Source: Spironucleus salmonicida
Taxonomy: Eukaryota
Length of the DNA stretch: 64,000 nt
Direction of reading: 5' to 3'
NCBI RefSeq assembly: GCF_000497125.1
Contig: NC_090602.1
Coordinates: 930,001-994,000 of the forward strand
The notes under the pieces: model-generated
What the model saw: the letters and a program-made list of their open reading frames with translations, nothing else
Database searches by the model: none
What the model was told of the DNA's origin: nothing
Made by a program: the position numbers and the translations under genes
Part shown: positions 1 through 64,000 of the stretch, one piece after another
Numbering within the stretch: position 1 is the stretch's first letter
How the letters are laid out: the number at the start of each line of letters is the position of its first letter

Positions 1-3000
1 ATACGAAAGTATAGTAAAACATGTAGGTTATTTTATTTGGCCTCAAGAGCTAATAGATTAGACTAGATGTTGCAGATTGCCTAGAAATTATCAAGAAGAA
101 TCATGTAAATGATTTGCTAAAGTTTTAAAAACATTAGGTCATCGCCAGCGTCGTCAATATTGTCAGAGATATCAAAAGCGTTACTAAAAATACCATCGGC
201 CTGTCATAGGACATTTAGGATGCCATTGCGCAATAAGATGTGAAAGCTATTCTGAACAAAGTTACAGATGAACCCTGGGAGGACCAGCGGCTATCCACTC
301 TGCTAGAGCTGCTGAAAGCTCTATTAGTGCACTACCCATCTATTTTAACAGATTCATTTTGTACCTGTATAACGAATATTTTAACTTAGATTTCTTAGCA
401 GAATGACTTACTTTTAGATTTATCAAAAGTTTTGTCCAACGATGAGGGAATCCAGAACTAGTTTATACGTTAGTAAACTAGTAAAGTCATCGTCAGCGTC
501 GTCAATATTGTCAGAGATATCAAAAGCGTTACTAAAAATACCATCGGCCTGCCATAGGACATTTAGGATGCCATTGCGCAATAAGATGTGAAAGCTATTC
601 TGAACAAAGTTCCAGATGAACCCTGGGAGGACCAGCGGCTATCCACTCTGCTAGAGCTGCTGAAAGCTCTATTAGTGCACTGTCCATTGTTTATCAATAC
701 GAAAGTATAGTAAAACATGTAGGTTATTTTATTTGGCCTCAAGAACTAATAGATTAGACTAGATGTTGCAGATTGCCTAGAAATTATCAAGAAGAATCCT
801 GTAAATGATTTGCTAAAGTTTTAAAAACATTAGGTCATCGTCAGCGTCGTCAATATTGTCAGAGATATCAAAAGTGTTACTAAAAATACCATCGGCCTGT
901 CATAGGACATTTAGGATGCCATTGCGCAATAAGATGTGAAAGCTATTCTGAACAAAGTTACAGATGAACCCTGGGAGGACCAGCGGCTATCCACTCTGCT
1001 AGAGCTGCTGAAAGCTCTATTAGTGCACTGTCCATTGTTTATCAATACGAAAGTATAGTAAAACATGTAGGTTATTTTATTTGGCCTCAAGAGCTAATAG
1101 ATTAGACTAGATGTTGCAGATTGCCTAGAAATTATCAAGAAGAATCATGTAAATGATTTGCTAAAGTTTTAAAAACATTAGGTCATCGCCAGCGTCGTCA
1201 ATATTGTCAGAGATATCAAAAGCGTTACTAAAAATACCATCGGCCTGTCATAGGACATTTAGGATGCCATTGCGCAATAAGATGTGAAAGCTATTCTGAA
1301 CAAAGTTACAGATGAACCCTGGGAGGACCAGCGGCTATCCACTCTGCTAGAGCTGCTGAAAGCTCTATTAGTGCACTACCCATCTATTTTAACAGATTCA
1401 TTTTGTACCTGTATAACGAATATTTTAACTTAGATTTCTTAGCAGAATGACTTACTTTTAGATTTATCAAAAGTTTTGTCCAACGATGAGGGAATCCAGA
1501 ACTAGTTTATACGTTAGTAAACTAGTGAAGTCATCGCCAGCGTCGTCAATATTGTCAGAGATATCAAAAGCGTTACTAAAAATACCATCGGCCTGCCATA
1601 GGACATTTAGGATGCCATTGCGCAATAAGATGTGAAAGCTATTCTGAACAAAGTTCCAGATGAACCCTGGAAGGACCAGCGGCTATCCACTCTGCTAGAG
1701 CTGCTGAAAGCTCTATTAGTGCACTACCCATCTATTTTAACAGATTCATTTTGTACCTGTATAACGAATATTTTAACTTAGATTTCTTAGCAGAATGACT
1801 TACTTTTAGATTTATCAAAAGTTTTGTCCAACGATGAGGGAATCCAGAACTAGTTTATACGTTAGTAAACTAGTGAAGTCATCGCCAGCGTCGTCAATAT
1901 TGTCAGAGATATCAAAAGCGTTACTAAAAATACCATCGGCCTGCCATAGGACATTTAGGATGCCATTGCGCAATAAGATGTGAAAGCTATTCTGAACAAA
2001 GTTCCAGATGAACCCTGGAAGGACCAGCGGCTATCCACTCTGCTAGAGCTGCTGAAAGCTCTATTAGTGCACTACCCATCTATTTTAACAGATTCATTTT
2101 GTACCTGTATAACGAATATTTTAACTTAGATTTCTTAGCAGAATGACTTACTTTTAGATTTATCAAAAGTTTTGTCCAACGATGAGGGAATCCAGAACTA
2201 GTTTATACGTTAGTAAACTAGTAAAGTCATCGTCAGCGTCGTCAATATTGTCAGAGATATCAAAAGCGTTACTAAAAATACCATCGGCCTGCCATAGGAC
2301 ATTTAGGATGCCATTGCGCAATAAGATGTGAAAGCTATTCTGAACAAAGTTCCAGATGAACCCTGGGAGGACCAGCGGCTATCCACTCTGCTAGAGCTGC
2401 TGAAAGCTCTATTAGTGCACTGTCCATTGTTTATCAATACGAAAGTATAGTAAAACATGTAGGTTATTTTATTTGGCCTCAAGAACTAATAGATTAGACT
2501 AGATGTTGCAGATTGCCTAGAAATTATCAAGAAGAATCCTGTAAATGATTTGCTAAAGTTTTAAAAACATTAGGTCATCGTCAGCGTCGTCAATATTGTC
2601 AGAGATATCAAAAGTGTTACTAAAAATACCATCGGCCTGTCATAGGACATTTAGGATGCCATTGCGCAATAAGATGTGAAAGCTATTCTGAACAAAGTTC
2701 CAGATGAACCCTGGGAGGACCAGCGGCTATCCACTCTGCTAGAGCTGCTGAAAGCTCTATTAGTGCACTGTCCATTGTTTATCAATACGAAAGTATAGTA
2801 AAACATGTAGGTTATTTTATTTGGCCTCAAGAACTAATAGATTAGACTAGATGTTGCAGATTGCCTAGAAATTATCAAGAAGAATCCTGTAAATGATTTG
2901 CTAAAGTTTTAAAAACATTAGGTCATCGCCAGCGTCGTCAATATTGTCAGAGATATCAAAAGCGTTACTGAAAATACCATCGGCCTGTCATAGGACATTT

Positions 3001-3086
3001 AGGATGCCATTGCGCAATAAGATGTGAAAGCTATTCTGAACAAAGTTCCAGATGAACCCTGGAAGGACCAGCGGCTATCCACTCTG
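1..3086 (+). repeat. Coding tandem array with an exact 348-bp period: shared ~196-bp core plus one of two alternative ~152-bp tails (A or B)
   Basis: The core start GTCATCGYCAGCGTCGTC recurs at 138, 486, 834, 1182, 1530, 1878, 2226, 2574 and 2922. Tail order is (B partial),A,B,B,A,A,A,B,B, then a divergent terminal unit after ~3086. Confidence 0.97.
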
Positions 3087-4883
3087 TTAGCTCTGTTTAT
3101 TACATTATTTGACTAATTTCCATTAAAAACTCTTTTATCACAATATCAGAATTTTAATATCATTTCTTACAATTTTTAAAGAATTAACAATGTCAAGTTT
3201 GATTAATATAATAATATGTTATTGCTAGTCGATGAAGTTTTATTCTAATAGAACAAAAGAAGATAATAAGTTGAAGCATTAACTTTTAGCAAATATGAAT
3301 AATACTCTAAATTAAACAATCCTAGCTAATATTTAAATTATTTTATGGAAAATTCTCCAATAGCAGGAAATTAAAGAGAGATCAATGAAGTTTAAAAATA
3401 TTATAAATAACTAGATTTTATTTCCTAAGATCGAAGACTATTTTTATTTACTGAAGAATTGTATAATTTAAGACGTATGGAGTCAATTTTTTGGAGAAAT
3501 ATTAGTCTACGCAGTCTTCATTATAATAAGAATATTAATAAGTCTGACAATATTATTAAATAATGCATATTTGCTGGCACTGATATGTCGTTGTTTAATT
3601 TTATTAAACATAATAATATTTAGAAAAATATATTATCAAGCTCAGACATTACCAGTTATTAGCATAGTAAAATTATTGGCCTGCCTTATCCACATGTATA
3701 GTTGTCTAAATAAATATTTAAAAATTAGTAAATTACACTAGCATTAGATGATTAAGTAAGCTTAATTACTAAAGTTAATTCATTTGCATAGGTTTCTATT
3801 ATTGATTATTACAATATATAATGTCCTGAAAAAGCATTATAAAAATAGTTATATTTGCCATTTATATCACCTTAGTTATGGCTTGTGAACAATAATAATG
3901 AGGATTCTAAAAAGTGTGTATGTTTCAATAATCTTGTTAAAATTAATATTAATAATTCATAATTATACTCAGTTAATAAGTAAAATTGTTTTAGTTAATA
4001 TTTTGAAATTATAAAAAATAGTACAAATATTTCATACCACGTTAATTCAAATAAATAAAATGGGTGTACATTATTAACTACCTCCTCAGGTTATATTAAT
4101 TTATCACAGTTAGCATTATTTTATTATGAGGTTTAATAATCATTTGATAATTTGCTCAACTAACTTAATAATAAAACTATATCTAAGATATTGCTGTCAT
4201 AAAAAAAATAATATTTAACAGAAATTAACTCTCTATTACTATTTCTGTATACTATTACTGGATGTGATGCTTTAGTCTGCAACTTCACTCAGATATTCAA
4301 GTAATAAGAACTTTATTCAATTTATTTTAATATTTTTGGTAGCCGTCTTACATAGATTGATTCATTCCATTTAATTAAAAGTTAATGCAAAGGTGCAAAG
4401 TTTATTTGCCTATAACAGCCATTTGATGATTTTATTTTTGATGATATTAATTATAGCTAGTTTTAAAAAATGCTATTATAGAAAGGGATACATTATTCAA
4501 ATCTTATTTTTTAATAATTAAAGACAAGTTAAAATTGCTAAACTTTAATCTGTGCTATTTCTATTGAGAAATAAGGTTTATTCTAAAGATTTCAAAATAT
4601 TGACTAGAAATCACCGGATTTTTTAATTACTTTTCATGGATTGAGCAGTCTAGGTGACATAATGAGCTAGGAAGGAGATACATATTACGCTACATTTGAC
4701 TCTGGAAATCATAGCACCATAGGACTGAGGGAAAAAACGAAAAATTTCTCAAAGTCCATTATACAAGTAGGTACTCTTTTTTCTGCAATTAATCTTTATG
4801 AATCAAACATTGAAACGCCTGAAAGCATGTTAAGAATTCATGACAAGGAAATTAAGTCTGCAATGAACGATTTATTTAAGTGA
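3..4883 (+). CDS. 5'-partial large hypothetical protein with 116-aa tandem helical repeats followed by a unique ~600-aa C-terminal region
   Basis: Frame 3 is open in all stretches translated when TAA/TAG=Gln (…VIASVVNIVRDIKSVTKNTIGLSQDIQDAIAQQDVKAILNKVTDEPWEDQRLSTLLELLKALLVH…); frames 1 and 2 hit TGA within 250 nt. Ends …AMNDLFK-TGA (AAG TGA) at 4881-4883. The start lies outside the window. Confidence 0.85.
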
Positions 4884-5298
4884 TACTTAATTTAATTTCT
4901 TATTTAGTTATTCTGCAGCTAAAGTTTATCAGAAATCCTGCATTAAAAACTTTTAAACGCACTGTAAACAATATTTTAGAGTATTAAAAATCTAAATGTA
5001 ATACAAAATATCCATTACATCCGAGATTTATGAGAATACTACAATGATAGATACTATAAAAGTTAAATTGGCGTTTGATTGCATTTTAATTTACATGGAA
5101 ATGTGATAATGCGAGTTTTAAACATACTTTGAGGCTGAAGTATGGATAACTGTACTAACTAACATCTACAAGAATTCACAATAGCGCTAAAGGCGTCTAC
5201 TAAAACACCCAACTGAAGTAAAATTCGAACAAATGGTGCTATAATAAACGTTACAACTCGGTAAGTGGTCTCTTCACCTCAATCCGTACCACACCAAG

Positions 5299-6042
5299 TC
5301 AACCCCCTCCAGCCCCTGCACAGCTGTTGGTCATTATATCCTCAATCACCAGGTCCTACCCAGCCCTAAAAGGTACGTACTGGAGCGGCTCTCCTGAATT
5401 TTTCCGTGCGAGTTCTAGCTGCAGCTGCAACGCGCAGATTTCCCTGCTCTGCAGCGCGTCCCGGTGCTCCTGCGCTTTCACGTAATTCGTGAGCTTGCGC
5501 AGCGTTATCGACTCGAAGTTTTTGAGCCTTCTGGCGAGAGCCAGCAACTTGTTCTGGTCCACAGTGTCCTTTTAGAGAGTGATGCGCAGATCCTTTAGCT
5601 GCGCCACGACAGGCTGGAGGCCGGGGAAAGGAGGGAGAATTACGACCTTTTGGGCATGAAAACGGCTATTTTGCAGATCGTTTTCGCTGCTTTATGCCGC
5701 TAGCTACTGCCCCAGGAAATTGATGCGCTCCTGCTGACTGGAAATTATTTCCTCCGCCGTTTTCAGTTTTCCGCCGGACAGCTTGCTCTGCTGGTTCAGT
5801 TCCACTGCCTGCTTTATTTTCGGGATTAGCTACTTGAGCTGGTCCTGCAGCTCATCGTTACTTTCCTGCAGGTTGAAATTTTGCTCTTGCAGCTCTTTGA
5901 TGGCTTTTTGGTAGTTCTTTTCCTTCTATGTAAACTTCATTTCCGCTACTATGATATCCACTGTACTCAGTTTGTTGCGTTTGCGGTTCATATACGAGGC
6001 GTTCATGTTAAGCGCTGTTGGCGACAAAACCGCAGAGCGCAT
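5299..6042 (-). CDS. Hypothetical coiled-coil protein, 247 aa
   Basis: AAAATG start (MRSAVLSPTALNMNASYMNRKRNK…), E/Q/K-rich heptads, open under table 6 through the 5356-5562 track fragment to TGA at 5301-5299. Confidence 0.8.
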
Positions 6043-6099
6043 TTTCTGAAAATATAGTAATATACATATAATATAATTTTAAAATACCCTTTCTTTCTA
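6043..6099. promoter_or_regulatory. 57-bp bidirectional promoter (AT/TATA-like core, C-rich element before the + strand ATG)
   Basis: Divergent ATGs at 6042 (-) and 6100 (+); TATACATATAATATAA core and TACCCTTTCTTTCT immediately before the ATG. Confidence 0.6.
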
Positions 6100-6567
6100 A
6101 TGGATTTCTTGAAGAAATTCTAAGTATAGTCAAAATTGAAAGAGGATGAGGAGTAAAAGCGTGAAATATAAAATTTATAGATATAGAATCCATATCACGA
6201 CTTTCCAGACTCTCCTCGCCATATTTACAAAAAGTTGACTGAGCTTTGTAAGATAACGGAATTAGAGGAAGATAATACAGAATTTACAGGATTCAAAACG
6301 CTTTAAGAAGATTTTATTATAACAGCAGATGATAAAAGATCAGTAAGGGTCATTGGTGTTGCTAGGAATGCAACAGCCACAGACTTGTAGTAGAAGTTTT
6401 GCACAGTTGGCGATATCAAGAAAATTTCATAAGGCGGAGGAGGATGGATCATTGAATTTGTTGATGAATCACTTGTTGCCATGGCTATTGAAAGGATTAG
6501 CGGGTAGATGTTATTAGGTTAAAAATTAAAAGTTGAGTTAAAGAAGACGTTATTAAAAAAGAAGTGA
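6100..6567 (+). CDS. Single-RRM RNA-binding protein, PABPN1/PABP2-like, 155 aa
   Basis: ADDKRSVRVIGVARNATATDLQQKFCTVGDIKKIS…WIIEFVDES…SGQMLLGQKLKVELKKT resembles the PABPN1 RRM pattern (D.RS.YV.NV…AT..EL..HF..CG.V…IEF…GR.IKV..KRT), after a charged N-terminus. AAG TGA stop. Confidence 0.7.
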
Positions 6568-6680
6568 AGGCTGTTATTATCGATTATTTATAGTTGATTG
6601 AAATAAGTCCGTTATTGATATATAATAACTTTTACTATATAATATATTATGTAGTATAATCTATATTTCTTTCCATTAAA

Positions 6681-7673
6681 ATGGCTCCAGAATTCCCTTA
6701 TGAATATACACCTACTCATCCATTTTTATACCAAAAAGAGATTAAAAATTTATAGTATTACATACTTCATATAATATGTATTGTTACAGCACCATTTTTG
6801 GCAATCCCTAAGTTATTGTTAGTATTAATTTGGATGGGAGTTTCTGCATTTTTTGTTTCCGTATTTAATGTCAAAAATTAAAACCTACCATAGAGTAGAA
6901 TAATTTATCCTATTTACAGGTTTTTCTGGTGGTTAGTCTTAAAAACCTAATTTATTCATATTAGAATTATCAATAAACCAAAATAAATGTAACCAGTGTT
7001 AATTTCTAATCATACAAACATGAATGATGTTGTTACTCATGGAGTATTATTGGCACCTAAATATTTAGCAAGATCAGACATGTTTGGAGCTTTTGGTATA
7101 GGACCAGTTATAACAGCTAATAGATCATTATCCGTTTAAAAGAACACTTCAAATGCATAGTTATTAGATGATATGAAACGTATTTGTGATGAATTCAATA
7201 CTAGTCAAACCCCTTTGTAAATATTTCCTGAGGGGACAATTGCAGCTGAACATTGCGTCCTACGTTTTAGAGCTGGTGCTTTTAGATTAAATCATGATGT
7301 ATAGATTGTTGCGTTGAAGTATAAAAAGATGTTGCATAATGCGTGGCTTTGTTAGTCTGGTTTGCGCCATTTAATAGACCTTAGCTGCAATTTTGCAAGT
7401 ATTCTCGAATATATTTATTTAGATGTGGTTAAAAATGAAACACCCGATCAAGCTGGGAAAAGGCTGGCCGATACATTAGGCAGAGTTTATTTGCCGTATA
7501 CTAATGAAGATTATCAATGGTTTAATGGAAAATGTGACTCTAAAGACAGATGCACACATGAGTATATTAAGGATTTTGGTTGGATGGGCCAAATTGACGA
7601 ATGGAAACAAAAATGCAGTGCAAATAATCTTGACTGGAGATACTTCCACGAAGAGTCTTATTTCAAAAAGTGA
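6681..7673 (+). CDS. Lysophospholipid acyltransferase (PlsC/LPCAT-type), 330 aa
   Basis: N-terminal hydrophobic helix, catalytic NHxxxxD (SNHTNMND), IFPEGT and FRAGAF motifs; same frame as track fragment 7362-7673; AAG TGA stop. Confidence 0.92.
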
Positions 7674-7897
7674 TCTAATTTTATCATTGATTTCATGCCA
7701 AAATCATCCAGTTTTAGCAATTTACGGCATTTATCTCTAATTCTGTTGTGACCATGAGAAGCTGGCATGCATATTTGCATTCTCGCGACATGACTATACC
7801 ACATATCATACAGATGTTCAGATGCTGCCATAACTGCTTTCGCCCCGGCAGGCCCAATATTCCAGACCACCAATATGCGGAAATTTCACTTCGCAAA

Positions 7898-8404
7898 ATG
7901 AGCCTCGATGCGATTTTCCAGCAGATAGCGTACCAGATCGACACCGGTGCCACCACGCTCACTATAGACCATGTACTATAGCTGAAAACGATCCAGAAGA
8001 CCCCAGGCGTGCCACTCAGCCAGCAGTTCAGCGTGGCGGAGATGCCGGCGCTCGCCCCGAGCCCCGAGGCGGTGGGACAGCCAGCAGAGCTTTTGGATCA
8101 GCTCGCTGCAGTAGTACTAGGCAACCAATTTTTTAGCGTGCAGGTGGCGTCCCAGCAAGGCCAGAGCCGCCCGGTAGTGAGCACCTGCGCAGCGCAGATT
8201 CTGCACACGCTCATGGAGGTGCGCCGCCGCAGCGTCCCGGAGCGTCTCTGTGATTTCTTTGGAGCTGCACGCGGCGGGGAGGCGGAGGCGCTGCGTGCCG
8301 AGGTGCGGGAGCTGCGGGAGACGCTCGAAATGACGCAGGAGCAGGTGGATCAGCTCATCGCTGAGAACGACGAATTGCAGGCGCAGGTGAGCCTCGTTGT
8401 GTGA
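7898..8404 (+). CDS. Hypothetical protein with C-terminal coiled coil, 168 aa (alternative in-frame ATG at 7754)
   Basis: Track fragments 7748-7981 and 8009-8404 are in one frame joined by TAG=Gln. AAAATG at 7898 has the best start context. C-terminus …LRAEVRELRETLEMTQEQVDQLIAENDELQAQV. Confidence 0.7.
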
Positions 8405-8416
8405 GCAGTTCTAGCG

Positions 8417-8460
8417 CTTATATCACTTTTTACTTATATCACTTCGCACTTATATCACTT
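8417..8460. repeat. Three direct copies of CTTATATCACTT at a 16-bp period (intergenic)
   Basis: Copies start at 8417, 8433 and 8449, just downstream of the 8404 stop and ~300 bp upstream of midasin. Confidence 0.95.
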
Positions 8461-8700
8461 CGTTGCGCGATAACGCCGAAGGGCCACTAATTTTTTTTGT
8501 TTTAAGGTGTTCAATCTGAGCATTTTAGGCACCAAATTTGCCCAAATTTGCCCTGCCACAAACCGCGAATTCCGCTACCCACTTCTCTGATTTTTTATTT
8601 GCACTTTTCGCAATTCGCTCCGCCTCAGTTCCTTCCTTTCTTTGGACTTTAAGCCATTTTCCACTCGAAAACGACCCCTTCCATACACCACTCCTTAATT

Positions 8701-8754
8701 TTTTATATTCTATATAATACTATATAATAATCATATATCGCTCCCTTCCCGAAA
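8701..8754 (+). promoter_or_regulatory. Midasin core promoter: TATA-like repeats plus C-rich element
   Basis: TATATAATA twice, then CGCTCCCTTCCC-GAAA-ATG. Similar C-rich leaders precede the ATGs at 6100, 6681, 21044, 25879(-), 29839(-), 45255(-), 46932 and 48093. Confidence 0.6.
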
Positions 8755-11700
8755 ATGCCGTTCATTCACCCCCAGCACCAGCAGCTGCTTGCTGCGATCA
8801 CAGTACCCCACCCGATCCTGATAAGCGGCCCACCAGGCTCTGGAAAAACGTGCCTGGCCAACGCGCTGCGGGACGTCGTGCACCTGCCCCTCAGCGCTTC
8901 CCAGGACCCGAAGGACCTTTTCGGGCAGGTGACGTGCGGCCAGACGCCCGGACAGTTCTTCTTCCGCGCGGGGCCGCTGGCGCGCGCCGCAGAACGCGGC
9001 CAGACGGTCGTTATCGAGGCCGCGCCGTCGCTCGAAATCGACGTTTTTTCTGGCATAATTTGCGTTTTGGACGCGCTGGTGACCGGAAAATCGCAGTTTT
9101 AGCACGGAAATCGCGTTTTTCGCGTTGCGGAAACGTTCAGAATTGTCGTAATTTGCGCCCAAACGGCGAGGCTGCTGAAGAGCAATTTCGCCTCAAATTT
9201 CGTGCAGATTCGGACCCAAAATTTCACTGCGCGGCAGGTCCTGGAGATGGCTGGCGCGCCGTTCCAGCCTTTTGTCGAAATCCTGCGCCCGCTGGAAATG
9301 CCAATTTAGAACTTGCTGAAGGCGATAACGCGGCTCAGAAGCGCGCTGAATCGCCAGGTTTTGACGTTTAACGCGCAGTTTTTGCTCACTTCCGACATTA
9401 ACACCGTGGACGACAAATCGCGGTTTATGATCGTGTCTGAAATCTGCCAGTGCTTCGTTTTTCAGTTTCCGCCCAAAAAGCAGCAATCGCTCATCTAGCA
9501 GCTCGCGTTTTTATTTTTTTTGGACCTAGAGCACTTAAATACGTTCATTTTTGATTAAGAAATTCCAACTGATATAATCAATAATGAGTATTGCGTCGGA
9601 AACTACGTTTTCAAGCAGATTTCTCCCAGTAATTTCAACTTTTAAGCTCCGAATTTCGCGCTCACAAACTACACCAAAATACTGTTAAACTACATCCAAG
9701 CGGCAGTCTCAAACAACGAAAATCTGCTCCTTATATCATCGACAGGAATTGGCAAGACGTACACGCTCGAAATCGCAGCAAAAGCGGCTGGAAACGACCT
9801 CAAAATTGTAAATTTATCCGCCCAAACTGATATAACAGACCTCATCGGCGGCTTCAAACCGGTGAGTCAGCTAAGCGTCGCGCGGACGATTTACTAGAGT
9901 ACCATTGCATTAATAAATGAGGTTTTGGATGCAAAATCCACTTAAAATAACCAGTTTATCGAGCGCATTTTTGCACTTTTCACAGCCAAAAACTATGTAG
10001 AAATGAGCGCTAACTGCATTCGTTTCGTTCGTGCGTTTTAAGGCGCTAAAATGGCCGAAATTTAGCCTTAATAGCATGTTCTTATAAATGAAATCTGTCA
10101 AAATTGCGAGCAAATTCAGCGCTTTGAGAGCGCAGAATCCAAATTTTATTTTTAATTTAAGGAGGGTATACTGACATAAGCGCTGATATAAGGTAGCTTT
10201 ATCCTGTTCGATGAAGTAAATCTGGCATCTACAGAGGTTTTGGAATATTTGCAGCAAGTGCTTCAAAATGACAGTATCGTGATTCCTGACTTCTAGGACG
10301 AAAGTCGTAACTGCCAGGTAGTTCGGAAGCACAAGAATTTCCGAATTTTTGCTAGTATGAATCCTGCAAGCGATGTAGGCAAAAAGTAGCTTCCTGAAGC
10401 GATTTAGCAATAATTCACGGCTATTTATTTAGAAGAAATGTCGAACAAAGCTGATATAACGAAATTGATTCGGACATATTTATAGAATTAGACTATTGAT
10501 GTGGACGATATCGTGGACTGCTATTTTGAGCTTAAAGTGTGGCAGACCAGTAAATTGAAGACTGTAGCTTAGCAAAATCCTGTTTTTTCGATAAGGTTGC
10601 TATGTAGAGCTTTACGGTTCGCTTAAAGACATCATGTAAGTTTGTCTTTGTAGAGAGCCCTTTTCGAGGGGTTTTCCTTGTTTTTCACCAGCAATTTGGA
10701 TGAAGTATCGTCTGAAATGGTCAATACATTACTGCGCCAAACGTTCAAAATCACGCATAATAATTTACAGTTTAAACCAAATATCGAAAATTTGAAGTTT
10801 TTATATCAAAGTGAGCTTTATCATGTAATAGATTAGATTTATTTCCCGATAGGCCCTAAATTTTTGAAAACTAATGATTCCACTGTATCGATATTAGAGA
10901 ATCAAAATTAGTTTGTTCTAACTAAGTAAAATACTGTTTACTTGCATTAAATTATTAAGTCGCTCCTTTCTAACACCTCAGTATTGTTAGAAGGTGTGAC
11001 TTCGTCAGGAAAGTCATCTTTGGTTACATTTTTGGGGAAATAGCTAGGTTATGAAATTGTAAGAATTAATAATCATGAGAATACTGATTTGCAGGATTAT
11101 TTAGGTAGCTTTAGCCCTAATGAAGAGACTGGGTAATTAGAATTTTCCTATGGACCTTTAATTCGTGCCATGAAAGGAGGATATTGGGTTATTCTTGATG
11201 AATTAAATTTATGCAGTAGCGAAGTTTTAGAAGCTTTAAATAGGTTACTAGATGATAATTCTGAAATCTATATTTCTGAAACAAATGAATTTATTAAACC
11301 TGCTCCTGGTTTTGCACTGTTTGCAACGCAGAATCCACCAGGTATTGTAAATGGCTCCAGTTATGGAGGTAGAAAACAGTTATCTGAAGCGTTTAAAAAT
11401 AGATTTGTGATGATTGAAGTTAGTGAAATAACCAACCAAGAACTTGAGTTTATATTATCTAAACGAAATGGAAGTGACTAACTTCCTGAAAAGTTCATAA
11501 AAGGCCTTATAAATATTTGTTCAGATATCAGAGTAAAATTATAAAATACTGTTTCAGGTGTTAATGTTGATTTAGTTTCGTAGTAGTTGACATTACGTGA
11601 TTTATTCAGAGTTGCCGATAGACTTCCTAGTACTATTGATGAGCTGGGTTTAACTATATTTATGCTATTAGGTGAGCGTCAAAGATCGTACGATTTGAAG

Positions 11701-14700
11701 AAAATCGTTTTAGATATCATTAACTTACACTTGAAAATACAAATAACTTTTTCGGATATAAGCAATTATTACAATAATTTTACTATACCTTTATAAAATA
11801 TTATTAAAACTTCTCAGGCGTACTAACAATTTTAAAAGTTAGTATTCACACCATCATTTAACAGGATCTTTACATTAACATTACTAGCTCTCTAGAATCA
11901 CGAGAACCCAACATTAATTGGAGATTGTGGTGCAGGAAAAACACAGGTGGCTGAACTTATTGCCGTCGTTTTAAACATTTAAATGGAATCAATTAATCTG
12001 CACAAGAACACTGATGTTACGGATTTTGTAGGTCAGTTAAGGCCAGTTAGGAATAGAAGCGAAATTGAGGAGCTTATTACCTAGTATTCGGCAAAAATCG
12101 ATGTTAACGGCTTCTACGAAAAGCGGATTCAGCAGTTAAAGCTGCAACTAGACAAAATATTCACTTGGTACGACGGCCCCTTAGTCGATTGCATGATCAA
12201 GGGAAAACTTTTACTAGTAGACGAAATAAGCCTCGCGAGCGACTCGATTTTAGAGCGCTTAAACAGCGTATTTGAGACCTCACGCGAGCTCACAATCTCA
12301 GAAAAACCGTGCAGCGGCCAGGTAGTGACCAGAATTGTCGCGAACCAGCGCTTTTACTGCATCAGCACAATGAACCCCGGAAACGACTACGGCAAGAAGG
12401 AGCTCAGCCCGGCGCTCAGAAATCGAATGACGGAAATCTACGTCGAAGGCATAAGCTGCCCGGACGAGGTGGAGCTAATCCTCAGCCTGCGGCAGCCCAC
12501 GCAGGTGCTCGTAGACGAAATTCCGCTGTCCAGAGCCACGCGAATTTTCTTCGAAATCATCCAAAAGATGCGATCCGAGTTCTACCTGGGCCACAATTTC
12601 AGCTTCAGCATCCGCGACCTTTTGGGCATTTTCGATCACGTGAGCTACGTCCACAGGGCCGAAAAGTCGATTTCCGGGGCGCAATTCTTCTCAGAATTGC
12701 AGCTCTGCTACATCGACGGCCTGCAGGTCAAAATCTGCAGCCCCGACTCCGATTTCATCGATCAGCTCAAATAGTTCATTTTGGACGAACTAAAAAAGTC
12801 AATTCAAATTCAATTTTCCACTCCTATTTTGCAAAAAATCACGCTCTCAGAAACGTCACTTTAGCTCAATTTTCCGCCAATTGAGCTCTCGCTGGGGCCG
12901 CATTTCGACCTCGAGAAGTCGAATTCGCTCCTTTCCAAATTCTGCATAAACTCCCCGGGAACGCTGAAAAACGCTGCGATGATTTTGCGCGCAATTTCGA
13001 ACGCCTCAAATCGGCCGATTTTGCTCGAATCGGCCCCCGGCGTCGGCAAGACGTCGCTGGTGCAGCACCTGGCGGAGATTTCGGGTCGCAAAATCACGCG
13101 AATTAACCTCTCGGAGCACGTCGATTTGGCCGATTTGGTCGGTCAGGACCTGCCCTCCGAGAGCGGGATTTTCAAGTTTACGGCCGGCGTGCTGCTGCAA
13201 GCGATTTAGAGCGGAAATTGGGTCCTGCTGGACGAGCTGAATCTCGCGAATTAGGCCGTTCTGGAGGGTCTGAACGCGCTTTTTGACCACCGGAAACAGA
13301 TTTTCGTACCCGAAACGAACAGAATCGTCAAATTGCGGCCTGAAGTGAAAATTTTCGCAGCGCAAAATCCGGCCTGGCAGGGCGGCGGGCGCAAGGTGCT
13401 GCCACAGAGCTTCCTGAACCGGTTCAACTGCCTGTTTCTGCAGAAACTGCAGAGCGTGGATTACGAGTTCATTTTGGAGAAAATCGACGGGGGCGCCGTT
13501 CTGGGCCAAAATTTGGTGCGGATAATGCTCGAATTGCAGCGCACGGTGGGCGTCACTTTCGGCGAGCGCGGTGGGCCCTGGGAGATCAATTTGCGCGACG
13601 TTTACAGGGTATTGGACTTCGTCAAAGCGAGCGAAGTCTGCGCTGAAGATTTGTGGTTCGTGGTATGCAGCGTTTTGCTGCTGCGCTTCCGGGGCGAAAC
13701 GGACGCTGTTTAGGGGCTGAAGTGTATCTAGAGCGTTTTGGGGCCTGAAATTAGCCAAAAGTGCGTTTTCCCGCTAATAAGAACTGATTTGGTCAAAAAT
13801 GAGGTAAAATTCGGTAATTTGAGGTTTTCTGGGGACTAAAAGCTGCAAAAATTCGTCGTTGAGGACTACCCGCTGCTGTACTCGGTTTGCATGTCGGTTA
13901 ACGCAGCTACGCCCGTGCTTATGGTCACAATTGCTGACCAAAACGTCGTTATCGACCGCATTATATCAGAAGCCAGCCAGCTTTTCAACGAAAATTTACT
14001 CACAGTTTCGCTAGCCCAAAGTACTGATATAACGGATATTTTGGGCTGCTACGAGCAGCTCAGCCTGAACAGCATTCTGATCGAAATCGTGAGCATCCTC
14101 GAATTTTTGCTGCGCATAAACCAAATCGACTCGTATTTGTCGTTTAACCAGCAAATCTACAATCTGGTGACGAACAGCATTACGGAAAGCGAGGCAAAGG
14201 CGTTTTTCGCAAAATTGCACGCCTTTATCGCCCCAAACACGCACATTTTCGGCCTGAAACACTCGAAAATGCACGAAAATCTCACGCACCAGCTGGCGCT
14301 TTTCGCGAAGTACGAGAACGAGCGCATCCAGGGCCGCTTCGTGTGGGCCGACGGCGTCGTCACGAAGGCCATCGAATCGGGCCAGTGGCTGCATTTGGCG
14401 AACGCGAATTTCTGCTCCGCGTCGGTTCTGGACCGCCTGAATTCGCTGCTGGAGCGGGACGCCGTCCTGTACCTTTTCGAGCAGGGAACGAGCGAGATTC
14501 GGCAGCTGCAAATCCACAAAAATTTCCGCGTTTTCGTGTCCTACGACGCGAAATTCGGCGACGTTTCGCGGGCGATAAGGAACCGCTGCTTCGAGATTTG
14601 CGTGGACGGCCAGGGCTTCGTTTCTGAGCTTTTCGCCTCTGAGGCCGCAAATCGCGAATTTGACAATTTGCGGATAAACGCGATTTCCAGGGACGCCGCA

Positions 14701-17700
14701 GACCCCGTCGGGGCGCGCGTTTTGGAGCAGTTGGTTAAGGAATTCCCGATTTGCGGTAAATAGCAACTTTTGAGCGTTGCGCAGGTCGTGATGCAGCGTT
14801 TCTATTTTTAGAGTTTGTCTGATGAGCAGCAGGCGCTTCTTGTTGATATTGACAGTTCCAGCCATTCACGGTTATTGACGCTGCTGCAAACGACCAATTT
14901 GTAGAAATTCTTCTCGTTTTTGGTCTCGTACGAATTCCAGTCTCTGCAAAAATTCGGCGAGGAGCCGATTATAGCGAATTACAAGATCTCCAGAGGCGCG
15001 TCATTTGGTTAATAGCAGGAAATTTTTACCGGCTAAATTCTTGAAAATCAAGCTCAAATCGTCACAAATGAGTTCTGCAATTCTCTTCTCAATCTGGCTA
15101 ACTAGAACACGTTTGATATACTGGTTTTGGGTGAAGTTTCTAAGTAATTGGACTCCGAAAACCTCTTTTACCAGGTCCTGAAACATACAATACAGTACAT
15201 AAACCCGTAAGATCTGCAATTCCAATTTTAGAAGTTTTCCGCACTCCAGAAGCTCTCAAAGAGCGAAAAGTATACAATTAACGTATTTTTAAACTCGCTC
15301 TAGAACGAAAATCAGGCAAAATTCGCAGCTTTCCGTTCCCTTCTCGGGATCTCAAAATTCACAGTCAGAACGCCCCAATTCACACGATTTTAGAAGTTCC
15401 TTAACGACGCCAAATTCTCGGTCCAACAAGATACTTTTAAGTACACCACGACCTCAATTCTGGACTTCCTGCTGCGAAATGACAAGCTGCTCAAGTACGT
15501 CCCCGAAAAACACAATATCTTCGTCGAGAAAATGCTCGCGCATACGCTTTCAAACGTGCACTTTTTCGGTGAATTGACGCAGAAACCGTCAAAACTGAAA
15601 AATGGGCCGTTAACAAAAGTGCTAATCGGATTTTTTGGCGAGTACTTAAAAGTGTCAGTTTAGATGTAAAAATCGTTTTAAAACGATTTGCAGAACTTCT
15701 ACAATGTGGTTTACCACAGGAATAAGGAGGTAATAGGTAACTTTTAAGTTGATATAACAGAAAAAACAGAATTTATATTTGACATAGCGCGTAAAATTGG
15801 CGTAGGCTTTAACTAAAATATTACATATTTAAGTACCATTTAGCTCTTAGTTCAGATATTTTAGCATGCCGATTTTAGCAGCGTTTTCGATCAATCTTTG
15901 CTAGCTAACTTCAATGGCAAGTTCAACTCCGGGGTGCTCGAGATTTTGGCACTCCAGAAGCAAGTTTTTTAGTAGCATCAAATTCTGACGCAGAGCCGTA
16001 TTTTCACAGAAAAAACGTAGGCGGGCGACTTTTTAGCCCAAAAATAAGCCTTTTACACCAATTAGCTCCAGGAAGCGGCCGAAATGAACGTAGATAGACT
16101 GCAGTTCGACTAGGAATTTTACGAAGAGTTGTAGGGTCAAATTGAGCTTTTGAATATAAACAAGCTCTAGCAGCTGGTAACGCAGCCGCAAACCGACGTA
16201 TTTGTCCAGTATTTAAATTAGTACCAACGTAACATTCACTAATTTTTCGTTTTCCTGGCCACAAAACCTCTGGTTCTAGTCCTGAGCTACGCGGATATGC
16301 TGCTGCCGGTAATTTTCATTTTTTCGTCTTTGCAATTTTTCATTGACATGGCGATCGACGAGTTTTAGACGGTTAAAAACCGCGAAAAAGCGCTCAATTA
16401 ATCCACAGTTATCGACCTATTCTATGACGCAATCCCGCCGTACCAGGCAGTCAGATCGCTGACGCCCCAGATCGACCTCGCGAACGCGTATTACAGCGTA
16501 TTTTTGAACCTCAGCAGAGATGATTCCACATACAAAACGTTCGTTTTCAGGCATCAATATTTGTCGCTCAGCCAGCTCGCCTTTATCGCGTCTTCGCACG
16601 AGGAGGGCCAGCTCGCAGAAGTGCGTCGCGTGCTGCTCGAAAAGTCGCCTTTCCGCTCCCGCCACTTCGCGAAATCGAACGATTACGACGGGGAAATCGA
16701 GCGCCAGCTGGCGGAAATGTTCCCCAGCTACGGCGACGATTTCCGCAAAATCATTGACGAGGCGGCGCGTTCTGACGAGGTTTCGCAGGAGGCCAATTTT
16801 AGCGATTCCCACCGCTTCATTTGCGATATCGGAAAGCTGCTAAACGGCCAAAATTCGGCGAAATTCGACGACGTGGACGTCAATTTCGACCAATTTGACC
16901 TGCTAATGCGGCTTCTGACTTCGAAAATTTACGTTTAGGACCAGAATACGTGCCTTTTCGTACTGTCCAGCGCGGCTGCGCTCTACAAGAAATCGCAGCA
17001 GAATTCGACCAAAAACTCGACTATTCTGGCGCAAATCAAGGCCCACAAATCGCGCAGGAGCCAAATTTGCAAAAATATCTACAAAAATCCGTATCCGAGC
17101 GAGGTCAGCGCAGCGATTTCGGAGCTCTCGGCGTTCAAGTTCAAACTTGAAGCTCTCGTGGCTGAATTTCCGGCTGACGCGCGTTTGGAGCAGATTTCTG
17201 ATACTTTCACGCTCCTCTGCTCGCTGCCGGTTCTGCAGCCACTAGCGAAGTTCCTGACCGGTTTTGAGCAGCTTTTGAGCGTGATAATGCAGTGGAATGG
17301 AAACGCGCCGCAGCGCTTCCAGTTCGACACCCAGATCCTCACTGGCGTCAAGGCCACGATCGTGCACTGGCGCAGAATCGAATTGATGTCCTGGAACACG
17401 TTTTTCGACGATATCCAGCAGGAGCAGGCCGATTCAGCGCTCGTTGAGTGGCCACAGCTGCTGCTTGGCGCACTTACAGCCGCCTCGTCCAATTTCGTGG
17501 CCTACAAAGCCGATTTTGAGGCGCAATTTGCGACTTACATTTTGGATTCCACGTACGGCCAGTTTGGTACTCGAATCGAACTGATATAAGCAATAATTTA
17601 ACTGATATAACAGTCGAAACTGGAGTACAAAATCCAGGTTATTCAGTCGCTAATTTTTATAGTTTCGCGCTATTCGCGTTTCGGCGAATTCGTAGCGAAT

Positions 17701-20700
17701 CAGATCAAAACGGAGGAGGCGAGCGTGAAATAGGAGTTTTCAGATCAAATCAAGCTTTTCCAGTGGGATGAGCGTAATTTCACGACTTTAACGAGAGATC
17801 TGAGCAAATCGCACCGGAAAACACTCGAAATCATAAGAAAATTCAGCGAAATTGTCCAAAAACCAGTTAAAACGCTCGTCTTGTAGTTCACCGAAAAGGT
17901 TGCTTTAATGCCGTAGAAATTTGCAGAAAATTCTGAAAGGGATATTGAAAAAATCATATTTAATGTATAAGATTTACATTCTGAAAAATAAAAGAAAAAT
18001 CAGCTTGAATTCAAGCTGAAGATATTCATCGACAGAATCAATGAATATTTCAACATTTAGCAGAGTAGCTCACAGTTATTTGAAATTGAAAAATTGAGTC
18101 AGATAAATAGCATGTTCGTTTAAATTGATTTATAGCAAAATTAGGAGATATTAGATTTCTACCAGCAGTTTATTGTGGTTTAAACTTCTATTAATATTGG
18201 TGTTTAGCAGGCGGAGGTGGATAAAATCTTAAAAATCGTCAACTATTTGTTAAATGCTTTTTATTAGTAGTCTTTATGGTTAGTTTAAAAGAAAATTTAA
18301 GACGATAATATTTGTGTTAATAAAGAAGCTTAGGCTGATGATAAGCATAAAGTCATTGTTTAGTATTTAAGCTTTATTTTCAAGTCTACTAAAATACTTA
18401 GAGATATTATAGGTGAAAATATAGAGATTGGAAATATATCAGAATTAATTAAGTCAATGTAAGATTGCTTCATGAAATTGTAGTCATTTAGCTTTTAGAG
18501 CTAGGACTATTAAGTTTAGCATAAAATTGAGCTTAATATTTAGTTAATAGCTACCGCTAATAAAGTTAAAGATATTTTTACTAAATAAATAGAGTATTAC
18601 TCTAAACGGATGGCAAGCTGCATTTTTGATGATTTGCTTAAAAATATCGAATTTTTATTCTAATAAATACCGTAAATTTAAGAGTGTCAAGAACCGAATA
18701 TATTTATTGTGTAATAGTTTGTTATTTTAGACGAAAGCTTATTCTAATAATAATAATAGTTTAATTCAAATTAATATTAAGAATTGAGCCTATATAGCCC
18801 AACATTATTATAAATCTTTACTGCAATATTAAAACATGGCTATAAGGAAAAGTAAGAAGAAGAGCAATAAGAGCAAAAATCAAAGTAGCCTGAAGATGGT
18901 GTTGGTCTAGGAGATGGTGCAGGTGATAATGCCATTAATGATCAAGTTAAAGAGGAAGACTTAAGCGACGATCAGCTATTAGGAAATGATAATGATAAAA
19001 AAGACTAGAATGATGACGAGAAAAATGACGAAAATGATGATGGAATTGATATGGATAGAGAATTCGACGGACAAAATTAAGATGTTAACAATGACAATGA
19101 AGAGTAGGAAGAAGAAAAAGAAGATTTAGAAAAAGAAATTAACCAGGATGAAGAAGGTGAGCAATAAGACTAAAAGCGTAAGTAAACGGAAGAAAGCGAA
19201 GAAGAACAAGAAGGAAGTTAACAAAAGCAGGATGAAGTAGGAGAAGAAGAAAATGAGATGAAAGCTGGAGACAACGACAATGATCAAAATGACGAAATGT
19301 CTGATATTTCCGAATAGAATCCTGAATATCAAGATCCTGACGTTGCGGAAGAATTCGAAGAGAAAGAAGAGCCGTAGTAAGCGGAAGACGACGAATTTTC
19401 AATGCAGACTGACCTAAATGATCAGTCAGTCAAAGATGATATGTCAGATGTCTTTGACGAAATTTTCAACGACGAGTTAGAAAATGCTGAAAACGAAGAG
19501 GAGAAACTAGAAGAAATCGAGCAGAAGTTCGAGGAGAAATAAGAAGACTCAGAGCAGCTTAACGACGAAGAACCCGAAGAGCAGCAGCAACAGGAGAAAA
19601 AAGACTATACTGAAGACCAACCAGAGCACTTCCAAAACGAAGAGGAGAACATCGAAGACCAAACAGGGTTCTAGAACGGCAACGATGACCAGGAAAGCTA
19701 AAGCGAAAACCAGTAAAAAGACGAGGAGAATGAGGTGCAAAATGCTAAAACGCAGTAAGAAAACAACGAAACCTCGCAAAATGATAACGAAGAGCCGTCC
19801 GAAAACGCTGATAATCAGGCCGAAATTCACGCGAATAAGAAAATGTCAAAGCAGAAAAAGAGCGATAATGCTGAAAAGAAAGAGCAAAATCAAATTGAAT
19901 TCGAAGAAAATTCCAATTAAGTCGAAATCGACCTGAACAACAACGTAAAAGAGGTCATCAGCGACTCCGAAAACGACCAAAAAATGCAAGATGAGGCCAG
20001 CGACAAGGACGAAAATTTAATAAAATAAAGTGAAAAAGGAACGGAAAATGGAATTTAAATTGAAATTTTGCATACTGATATTACGCTGTAAACTGAGAAA
20101 ACGGACTATTTAGACCTCTTTAAGCAGCAGCTGAACAAGCAGAAAATAAGCCAAAATGCTCAAATTTTGGCAGAGAAGCTGAAGGTCATTTTAGAGCCAA
20201 AACAGACCTCCTCGCTCGCAGGTGACTTCAAGTCCGGTAAGAAACTCAATTTACGCAAAATCATACCCTTCATTGCCAGTCAGTACCGGAAAGACAAAAT
20301 TTGGCTCCGTAGAAATAAACCTTCGAAGCGGAATTACAATATTATATTATTAGTAGATAATTCCTTTTCTTTAAAAGAAGTGGAAATGCAAAATCAAATT
20401 TACTAAAGTATTTTGACCGTTTTTACGGCCATCAAACTGTCAGAAATCGGTAAGTTCGGACTGATCAAATTCGGCTCCGAAAGCGAGGTTTTGGTCGAGC
20501 TCAGCGACCAGCTGAGCGAGCAGCAGGTCATGAAAGGAATGGAAAAGATCGATTTCACGTGCCAGAAATCGGACTTTGCGAGCGGCATAAATATGGCGAA
20601 TTCGGTGCTCGAAGACCAGCTCTAGGACGACAATTTGGTGCTGATCTTCACCGACGGCATAATCAACGAAAAACAGGGCGTTGGCGAGGCGTTGCGTAAA

Positions 20701-20916
20701 ATTTAGAAAATTTCCATCCCACTTTTCATCATTCACAATAAGAATATTATACAGTAATAAAGCGTAAAGTTTGTGGAGGTCGACGGTAAGCGGAAAGTCC
20801 TGAAAACGGCATATTTGGAGGATGACTATCCGGTTCCGCACTATTGCGTGTGCGAATGCGAGGATTTGGCTGCAGAGTTGTGTGGGGCAATTGTGCAGTT
20901 TGTCCAAAGCATGTGA
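8755..20916 (+). CDS. MDN1: Midasin (Rea1/MDN1) AAA+ ATPase for pre-60S maturation, 4053 aa
   Basis: Twelve track fragments from 8755 to 20413 share one frame. Six tandem AAA modules (GPPGSGKT, STGIGKT, GVTSSGKS, GDCGAGKT, SAPGVGKT, degenerate D6), with WVILDELNL, YGGRKQLS.AF.NRF and DYGKKELSPALRNR. D/E-rich tail at ~18850-20060. LEP…GDFKSGKKLNLRKIIPFIASQYRKDKIWLRR and MIDAS DNSFS. TGA at 20914. Confidence 0.97.
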
Positions 20917-21043
20917 TATTAATTACTATTATATAATAATATAAGGTATATTGAAAAATTGGCTTTAGCCCTAAGAAATTAAAAAATATTAATGATGATT
21001 ATATATAATTATATAGTTAGTATTTTCCTCTCTCCAAAATTTA

Positions 21044-24000
21044 ATGTAGGCTGAAATTTCAAAGTTACTATAAATGCTGTTTTAACTAGGTTACCCGTAA
21101 TAGTTAATATAAACGCACTAATAAACTCTTTCTCCACCTTCTGACTATGACTTAGCTACACAAACTCTGCTTAATATAATTAGATATCTACTAACAAATT
21201 CGGTTCCAGTATTTGTTAGTTATATTAAGAAAATGAACCCTCAAATTCACGATAATAGAAGTTTGATTACAACTTTTTATTAATCTATTAATTATCTCAA
21301 ATATATTCCTAAAGTTGCCCCAGAAGCTTTTATTGATTAATTTCCAGGAGGCTTGGAAAATTATTAAGATCTACATAACGAAAGAGTCAGATTAGTTAGA
21401 ATTTTTTGTAAGCTACTTATTCAGTTACAGTAGAAATGGGGGAATATAAGTAGTGAAAAATTAAGAGGACATCAAGATTTTACTCTACTTTTACCAAATT
21501 CCAATCAAACTCAATAAAATATGCAATAGCACTACCCCTAGTATAACTAATATTAAGGAGCTGGCTTTTAACCTCCATAATTTTAGTATCCATAAAGTTA
21601 GTTATTGTAGATGCCTAATAACCAATAATAACATTATTTAAGAGAACAGTAATAATAATAGTACTAACCTTTCATACCAGTTTATCCCTAAAGTATTAAT
21701 CCTAGTTAAATATATAGTCTAACAAAGCGTGCAGTTGATCCATCTTTATCAAAACAAGTAAAAAGAGACATGAACAATAAATTAATGATACCGATTGACT
21801 TAATTCCTGAAGATATTTAGGAACGATTAAGAAAGTAGTTTTTAGAAAAAAGATAAAAGAAGAGTTAGAAGAAACATAAAGTATAGCATATAAAGAAATA
21901 ATCTAAAAGACATGAATCATATAGTGATTCTTCGTCTGAAGAATCTTCAGCAGAATATCCAAGAAAAACTTAATCTTCTAAAAAGTATCCCATTAATAAA
22001 TATGAAAATGAATCAGATACATATACATCATCAGAGAGTAATTTGTCTGATGAAGAATATACAAGAAAAAGACATTAGAAGAAGGTTCAAAAGTAAAAAT
22101 AGCATCATAAATCATCTAAAAGGCATTAAGAATCTGATAGTTATTCTAATATGGAAAGTGAATCTGAATCATCTTATGAAGAAAAAAATTTGTCGCGAAA
22201 GAGCAAAAAACATACTATTGTCAAGTAAACTAAGTAAAAAAGAAAATAGGTTGTTTCAAGTTCAGAAAGTGAAGAGTGCAATAGGAAAAAAAGCAATCCA
22301 AAGTAACTTTACAAGTAAGATAAAGATTTAGATAAGTATATTGATGATAAATATAAAAATTAATATAATGATAGGAAAGAGACAGAATTATAACATAGAT
22401 ATCAAACAGCGCTTGATTAAACTCCCGAAGATTTAACTTTGTAATCAAAGTCAGTGCCAGATCAAAATATTTCTAATATATTAAATGCAACTTATGAAAA
22501 AGACCCTGAATTAGCGAGAACTTAGCGTATTAATGATCTAATAAATAAATCTTAAGTAAAAGAACATATGTAAGAAGAAGATATTATTAACAAGTATTTG
22601 GGATAAAATCCCGTTACGATTTCTCCTGATGATATTGACAAATAATTGGGTATTGTAGGTAAATCGGTTACAATAGATGATGAGCCATCCGTTATTATTG
22701 GAAATAAAATGTATGATTTCATAGAACCTCCATCTAATATCGCAAATTAATAAGACCATAATTAAGTACCAAGCTATGATACAAATACCTTAATGAATCA
22801 GTAAACATATCCATAGAATTAAAATTAGGTGCCTCTTTAACCTAATATATTACAGAATAATTTTGAAATGCCATAATCAGTTTCAGAACCCTAGATCTAA
22901 TATCCAGTTTAAAATCAATTTTTACAATAGCCAACTCTACCTACAGAAGGACCATTAAATATTTATACTGAGAACACACCATATCCACCATAAAATTAGG
23001 CAAACTTATTATAACATGGAGATCTAAATAATTTATATAACTAAAATAAGATTCCAATTTAACATAATGATATTTTAACCTAAAATTAACCAATTCCTAA
23101 CTAATTTTAAAATAATAACTACAACATTCCCATGCCTGATATGTTTGACCAAAACTACCAATAATAACTAAACTAAAGCAAAACACCATATGACATCACC
23201 ACAATGCCGAATGTATCGTAAATACCAACTTCTCAAAAAGACCTATTTACGACAGGTAGCGTTATATCACAAGCATAAACCACTGCTTTTCCTGTAAATT
23301 CAGCATACGAATCGGTTCCAGAGTAGATTTACAAAAGTTACAACATATAAACCGTTTCACCACCCAGGTAAAAGCAGAATTAAAATTAAAACTACAATAC
23401 GACCCTCCCTGGTACATAATTGATTCAAGACAACGCCAATCAAAGTTAACACCATGATAGCCAGACACCCCAAGTTCGAACCGAAGAAATACTTCATGTC
23501 CTCGAGACCGAAGACTTCATTCCGCAACACAGGGAGTCCTCACAGATATCGAAAGTTGACAATCTCGCGAAGCCGAATCCGGGCGTTCCATATGTTTCTT
23601 CATCGCAATCTAATTCGTCAAATTAAGGCAAAATCGACCAAATTAACCCGGTAAATTAGCTGTTTAGCAACTCGTACCATGAATCAGCCCCTCAGACCGA
23701 TTAGTTCGTGCACATTCAGCCAAATTTCTCAGCACGCGAGCCCAGCCAGCCCCAAAACATCCTTAAGAAAATAGGCTCCGAAAAGAACATTTTCGACTTC
23801 AATAACAACGAAAATTTCGACTCCGCACCAGGCACCGAATCGTCGATTTCCAACAAACACGTTTCCTTCGACAGGTCGTAATTGCCGGACCCGTCGTCCT
23901 CGTCGTCTGGCAAGGCCCAAAATAATGTATTTACCTCTTAAAATCCTAATAACAACTAAACAACCATTATTACGTCACAAACTACGCCAAAATTCGACCC

Positions 24001-24781
24001 AATTACCCATCAAAACTACACAGACAATAACATTTCAGACCTGCCACCAAACGGCTATTAAGCCTCAAATCGCAACCCTACAAACTCATTTTCGACCTCC
24101 AACCAGCCCCAGCCGTCGCAGCCAACAAATATATACCTGCCATCCTCTTCAAATCACAATTCTGACGCATCCACGACCGCACAGCTCCCAGAGGTCGAAT
24201 TTAAGAGCAATTTCCCGATTTACAGAGTCCAGGAGGGCGAAAATTTGCCTGAAATTTCGATCCAAAACAACTCCATGAAATCGGCCGATTTGACGACCTC
24301 GCACCTCCCAAAACCGTCCTCTTCGTCCTCTTCTTCCTACAAAGAAATCGTCAAAACGATCGCCGAATCGCTCACTTCCTCGGCCAGAATTCTGAACGAA
24401 ATGAACGAAAATCCGACGATTTCGACGCTGCGGGCCGCCCAAACGGACCGGAATATGCTCTTTTCGACGGAGCGGGCCCTGAAAAACAGTAGAATTTCGT
24501 TCACGGAATCAAGTTTGAGCGCGCGGCGTGAAAACATGAAAAGCGAGCTCGAGGAACTCAAAAAGAGCGAACTTTTGCTCATGAAATCGAAGAGCCAGCG
24601 GCAGAAAATCGAGAGCTCGGAGGTGTCGAATACGGCGCGCCTGCAGGCGCTGCTCCAGAAGGGAAAATCGCTACTGAAGGACATGAGCGAAATCGGCTCC
24701 ATTCAGTTCAGCGGGTCCGAGAGCGCGCCGCGGGAGCGCTCGTACAGCAAACGCAGCAGTTTGCAGAGTAGCAATAAATGA
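21044..24781 (+). CDS. CEP44-like N-terminal domain protein with long Q/P/S/N low-complexity region and C-terminal coiled coil, 1245 aa
   Basis: MQAEISKLLQMLFQLGYP…LLNIIRYLLT…HDNRSLITTFY…KYIPKV…ERVRLV resembles the CEP44 domain pattern. Same frame as track fragment 24245-24781. C-rich leader TTTTCCTCTCTCC. The ORF is firmer than the family call. Confidence 0.65.
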
Positions 24782-25393
24782 GGAGTGAAAAAATTATATA
24801 TATTGTTAGATATAATAATATGTGTGTGGAAGGGGGAAATTTTGTTTTTGTGATATAATGTTAAATTTTGGCTGATTGGGTGGCTATGTGACGTTATGGG
24901 GAGTGAGAACGGAAATTTAATGATTTGGTAGGTAGGGTAGAGACATGGTAGTGGTGGTAGGTGTAAATTTGCATGATAGTTTAAAACTTAAAAAGGTTAT
25001 TATAGGTATTGGGAAATATTGATTTGCAGGATATTGCGGGTAAATGATGTGTAACGGGGTAGATTATCTAGTAAAGATGAGATAAGCAGGTTTACTTGCA
25101 ATTTTATGCCTAATTTAATGAGGGTCTGGTGTTGGTGTTTATTTAGAATTTGATGTTTTATAGAATAAATGAAAAATAATGTTGTTAATTAAATTGGTAT
25201 TAACCAATTTGTACCATATTAATGCATAATAACCTAAAACTGATCACGTTTAAATTTAAAATAGTGTAATCGTAAATTAAATTAAGTAAAACAAGTACTT
25301 ATGGCAATACGTTATTGATCAATTTTGAAGTCTATCTAAATTATTGAAACTGAGGTAAATATATATTATTTGATTAATACTATCCAATATTCA

Positions 25394-25879
25394 TCACTAT
25401 AAACTTTTCAGGATTTCATCATATATTTCTATTCCGAATTACTCATCATCCTCACAGAAACCAAACCTACCTATTTCCATTTACTTTTATGAAATTTCAA
25501 CTGTTTGTTCACCGTCAATATTTTTGATAGTCTGCTAAGGCAAAGTAAGAACCTTAAAAAAATCTACATTACCTTAACCATATGATACGAAATTCATAAA
25601 TACACCAGATATAAGAAAAACTAAAGATGCAGCAGTCATTGCATGGGCTGAATTTTCATCATGAATAGTTAGTGTAAAATTTTAGTTCGGATAGCGCTAG
25701 TGTATAATTTACTTATAAAGTATAGTGCAAATAAGCGATTTGGCTTTAGATTATGAGTTGATGGTTAAAAATGGAGATTTATTTGAAACGGGTTTATTTA
25801 ATATTGCATATGTGTAGGTATCTTCTGTTGATATGGTAACAGTAGAATGAGTCTATGAGTGAAAATAATTTATCTTCAT
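25394..25879 (-). CDS. RNase PH-fold exosome core subunit, Rrp46/Rrp41-like, highly reduced, 161 aa
   Basis: Open under table 6 from CCCTTTCTCAA-ATG to TAG TGA. IIHQRYPNQNFTLTIHDENSAHAMTAASLVFLISGVFM resembles the RNase PH YP…I.I…A..AA.LAL..AG..M segment. Confidence 0.6.
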
Positions 25880-26910
25880 TTGAGAAAGGGAAAGTATAAA
25901 AGTCTATAATATTATATATAATATATACCATAATTTTAATTACTATTAATCTTATATAAAGCTTTGTTGAGTCACATGATCTTATTATTAATGCATTCAT
26001 GGGTTATATAAATTTAGATTTATTCATAAATGACTCAGCATTCTAAAATTAAAATAACTAAAAATATAATAATTATAATATAATATAAATATCCAATAAT
26101 GAAGAATGATTATAAAATTATAGGAGAATAACTAATTAACTACATGAGCTTACGTCATAAGTATATAAATATTATAACCTAAATATAAAACGAACATTTG
26201 TAGCTATTATAAAATATTGTACTTATTTATCCATAACTTTAACTATTATAAAACGAACTAAAATACGAGAGCAATATATATAAACTAACATAGTTTAATA
26301 AAAAATATACTATAAATTAATCATTTTTCCATATTATTTTTTCTACGTTCCACCTACCATTTGCTTCTGCCAAAATTAATTTATAAATAAATGTAAATAG
26401 AATAACCACAATTAAAACAATTAAAACAACTTTATCCAAAAGATAAATCTAAGTATTAAAAGATAATAAATCTTCTCGTAATTTAAATTCTAATTTAAGA
26501 GAAAAGTTTCATTTAATTCAATCTGGGGTGCTAAAACTGGATAAGAAATAACTATTGAATTCGCATCTAATAAGAAATCGTTAAACTTTTGAATGACCTT
26601 TTCTATTATTTAGTGTATTTTTTGATATTTATTTATTGAGTGATGCTGAAAGAATGAACGCAGTTTAAAATCATTTTGATTTAATTAATTTTGTATGATA
26701 CTTAAAAACAATGTTATAAAAACTAAAAGACTTTAACGAATATAAACAAATGTAAATATTTCAGTTAATTAATTTTTACCAGTATGATAATAATTCTAAT
26801 ATCAATTAATTTTTAACTCAATAAGTTTAACTTAAGTAGTGATTAAGGCTATTATTATTTTCACTGAATAATAATTAATATAATAATGACTACAGTGAAA
26901 AAGTTCGATT

Positions 26911-27900
26911 TCACTTATATAGTTCAACAAAGCTTCCACTCATACCATCCAAATCCATGCTTAAGCTTATTTCTTTAGCACCAGTACCACTCCAAAGTCC
27001 TTTTATATATTTTAGAGATATTGCGAAATCAGCATAATCTTAGGCTTCATTAGCAAGTTGTTTCTTTAGTAAAATTAGTGAATCTGCAGCAGCTTACGTT
27101 TTAATCTCATCAATCAAAGCCTCTCCTTCAGATATATTTTTAATTCTTGTTTACTCGCCTAAACCTTAATATTATAGAACAGCTTTCTGCGCCTCGGATG
27201 CACATTTGGTACAATCACTAGAAGCGTCAGCTTTAATGAGTTCAGCCCGACGTTAACGTTCAGTAAGCATTCTTGTTGCCAAACTTTATAATAATGAATC
27301 ATCTGGAATAACTTCTGCAACAAAAATAGCTCTTAAGCGAACACCCCACTGAGAAAATGTTTCAGAATAACGAGAAACAGCTAGTTCAGATAAAGCTTGC
27401 TGACATAAAGTACATTCTTCAAAAGTATATTCGGAGAAAAGTTCATTAACTTATGCCTAAACAGCATTATAAATAGCCGATTAAAGGTTATCAACTTCAT
27501 AAATACAACGTCTAACATCATCTATAGATATAATTAAAAACACAGTAACCTTGACTGGAATAGCATCTTTTGTATAAACTTACATTTGTGGAAGCAATAA
27601 AACATCTTCACGTAAATCTACTATTGAGTCATAAGTTGGTATTCTAATTAGAGTATTATTATCAGAATCAGCTGATACTTTTGTCCAGGAAAATTTTCTA
27701 AATTTATCAACAAATGGTACGCGACAGTGCAGGCCTGGTTTCATAATTTTGTGAATCTATCCCATACGCTCAGAAATTGCATTACATTCCTGAGGAACAA
27801 TGACACAGCAGCATGATATGAGTTGTCCCATAATCCATGCAATAGCGATCGCGGTACCGACGACGGCGAACGGAATCCACAACCCTAGAGTATTGAGCAT
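26911..27900 (-). CDS. SPFH/band-7 (stomatin-like/QmcA-type) membrane protein, 329 aa
   Basis: N-terminal TM helix, then VIVPQE…ERMG.IHKIMKPGLH.RVPFVD, with a C-terminal A/E-rich coiled coil (…TERQRRAELIKA…); AAG TGA stop. Confidence 0.9.
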
Positions 27901-27956
27901 TTAGAAAAACGTAAGATATAATATTAATAATATAGTATAATATTTATATAGTATGT

Positions 27957-28280
27957 TCAGGTCAATTAATTGGTTTCTACAAATTACCATGATAATTATA
28001 GGTGATAACTGTCGCAAACACTTCGTATCTTGTCTCTGTTAAGCCAGCTACACTGGATTTCTCCTATGATGTCATATTTTTGTAAAATATTAAGCTAAAT
28101 TGCGATCCACGGCAGCAGCGTCTCGTCAACGATTTCCAGTTTTATGATATCCAGCTCAATCAGCTTCGCGCGCACGCCAGATATTTTTTTAAGATCCCTC
28201 AAGGCGTTTTCTGGGTTGATCGAAAAGAACTTCATCAACATTAATAGCGTTCGCACAAAAGCATTATAAACAAGGATCAT
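27957..28280 (-). CDS. Small hypothetical protein, 107 aa (94 aa if started at ATG 28241)
   Basis: Track fragment 28095-28283 reads through TAG to TGA at 27959-27957 (…KFFSINPENALRDLKKISGVRAKLIELDIIKLEIVDETLLPWIAIQLNILQKYDIIGEIQCSW…). Confidence 0.6.
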
Positions 28281-29839
28281 CACTCGCTTCCTTCCACTAA
28301 AATTTCCTCTTCCTTGGGAGCGCCGTTTTCGCCCAAAACTACCTTCAGTCCGAGCCTACCGAACCTTGTCAGCGCGTCGTCCACCTTTTCTATCGCCGTT
28401 GCGACGACGAAAACTTGATCGTTCTGCCTGGCACCGTCCAGCTCAGTCAGCAGGGCCGTCAAAAGCCGCGTGTTGCTGTCTTTGGCCTCGCGATCTCCAA
28501 AAATGGCGTCGATTCCCTCAATGACGATGACGGCCGGCGCGCGCTGCCGGGCAGCCCGGAACATCTCCCTGAGGTTCATTTCTGACTCCCCAACGTACAT
28601 TGAGAGTATCTGCTGTAGTTTGAACTGAAAAAGCGAGTAAATTTCGAGAGTAGAGAGAAAATTCGTAATCAAAGTCGTTTTTCCGGACCCAGAAGCGCCC
28701 ATAATTAGTACGTTTTGGGGAACGAAGTCGTACTTTTTAGCAATTTCTGGAAATTTAACAAAAGGAGTGAAATTGTGAATTAGATTTGCAATTTCAGTTT
28801 GGTGCCATTTAGTCTCAAATTTGACCCTCGGCTCAAACTACTCGAGACCGGTCTGAGCATGCTTTACCTGTCTTACCGCGTCCAAAACGCTCCTGTTCAA
28901 CAAAAAAATTTAACAAACTCGTTCTAGTTCGCCCTTTGTATAATTTACAGTTCTATTTGAGATTTCAATTTGATTTTGATTTTCCACTCCACAAAGTTAG
29001 CAAATATAAATTCTTTCGCTTAAAGTGAGTTGATTTTTCAAAATTTCGCTTCCAAAGCGGCCGTTTCTTCGCAGCGCGGCATCAAGTTTATTAGCATTTT
29101 CGCAAATACAGACTGCATAAAAGGGGTTGGCTGCATGCAGAAATTTTAGTAATTTTGTCGTGTTTTAGAGTTGTGTTTCAGTTGCAAACTCGCTTCGCTA
29201 CGGCGTCAGATTTTCGAGATTTTTGAAAATAAGAATTCCATTAAAATTTGTATATTAATTTATATTATCAATGCTATTAACAAATTTATAGTTCAAATTC
29301 ATAGACTTTGCCAGATCGAGAACGAGCGTTGTACGGCCTGAATTGTTGGGACCTGAAATTATTATATTTGATTTAATATGAATTTGTAGCTACTTCAAAA
29401 TTTCTGGGTTTAGAGAAGGTTAATCTCGGAAATATGGTATTTTCTCTGGTAATTTGATTACAAACTCTTGTAAATAGTGAATGGTACTGGTATTCGTATT
29501 AATAGTTGTATTAAGTATATTAATAGAGGCATTTGGAGCGATTGGCATATATAATAAAAGGTTTTCTAAATGGGACGACATAATGGGTGAAAATACAGTA
29601 ATCGAGTCGTTACTTTATATTTTATTGAGTTTTTGTGCTTAGAAAGATTCATAGCTTATTAGCTTGTGGTTAGATTCCAACTAATATTGTAGTTATATAG
29701 TTTGTCCAAAGCTAGCACAAAAATATAGGGGTGATTTTATAACCGAAACTAAATAATGTTTTTAATCATTGAATATCTACACGATGTCATTCTACTGAAA
29801 ATTTTTATCTGTGATTGGTATAGTTAAGAAATAGTTCAT
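28280..29839 (-). CDS. Two-AAA-domain CDC48/AFG2(SPATA5)-family protein with degenerate catalytic motifs, 519 aa
   Basis: D1: ISGPNNSGRTT…KLDAALRRNGRF. D2: MGASGSGKTT…SMYVGESEMNLREMFRAARQRAPAVIVIEGIDAI…LLTELDG…VDDALTRFGRL. ATG at 29839 with a C-rich leader; GAG TGA stop. Confidence 0.85.
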
Positions 29840-29878
29840 TTAAAGTGGAGTATCAATATATAATTATATTATAAATAC

Positions 29879-30190
29879 TCATATGATAAGACTTTTAGAC
29901 ATAAAAACCATTTTCTCTCCACCTCTTGGCTTGTAAAATGAACGCCCATAGTCTATCTGTGATAACTTACCTTCAAAATTGATAGTAGTTGTTGATAATG
30001 AAGTTTAATGTTTGTTCTATAGCTTTTACTTTCTAACAAATGTTTATTAAGGAAGTTGGACAAACGTAAGCGCAAGCTTGTTCTATAAAGTATTTTCATA
30101 TATTGGAGGTGGACAGTAAAGTTTCTAAAGAGATTTAGGAGCAAAAAATAGAACATCGGTATTATTTATGTTGAAACTTTATTTCCGCAT
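29879..30190 (-). CDS. Small hypothetical protein, 103 aa
   Basis: Open ATG-to-TGA frame (MRKQSFNINNTDVLFFAPKSLQKLYCPPPIYE…), divergent from the 30264 gene. The antisense + frame 29883-30233 is also open, so strand is uncertain. Confidence 0.4.
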
Positions 30191-30263
30191 TATAAAAAGA
30201 TTTTAAGGACATAATATTACTACTAACTATTGATAATTTTCCATCTCAAAAAATGAATATTAA

Positions 30264-30857
30264 ATGGAAATCGAAGGGAGTAGTTAGTAATACGATATTA
30301 ATCCAGCAGGCTTTAAAATATCACATTTTTTGCCTACTTCGGTAGATGCATCCGGCATTGGTACTGTTCCACTCAAAATGACTCCCCCGAAATAACATTG
30401 TATAAATGTTAATGTATTTGATAATTATGATTATGAAAAATCTTTTTAAGCATCTGCAATTTTAAATGAATATGATTTTGAATCCCGAGCATCAGCAACA
30501 TAAATTATGGTTTAAGAAGAACGGTATAAAAATTATATTTATGGTGATGCAGATTATTTTATTCAATGGGAGAAGATTGTTAAGAAAGAATATACTAAAT
30601 TACTTTTAGAGAAAGGACCTCCACATAATTCCTATGATGGTGCAACTGGATTACCACTTATTAGTATTTATAATAGAGAGTTAAGTTAAACCGGCAAGCA
30701 CTATCGGAGACATAGTATGGCATATCCACCACATAGAATAAATCATTTTTTATCTCATCCAGAGATTATTGAAAAGCAGCAGTAAGTAAGAAGATCAAGT
30801 TTGACGCTTCAAAATTGTACTCATTGTGAATTAACAGATTTACTATCAAGCGAATGA
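30264..30857 (+). CDS. Hypothetical protein, 197 aa
   Basis: Open under table 6 (MEIEGSSQQYDINPAGFKISHFLPTSVDASGIG…LLSSE-TGA). Confidence 0.7.
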
Positions 30858-31340
30858 TGTTATTTTATTGGAGATTTAGTTTAATCTGTTTATTTTAGTT
30901 TTATTATCATAAATATTCATTCAATATGAAACATTCTGTAAATAATTATAATATTTAGAGTAATATTTTTCATATTATTTATATAATTTTATGGCTAGTT
31001 TTTAAATTAATCTTTATTAAATATTAAAGTTATGATTTAATAATTTTGATAGAGAATTATTTAATTAAATTCAATTGCTGAGTATCTTTAATTTTCATTT
31101 AGTTTTAATGTGAATTAGATTTATACTTTACTGATACAATTGTAAACATTAAAATAAAGAATATTTTATAGTTTACGACAAAATTTGAAATTTGGTAGGT
31201 TACTTCAAATTAAAGTGAATATAACTATACATTCCGCAAACATATTATACAATCATTAGATTTCGATAATTATCAATAAAATTATTATTATTATTTAAAT
31301 AAAATAATATAAAATAAGTCATAGAAAACTAAATAACTTT

Positions 31341-34300
31341 TCACTAGCACACTTATTCTATAATATAATTTATATCTAGTGGTTCTTCTTATTCAATCTC
31401 TATCAACTATGGTAAAGGTGCATCTAAATTACGTTAAAACAGATCTCCAAAATCATTTAACTTATAATGCGAAACTAACTTATTTTAATTTCCGGGAGAA
31501 ATAAGAACGTGATTAATGCTATGTATCAAAAATTTACCACTGCCCAATTATAGCTTTTAATTTACTTAAACACTTTTCTTATTATTCAAAAATATATTAG
31601 CTCTTGCATGAAATTCTAGATTTTGTGGTATCATTTTATTTGGTTTTTAGCATATAATACTAATTATAGCAAATGGGTTAAAGGCTTTATTATTTAGAGT
31701 TACAAATAATTTATCATTTAGTTTAACAGCATGATAATCTTATTAAAATAAAACCTACGTGTATGGGATATAATTAAATATAAATTTTTTATTTGTATCA
31801 ATAGTGAATATTTTAACTTTTTATGATGTCAATTTATGAATATTAGTTAGTTTTTCAAAAATAGATTTTTCGTCTATGGTTTATTCTGATTAATTACTGA
31901 CTATAGAATCTTTAATTAAATTAATTGGTTATTCACTTAATTTTAATATTAAAAAGAAAAATATTAATAATAGAATAACAGCACATAATGAGTAAATTTC
32001 ATCTATTTCTAATCCATACATTAATTGTTGGTTAAAATTAACAGAAACATTTTGGATTATATTCCTTTAGTCAGGATTTCTATAAGTATAATTATAGTAT
32101 AATTACACTGTTGATGAAATATTTAAGACAAAATTATTTATTTCAGTAAATTTACCATAGTTATAATGATTAATCTATCCAAGTATAAAACTTCTATTTA
32201 AAATGCTAAGCTAGTCAAACGTAACTATAAAACTATCTTTCACGCGACATACAAATAATTCAGAGTTTATTGTTAAATTGTTACCTAAGACTCCAAAACA
32301 TGTTATATTATATAAAGTTGTATTCTAAGTTTATGTTATAAACGTGGATACATTGGGATTATTTTCAATAGAAAACTTTTCATTTATTGATAATTAGCCA
32401 AATTGTTATCTTATTGAATAGTTTGTCGTATAAACTGCTAAAAATCCTATATCTAATAATGATTAAAGTATTACATCAACATTTAATTGACTATCATAAA
32501 CAATAGGTTGACAATAATAATCAAATATATAATAATTTTTTAACTTTTTATTTTGGAAAAATTTATCGCTAATAATATTACCTATAATACCTATAGAGCC
32601 TACTTCAACTGGTCTATTTGTAATATCTAAAGAATTTGAGTAAATAGGGGTTATGAAAATATTTTAAGTACGAGTTATATTTATTTATTATACATTTTTA
32701 TAGGAATTGAGTAGTAAATTGAAATTTTTATGAAGAAATTCTGTTGTCATTGTTAAATTATTGTAAAACATAAATGAGTTTTAATTAATACCAACATATA
32801 TATTTTAGATTTATTCTATTTTATAATAGCTGTTTTATATATCATTATCTAACCATATATTTTTAAAATAATCAGTTTATAAATGTCGATTTTTATATAA
32901 AAGGAATTCTTATTTTTACACCGAATTACCATGAATATATAAATAAATTTTAAGCTAATATATAATTTAATTAATAGACTAAAGTAACATATCTGCAATT
33001 ATAGGTGAGAATATTTAATTTTTAGTCGATAAATTAAATTGTTAAAGATTTAGTAAAGATTATGAATCTAGAATTAATTTTTCGGGATAAATAGTCATTT
33101 CTGGATATTGGCGTATGAAATAATCAATTGTATTCATTTTTTAGCAAAAAAATTAAGATTCTGACATATAAGACTTATCAGCATCTAAAATGTTAACTTT
33201 TACATATTTATTTAATATTTACTATGCTGCTTTCACTTCTAAATTCATTATATATTCAAGAGATTAAAGTATTTCGTTCTTAAATTGTGTAATATCTCCA
33301 AATTCAGATAGCATTTATAATGAATTATTAATTAAAGGGTAATAAAATCCTAAATTTTTTAAAAATCCTTAATTTTATATATTTTTTAATGAATCCATTT
33401 CAAATTTCAAATTTTATTCAAGCAAAGAAGAGTTAGGAAAAATCGATATAGGTGAAATTATTGTCTTTGGTTCATTATCTGGGAATTTTTCATTAACAAA
33501 ATGCTAGGAAAATTAGGTATTAGGAGTTGTAAACGCTGAACATTAATTCCGCAATAATGTTTTCAACTATCCTAGCTAAACTTAAACATTAAATCCATCA
33601 GTAAGATTTTAGTATACATAATATCCTGCCTATTTACGTAAAAATCCATTTGTACTTGTAATTGGCATTGGAATTTCGCTTTAATCAAGTATATATTCTA
33701 AAAATAGATTTGCATTACGAAATCGTTTAGTGGGGAAAGGTAATATTTAACTATACTATCTGTTTTAAATGACTGTATCTTTGTACTGATTTTCTTACGA
33801 AATGAGTATGTAATTAATAAGCTGAAAATCAAAACTGATAACAACACCAGTTTAGTCGTCTGATATACAGTTTAGGTTAAAATCAGCAGGTTAAGCCAAA
33901 TTAAATAGTAATCCAACATATTTGAAATCATTATATACTGCTTGACCTACAATTATTTATTCATCCTTGAATCTCATCATAATACTTGTATCGTAATTTT
34001 ACTCTAAAAAGACTCGAATCGCTTAACTAATACAGACATTTCTATAGTTTTGAGAAATTTGACAGAAGTAAGTAAAGTCGGCAGATAAGTACCGAAAATC
34101 AGATTATTTTATTCTCTCTGTCGACCAATAAAAAATATTATAATTCGGAAACTATTTCCCTTTAATTTGTTATCGTTACTAATAGAAAATGAAAAATTAT
34201 ATAAAGACTTCATTTTTATAAAACAAATATTAACTTTCTGATACTTATCTAACTTAATTATATATAACATCGAGTTCTTAAATATTAAATGATTCTTGTG

Positions 34301-34835
34301 GCTATGATATTAGGTTATGATTAATTATATTAGCTAACATTGTATATTCATAATGTGTTCCATTCCATAACCATATTCTATCAAAAAGCGTAGCTGTCTG
34401 AATAATGAGTTCACTTATATAATTATAGTCAATACCTAAATTGATAATTATAATATCTCTTGAAATAGACTACATTTATGCAGCAGACGTAAAAGACGAT
34501 AAATTTATAGGAACATCACCTTCTTGTATAAAGTTATCAAATTTAATAGATTAGATAAATTATTAAATATTCTCAAACTATATTTGCATATTCTTTTTTA
34601 TATCAAATGATGGATTTTTAAGGTATGATGATGGGAAGTTAGCTGGAATAGTATTTTTCTAATCAAAATATTCAGGTTAAATGAAAACTGGTGGATCATA
34701 ATATAGTGACTATGACTCGAGATATTCCACTTTATTTTTAAAATCACTTTAGTAACTATCGAGTGTACTTTAGTATTAATTAGTTATTTATATCAATTCA
34801 GTTAAATTAACTGTTACCATCAACATCGAAATCAT
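31341..34835 (-). CDS. Type I membrane protein, tentatively alpha2delta/CACHD1-like (VWA-like plus Cache-like segments), 1164 aa
   Basis: Short hydrophobic N-terminus; SRDIIIINLG (VWA-like strand); IIVGQAVYNDFKYVGLLFNL and GYYVYQNLTDGFNVQV (Cache-like); TM helix …SLCAVILLLIFSFLIL at ~31950-32000; TAG TGA stop. The ORF is firm; the domain call is tentative. Confidence 0.6.
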
Positions 34836-34901
34836 TCTCAAAAGAGATATAAATATTAATATATATAATAATGTCATCCATTTCTTTTTCCATTCCGAAC
34901 A
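34836..34901. promoter_or_regulatory. 66-bp bidirectional promoter
   Basis: Divergent ATGs at 34835 (-) and 34902 (+); TATAAATATTAATATATATAA core with pyrimidine-rich TTTCTTTTTCCATTCC before the + ATG. Confidence 0.6.
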
Positions 34902-37900
34902 ATGTCAACCTAACTAACTACTCAATTAAAAGGCCTCCAATAGGAAAAAATTGAAAGAACAGGAGATGGTATTCGTAAATAAACAACCTCTATACTCTTT
35001 GGTAACAATGCTAAGCAATTTACTATGTAGTAAATTCACGAGATTTCACTTGTAGCTTTTAATGAATTGATAATCCTCAACAACCAGTTTTAACGTTTTT
35101 CTGAACTGTTTTAATAGGATTCTATTTCATATGACAGAGAAATTCACGATCCTAAAGATAATGACCTTTTAGACAAATAAATTGACTAATTTTTGTAAAA
35201 GCTAGCTGGCTACTTCGCATATCCAGCGGCTGTTAAATCCCTTGAATTCCTACTGCGACGATTTCGTATTGATTTGCATCATAAAAGTCAGCTCATTACT
35301 TATTTCTTACCATATCATGAAATTCAGTCGTATTAGCTTCTTCTCTAGACGCTTAATCCTGAAGATTTAGACGTTAACGCATTTCCCTGCTCACGATCGC
35401 AGTTGTCAAACTATTTCCTGAAGCAAAATTCATTGAATTTTGGGAAGCAAATATCCACCGCAAAAATAATGAAACAACAGTCACTTGTGATTCACTAAAA
35501 GTTTATTTGCGTTTTAGCTCTTGAAATTTACGGTAAAATATAAAATTCATAAAATCTCACTGAGTTCGTCAGAAAATCATTTGACTACGTCTTTGATGAG
35601 CTCAAACTTGACAACAATAATGACGTAACGTCGTGGTTGCTCAGCGTTTCTGTGTTATTTTCAAAGTAGCCAATTTAAGAAAAATTCGCAAATAGTCTTG
35701 TTTATCGCATCCTCAACTTGTAGAATATAAGCTTAGTAACCATTATAAAATCTATAATTATCATAGTTAAAAATCAAGAATTACCTTTAAATTTGGAGTT
35801 GAGCGAAGCAATTTTAATGAAATTATTAGAATTAAATTTAGCTGAAATAATCAATATTGACCTCCTTCTTACACGCACTGTTTAGACTCTTCTGTCACAC
35901 TAATTAACAGTCAAAAGTATCAATTTAAATTCGGTTTTGCTCAGAAAAATTTATGAAAAATCAATTTCCGAAAAAGCTGAACTGCCAAATTTCGCTATTT
36001 CGCTGACTCGTTAATTACTGTTTTTTGCTGAAAATCAGCCATAAATCAAATTATTTTTACAAACTATTGAGATCACTAATCCTTTAGCGTTTGCCACAGG
36101 TTTTTCTGGATTTGCATAATCTGGTGGCGCTTTGGGATCAGTTTCTGATATAATCTAAAATGCCGCATTAGTTATTTTACAATAAAAAACTGGAGAATTC
36201 TCATTAGCTCAAGCTATTTAACACTAGGATCAAACTATCCGCTTTTCGGCGTATAATTCCATCCTTTAAATAATTGAAAAAGAGGATTTGTCTACCTAAA
36301 AGTCACTTCTACGTGTTATTTTATGTAATTTGCCTTTAGAAAGCGAGTTTAATGTCATTTTGAAGCAACTTGAAATTTGTAATTTGGTTAAAGATGCAGA
36401 GATTTTGGCCGAATAAAAATCTATAGAAGCGATTGTTTAAACTTTCAGAAGAATTGTGAAAACGCCTTCTCCGTTTATGTTAGAGACATCAAATGCGTTA
36501 GTTTCACTTATTTCGGGTGCATAAAGCTCTGATTATTAATAAATTAAGAATTATGTGAGTCTTTTGAACGTTTTAACTAATGGGACCGATGCAGTTAATC
36601 TGACAAAGTTTGTTCATGATAATATATAGTTTTCCTTATTTCCATTTGAAAATGAAAATGACTTCATGGAATGTGTTAAATAGCAATTTTTCAGCAGTAA
36701 TATTTTATTAGTTGTTCTTATTGTTTGGATTTAAGGTAGAGAAAATTTAATAAATGGTTAGATAATCGAATAAATTAACAGATACGGTTTATTCAAAGAA
36801 ATATTTATTGGATAATTGCACAATATTATGGATGATAATGTCATTATGCGTATAATTCCTTAATTAAAAGGCGAGGTTCTATTGTAATATCTAAAGAATG
36901 TATATGATTTACATGGCTTTTTAAAATTATTTAAAATAATTGAATAAAATAACAGCGTGTCATCCTAATCTGTTTATTCAGATATTTTGAAATATATTTT
37001 AGTTTCTATCAAAGAAGATTAAGATGTTGTTTTGGTATTTTTCCTTTATATGTTCTCTACAACGAACTAAGTATAAGAGATTATACTTCAACTTCAAACT
37101 TGTCAGTTTAGTGCTATCAAATCTCTTGCCTCAAATTCAATTACTGAAATAGTGTAGATCATGCCTGAACTTCTCCCTAGACTAAATAACTAAGAACCTA
37201 TAATCATAAATGCATTTTGTTCATTTATTTTTTCAAAATTAAATGATTTTAAAGATGATTAAGAGAATGCAACTGTTTTAATTGATTTCTTAACTTTTTT
37301 GGTCTGTGAAACAACAACAGATAATTTCAAAGAAATCGCGCAACTTTATTTTGAAAAAATATTAAATAATCATAACTATCACGATATAGGACTTTATGAA
37401 ATTGCATACCACAATCTTTGCCTTATTGACGATTAAATTAAATAAGAGCTTCCTATCTCGTTATAACAATTGAACCTATGTATTACTATTATTATATAGG
37501 TTAATAACCAATAATTTTAGGAAATACCATACGTTATGTGGATCCTTTCTGCTCCGTCAGAATTTTCTGAAATTATTTAGAATAATAAAGAACTACTTAT
37601 TTTAACATAGGCACCTAAACTTACATATGTAGTTAATACATTATTACTATAGGCTCCCATTTCGTGTAAACTTGAGTAAACAATAATCTAGTCAAATCCT
37701 ATTGCTTTTATATAAATTCTATTGTTGCACAACGGTATAATTGAGGATATTTATGAGCTTATCAGTTTAATTATTACAGTTCTTGAAAATTCTTCTGATA
37801 ACGAAATTACTATCAATTATTGTATCAAACTTCTTATAAAGTATCAAGTATCAGAATAAATCGAGCTTTCTATAGATTAGGCTAACATAATATTTTAACA

Positions 37901-40220
37901 TATTTAACAATGTAACATCAACTAAATGTTAAGTTTGGCAAACTTTTTAGACTTATCAGGAATGCTAACCTTTATTGAGTTCACTATGAAGTCTAATGAC
38001 TTCGATACAATTTTCTTACGCAATTTATTAAGTTTATTAACTGAAAAATTCTCGTAAAACGAATTTATCTAGATAATTATTTTTATTGTAAATAATATAC
38101 CTAGATAAGTAGAATATATTAAGGAGATTGACATTATTATTCCAGAAATTCTTTCTGTTTTAATCCTTATCTTAAGTAAGGAAAGTAGAAACTTTAATTT
38201 TGTTAAAGAAATTGCCCAGGAAATGGAAAGTTCAACTATTTATGGGTCGATTTCGGTTGTACTTGGTTATCTATTTGATATAGTACCAGTAATGGAATTA
38301 TTAGTTGAAGAAAATGACCAATACTTACCTAAATCTCTTTTAGACGCTGCTATGGGCGAAGATGATAAGATTATCAAAAATGCAATTGAATATGCTGAAA
38401 TTATGCTCAAATACGTTCAAACTGAATAAAATGAAGTATAGACATTTTTCTCATAAAGCTTAAGTGTTTCCCCTATTGAATTTTTACTATAAATAGTTTT
38501 ATTGGTCCCTGAAGGATTAGAAAATATTTTAATTCAACTTAATCATCAGATAACCGAGATGACAGTTTTAAGTAAGATAATCCGTGAAGTATATGAAAAT
38601 AATAAAGATATCTTAGTAATTTAAAAAGCCTTTATGATTCTCAACCTATCAGTCTAGAGCAAAGATGATGTTGACGTGTTTTACGAAGTTTTCATCGATA
38701 TAAAAGATATCATAAATTAATTTAACATAGAACATTGCGTCATTACCTTTATCGTGTCCATCTTAGAAAAATCAACAATAGCGAATACTAAAATGATCGA
38801 AATCGCTGAATTTTTCATTTAGACCTATTCCTCTGTACTGGATTCTACCGATTTAGAGCTTGTAGACCTAGTTCTTTACGGCTTGACATTCTTACCAGGC
38901 ATTCTCAAGGTCAAACTGGTCCCATTTTTACAATCTTTAGTGGAAAAATTAATTACTCTCAAAACAATTTAATAACTTTAATCAATGATTCTGGAATTAA
39001 CATAGCAACTGATATAATACGCAATTAAGTACTCCACCTTCTTATTAGCCAAATACTTCACCATTTTGATCGAGTTTGGCCCAGATCAGCTAACTGAGAA
39101 CTCTCCAGTCTACGGCGAGTTCAACTTCGTCCCTGAGCCCGAGCAAACTGATGAATATCGCGCCAAAATCGCGAATCTCGAGGTCCTGCAACTAATTTGT
39201 CAGCAAATTCAGCTCCAGGTGCCGTTCCGAGTGTTCAGTGCGTTTCTGAAGCAGTTTCTGCCTCAAATTCTGCTCCAGCCGGCCTCCATTACCCAGTTTT
39301 GCTACCTGCTCTTTTTCTCGCTTAAAATGTACAATAACAGCACCAAGAGCGTCACCGAGATCTGCAGCCTCTTCACGGCGATAATGGCGCTCGGCGATTA
39401 CCGGCTCAATTCAGTGCTCGCGAGCGTCGTCAGCTTCTACGTTTCAGCGCTGACGCCGAACGAGCTGAGCGAGTTTCTGGCAGAAATGCTCAATTTCGGT
39501 ACCCAGGACGCGGATACGTCTTCTGTACCTCTCTTTGAGGCCAAAACCGCTGCGCTGTCGCGGCCGAATTTCGCGAATTTGGTGCCGCTTTTGCAGCTCT
39601 TCGCAGGCGTAGCGACGACGAAATCGAACTAGTTTTACGCGTTCGTGGCGGGCGCGATCCGTGATCTCACAGCACAGCTCCTGAACGCGACCGCGGAGCC
39701 TTCTGACCTGATCCCATAATTCGACTCCACTGTCTCAGCGTTCCAGACGCCGTTCTACGTCTTCACGACGCGCTTTGGTGCCGACACACCGCAGAGCGCT
39801 TAGCGCAACCTAGGATACGCGTTCCTACGCTTTATGGCTGAGCTCTTCCATTCCGCACCTTACGTCCTGGACGAGTTCGTCGTCCTGAGCGTCGTGGAGT
39901 GCGCTGTCGCGATGCGGCAGCCGGGCGAGGCGGAGCGCTTCGAGCTAGAGGCGTACGCGAAGCTCGTGCGGCTGCAGCGCAGCCAGGTCAACTTCGAGGC
40001 CACACTGTGCGCGATCGCGCGCAGCCTCGCTGAGACTGGTAACTTCGCTGTGCTCGAGGTCGTGGCGCGCGAGGCCGGTGAGCTTTTCGCTGGCGCCGCT
40101 GCGGATGTCGCTGAGCTCGTGAACGAGGCTGCGGAGAGCGTCGTGGGCGAGGCCGCCGCGCGGCGCGTCGTATACGCGATCGAGGAGGGTACTAAGCGCA
40201 CTTTCCGGAGCTTCCTGTGA
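34902..40220 (+). CDS. UTP10: U3 snoRNA-associated protein 10 / HEATR1 (BP28), 1772 aa
   Basis: N-terminus MSTQLTTQLKGL…SILF…LF…S..YDR…NDLLDKQIDQFL…YF…AVKSLEFLLRRFRI…FLPYHE matches the UTP10 N-terminal signature; helical/HEAT-like body; fragments 38223, 39066 and 39834 are in frame. Confidence 0.92.
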
Positions 40221-40247
40221 GGTTTTTTGATTCAGTGAAAATTAGGT

Positions 40248-41234
40248 TCAGAAGGCTACCTGGGGCGCCAGTATGCTTTGTGGTGCATTCACGACTGCCC
40301 TACGCTTCTTGATTGCGTAGAACGTGGCCAGTAGCACCGCTGCAAATGCTACGATAATAGCGAGGCTGATTCCTACAATGGCACCGCTGGAGAGCATATT
40401 TTGGGATATGACGTCCATCGTGAGATGCTTAGCTAGGTCGGTCTACACGAACGTCTGGTTACTGTTGTATCCTGAATGTAGTGACTAGGTTTCGATCTTT
40501 ACTATGCGGCCCTCCTCGTTCATGGTTTTGAGTCCGTAGAGGTCCTGCAGATAGACGTCGGTGTGCTCCATATCCACAATTTCAGTGCTGCTGCCGTTCT
40601 TGAAGAAGCCGAGGAACGAGCTCTGCCAGGGGCGTATGATCTCGTCTTTGGGCGAGGCAAACATAACCAATTTGTCTATCGACATAAAATTGGTTTTTAC
40701 TTGCTGGCTGAATTCTCGCTCGTTGTTGATCACCGGGAGCGCGAGGGCACCCTTTACGTATTTATCGTACGCGGTCGGATCTCGCCAATAATTAGTAGGA
40801 GCTAATGTATTTTAAATACCTTCAAGGTAGATAAGATTAGGTGAAATCGCAGTCAATCCCAAAGTGCAGTCTTCCTTACCTTTACAGAAATAGCCAGCAA
40901 GTGGACTAGCGAGAGTAATAAGTCTAAGCATTTTCACAGAGTTGTGCGACAACATTTGAAGATAATATCTCATTATCATTCCACCTTGAGAATGACCTAC
41001 ACCTATAAACCCATTCTATGTCTCTTTGTGACTCTTAATACATAGAGCTAATTATTCAGCCTACCAAGAAATTGGCTTATTAATAGAGTTTTATGCACCA
41101 TTTCCAACTTCACAATTAAAAACTATGAAGTCTTTTTCCTGCAGCCACTTTTATATCAACGACATTGATGATTTATTAGTTGTAGCACCATGCATCAATA
41201 CAATTGGAGGTTGAATAGTAAGTAAAATGATCAT
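40248..41234 (-). CDS. Palmitoyl-protein thioesterase (PPT1/PPT2 family) with C-terminal transmembrane anchor, 328 aa
   Basis: PIVLMHG oxyanion motif, nucleophile GHSQGG, SPKDEIIRPWQSSFLGFF, YLQDLYGLKTM, candidate catalytic His (QSLHSG), then LSSGAIVGISLAIIVAFAAVLLATFYAIKKRR. Confidence 0.92.
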
Positions 41235-41576
41235 TTGAAATGAAAAGAAATATAGGATTCTATAAAGGTAACACTATTTAGTATAGTTGTTATTAGCTTT
41301 ATTTTTGAAATAAAAATTATTTCCTACTATACTTTTTATTTTGTTTTTAATTTTTAAATACTCTAAGATTAGTTATCAGTAATCTTAGTTATTATTATAT
41401 AGTAATACAGTAAAACTTAGTAAAATCAACTAAAATCTAATTCTAATTAATATTAAAATTATAAAATATACTAATAAGTTTATTTTTAAACTTCACTACA
41501 AAATTTACTAATAGAAATACAAATATATCAGTATTCTATTTGAAACATTCGTAATTAATATTTTTGCTAAAATATA

Positions 41577-43079
41577 TCAGTGATTTTATGTTCTCCCCTA
41601 CTTACGTTTCTTCTAGTTCTTAATAACCTATATTGAGATAACTATACCAATGATTGATATATAGCAGCTTAAAGCCAAAAATCCGGCTCCAAACGAGCAA
41701 GCAATGATCAAAGTGTAGTCGAACCGTATTCGCCTGACATCATCCACTACAATTTGGTACGAGTTCCATCCCAGTTCCATCGTCAGAATGTACTCATCGT
41801 GCGCAAAGAACGAAGGATGCGTGGATGAAAATTCTATCCTGACCAGACCACTGTTAAACTCAGCCTCCAGGAGCAGCTACTCATTAGCGTTGTTCTTGAT
41901 CAAAAACACTGCGTCCCCGAAGTCGCACTTACCATTCTGAAACAAAGTCAACCTGAGCCACCGCGTGTTGTGGACAGTGCCGGCAGCCTTCGTCCAGCAG
42001 GTCGATATTGCCTGCGGGGTTATCTTGTAGAGGGACTTCAGGGAACCATCAGCGTCCTCTGACAGCACGTCGACGTTGATATCATCGAACTTCTGTCCTC
42101 TTACAAGCTACGAGCATATGCTTATAGTCTCTAGATTTTGCTGGTCACATCTAATTTCCAAGGTCTGCCCTTGTGTAATAGCTTAATCGTATATCAGTGA
42201 GAACTGATGAACAGTATTATTAAGCAATATTCCAAGTTTCACTGTTGTCAGATAGCCAATAGTGCTAAGATATTGGGGATACAGGGTTTTGTTATATTCA
42301 AAATTAAGGTAAAATTTATTATTCCAAAATCCTACTGTAGCATTTGTGAAGAAATCAACGGTAGTTTACAGATTAATCTTACCTATATTTTATTAAAAAT
42401 TTATTGAATCTCCACTTTAGCTGCTTACAAATACAAGCTCGCCATACAGAAAAGGTGTTGATACTATTAACTATTAGACATTCATATTGAATGTTAGGGT
42501 CTATTAACTTACATTATAGTCGAATCCTGCTAAATCAAGATCCCCAAGGAACCCATTAAGGTTGAACTGAATTTTTGTAAGAAAATTATCTACACCTGGT
42601 GCCTCTAATGTCATTTAGTTAGCACATATACCAGTGGGGTTCACAGTTACAGTAATACTGTCTCGGGATACTTATGCCCGCGAGTCTCTTTAATAGCATA
42701 ATTGAAGATTTGATCTTTGCAGCAAAAAATCTCGCATTTTGATGGTAATTATGTGACCATAGGTGTAGATATCAAGTTAAGATATATGAACTTAAGTAAG
42801 TGTTACTCCGGTAGGAAGCACTGCGAGAAACCTAATAGTTTTAGTATTTTCATAAGAAAAATCATCTAATGTCTATACAGCCATTGGAACTGTTGAACCA
42901 AGGGGACTATTTATCGTTAAGTTTACTTGAACCCCTGGAGGCATTACATCGCATAGTGGGTTATTTAAGGATATTAGGGTCACAGCATACTAATTAGAAT
43001 TAGTAAAATACTATACTAACGATAAGTCAGAATAACAGTCGTCAAGCAAAGTTTAAAAAAACTATAACACGATAATCAT
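41577..43079 (-). CDS. Hypothetical type I transmembrane surface protein, 500 aa
   Basis: Short hydrophobic N-terminus, scattered CY/CW pairs, C-terminal TM (YTLIIACSFGAGFLALSCYISIIGIVISI) and basic tail KNQKKRKQGR; includes track fragment 41877-42068 in frame. Confidence 0.8.
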
Positions 43080-43594
43080 TTTAAAAACCTAAATTTATTT
43101 GAATATAATAGTACTAATTATATAAATATTCAGTTGAAGAATTATTTTACATACTTATGATTATATAGACTCTATTATATAATATTTTTTTAGTCATTCA
43201 AAAGTAAATATAATTTATATTATTAGTGTTAAGTATTAATTTAGTATTGAGTAAAACTAGTATATCGGGTAATAAGATAAAATATTTGATAAGTTTATAA
43301 TATTTGTTTAATTTAATTTTATATATCATTAAATAAATGGTATTATATATTATGAAATACTTTACAGTTTAATATCAAATTATTAATTCTATCTAATAAT
43401 ATAGTATTAAGGTTTTAACTTAAAACTCAATAATAATTGTATCAAGAGTATTGTAAAGGGATAGAAAAATGTAACTCAATAATTTATTTTATTTTATATA
43501 TAAGAAATTATATAACAAGTAACATTCTTAAATATTTTATCGAGTCATAAATCTATTAACCTTGCATCAAATCTACCACTTTAAATTCCTAGAA

Positions 43595-43768
43595 ATGAAG
43601 CTGGAATCAGCCCCACCTGCTGGCGCAAAGCCTGTCATTATGAGTGCATAGGAATTATTGAAATAAGAATAACTTGCAGCGAATGAACTCATGGAGTAAG
43701 AATTACTCCAGAATGGCGTGGATGCTGAGACGATGAAGCTCAACTCTATCGTGGACGAGTGGAAGTGA
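43595..43768 (+). CDS. Microprotein, 57 aa
   Basis: MKLESAPPAGAKPVIMSAQELLKQEQLAANELMEQELLQNGVDAETMKLNSIVDEWK; C-rich leader, coding-like GC against an AT-rich upstream flank, AAG TGA stop. Confidence 0.65.
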
Positions 43769-43788
43769 TGGTTTTTAATATCATTCGC

Positions 43789-45255
43789 TCATTTTATGTC
43801 ATTCAACTCTGTGCTACTGTTAGGTTGGCTGCCTAATTGGCTCGCCTGCTCGAGGTCCTCTTCCTCTGCGAGCTGGCCACAGAATTCTTCAATGTAAACG
43901 TCAATCGCCTAATGAGGCAGAAAGCGATTTTAGAAGTTGCATTGGAAGTAGTAGAATGGCGAGTAGTAGAAGAAGTTGGACGCCGAGCAAGTGTAGAGAT
44001 CAGTACGGACCGCTATGTGGTTACCCAGTTTGGTCAGGGCCCATGACGTATGGTACTTCGACCCAAAGACCCCAAACTTATCCATCAGCTCTTTCTGAAG
44101 CACCTCTATGCGGCTCTAAATTTTTTTGAGCTCGTCTGATTTATTCTCGTGAGATAGTTGATACATGGCCTAAATCTCTCGTTGCCTTATCTCCATCTCG
44201 GTGATCTTCTGCTTCAGCTTCCTATTATCGAGCATTGCGTTAATTTCGTTGAACAGTGATGGGAGTATCGCACAGTGACGCCACTTGCCCTGTTTGTAAA
44301 AGTCATCGGACTGAATTAGCAGGTCGCAGCAGTACATAGTTTCCTTTGCTCTGAAACCCGTGTACTGCTCGAACAGGTAAATATTTCCTCCAGAATAGAT
44401 CCTGTGAGGGTCCAGCGTATCTCCCACACCACCTAAAAATCTGTGAGGGTCCATGCGGCGGAAGATGCCCTTGTCGGTGTAGAATTTCTGGATAGAAGTA
44501 TCAAGTAAGATGTACTGGAATATTTGCTTATAATCCCCGAAAATGTAAGCGAGCACGAAGTCGGAATATGCGTAAGAATTCTAAGAAAGGATAAAGAGCT
44601 TTTTTGACTGCTTTAACCTGTCAATCGCCTGGTTAATTTTCTTTGGCTTCACCAGATACTCCTATGGGCTCGATCTGATCTTGTCTAGGAGCTCTGACCT
44701 GGCTCCGACAATCCGATTGAACGCCGATTCCACATCGCTCCATAGAACACTCGGCATAAACCCCTGGGCATCAGAGAGCTGCTGTTTTTCCTACTCGAAC
44801 AGAGGATCACATACTGTCTAAAAATTATCCGTAAAAACTTACACAAGGTCCATAAATAACATTGTTAATACATTAGCAAAAGTTTAATCCTATGTATAAA
44901 ACCTGTCACATAGTTTTATAGATCTATCAGGATACAACTGCGTATATTCCTCTTTATCTAATTTGGTCCGGCCTTTTAAGCACGATGTTATATTACAAAA
45001 CTCATCGATTTAAAGTGCTGTTCCAAATTATTTATCTATAACATAAGCGGCTGATGTAAAATGTGGAGTGAATGAAACTTAGTCAAGTATATTTCTAGGA
45101 TATGAATTATCTTTGATTAACTTTTCTTTTGTAAGCTCATAAATTAATGACAAAAATTTAGATTTATATGAAACTAGTACATGGTCAATTGAAAATCCAA
45201 TGAAGTGGATTCTAGAAAGGTCAACTGGTTTTGATGCAAAAATAGTTTTATGCAT
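43789..45255 (-). CDS. Cytosolic purine 5'-nucleotidase (cN-II/NT5C2, HAD IG) homolog with degenerate active site, 488 aa
   Basis: IFASKPVDLSRIHFIGFSIDHVLVSYKS…LIYELTKEKL, KLFILSQNSYAYSDFVLAYIF, IYSGGN, WRHCAILPSL and DLYTCSASNFFYYSPFYYF…LPHQ follow the NT5C2 motif order. Confidence 0.88.
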
Positions 45256-45317
45256 GATTTAGGAGTGAAATACTGTTAATTTATATATAATATATAATAT
45301 ATAAATAAATAGAGTTA
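45256..45317. promoter_or_regulatory. 62-bp bidirectional promoter
   Basis: Divergent ATGs at 45255 (-) and 45318 (+); TTATATATAATATATAATAT core; TTTCACTCCT before the - strand ATG. Confidence 0.6.
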
Positions 45318-45983
45318 ATGGAACTAGATTATATTGATACATCTATTACACCTACCGCAAAGGAGATGTAGGATTATTAAACTCTACTCATTTAATTTAA
45401 TTAGTAAGAATAAGAACTGAAATTTCTTCGAGATGAAACAAAAAGATTTAAAATATTAAATGCCAAAAGGACAAAAGAGACATAATTATTTAAATAATAG
45501 TTAAAATATTATCAGTTGCAGAATGAAAGTAAGTCTTATACTTCAATTTGTATATAGACTGATTTTTAATAGTGTTAATCAGAAGCAAGTCGTTTTACTT
45601 TAGATTATTCGTCCTCTTAGAATGGTGATAAACTAATCGATTTTCAATCTTTATATTTGTAAATTAAATAAGAAAACACGCATCTAAAAGAGGAAATATT
45701 AACAATGTCTGAAAGAACTTAAATCGAGACACCAGAAATTTCTCGATCAAAATCAACTTAAAGATAACTTTTTAATATAGATTTAATTGACGAGGTACGT
45801 AAGGTATATTCTGTTTTTAGAGCATATGAGCTTTAAGAGATAAAACTCAATTTGTCTGCGTTTAAAGGATAATGTGTTCGTAATATTAATGCTTTTAAGC
45901 TATAAGGATTATACAAGAGAATGTAAGTTTAATGTTGTTAGTTAATTTTATAGGAAATTGCGGTAATGGGAGTGAAATAATGA
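45318..45983 (+). CDS. Hypothetical coiled-coil protein, 221 aa
   Basis: Open under table 6 (MELDYIDTSITPTAKEMQDYQTLLIQFNQQEQELKFLRDETKRFK…), TAA TGA end. Confidence 0.75.
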
Positions 45984-46077
45984 TTTAAAAACCAGTTAAA
46001 ACGTTTTTTAGTGTTTAGTTGTAAATTTTAATTCAAATAAAATAAACTTATGAAATAGTGATAAATTTATGCACAAT

Positions 46078-46275
46078 TCACTCATTCTTGCTATTCAAAC
46101 TAATCGCTTTTAACGGTTCTAGTAAATTTATTATTGAATCATCGTTAAAAAGAATCACCTAGTTAAATGGTCGAATTTGATTAGCTTCATTATCGGCAAA
46201 GCTTATATTTTATACTAGTTTTCTATATTGATAAGCTTAAACATGTTGATATTTTTTTGTTAGTAGCATCTTCAT
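46078..46275 (-). CDS. Possible microprotein, 65 aa
   Basis: AAAAAATG start, open to GAG TGA (MKMLLTKKYQHVQAYQYRKLVQNISFADNE…); short and AT-rich, so weak. Confidence 0.4.
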
Positions 46276-46931
46276 TTTTTACAGGTTGCCAAAGATAGAA
46301 ATTTCAGATGTTAATAATAAATACAATAAAAATTAAAATATTAGTGTATGTTTATTACTTAAATTAATAATTATTGAGGTCCGTAACTTAGGAAATTAAT
46401 AGCCATTATTTATTAAGTAAAAATAAGTATGTTTTTATGTTGTTCTCAATTTATTCTACCTAAATATGCAAAAGAAAAATTGAAGATGTTGATATATTAA
46501 TACATGAAAGTTTATTCTGCGTTTGGTAAGAGACAAACTTTAATACTTAATATAAATGATATTTAATATTGAATCAAATAAATCACTCTAATAATATATA
46601 GCATATATATTTTGGTTTACGAAATAGTATCTAAGCTAGAGTATAAGTCTCATCAGTGAATTCATAATATGTTTTGCATTATAATTGTAAAAATTAATAT
46701 GAAAGATTAATAATTGTTTACTTAAATTATTTTTCTTATGAGATATTTTAATGATGACACTTTTAAATAAGTAAAATAATTTGAATAGAAATCTTTTTCT
46801 CCATTTTTAAAATTTTAAGCAATAAATAATTACTCATGAGGTCTAATATTTTTTATAACGCTGTTTGAACATTATTAGAGAAATAATTACTAATTATATA
46901 TATAAAAATACTAATAACTTCCTTTCCTTGA

Positions 46932-47348
46932 ATGAAATCAACAACATTTTACGCTCATACATTCTCTCCTGCACATCTCTCTAAACACGGGAGACTTGAT
47001 TCATTCAAATAGTATTATTCTTAAGGTAAAGTGAAGTCATTCACCAATGAAAGAATTATATTTTAACTTCTCGATTTAACAAAGACTGTCGAAATTTGGC
47101 GTATAGCAGCAATATAGTTTCAGCTAGTTGAAACAAGTATAAAATTGATAGGGTTTGAAGCATTTCGCTCTTTCATAAATTAGGAGGAGTTGATCTCCTG
47201 GAGGTAGCAAATGCCATTTTAGTTCACACGCGAGCCACTAAATTTAGAGCTTGTCAAAGGCGATGATGTTATTTTTCGTGTGTGCGAATATATTGTAGAT
47301 GGGTAGTTTTTTAGGGCAGTTTGTTTAGCTGATGTTGGAGCTTAATGA
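46932..47348 (+). CDS. RNA polymerase stalk subunit of the RPA43/RPB7/RPC25 family, most like Pol I A43, 138 aa
   Basis: C-rich leader CTTCCTTTCCTTG; FSPAHL N-terminal motif; TVEIWR…SIKLIGFEAFRSFINQEELISW resembles A43 VWQP…HIGLLIHDAFNASI…W; LVKGDDVIFRV looks like an OB-fold end. Confidence 0.5.
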
Positions 47349-48092
47349 AAATACCCGATACTTCAGTAGTAGAGACTTAATATTAGAGCATGTATATTAT
47401 AAAACATTACATTTGTTATTTGTTATAATATAAATTGAGTTACTTTTTTAATTTGTTTATAAAATTAAAGATGAGATTTAGTTGATAATATAAAAATATA
47501 ATATAGCATTTATAATCAATTTTTTGAAATAAATATAGTTTAATTAGATTATTAATATATAGATATAAATAAATTTGATTGCTTGCGATATTAAAAAGTA
47601 AGTTATGGAAAAAATATATAGTTAAGTTCCATATGAAATTAAACTATTTACATAAATTAATATAAAATCACTACTATTTATATAGAGATGTTCAACATTA
47701 CGATTGTCTAAATATTAAATATTCATTATAAAATTTCAGTTATTTAAACTTTATCTACTAAAACATATAATTAATCTAATTTTATGATAACCATATTTGT
47801 TAGTTTCAGAGAGTTATTTAGTAGATGTTCGTATATTTTTAAGTTCAACAATGGTTTCTAATAATGAATCCTTGAAATTTCATATTTGTTAAATTTGAAT
47901 AAAGCAAAAAATGAGTTTTGATTATAGGATGATATTTTATAATTTATTTTGGTTTTTATAAATAAGTAACTCGATGTTTTCAAGATTGTGCTAAATTTAT
48001 AATTATTGTTTGATATAATCTCTCTATTTATGGGAATATGAATATAGTAAAAATATATAATAACACTTAATATTTATACCTTTCCTTTAAAT

Positions 48093-51000
48093 ATGTCGCA
48101 AAACGAAGTTAATCAAAGCATGGAAATTGCCGACAATTTTATTAACACGACTAATCTAAGTATATATTATGATACTTTTAATTCATATTATGTTTCATAA
48201 GACATGCTTAAGCCAGTTTTTATAGATGTTCCAGTTTTAACACCATCAAATGATTTAATAGTTGATGGAGAATATTAATATTCAAGCAAAATGCGACTTG
48301 GATATTTATTAAAAGTTAATTTTGCTAACTAGACAGCTATGGTAAAATGCATAATTAAAAATGCACCATAATCTTTATTAATTGGAACTTAAATAATTAA
48401 GTAGGATAATCTTCCATCGTTTATTTATAAAGAAGTACCGTTAAAATAGGTTACTCTATTATATAGTTTTTAGAAAATTAGTTGTTATCCTAAATTTATT
48501 ACTGATATGCTTGATATTCCACCTAATGCTTCAGATTATGAATATTTAAAGACAATTTTTTAAAATATCAAAGGCCAAGATTTCATAGATCTAGTTATAT
48601 TTGTTAAGTATGTAGAATACCTACAATAATTAGGAGAAAAAGATATTTATCCCGATAATGGCGATATAGAAAATTTAGAACCTTTCCATTTTCGAACTAA
48701 GCCAAAAACATTAAATACACATTACTTTCTTTATGAAAAATTACTACCGAAACTTACATAGTAAATGATAGATAACCGAAATTTATTAACGGTTTTACCG
48801 TTTAAATTTTATACTTCATAATTGTATTGGTAAAATACAGTTCAAACTTGGAAATAAAGATAAGAAAAAGATTTATAAATTGAGGAAATAAAGTTAAAAC
48901 TCTCAAATTCTTTAGCTTTATCATTAGTATATATCTAATTTCAATAAACTTTTGCTGAATATATAGAAAGCTTTTTTCAAGCTTTATTAGATAGTATTAT
49001 GGAAGGTTCAGATTGCTAATCTATTATGATCACACTTCTGGAGGAATTAGATGGTCTTATTTCATAAATTATATCTACAGAATAAGTTACACATTCATTA
49101 GCATCTAAGTTATAAATTACATCATAGTGTTAATATAAAAAGGTAAATATTAATATAAAGCTTATAAGTGATGAAATGAAAATAATTAGAGAAGAATTGG
49201 ATATTATTCAATAGTAATCTAATGATTATATTTGCTGTGTTAATAAATCTGAGGATTTCATCTTACCACGTTTTGTTCAATAATTGATTTTAATTATTAT
49301 TAAAATTTTACCTCTGTTTAGTTATCTCATTTCTTATTAACTTTATTTTGAGGTTATTGAAGAGTAACTTAATAAATTTGAGGCTCCAAAATCTAAATCT
49401 CATCATCAAAAAATCAGTATACCATAGTATAATTTTTAGTTTATAACAATTCCTTAAGCATTTAAACTAGTACAATGCACATAATCTAGTGTTTTATAGA
49501 AACTTTTTACACCAGTTATTTCAAATATATTAGAATTCTTAACCTAATAACCACGTACACCATAGACATACTCTTAAAATTAATTTTTTGAGTCTTTTAT
49601 GGCCGAATTAGGGACTATATTAACCAATAAACTGCACGATAGTTTATTTTATTTTATAATTCCACTTAAATTTTAATTAGATATAGTTTAGTCTAGCCTT
49701 CGTTTCCAATTAGATGCAGATCCAAACCGGACAATTTGGTATTTTGAAATGATAATGAATTTACTCTTAGATTTGTTAACTGTTTAATAGTGCTATCTTG
49801 TCAAAGGCATAAACTATTTGCAACCATATTTAACAAATTCCACTATTTAATATTCAGTGGAAACATTCTGCTCATTTAATAATCTACCTGGTGTTTCAGA
49901 GGAGAAATAATTTGAATTAGGGGAAATAGCTAATTTTGAAAATTATATTTCTGCCAATAAGAAACTGTTTTAAAATGATCGAAATATCATTCTGTACTAG
50001 AAGTTATCGCAAGATATTTTGTCAAAACGTTGCAGTATGATGCAAGAATCTATTATTATTTTTACAAACTCGATTCAAAAATTTATTAAATTAGATTAGT
50101 TTTTAAACAACTTTATGAGTTGGAAGCAATTTAATATTACAGCCTAATACTTGAAGCTAATAATTGAAATGGATGTAGTGCCAGCAGAAGGGTTTATTTA
50201 TAACGAAAAGTAGTTAAGCAAATTTATCATTACAAAATTGTAAGCAAATGACGCAAAATTAGATCTATCACCATTCGTTGAACAACTAGACACAATAAAT
50301 GATTATCGACACCTTGTTATAAACCTAAATTAGATGCATTTACACTGCTATTTTATGCAATTTGACATTGGCGACGCGGTTGACATACTTTTGCACCACC
50401 TAAATACGTGCATTGACACAATGCAAAATCAAGTATTGCTCATGATCGTAGAGGTTAGCTAGAAGCTCGCAACGGAGATCCTGCACCTCAAAAATCTCCT
50501 CATAATCGGGTTGTGCTCTCCCGACAAATTCGACGTAATCCAAGCCATTTTGCGCGTCTTCGACTTCCCCACCGTCAAAAAGCTCATTCAAGACATTTTT
50601 GATATCACGATCCACAACATCAACGTCTTTTACTCTCTTTTCTCCAAATACGATCTGGAGAACCACCTCGCAATCGACATCGAGCCGTTCACGAAGATCA
50701 TTTACTCGCCAATTATCGCAGTGGCGCAGTTCGCGCAGGCCCGCAAGAAGGCGGTTTTTGACATTAACGCACAACATGTGCAGTTGTCGAAAGTGCTCAA
50801 ATAGGCCTACAACCAGATGGCGGCAGTAGCCGTCAGGACCGGAAAGTACATCAAGCGGCTCTTTGAGATCGACTATATTGACCTCCAGGATATGGCTAAA
50901 AACCCGCTGAAATTCGCTGAAAAACACGAAATTTTGACCGAAATTTACGAAATTCCGACTGTGCAAATCGCGTGCGACGACAATAATTTGCTGCTCAGTT

Positions 51001-54000
51001 TTCTGCAGGCGCTGGCGAAATCGACGCTTTTGGATATTCGCACAGCGGAGCTGAGCAATGGTGAGCTGCTGCAGAACTTCATGCGCGTGCAGCAAAAGGG
51101 CGAGCTCAACATTGAGGAATTCATCTGCATTTACGAGAAATTTGACTACAAAAACATCCCGATTGGATCGATTGTGCCTCAGCCAGATTTGCGGAAACTT
51201 GTCTCGGAGGCTAAATTCTACACCAAAGAGCTCATTTCCGTATTTGGATTTTTAAAGGGTTTTATCGCATATTTGGTGAAGGTGAATCCGTAGATGAAGG
51301 ACGAGCTGGATTTTAAAAATTTGGCATAATTTCCTTCGTGTTTCTCGATGAACATTTCTGTGAGCCCTTTAACGGAGGTTTTATAGGGGTTGTACGTTTT
51401 GCAGGAATTCCACTAAAAGTACATTACCCAGCCTTTGAAACAATATCCTAGCATACTTTTGCTCTAAACGGTCGAAAGAATATGTTCGTCTATAAATCTT
51501 GTCAGAAAACGGATATAAGAAGGTAAATTTGTATTGTATAATAATCTATGGGACTATAAGATCACTGGGAAATATAAGTCATAGGAAGATTTTATAGCAT
51601 TTACTGTTGTCTATGAGCACTGGCATGATTATCTAATTTTTGCTGAAGATTATGTTCTCAAATTTATTCCATCTATTAGTTTTATTAATTTAATTCAATC
51701 GAAATAATTAAGCAGTGTGCACTATAAGACTCTATCATTGTTTTTGAATATGAAAGAAATTGATTTCACACTTCCTGCATAAAAATATTTTGAAAAGTTT
51801 GAAAATGACAATGTTGTTTATGATATTATATTAATTTTATGGTAGAATGCAACCATAAATTCAACTGCGACTGTTGTATAACAATAGATTTTCAGTTTAC
51901 TTACTTAGATTATAGTTGAAAATACTTTTGTTAACTAAATTTAAGATAAATAAATTCCAAAAGTATCTTTATCCAAACTTAAGAACTAATAATTCACTGC
52001 TTAATCTGAAGTGTTAGTTGATATAAATATTGTAAGTTACGTCGTAATTTTACCTAGTTATGCTGAGACTATGTGTTCTGAATGTTTATCGAGTTGTAAT
52101 TTAATTTTAAATAATATTGGTTATACTGGTAAATTTTAAATATCCACGGATTTATATGAATTTTAAAGACTATAATTGTTTGTTTCGTAGTAATTAAATT
52201 TAACTAAAAACAATTAACTCCCCAGTAAATTTTATAAATTTAAGGATTAATTATAATAATGGAGATTTGACGTAGAAGTAGAATAATTTTCAAGAGATTT
52301 AGAGGCTGTAATATAACTGATTCATATGACAGTTTCTTGTTTAAAGCGCATTCCATTTTTATTATAAGATATGTAAATTGTCTTTTTCAATGGAAGCCCT
52401 ATTAAAGATACAAGCAGATTGAGATAACTAGATGTTAATCTATTATCAGACTCATAAAAAATATCAATACTTCAATGCGTTAAAAGTTGGTAAGATATCT
52501 TACAATCATATTTTCCTAAAGGAATATAAATCAAAATAATTGATTTATGTTTAGATCTAGAATTTTGTGAAAAAATAACTTCCCTAGTTCAAGTAATTTA
52601 GACTATTCATGAATAACTAGTGTATAAATCTGACTAATATATTATTTAAAATTACTCTTAACCGTTTAATTTTTAAACAGGTAAATTTATGAATGATTAT
52701 GCTATAGATTCTGAATTACGAATTGATATTTCTTACGTTTAAAAATCTATTATACCAGTATTAGACGGAAAATAGTACCCTTTAGGTCTACTTATACCAC
52801 AAACCTTACAAACTAAATATTTAATTTTTTCAGCAAGTAATAATCCTATCAAGTACATTTAACCATTGTAAAACGAAGTATTTTATGGGTGCTCAGATAT
52901 TGTTTTTGATGATAAAACTGGCAATATATTAGGTATATAGTCTTTCGACGAAGTTTTAACATTCAGTTAACCCTAAAAATGTCCAAAATCGTTTGTTTAC
53001 TTGTTTGATTTTATTCTACAGTAATCAGGGTCAGAAATTAATTAGAAATGCAAAAATGCATATGATACATTCTATTTATGTATAATCAGTTATAATAAAT
53101 AGCGTTAGGATTAACCACCATTTTATTTGCATGATCTTAATGAATCTTCAAAGTATGATGAACTGCAATCATACTTTAAAGTTTTTGATAATTTTTTGAT
53201 AAATCAGTTGTTTACAGAGATTGTTGTAACGATTAGTACTTATATTTCTCTTAGCTACAAAGATTTATATTAAAAAGCAATTTCAGGAGTAATAGAAAAA
53301 AATGATTTTAGATATATCTACTTTTTAATAAATGATTTAATGGTAAGTGTAGCACTTATTCCAGGTAAACATGATTACTGGCGTAAAGCTATAATTTGCA
53401 AGCTAAAGGAGTGGTAAGATATATTTTAGGATACAATTAATTTATTTTTAAGTAGATCAAATATCAAGATCGTTACAGAAAATCTTTAATTTCCATTTTT
53501 CTTTTATGACTAGTAGTAAAATACAATTGTTATAACTGATTCGCGATAGTCATACACAATGAAAATTGGGAATCATTGGTTAGGACGAGCTAGTATATTT
53601 GATGCATACTTAAAATTAAGCATCAAATAGTTATCAATTTTAGGTAAAATACTACTGGCCTTATCATAAAAGTAATGTATTTTTATGGTGGGATCAACTG
53701 AGAAAAGACATTCTAACGCAGACTAAAACATGCTTATTTTGGCATTATCTAGATTATTATTTAGAAGATTTATTACTGTTATCATTACATAATTTACATT
53801 CACCAAAAATTTAAAGAAAATTAGCATATGCATTGCAGCAGGTTATATAGTCTAAGTTATAGGAATTGAATTTTTGCCTCCTAACCAATTACTAGAGCTT
53901 ATATCATTATCAAATGCGATTAACAAAAATCAAGGTTATCTACCAGGTATAGTGATGGCTAAAGACATCTATAAGGATATAAGTGAATATCAAAAAAAGA

Positions 54001-57000
54001 ATAAATTAGAAACAAAAGGCATTAAAACTTAAATATAGATTATTAATGCTGAGGTATAACATTTTGAATATCCCGGTATCTTATTGTTTTACTTGCCTGA
54101 ACTTCTTACTATTGAAACATCAGTTGAGTTTTAATTTTCAAAAGCTTAGTAATTATCTGAGTAAGAGCTTAAACTAAAATCGTCATTTGCATCTAAGAAG
54201 TAGCGAGAGTAGTAATAAGATTCTAATGTAGTAGAAAATTATGAAATTATTTACCAAACGTCGTAAAAAGCTATTAACCTCAATAATGTATTCTAAAATT
54301 CAGTACTTATTAATATTGAATCAGATTCTCCATTAGCATTATACTCTTCTACATCGCCATAACATGGAAGAGCATTTTATGACATTTCAGTATTTTTAAA
54401 ATCACTGAGTCAGTCATATATTGATTTTACTTATAATGATATCTCTATCATTTATAATAGAGCTAAGGATACAGCAGATAATTTGGCTGTATCGATTATT
54501 ACTTTAGATTTCATACTAAGATAGTCTATTTCACTGGTAAACGATAGTAAATTAAATGCATAATTTCCTACATTAGTTGCATCCTTTGTTTGTGGAGCAT
54601 TCGGGTTAGATAAAAACAATTCATCTATATTATTCCAATTAGCTAAAACCTTTTAATTGTAAATAGATGCCGCATTATGTCATATAGGTATAATCAACAA
54701 AAACTCTACTTAACCATCCTATAAAAAATATAATTTCTAAAGATACTATACTGAGTTTTTATAAAGATATACAAATTAATAATTCTAACATTATGTATAA
54801 TTATTTAGTAGTCTTCATAGCTTACCTTTATAATGTACATTTGATATATTATTATGTTCTGAGTTTCTTAAGTAATAAAAACCTCTATTGCTAGTTACAA
54901 TTCATTATAGTTATTTACGAATATTCTTATCTAGTTATGTTGCTTTAAGGTCATAATAATTATTCTATGTAACAAACGGAGAGCAATTAACATCTGTACT
55001 TAGAGATATGATAAAAATTGATCCATCCCAGCCTAAGCCTTTAATTGCAGTATGCCCTAGTAGTAAAGAAGAATTAATGCAATTAATTGATAAATTATTT
55101 GGGTTCTAATTGGCATATCCTATTATATAAGATGATTATGGCTTACCTTATTATTAGTATGATGTTAAAAATACGCCAAATATTATTTTATGTATAGATT
55201 TAGTTTTGTATAATTATTTGTCACAATTTTAAGTAATGAGAATATTTAATCATAGATAATTATTATTACCAAATATAGAAGGTGCTGAAGGATCTAGAAA
55301 AACATTATTGGCAGGAATTTCGGTTGACCCAATTAATATTTCATAATTAGCTTTAAATTTATAAGATTTATGGATGGTAAATGATAATAATTTGAAGTTT
55401 TAAACTTCCTCACAAGCAGTGTTACTACTAATTAAGTAATATTAAAGCAAAATGTTGTTAAGTACAATAAAAGATGGAATTACCTAGCAAGTATAATAAA
55501 GATCAATTGTGCTGCCTTCGTTTATAAATGGTTTATTTACTATTTTATTTGATTAAGTTACATCATTATTCAATATTGGTAGGTCATATGAAGAATTATT
55601 AATAATTAGAGGTATTCTATACTTTTTCTTAATACGGTTCAAATTTATAACTCCTTAGAAAAGAAGTACATAAAATCATTTTCTTAATTTAGCTATGGAT
55701 TAAATAAATAACTTTATGAATTCTGAGCCAAGAAGAAAATAAATGGTCTCTGATATGATTTCGGATTAAAATACTAGTCTTGGAAATGATGCTATGACCA
55801 GAAAAGTAGCATAAATGTATAGCGAAATTTAACATACTTAAAAGCTTGAGATGGCTAGTAAGAATAATATTACTCTAAATGACGAATAATAAACATTATA
55901 ACCTAAGGATTAGATAAAAATTATAAATGATGGTTTATCTATTAATAGAATGAACGTATAGGAACGTATTAGTCCTTATATAGATGTAGCAGGATTTGTA
56001 CAAGAGGATATGAAAAGTATCGAAGATCATGTTAAATAGTTAACTTCGACAAATAATATTAAGCTAAACTAAGCTATTTAGTTAACATTAGCCAAATTTT
56101 CTGACAAACCAGCATCATCTAAAGGATTTGGAGCTATGGGGAGTTTAAATTTTGAATTAAGTTCATCATTTATTTAAGACTCATTTTTGTAGACAGAATC
56201 AACTAAAGAAGCATTTATAAATTTAATTAAACCAGTAACAGCTGCTGTATGGAATGCTGCATGTTTGTATTTCTTAACAATTACCAATTCAGGAAAATGG
56301 TAATGGTTTACATCTAAAAACGGAATGCAAAAAGTGCTTTAATAAAGATATGACTAATTTAGATAGTAGTTAGAAACTTTAGATAGAATATCTATTTTAA
56401 CTACTTAAAGTATGTTAGGTATGTCAATTCTTATTGCAAACGAAGAAAACTATCCGAGTTTAAATAAAGACTGTCTTAAAGATTTATAATTGCATACCTA
56501 GCTTTCAATCTAAAATATTGATCATAACTTATTGCCAGATGAGGTTAATATATTTGTTAGATAATTATTTTTAACATTAAAAACTACACTTCCCGATTAT
56601 TCAACAGAAAGTTTTACTTATCTTCTCTATTAAGGATCTTTAAATTCGAATAAAGAATCAAAATTTTATCGTTAATTTTAGAGCTAAATAGTATTTTAGT
56701 AATACAAATTAGGATAAGGCATTCTTAAAAATACAACAATTAAGTCAAATAATTATACATATGATCAAGATGTAAAAGAAATATGTAATTAAACAATTTC
56801 ATTTAGATAATAAAAAATGGTTGAAAGAGAAAACCAATTACGATAGGAGAGGAAGAAGAATACCAAAGATTAAGAATCAGACTTATATAATAGACTCAAT
56901 AAGAATAATAGCTAAACACATCAGAACACAGCTAATGATACCCCTTTGAAGCAATAATAAATTAATCCTTATGATTCTGATGAAGAGAATTCATCTCATA

Positions 57001-60000
57001 TTTAGACTAAGAAGTAATTTTCATCAGTTGATTTAGTTTAAGATGAAATGGAGGAACTAGAGTAAATAGATATTTAGTTAGTCCTATAAAGATAGATTCC
57101 TTAGGAAATATTATCAATAGAATCGATTTCCGATGATACTTTATATTTTGACCCTCACAGAACAGCCATTATTGTTACTTTAGCTAGTTGTATGATAACA
57201 CCGGTAACTATATGTTTATCTGGAGAAAGAGAAAGTGGAAAATCTATTTTAATAGATGTTGCTAAATTCGTTGTTAGAGATATATGTGATAGTTCATTGC
57301 TGCTATTAGGAGATCTTTCATCCCCTTCAACTAGCAATTCTATGCGTAGTGCAATTGCATCTAAATTTTCGCTTAGAAATTATTATTTTGCTAGTAAAAG
57401 TAGATACGAGAATGCAAACTTAAGTGATGTTAGTACCCTTATTAAGCTTGAGCATGATGAAAGAATTCTAGATTACTAGTATAATTTGTGTTTCCCAACT
57501 TTCCATGTTCATGCTAGTGATGTTAACGACTAAGAGATATCTAGTTATGTTGTTTAAATATTAAGAGATCATATGATATAACTAGAGGGAGATCTAAATA
57601 ATAAGCTAATTTCCTCTATTTAGATTGATAATTAATATCAGTAACTTTCTGGTGTTGTTACTTTGTCAGATGTTAGTTTCATTATTGAATGCAGTCAGAA
57701 ATCTCCACTTAAATCGCTAGCAGCGGTTGATATTCAGATACCACCTATCACAGAACAATTTATTTTTGATCTTATCAGCTATGATTTTTAAGATGAAAAT
57801 GATAATTGGCTTAAGTAGTTTGTACATGGAATACAACTTGTAAAAACCAGCCTAAACTAAGGGATTCAATCAAATTTTAGAATTATTAAGTAAATTTATA
57901 CCAATAAATTATTAACTTGCTCTGCAGCTTCACATTCTGGAGAAAAACTCATTGATAAGATTAACATTTATGAGTCTAATGGTGTGGAAATCGAGGATGC
58001 AACAACAACCTCTCCCGTTACATAAATATTCAAAAATATGTTTGATAAAGAGCTTAATTAAGTAAACATCCATTCATATTTTTACAGTTTAAGGAAAATT
58101 GACTAAGTAGACCAGCTACAAATTGAAGCCATTGCTGAACGACTTGCCAGCTTATGTTTGCTTGGTAATTTAAAATCCAACGCCTGGTAGCCGAAAACTA
58201 AACAACAATTACTGCAAAAATAGTTTATTTAAACGCCTTGGTCCGACTCCTCTATCTTGTTAGAGCAAAACTTTTCACTCTATCCAGCTTGGGAAACTTT
58301 TATTATCAACGAGTCAATTTTAAATGCTAAACGACCTGGAAATTATGATCCAGAACCGCTGGTTAACCAATTTACGCTAAAAATACAAAATATGTAAAGC
58401 ATAGCAATCCCAAATTCGCTAAACTCTCCACTGTTCTAAATCCCAGGTCTCCAAGTTAAAGAACTGGCAATTTTTTCCAATTACTACCAGCTAAATAGCT
58501 TCTTATTCTTCCATTTTATGGAGATTTATCGTCTCAGAGGCCAATCACACGAACCCTTCCTTTTCACGAAGCTCATTGAAATTTACTTCAGAACAAACTT
58601 GCGAAAAGAGCGAAACAAGGCGCGTTTGTTGTCGATCATGCAGTTTGGCAACAAAATCCGAAATAAAAACAACCTAAGTGGAATTCTGGCGGAGGACGAC
58701 ACGCTGAGCAGCAAATATTACATCCTGGGCCAGGGCTACAAATTCGCTGGCTATCTGATTACAGAATATCAGAAAACTGATATTTCTGTAGAATTACAAC
58801 AGCTAGCAAACGAGGAGAAGAAACTTATGAACAAGCAGGACCTCGCACAGGAACTGTAGAGCAGCAAGGGTAATTTCGGCGGATTTTCGCTGATTTCTGG
58901 CCTCAGCTTGAAGCCGATGAAAGTCTACGTAAAACTCAATAATTCGGGATCAGATTGCTACGAGAAGCTGGTGCTCCAGTACAACAACCTGCTGGGCTCG
59001 CAGCTGATCAATTTTTAACCAAAAACGCAGGAAAACCTCTAGAACAAGCACAAACAGGCAGACAAGTCCAAATTCAAGGTCTACACGCAGGAGGAGATCG
59101 GCCAGCTCTTCGGCGCACAGCCGTTCAGCTCCTTCGGCAGCTCCAAGAACGAGAAGTTCCTGGTGGACCTCAAGGGCATTTACCTGCAGGTCATCAACAA
59201 GCAGCAGGACACGTCGTTTTTCAACGATTTCGAGCTCGAAATCTACAAAAACCTCCTCCAAGTATACAAAATCATCGAGAATTCGCCGGATTTCGAGCTC
59301 AAAAACTCGCAGTTTCTGATCATTTTGGTGCTGCTGCGGATGTGCGTTTGCGCGTCACTGGGGGTCAAAACGGCGGCGGTGCTGCCGAAGAACCTGACCA
59401 AAAAGTCGCAGTTCAAGACCGCGATCGGCTTCGATTTGATCTCTGGCCTGGGCTCGTTCCTGCCCTCGAAGGTGGTCCCGAGCTCACGCCGCATCGCGCA
59501 GCTCCCGTACCAGCTGAGCAGCGCGGGGCAGCTGCGGTCGCGGATCGACGGCTACGGCAGAACGCTGCAGCGCGGCGGCGGGCAGCTCGCGCAGCTGCGC
59601 AACAAATCGAAGCTCTCGAACACTTTCAGCTCCAAATCGACCGTTCACGTCGGCGCTCAGAGCTTCGCAATTCAGTCGCGCACGTCGCAGGTGAGCTGCG
59701 CGGGCACGTACAACGTGCAGCGTAACGTGAGCCTGCCACAGAGCGAGATATACGCGTCATTTTAGGCGCCTTTCAAGGACATCACGCTCGTGCTGCCGAC
59801 GTCGATTTCGTCGTTTAAATCGCCTTCCGACGTGTCGATCTGGACGCTCTTTTCGCGGATTTTGGAGCCACTCTCGCAGCTGCCGACGATTTTCGACTAG
59901 GAGGAGCTCCAAACGGTCATCCAGCTCGCCTCCTTCAACTTCGAGATCGACGCGATAATGGACCAGAAGCTGCTCTCCTGCCTGCTGGCTGCGAACTTCT

Positions 60001-63000
60001 AAGTCATCCTTGTCGACGACTCGCCCACGAACTTTCAGGCCCAGAAACCGCTCAAAATCAGCGATTTCGGATCGATCAAATCGCCCATTTTGACACTAAT
60101 TAACAATTTACCGTAGAAATATTCGGAAATATTGAATTAATATATATAATAATAACAAAAATCGCAGATTAATCAATCAGACAAAATGCTCAAAGCGTTC
60201 GCTGGCGCAAATTCGCGCCAGCAGAACCAGTTCGACCTCTACGTGAAATCGAAGACCGCGCAGTGCAAGAACAACGTTTTCAGCGTCTCCTCGCGCGATT
60301 TGTTGGCCCTTTTCAAGCTCTCGAACTGCCAGAATCTGACGTTCGAAACGCAGAATCTGAGCGATTTGGACCCGCAGTTCCTGCGGCAGCAGTTCGCGAT
60401 TGCGAGCGTTGCGATCTACCAGCACGTCTCGGTTTACTCGGCGCGCATTAACGTCAGCCTCGCAAAATTCACGCAGTTCTGCGCGACGCTCACGAACGAA
60501 ATTTTCGCAAAAATCGACAAGTTCTTCACGCAGAAATTCCTGATTGCGAACCTGCTCAAGTTCTACGCGCTGCTCGCTGAGCCCGTGAAAGCGCCGGTCA
60601 AAAACGTCGATTTGGGCGTTTTTAGCACCGAAACGATCTAATAACAGGTAATGCAGAACCTGCAGAACCAATTGAACGTTCTGAAGCAGAAGAAGCAGAA
60701 CGCGCCGTCGGAGCGCTAAATCCAGCTCCAGACCGCCGCCGGAGAGTCCGTTTTCATCCGCAACTACCTGCACACGATTTCAGAAATCCTGCATGATGAG
60801 CTGCAGAACCAGATTCAGGCCGCTAAGGCAGCGCATTTTAACGCGATTTGCTGTGCTGCAAAAATCCTGTTCAGCGAAATTGACGAAAATCGTGCGTTTT
60901 AGGACATCCTGAGCGGGGTTTTCGGCGACGTCGGCTACAACGTCTAGAATTTGATTAACGAGCTCAAGAGCAACTCGGATATCGATATTTACAACATTCT
61001 GCTAATCTGTATTTTGCGGTCACACGGCATCGATTGTGACCTGCAGATGGGCCATAAGGCCGAAAGCGAGGAAAACATGTACTATTTAGGTTAAAATGCG
61101 CTCACTTTCGGTAAGAATTTGTTCATTTACGAGCTTGCAGAAACGCTTAGTTTGGGGTGGTCGATTTACCAGATTTTGAACGGGTTCAATATTCCCTGGA
61201 AGCCTCATGATCCGGAGTATAGCCAGCTGAACAGCGTGATGCTGAGCTATGTGTGCGGAATTCGGCTGTTTTTCGTTGAAAATGAGGTGGCGATGCCAAC
61301 TTCGGTTTTACTGGCTGCTAAAAATCAGTATAGCGGTGATGACGACCAGCTGATGAATAAGTGCATTTCCAAGGTCTAGCAGATCAACATGAACGATTTC
61401 TAGTACGAAGCAGGCGTTTAGAAGGTCTTAGCTGCTTTGCAGTCGGAAGACAACATAATTCTCATCACGAACGTGACATCGGAGTGCTAGAATTTACCTA
61501 TGTTCCATATTTTGCGCTCTCTGCTGCAGCTACTACAGCTCTCAAAATTTCAAAAAGACTAGTTGTCCGAATTCTTAGGTCACAAATTCACCTCCCCGCG
61601 GTCTTCCAGCGAAATCCCCATCGTACTGGGGTTTGAGGGCAATATCAACGTTTTTATTGAGGACATCGGACTGCCCACGCAGCAGTTCATCGACAGCTGC
61701 ATTTTCATCACTACGAAAGGTACCCAAAATAAGAGCATTCAGTTCAAGCAGAAGTATATCCAATAGAGTCTCATAGAGAACGTTTTTGGCGAAAAGTACG
61801 GAATTCGCACACGAAACGAGGACGTGAAGCTCTGTTAGTGCGTGATTCGCAAGCTGGTGGAGGACACGCTCTCCATCTTCACCGGCTACATCAAGACGTA
61901 CATTCTGAGTCAAATTTACACGCCGCATGAGCTGGCCCAAATCAAGCTCGACAACCACAGCATTCAGCGCATGTTCGCACTGACAGCGCAGGGCGAAATG
62001 ATGAGCAAAACACTCCTTTACAGCTCGTTTTTGGTTAACAAAAACGAAGATTTGAAGCGCGATCTGCAGACCATTATCGACAAATTCAAGCAAATCTCCA
62101 GCAGCCTCGTCACCAAAGCCGCGCTTTTGAGCACCGCGGAACAGACGCAGGACCAGGCGGAGGGCTAGAAAATCAAGTTTATCGAGAATTTTATCGTCAA
62201 AAATCAAGTGCAGCAACTCGCCAGCGAGCTCAGCTACGCGATCGGCTGCACTGGGATTTGGCTCAAGCAGTTCGTACGGCACCACATGCCCGTGCAGTCG
62301 AACACGGAGAGCGACTCGCTACATTTGATGTTCGTCAAGGTAAAATCCGATATGGAGGTGTACAAAACGAAAATCGTTGAGGCGTACAAAGATGTTCCGC
62401 GAGAGAAAATCCAGAAAACGTAGCAGCAGACGCGATTTCTGGTGGACGATTTTCCAATTCTTTACCACGTGAAAAACGACTATATGACGTTCAAAAAGCA
62501 CTTAATTTCGCTATTTCTGCCGTTTTTGAACAAGCGCCTTTTCAGCATTTTCCCGGTCGAATACGCCAACGCGGTGTGGCTGTGCAATTCCCTGCTGTTT
62601 TTAACGCTCACGAACATGATAACGCAGCAACAAGACAACCAAATATCAACTGGCGAATTGGAGGCTTTTATGCGTATTTAGCAGCTGATGAGCAAGGACA
62701 CCGTGCGGCTCATAACGAGTTACCAGCTAAGCTAAACGTTCTCGCAGACGAGTAATTTCAACCTATTGAAGCTCTACAACGAATCACAGTTGCAGAACCT
62801 CTTCACGATCGACAATGTGAAACAAATCATCCCCGAAATCTGCTCAATTTCGTCCTAGCTCCAATTCGCGTGGCTGCAGCTCAACATCATCGCCAGGTAC
62901 TCAAAACAGATGCACCAGTCGATGCCCTGGTTCATAACGAACCATGCGAGCCTTGTCAGCCTGTGCTAGGTCAACAACCCGTTTCTGGGTATCATTTACT

Positions 63001-64000
63001 ACTTTGCAAGCAAGAACCCGCTGGCCCAGAGCGGGTACAACGACTTCCTGAATCAACAGTTTAAGATCATCGAGACGAGCAAAACCAAGCTCATCGAGGT
63101 GCCCCCGAACTTCCGCGTCCCGGACGCGGTTGTGTTCTATCTAGGCTTCTGCATGGCAATAGCACTGAAGCCGGAGAGCATTTTGGACAACATGGAGCTC
63201 ATGGCGCAATCGATGTCGAACCTGTTCGGCTCCAGTCCGCTGTAGCTTAAATTTAGCGCGCAGGCTAACGCAGGGACGAATTCGACTGCAATTTTGACGT
63301 GCGAGGATGCGAATTTGGTTCTCACAGCCATCCAGTGCGAGGTGTTCGTTAAGCCTAGTTTCGACCAGCTGCTGGCGTTGCTGGGCCAGGCTACTGAGGT
63401 CGATAATGCGCCGTTCCTGTCGGATAACGTTTTCTCGACATACAACCTCATCGCTTTGGCATTTTAGAAGCTCATTTCGTACGAAAATCGCGATAACAGC
63501 GTCCAGTCGCCTTTGAGCGTAAGCGTAATTTATTATGATTCGTGCTTCCAGCCTGATTAATTTCTGTTTTTCTGCTACAAAACGCTGCCAGCATGTTACA
63601 AGCTGCCTGCTAAGCTTTTTTAGGTCAAGAATTTGACACAGAGTCTGGCGATGAATTTTGCAACCGTTTTAAACGTAAATCCGGAGATGGACGGCCAGTA
63701 AACCCTGCAGTCAGTTATCGATCTCGTTAAAATTAAATCTTCTTTGTTGCGATTTAACCTACTGTATCCTATTTTCATATTGATTCCGTCGTCTAATTAG
63801 AGCATAAGTTTGAATAAATATTAGTAGCAGGGCGCGTTGACGTCAAATTAGGATGATTTTTCTAATAAACTAGCAGATTTGCAAAATTTACAGAAGCTAA
63901 ACTACATATATTTGCAGAAACCGTAAACTCTGAAACAAGCTTTTTTGCATGTTTTCTGTGTCAGCCAAATTTCAGTAAATGACCAGATTAACTAAAGAAT
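48093..64000 (+). CDS. 3'-partial giant (>5300 aa) highly divergent dynein-heavy-chain-like protein
   Basis: ATG after TACCTTTCCTTT; eleven track fragments (50511-62442) share the frame, which is still open at the window end. Dynein-like order of segments: linker-like region, AAA1-like block (KIGNHWLG…LLALSQKQCIFMVG…LALSRLLFRRFITV…AAGYIV), P-loop GERESGKS at 57222, INVFIEDIGLP at ~61640. The ORF is confident; the family call is moderate. Confidence 0.6.

What the first reader, a model, noticed from the sequence alone, without database searches (positions are those of the whole stretch)
5160..63450. GC-rich islands that ignore gene boundaries and flip strand skew at their centre (candidate replication origins or recombination hotspots)
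Seen: the AT-rich background is punctuated by GC-rich islands at roughly 5.35-5.9, 7.9-8.4, 8.75-9.5, 12.2-14.8, 16.4-17.6, 23.4-24.8, 28.1-28.7, 39.1-40.8, 41.7-42.1, 43.6-44.8, 50.4-51.2 and 58.9-63.4 kb. Several lie inside single ORFs, where Gln codons shift from mostly TAA to mostly CAG. On the + strand the left flank is repeatedly C/A-rich (e.g. 5200-5350, 23000-24300, 50400-50700, 58100-59300) and the right flank G/T-rich (5600-5950, 24790-25150, 51230-51400, 61000-61400), whatever the strand of the gene. Known: upward GC/TA skew switches mark bidirectional origins, and GC-biased gene conversion raises GC at recombination hotspots. Inference: these islands are fixed origins or double-strand-break hotspots written into the coding DNA.
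Basis: partly seen in the sequence, partly recalled or inferred. Interest (0 to 1): 0.72.

Follow-up and report, generated by a model that had tools for sequence, protein, structure and literature searches.

The report
GC-rich islands in a diplomonad chromosome
An AT-rich protist chromosome carries kilobase patches of GC-rich DNA inside and at the tail ends of genes, which look most like the footprint of repeated GC-biased DNA repair during recombination and not like replication origins.

Summary
The GC islands are real. All 12 listed stretches have GC 0.46-0.62 against about 0.27 elsewhere. Third-codon GC rises from 0.18 to 0.78 and Gln codons switch from 66% TAA to 83% CAG. Amino-acid content and spacers shift too, so a regional AT-to-GC drive is at work, not domain conservation or expression.

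The window comes from an intron-poor diplomonad that reads TAA/TAG as Gln; its nearest named relative is Hexamita.

The strand-skew "flip" is only partly real. Skew correlates with the GC slope (z about -3), and the C profile leads the G profile by about 200 bp. At silent sites, however, the four long + strand genes carry the effect (9-10 of 12 edges). It is absent or reversed in - strand genes (1 of 5 edges). The flip point is rarely central, and the skew fades within 1 kb.

Islands do not ignore genes. They favour 3' ends (9 of 12 genes) and sag in spacers.

Best reading: recurrent GC-biased gene conversion zones (confidence 0.45). Origins are poorly supported (0.07).

The parts
5251..6050 (.). 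GC island (GC 0.51) that coincides with the whole small coiled-coil gene G2 (5299-6042, - strand)
   Evidence: HMM segment; gene frame and translation; 50-bp GC profile at the gene's 3' end
7751..9500 (.). Composite GC island (GC 0.54-0.57). It covers a small GC-rich gene G3b (about 7898-8404, +), a C-rich spacer 8405-8754 (GC 0.39), and the 5' end of midasin from its ATG at 8755
11901..15650 (.). GC island with three sub-peaks inside the midasin ORF (GC 0.49)
15901..17900 (.). GC island inside the midasin ORF (GC 0.48)
23401..24750 (.). GC island at the 3' end of G5 (21044-24781, +). It ends at the stop codon and is followed by a C-poor G/T-rich non-coding stretch 24790-25150
28101..28700 (.). 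GC island over the 3' end of the AAA ATPase gene (28280-29839, -) and the spacer beyond it
39051..40950 (.). GC island (GC 0.54, peak 0.63) spanning the 3' ends of two convergent genes: G10 (34902-40220, +) and palmitoyl-protein thioesterase (40248-41234, -). The 27-bp spacer between them has GC 0.30
   Evidence: poly(A) at 40230 in RNA-like contigs
41651..42200 (.). GC island at the 3' end of G12 (41577-43079, -)
43601..44800 (.). GC island over the 3' two-thirds of the 5'-nucleotidase gene (43789-45342, -)
50351..51450 (.). GC island wholly inside the giant ORF G14. It is the cleanest silent-site skew flip: third-position GC skew is -0.41 at the rising edge and +0.30 at the falling edge
58401..63700 (.). 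Large composite GC island (several sub-peaks, GC 0.48-0.51) inside G14
8755..20916 (+). Midasin gene, 4053 aa, with no in-frame TGA. It holds AT-rich and GC-rich blocks. Its best-conserved stretch (AAA_5, aa 743-884) lies in AT-rich DNA
48093..63998 (+). Giant ORF G14 (more than 5302 aa, runs off the window, no Pfam match). It carries two island regions

Best explanation
The islands are stretches where a regional force pushes A:T pairs to G:C pairs at every kind of site, as far as selection allows. The most likely force is GC-biased gene conversion in zones where homologous repair recurs at the same places over long periods. The repair could be between the genome copies of this multi-copy, two-nucleus organism, in rare sex, or between duplicated segments. 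These zones lie in gene bodies, above all at 3' ends and at several points in very long genes. Short spacers hold promoter and poly(A) signals and stay AT-rich under constraint.

Shown here: the composition pattern, its independence from protein conservation, and the lineage-specific shift of amino acids. Inferred: that the force is conversion bias and not mutation bias, and that it is tied to recombination. The weak, short-range strand asymmetry (C enrichment lying about 200 bp 5' of G enrichment in the long + strand genes) would fit one-sided heteroduplex or repair synthesis around break sites. It is not general in this window and is not needed for the explanation.
For: GC3 goes from 0.18 to 0.78, with parallel but smaller rises in GC1 and GC2. 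GARP residues rise from 9% to 27% and FYMINK residues fall from 41% to 22%. Spacers flanked by island coding DNA have GC 0.30-0.41, against 0.16-0.28 elsewhere.

Islands switch on and off inside single ORFs. The most conserved part of midasin is AT-rich (58.7% identity to Hexamita, against 40% in the GC class). At aligned midasin positions the window has GARP 0.212 where Hexamita has 0.147 in the GC class, and 0.146 vs 0.157 in the AT class. The shift is therefore local and lineage-specific.

CpG is not depleted: observed/expected is 1.27 in islands and 0.87 outside. Islands are not palindromes, repeats or RNA genes.

In the related or same species S. salmonicida, duplicated regions have GC 44.7% against 30.7% for the rest of the genome, and the authors invoke gene conversion near surface-protein genes (passages of PMC9509377). 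Part of this window (40.0-45.3 kb, three islands) has double depth in a DNA run. It has a second copy that is identical over 1.47 kb in one gene and 2.6-3.5% different in the next, a mosaic typical of conversion.
Against: No direct evidence of recombination or of a W-to-S fixation bias was obtained. The 33 W/S differences between the window and its second copy are balanced, 17 vs 16. At strongly conserved midasin columns the window's derived residues are not GARP-biased even in islands (8 GARP vs 25 FYMINK of 58). Two of the five islands in the stretch laid with reads are single-copy, so ectopic conversion cannot explain all of them. GC falls sharply at start and stop codons, which could also point to a coding-specific cause. 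Known meiotic hotspots in yeast sit at promoters, not at 3' ends (recalled). Only one 64-kb window with about 11 islands was available.
Confidence: 0.45

Rival explanations
1. A regional mutation bias without a conversion bias. Error-prone or strand-asymmetric repair synthesis (or transcription-linked damage) at recurrent sites makes A:T-to-G:C changes directly. For example, G misinserted opposite T during gap filling would give both GC gain and C/A-rich left, G/T-rich right flanks.
For: It rests on the same composition facts as the best explanation. The sign of the asymmetry in the + strand genes (T-to-C excess on the 5' side, A-to-G on the 3' side) matches what nascent-strand G:T mispairs would give (inference). 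A constant lag of about 200 bp regardless of island width suits a short-range repair process.
Against: A 16-fold change in the W-to-S / S-to-W balance would be a very strong local mutational effect. The asymmetry is missing in - strand genes. Measured human break-associated mutation asymmetry has the opposite sign, with C>N and A>N on the single-stranded 3' tail (passages of PMC7615360).
Confidence: 0.2
2. The islands are fixed bidirectional replication origins, and the skew switch records leading- and lagging-strand asymmetry.
For: The sign is right. Negative GC and TA skew upstream and positive downstream is the pattern at bacterial and human origins and at human CpG islands (passages of PMC2817419). 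The whole-window slope-skew correlation is significant.
Against: The skew departs from background only within about 0.5-1 kb of an edge, not across inter-island distances. The flip point is at relative position 0.3-1.8, not at the centre. It is absent or reversed at silent sites of - strand genes (1 of 5 edges). It would imply about 11 origins in 64 kb. No G-quadruplex motif was found (0 matches on either strand). An origin by itself does not explain GC3 of 0.78.
Confidence: 0.07
3. Selection on the coding sequence or the mRNA favours GC-rich codons toward 3' ends and in certain blocks. Possible targets are codon choice, mRNA stability, or avoidance of cryptic AT-rich promoter or poly(A) signals.
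For: GC drops sharply at start and stop codons, and spacers stay far below the neighbouring GC3. There is a 3'-end preference in 9 of 12 genes. Two small genes are GC-rich throughout.
Against: Spacers inside islands are still raised (0.30-0.41 vs 0.16-0.28). Amino-acid content shifts toward GARP relative to the Hexamita orthologue. Blocks switch within one transcript, so expression level cannot be the variable. No known selective reason would turn 66% TAA into 83% CAG over 1 kb and back.
Confidence: 0.1
4. Mosaic ancestry: GC-rich patches were copied in by homologous recombination from a GC-richer relative or a divergent paralogue.
For: Some edges are sharp (for example 5001-5251 and 8701-8751). 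There is a second, partly divergent copy of 40-45 kb. One 30-nt loose end of it, compared by eye, appears AT-richer than the window's island sequence at the thioesterase 3' end.
Against: Reading frames and domain order run on unbroken. Many islands rise and fall gradually (39-41 kb). There are no within-window duplicates. This reading would need about a third of the window to be imported in 1-5 kb patches.
Confidence: 0.03

Closest known systems
GC-rich peaks attributed to GC-biased gene conversion at stable recombination hotspots (yeast GC3 peaks, birds, dogs, gerbil GC islands)
   Same: Kilobase-scale GC enrichment is strongest at silent sites, spills into amino-acid content, and cuts across gene structure. 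Gerbil papers were seen only as a search listing and abstracts. The yeast, bird and dog cases are recalled.
   Different: This is an organism with no described meiosis. The amplitude within single genes is very large (GC3 0.18 to 0.78). The islands prefer 3' ends over promoters. No recombination map or substitution polarity is available here.
Human CpG islands with bidirectional strand asymmetry (Polak and Arndt 2009, PMC2817419, passages read)
   Same: These are GC- and CpG-rich islands (CpG o/e 1.27 here) with T-to-C excess upstream and A-to-G excess downstream, which is the same sign as in the + strand genes here.
   Different: The human asymmetry runs for hundreds of kb and starts at promoters or origins. 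Here it fades within 1 kb, the islands avoid 5' ends, and the effect is not seen in - strand genes.
Upward skew jumps at replication origins (bacteria; human skew domains, as summarised in PMC2817419)
   Same: The direction of the GC and TA skew change is the same.
   Different: Here the effect is short-range, off-centre, dependent on gene strand, and far too dense.
GC-rich duplicated regions of Spironucleus salmonicida (Xu et al. 2022, PMC9509377, passages read)
   Same: The lineage is the same or closely related. Higher GC (44.7% vs 30.7%) occurs where copies can convert each other. One island-bearing stretch here is also present in two copies.
   Different: The paper describes duplicated regions of at least 2 kb, surface-protein neighbourhoods and chromosome ends. 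In the passages I saw it does not describe islands inside single-copy housekeeping genes. At least two islands here are single-copy by depth.

Membership tests
Replication origin marked by skew inversion | Upward switch of GC and TA skew at a defined point | tested here: inconclusive
   Right-minus-left skew is positive in 8 of 11 islands, with p = 0.04, 0.085 and 0.02. The switch point lies at relative position 0.3-1.8 of island length.
Replication origin marked by skew inversion | Skew persists along the replicon arm to the next terminus | tested here: not met
   The meta-profile returns to the background skew (about +0.05 to +0.1) within 0.5-1 kb of the edges.
Replication origin marked by skew inversion | Seen at neutral sites irrespective of gene orientation | tested here: not met
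   At third positions, + genes fit at 9-10 of 12 edges and - genes at 1 of 5. The interaction has z = -2.3 and -2.7.
Replication origin marked by skew inversion | Measured initiation of DNA synthesis | not testable with these tools
   No nascent-strand data were available.
gBGC recombination-hotspot GC island | GC enrichment greatest at silent sites | tested here: met
   GC3 goes from 0.18 to 0.78, against GC2 from 0.22 to 0.42.
gBGC recombination-hotspot GC island | Also affects non-coding DNA and amino-acid content, against selection | tested here: met
   Spacers in islands have GC 0.30-0.41, against 0.16-0.28 elsewhere. GARP is 0.212 vs Hexamita 0.147 in the GC class only.
gBGC recombination-hotspot GC island | Excess of W-to-S over S-to-W substitutions or polymorphisms at high frequency | tested here: inconclusive
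   The only comparison possible was the window against a second copy in RNA-like contigs: 17 S/W vs 16 W/S differences, unpolarised.
gBGC recombination-hotspot GC island | Coincidence with measured recombination or conversion | not testable with these tools
   No map exists in the tools. The mosaic identity of the second copy is only a hint.
CpG-island-type bidirectional promoter | Located at transcription starts | tested here: not met
   First 450 nt of genes have mean GC3 0.33, and upstream 200 bp have GC 0.16-0.40. Islands sit at 3' ends.
Codon-usage domain under translational selection | Confined to synonymous sites and tracking expression | tested here: not met
   GC switches within single transcripts. 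Amino acids and spacers shift as well.

The most novel reading that the evidence does not exclude
The islands are fixed zones where homologous recombination or RNA:DNA hybrids start DNA synthesis, in a lineage with a pared-down origin-recognition machinery. One structure would then be both a conversion hotspot (GC gain) and a local initiation site (origin-like C/A to G/T asymmetry). It would sit mainly at gene 3' ends, where transcription ends. This would give sequence-level footprints of the recombination-dependent, origin-independent replication proposed for related metamonads (passages of PMC8516963).
Probability: 0.07. Interest if true: 0.85.

Novelty: new variant of a known kind. Interest (0 to 1): 0.5.

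Why it matters
Diplomonads are textbook "possibly asexual" eukaryotes with two nuclei and very low allelic heterozygosity. How their genome copies are kept alike, and whether they recombine, is an open question.

If kilobase GC islands with GC3 near 0.8 in a 27% GC background are conversion footprints, they are a ready-made, sequence-only map of where homologous repair has acted for a long time. That map can be tested with population data and break maps.

The islands also matter for annotation. Gene callers using the standard code see ORFs only in islands, because TAA/TAG are nearly absent there (the public 322-aa fragment of the 517-aa nucleotidase). Composition-based tests for transferred genes or for selection would also be misled.

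Two genome papers on S. salmonicida, seen as passages only, and four of my literature searches did not turn up a description of such intragenic islands in diplomonads.

Tried and rejected
- Ciliate origin. This was my first guess from the code. It was rejected because the nearest named proteins are from Hexamita, Dysnectes and Spironucleus, and Pfam domains align in one piece without introns.
- Whole-genome test. No genome is held, so nothing could be tested beyond 64 kb.
- Earlier findings.
- Protein atlas.
- Palindrome or inverted-repeat explanation of mirrored flank composition. Only short chance-level arms of 14-30 nt at 70-87% complementarity were found in four island regions.
- Dispersed repeat or paralogue explanation inside the window. 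All 48 self-hits lie in the G1 tandem repeat at 1-3300.
- G-quadruplex origin motif. 0 matches on either strand.
- Overlapping antisense genes as the cause. 6 of 6 antisense ORFs in islands have no Pfam match and read like antisense translations. They are open because TCA codons vanish in islands (inference).
- RNA genes. 0 Rfam matches and 0 tRNAs.
- RNA evidence. No listed holder is on record as RNA. Runs X5-X7 behave like poly(A) RNA, since contigs end in A-runs plus adapter. The contigs are 3'-biased and unstranded, so they cannot show internal or antisense starts. Parts without cover carry no weight.
- A sense-strand (transcription-oriented) explanation of the flip. A minus-to-plus skew switch reads the same on both strands, so gene orientation cannot explain it. 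The + versus - gene difference found therefore means either heterogeneity among few loci or an outside direction such as fork movement. This is unresolved.
- Pratto et al. 2014 on skew at human hotspots. Not held under two ids tried. I make no claim from it.


Full report
WHAT THE WINDOW IS

Read with TAA and TAG as Gln and only TGA as stop, the 64 kb resolves into long uninterrupted ORFs:
- a tandem-repeat protein at 3-4883 (+)
- midasin at 8755-20916 (+, 4053 aa)
- G5 at 21044-24781 (+)
- an SPFH protein at 26911-27900 (-)
- an AAA ATPase at 28280-29839 (-)
- G9 at 31341-34877 (-)
- G10 at 34902-40220 (+)
- palmitoyl-protein thioesterase at 40248-41234 (-)
- G12 at 41577-43079 (-)
- a 5'-nucleotidase at 43789-45342 (-)
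- an ORF of more than 5302 aa from 48093 to the end of the window (+)

Pfam domains align in single stretches, so introns are rare or absent. The nucleotidase's nearest named relatives are Hexamita inflata (35%), Dysnectes brevis (33%) and Spironucleus salmonicida (32%, probably a paralogue). Midasin's nearest named relative is Hexamita inflata at 48%. The window's own midasin is on record on a 1.61-Mb contig with its name withheld. RNA-like contigs end in poly(A) 10 nt after the G10 stop codon.

The window therefore comes from a hexamitine diplomonad, possibly Spironucleus or a close relative. That last step is inference: window GC is 35.3% and the DNA runs hold 12-13 Mb of contigs, against 33.4% and 12.9 Mb reported for S. 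salmonicida (PMC3916229, passages). No whole genome was available.

THE ISLANDS ARE REAL AND ARE A SILENT-SITE PHENOMENON

An HMM gives 11 main islands in a background of 0.24-0.31. I binned 18,086 codons by the GC of the surrounding 300 bp. From the lowest bin to the highest:
- GC3 climbs from 0.18 to 0.78, GC1 from 0.28 to 0.60 and GC2 from 0.22 to 0.42.
- Gln codons go from 66% TAA and 2% CAG to 2% TAA and 83% CAG.
- GARP residues rise from 9% to 27% and FYMINK residues fall from 41% to 22%.

The islands are not conserved domains. The best Pfam match in midasin (AAA_5, aa 743-884) lies in AT-rich DNA. Identity to Hexamita midasin is 58.7% in the AT class and 40% in the GC class. At the same aligned columns the window is richer in GARP than Hexamita only in the GC class (0.212 vs 0.147; AT class 0.146 vs 0.157). 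The shift is therefore local and specific to this lineage.

CpG is not depleted: o/e is 1.27 in islands and 0.87 outside. The islands are not inverted repeats, not copies of one another and not RNA genes. They carry no G-quadruplex motifs. Long antisense ORFs that open up in islands have no family match (6 of 6) and are best seen as a by-product of codon choice.

THE ISLANDS DO NOT IGNORE GENES

- GC3 of the last 450 nt exceeds that of the first 450 nt in 9 of 12 genes with both ends in the window (means 0.53 and 0.33, Wilcoxon p = 0.016).
- Two small coiled-coil-like genes (5299-6042 on the - strand, about 7898-8404 on the + strand) are GC-rich from end to end.
- GC changes abruptly at the midasin ATG and at the G5 stop codon.
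- Spacers embedded in islands fall to GC 0.30-0.41, including the 27-bp spacer between two convergent genes at the top of the 39-41 kb island. This is still above spacers in AT-rich surroundings, which have 0.16-0.28 apart from one 24-bp spacer at 0.38.

So a regional force acts on coding and non-coding DNA alike. It is seen fully only where constraint is weakest.

THE STRAND SKEW

The eight example flanks are biased as stated. The general pattern has statistical support.
- The correlation between local GC slope and GC skew is -0.19 to -0.27. For TA skew it is -0.15 to -0.22. Both lie about 2.5-4 sd below circular-shift nulls.
- The correlation survives removal of the low-complexity stretch 17.9-25.5 kb.
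- The C profile matches the G profile best when shifted by +175 to +250 bp. The T deficit leads the A deficit by 100-300 bp. This holds in the whole window and in all six subsets tried.
- The trend is monotonic at 4-fold degenerate sites. GC skew runs from +0.17 on steep falling slopes to -0.07 on steep rising slopes, and TA skew from +0.11 to -0.17.

1. Per island, only 8 of 11 have the G centroid to the right of the C centroid, although 10 of 11 do so for the A and T deficits. The half-against-half test is marginal, with p = 0.04, 0.085 and 0.02.
2. The switch point is not central. It lies at 0.3 to 1.8 island lengths from the left edge.
3. The departure from background skew fades within 0.5-1 kb.
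4. At third codon positions the four long + strand genes carry the effect.
 - Permutation z is -3.4 to -3.8 in + genes, against -0.6 to -1.6 (GC skew) and -0.2 to +0.4 (TA skew) in - genes.
 - The best lags are +288 and +312 bp in + genes, against -192 and -120 bp in - genes.
 - In + genes 9 of 12 (GC) and 10 of 12 (TA) edges fit; in - genes 1 of 5 and 1 of 5 fit.
 - The regression slope term is -0.48 +/- 0.14, with a strand-by-slope term of -0.32 +/- 0.14. For TA skew the terms are -0.22 +/- 0.11 and -0.34 +/- 0.12.

Two of the example flanks are mostly amino-acid composition: the second positions of an N/S/Q/P/T-rich tail, and the first positions of a - strand coiled coil. The cleanest silent-site flip is the 50.35-51.45 kb island in G14, with third-position GC skew of -0.41 then +0.30.

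A minus-to-plus switch reads the same on both strands. Gene orientation as such therefore cannot create or cancel it. The + versus - difference means either scatter among few loci (about 17 edges) or dependence on an outside direction such as fork movement. The window cannot decide between these.

WHAT THIS MEANS FOR MECHANISM

The sign of the asymmetry (C/A-rich then G/T-rich) is that of replication origins and of human CpG islands (PMC2817419, passages). It is opposite to the mutational asymmetry measured around human meiotic breaks, where the single-stranded 3' tail loses C and A (PMC7615360, passages).

An origin reading is nevertheless poorly supported. The effect is short-range, off-centre and not strand-independent. 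It would need about 11 origins in 64 kb, and an origin does not explain a 16-fold change in the AT/GC balance.

A lag that stays near 100-300 bp in the eight islands where it has the expected sign, whatever the island width, is what one expects if break sites are spread over the island and each leaves a short, one-sided, strand-specific footprint such as heteroduplex repair or gap filling. This is inference. Simple models can give either sign.

The GC enrichment itself is best explained by GC-biased gene conversion at recurrent sites of homologous repair.
- It acts on all site classes.
- It overrides weak selection on amino acids.
- It is specific to this lineage.
- In S. salmonicida, duplicated regions, where copies can convert each other, have GC 44.7% against 30.7% for the rest of the genome (PMC9509377, passages).
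- In the window, 40.0-45.3 kb (three islands) shows double depth in a DNA run. It has a second copy that is identical across the nucleotidase gene (0 differences in 1471 nt) but 2.6-3.5% different across the two neighbouring genes, with ends that no longer align at 95%. That is a conversion-like mosaic.

Against this reading:
- The W/S differences between the copies are balanced (17 vs 16).
- Two islands in the same 20 kb are single-copy by depth.
- At conserved midasin columns the derived residues are not GARP-biased.
- Nothing here measures recombination.

A pure mutation-bias version, selection on mRNA, and mosaic ancestry remain open at lower odds.

COMPARISON WITH WHAT IS KNOWN, AND NOVELTY

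GC peaks at stable hotspots (yeast, birds, dogs, gerbils) are the closest known kind. The present case differs in four ways: the host lineage, the amplitude inside single genes, the preference for 3' ends, and a weak local strand asymmetry.

The two S. salmonicida genome papers report mean GC, a coding-versus-intergenic difference, and higher GC in duplicated regions, near cysteine-rich protein genes and at chromosome ends. This is from the passages returned by my term searches; I did not read the papers in full and did not open their supplements. Searches for ciliate or diplomonad GC islands, gBGC in Giardia, and gene conversion in Spironucleus found no description of intragenic islands in housekeeping genes.

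I rate this a new variant of a known kind. It is of moderate interest, limited by the single window and by the lack of any direct test.

VERDICT

The composition observation is confirmed. The skew observation is partly confirmed. The origin reading is not supported. The hotspot or conversion reading is plausible and is the best on offer, at confidence 0.45.

Noticed in passing
window 1-3100 (within ORF 3-4883, +): The protein is made of near-identical tandem units with a period of roughly 350 bp, read off the alternating HMM segments. GC oscillates between 0.33 and 0.45 inside each unit. All 48 self-hits of the window lie here. Weak Pfam hits (Colicin-K immunity, DUF5442) have no significant single stretch and are probably repeat artefacts.
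   Followed up: partly
window 40000-45340: DNA run X1 has word depth 15-24 here, against 10-12 elsewhere in 36-56 kb, and its contigs break up. RNA-like contigs of the thioesterase and G12 differ from the window at 15-48 sites per contig (about 2.6-3.5%) and stop aligning at 40491, 41129 and 41687. Those of the nucleotidase and G10 are identical. A second, mosaic copy of this segment exists in the genome.
   Followed up: partly
window 24790-25150: The non-coding stretch just after the G5 stop codon is almost free of C (17 C in 361 nt; GC skew +0.71). It is rich in GG/GT motifs. Its function is unknown.
   Followed up: no
window 40218-40250: Convergent genes G10 and the thioesterase are 27 bp apart. 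RNA-like contigs carry poly(A) at 40230, 10 nt after the G10 stop, and another A-run at 40495 inside the neighbouring gene. The 3' UTRs are therefore very short and the transcripts may overlap.
   Followed up: no
window 46945-47390: One RNA-like run (X7) shows a 446-nt contig of depth 95, and X6 has some depth in the same bin, in a stretch with no convincing ORF. Both overlapping ORFs lack Pfam matches and there is no Rfam match. It may be a small unannotated transcript.
   Followed up: partly
window 43792-44757 (nucleotidase, residues 196-517): Apart from the window's own reading, the only public protein identical to this gene is a 322-aa fragment that covers just the GC-island part. TAA/TAG codons are nearly absent in islands, so a standard-code gene caller sees ORFs only there. 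This is an annotation trap for this genome.
   Followed up: partly
window 8405-8754: The spacer upstream of midasin is strongly C-rich on the + strand (GC skew -0.49 in 8501-8750). At GC 0.39 it is the GC-richest of the spacers longer than 300 bp.
   Followed up: no
window 13143-14984, 15655-17367, 39263-40201, 50268-51443, 61542-62642 (- strand): Long antisense ORFs open up across islands, some in codon register with the sense frame. None has a family match. They probably reflect loss of TCA codons in GC-rich coding DNA.
   Followed up: partly
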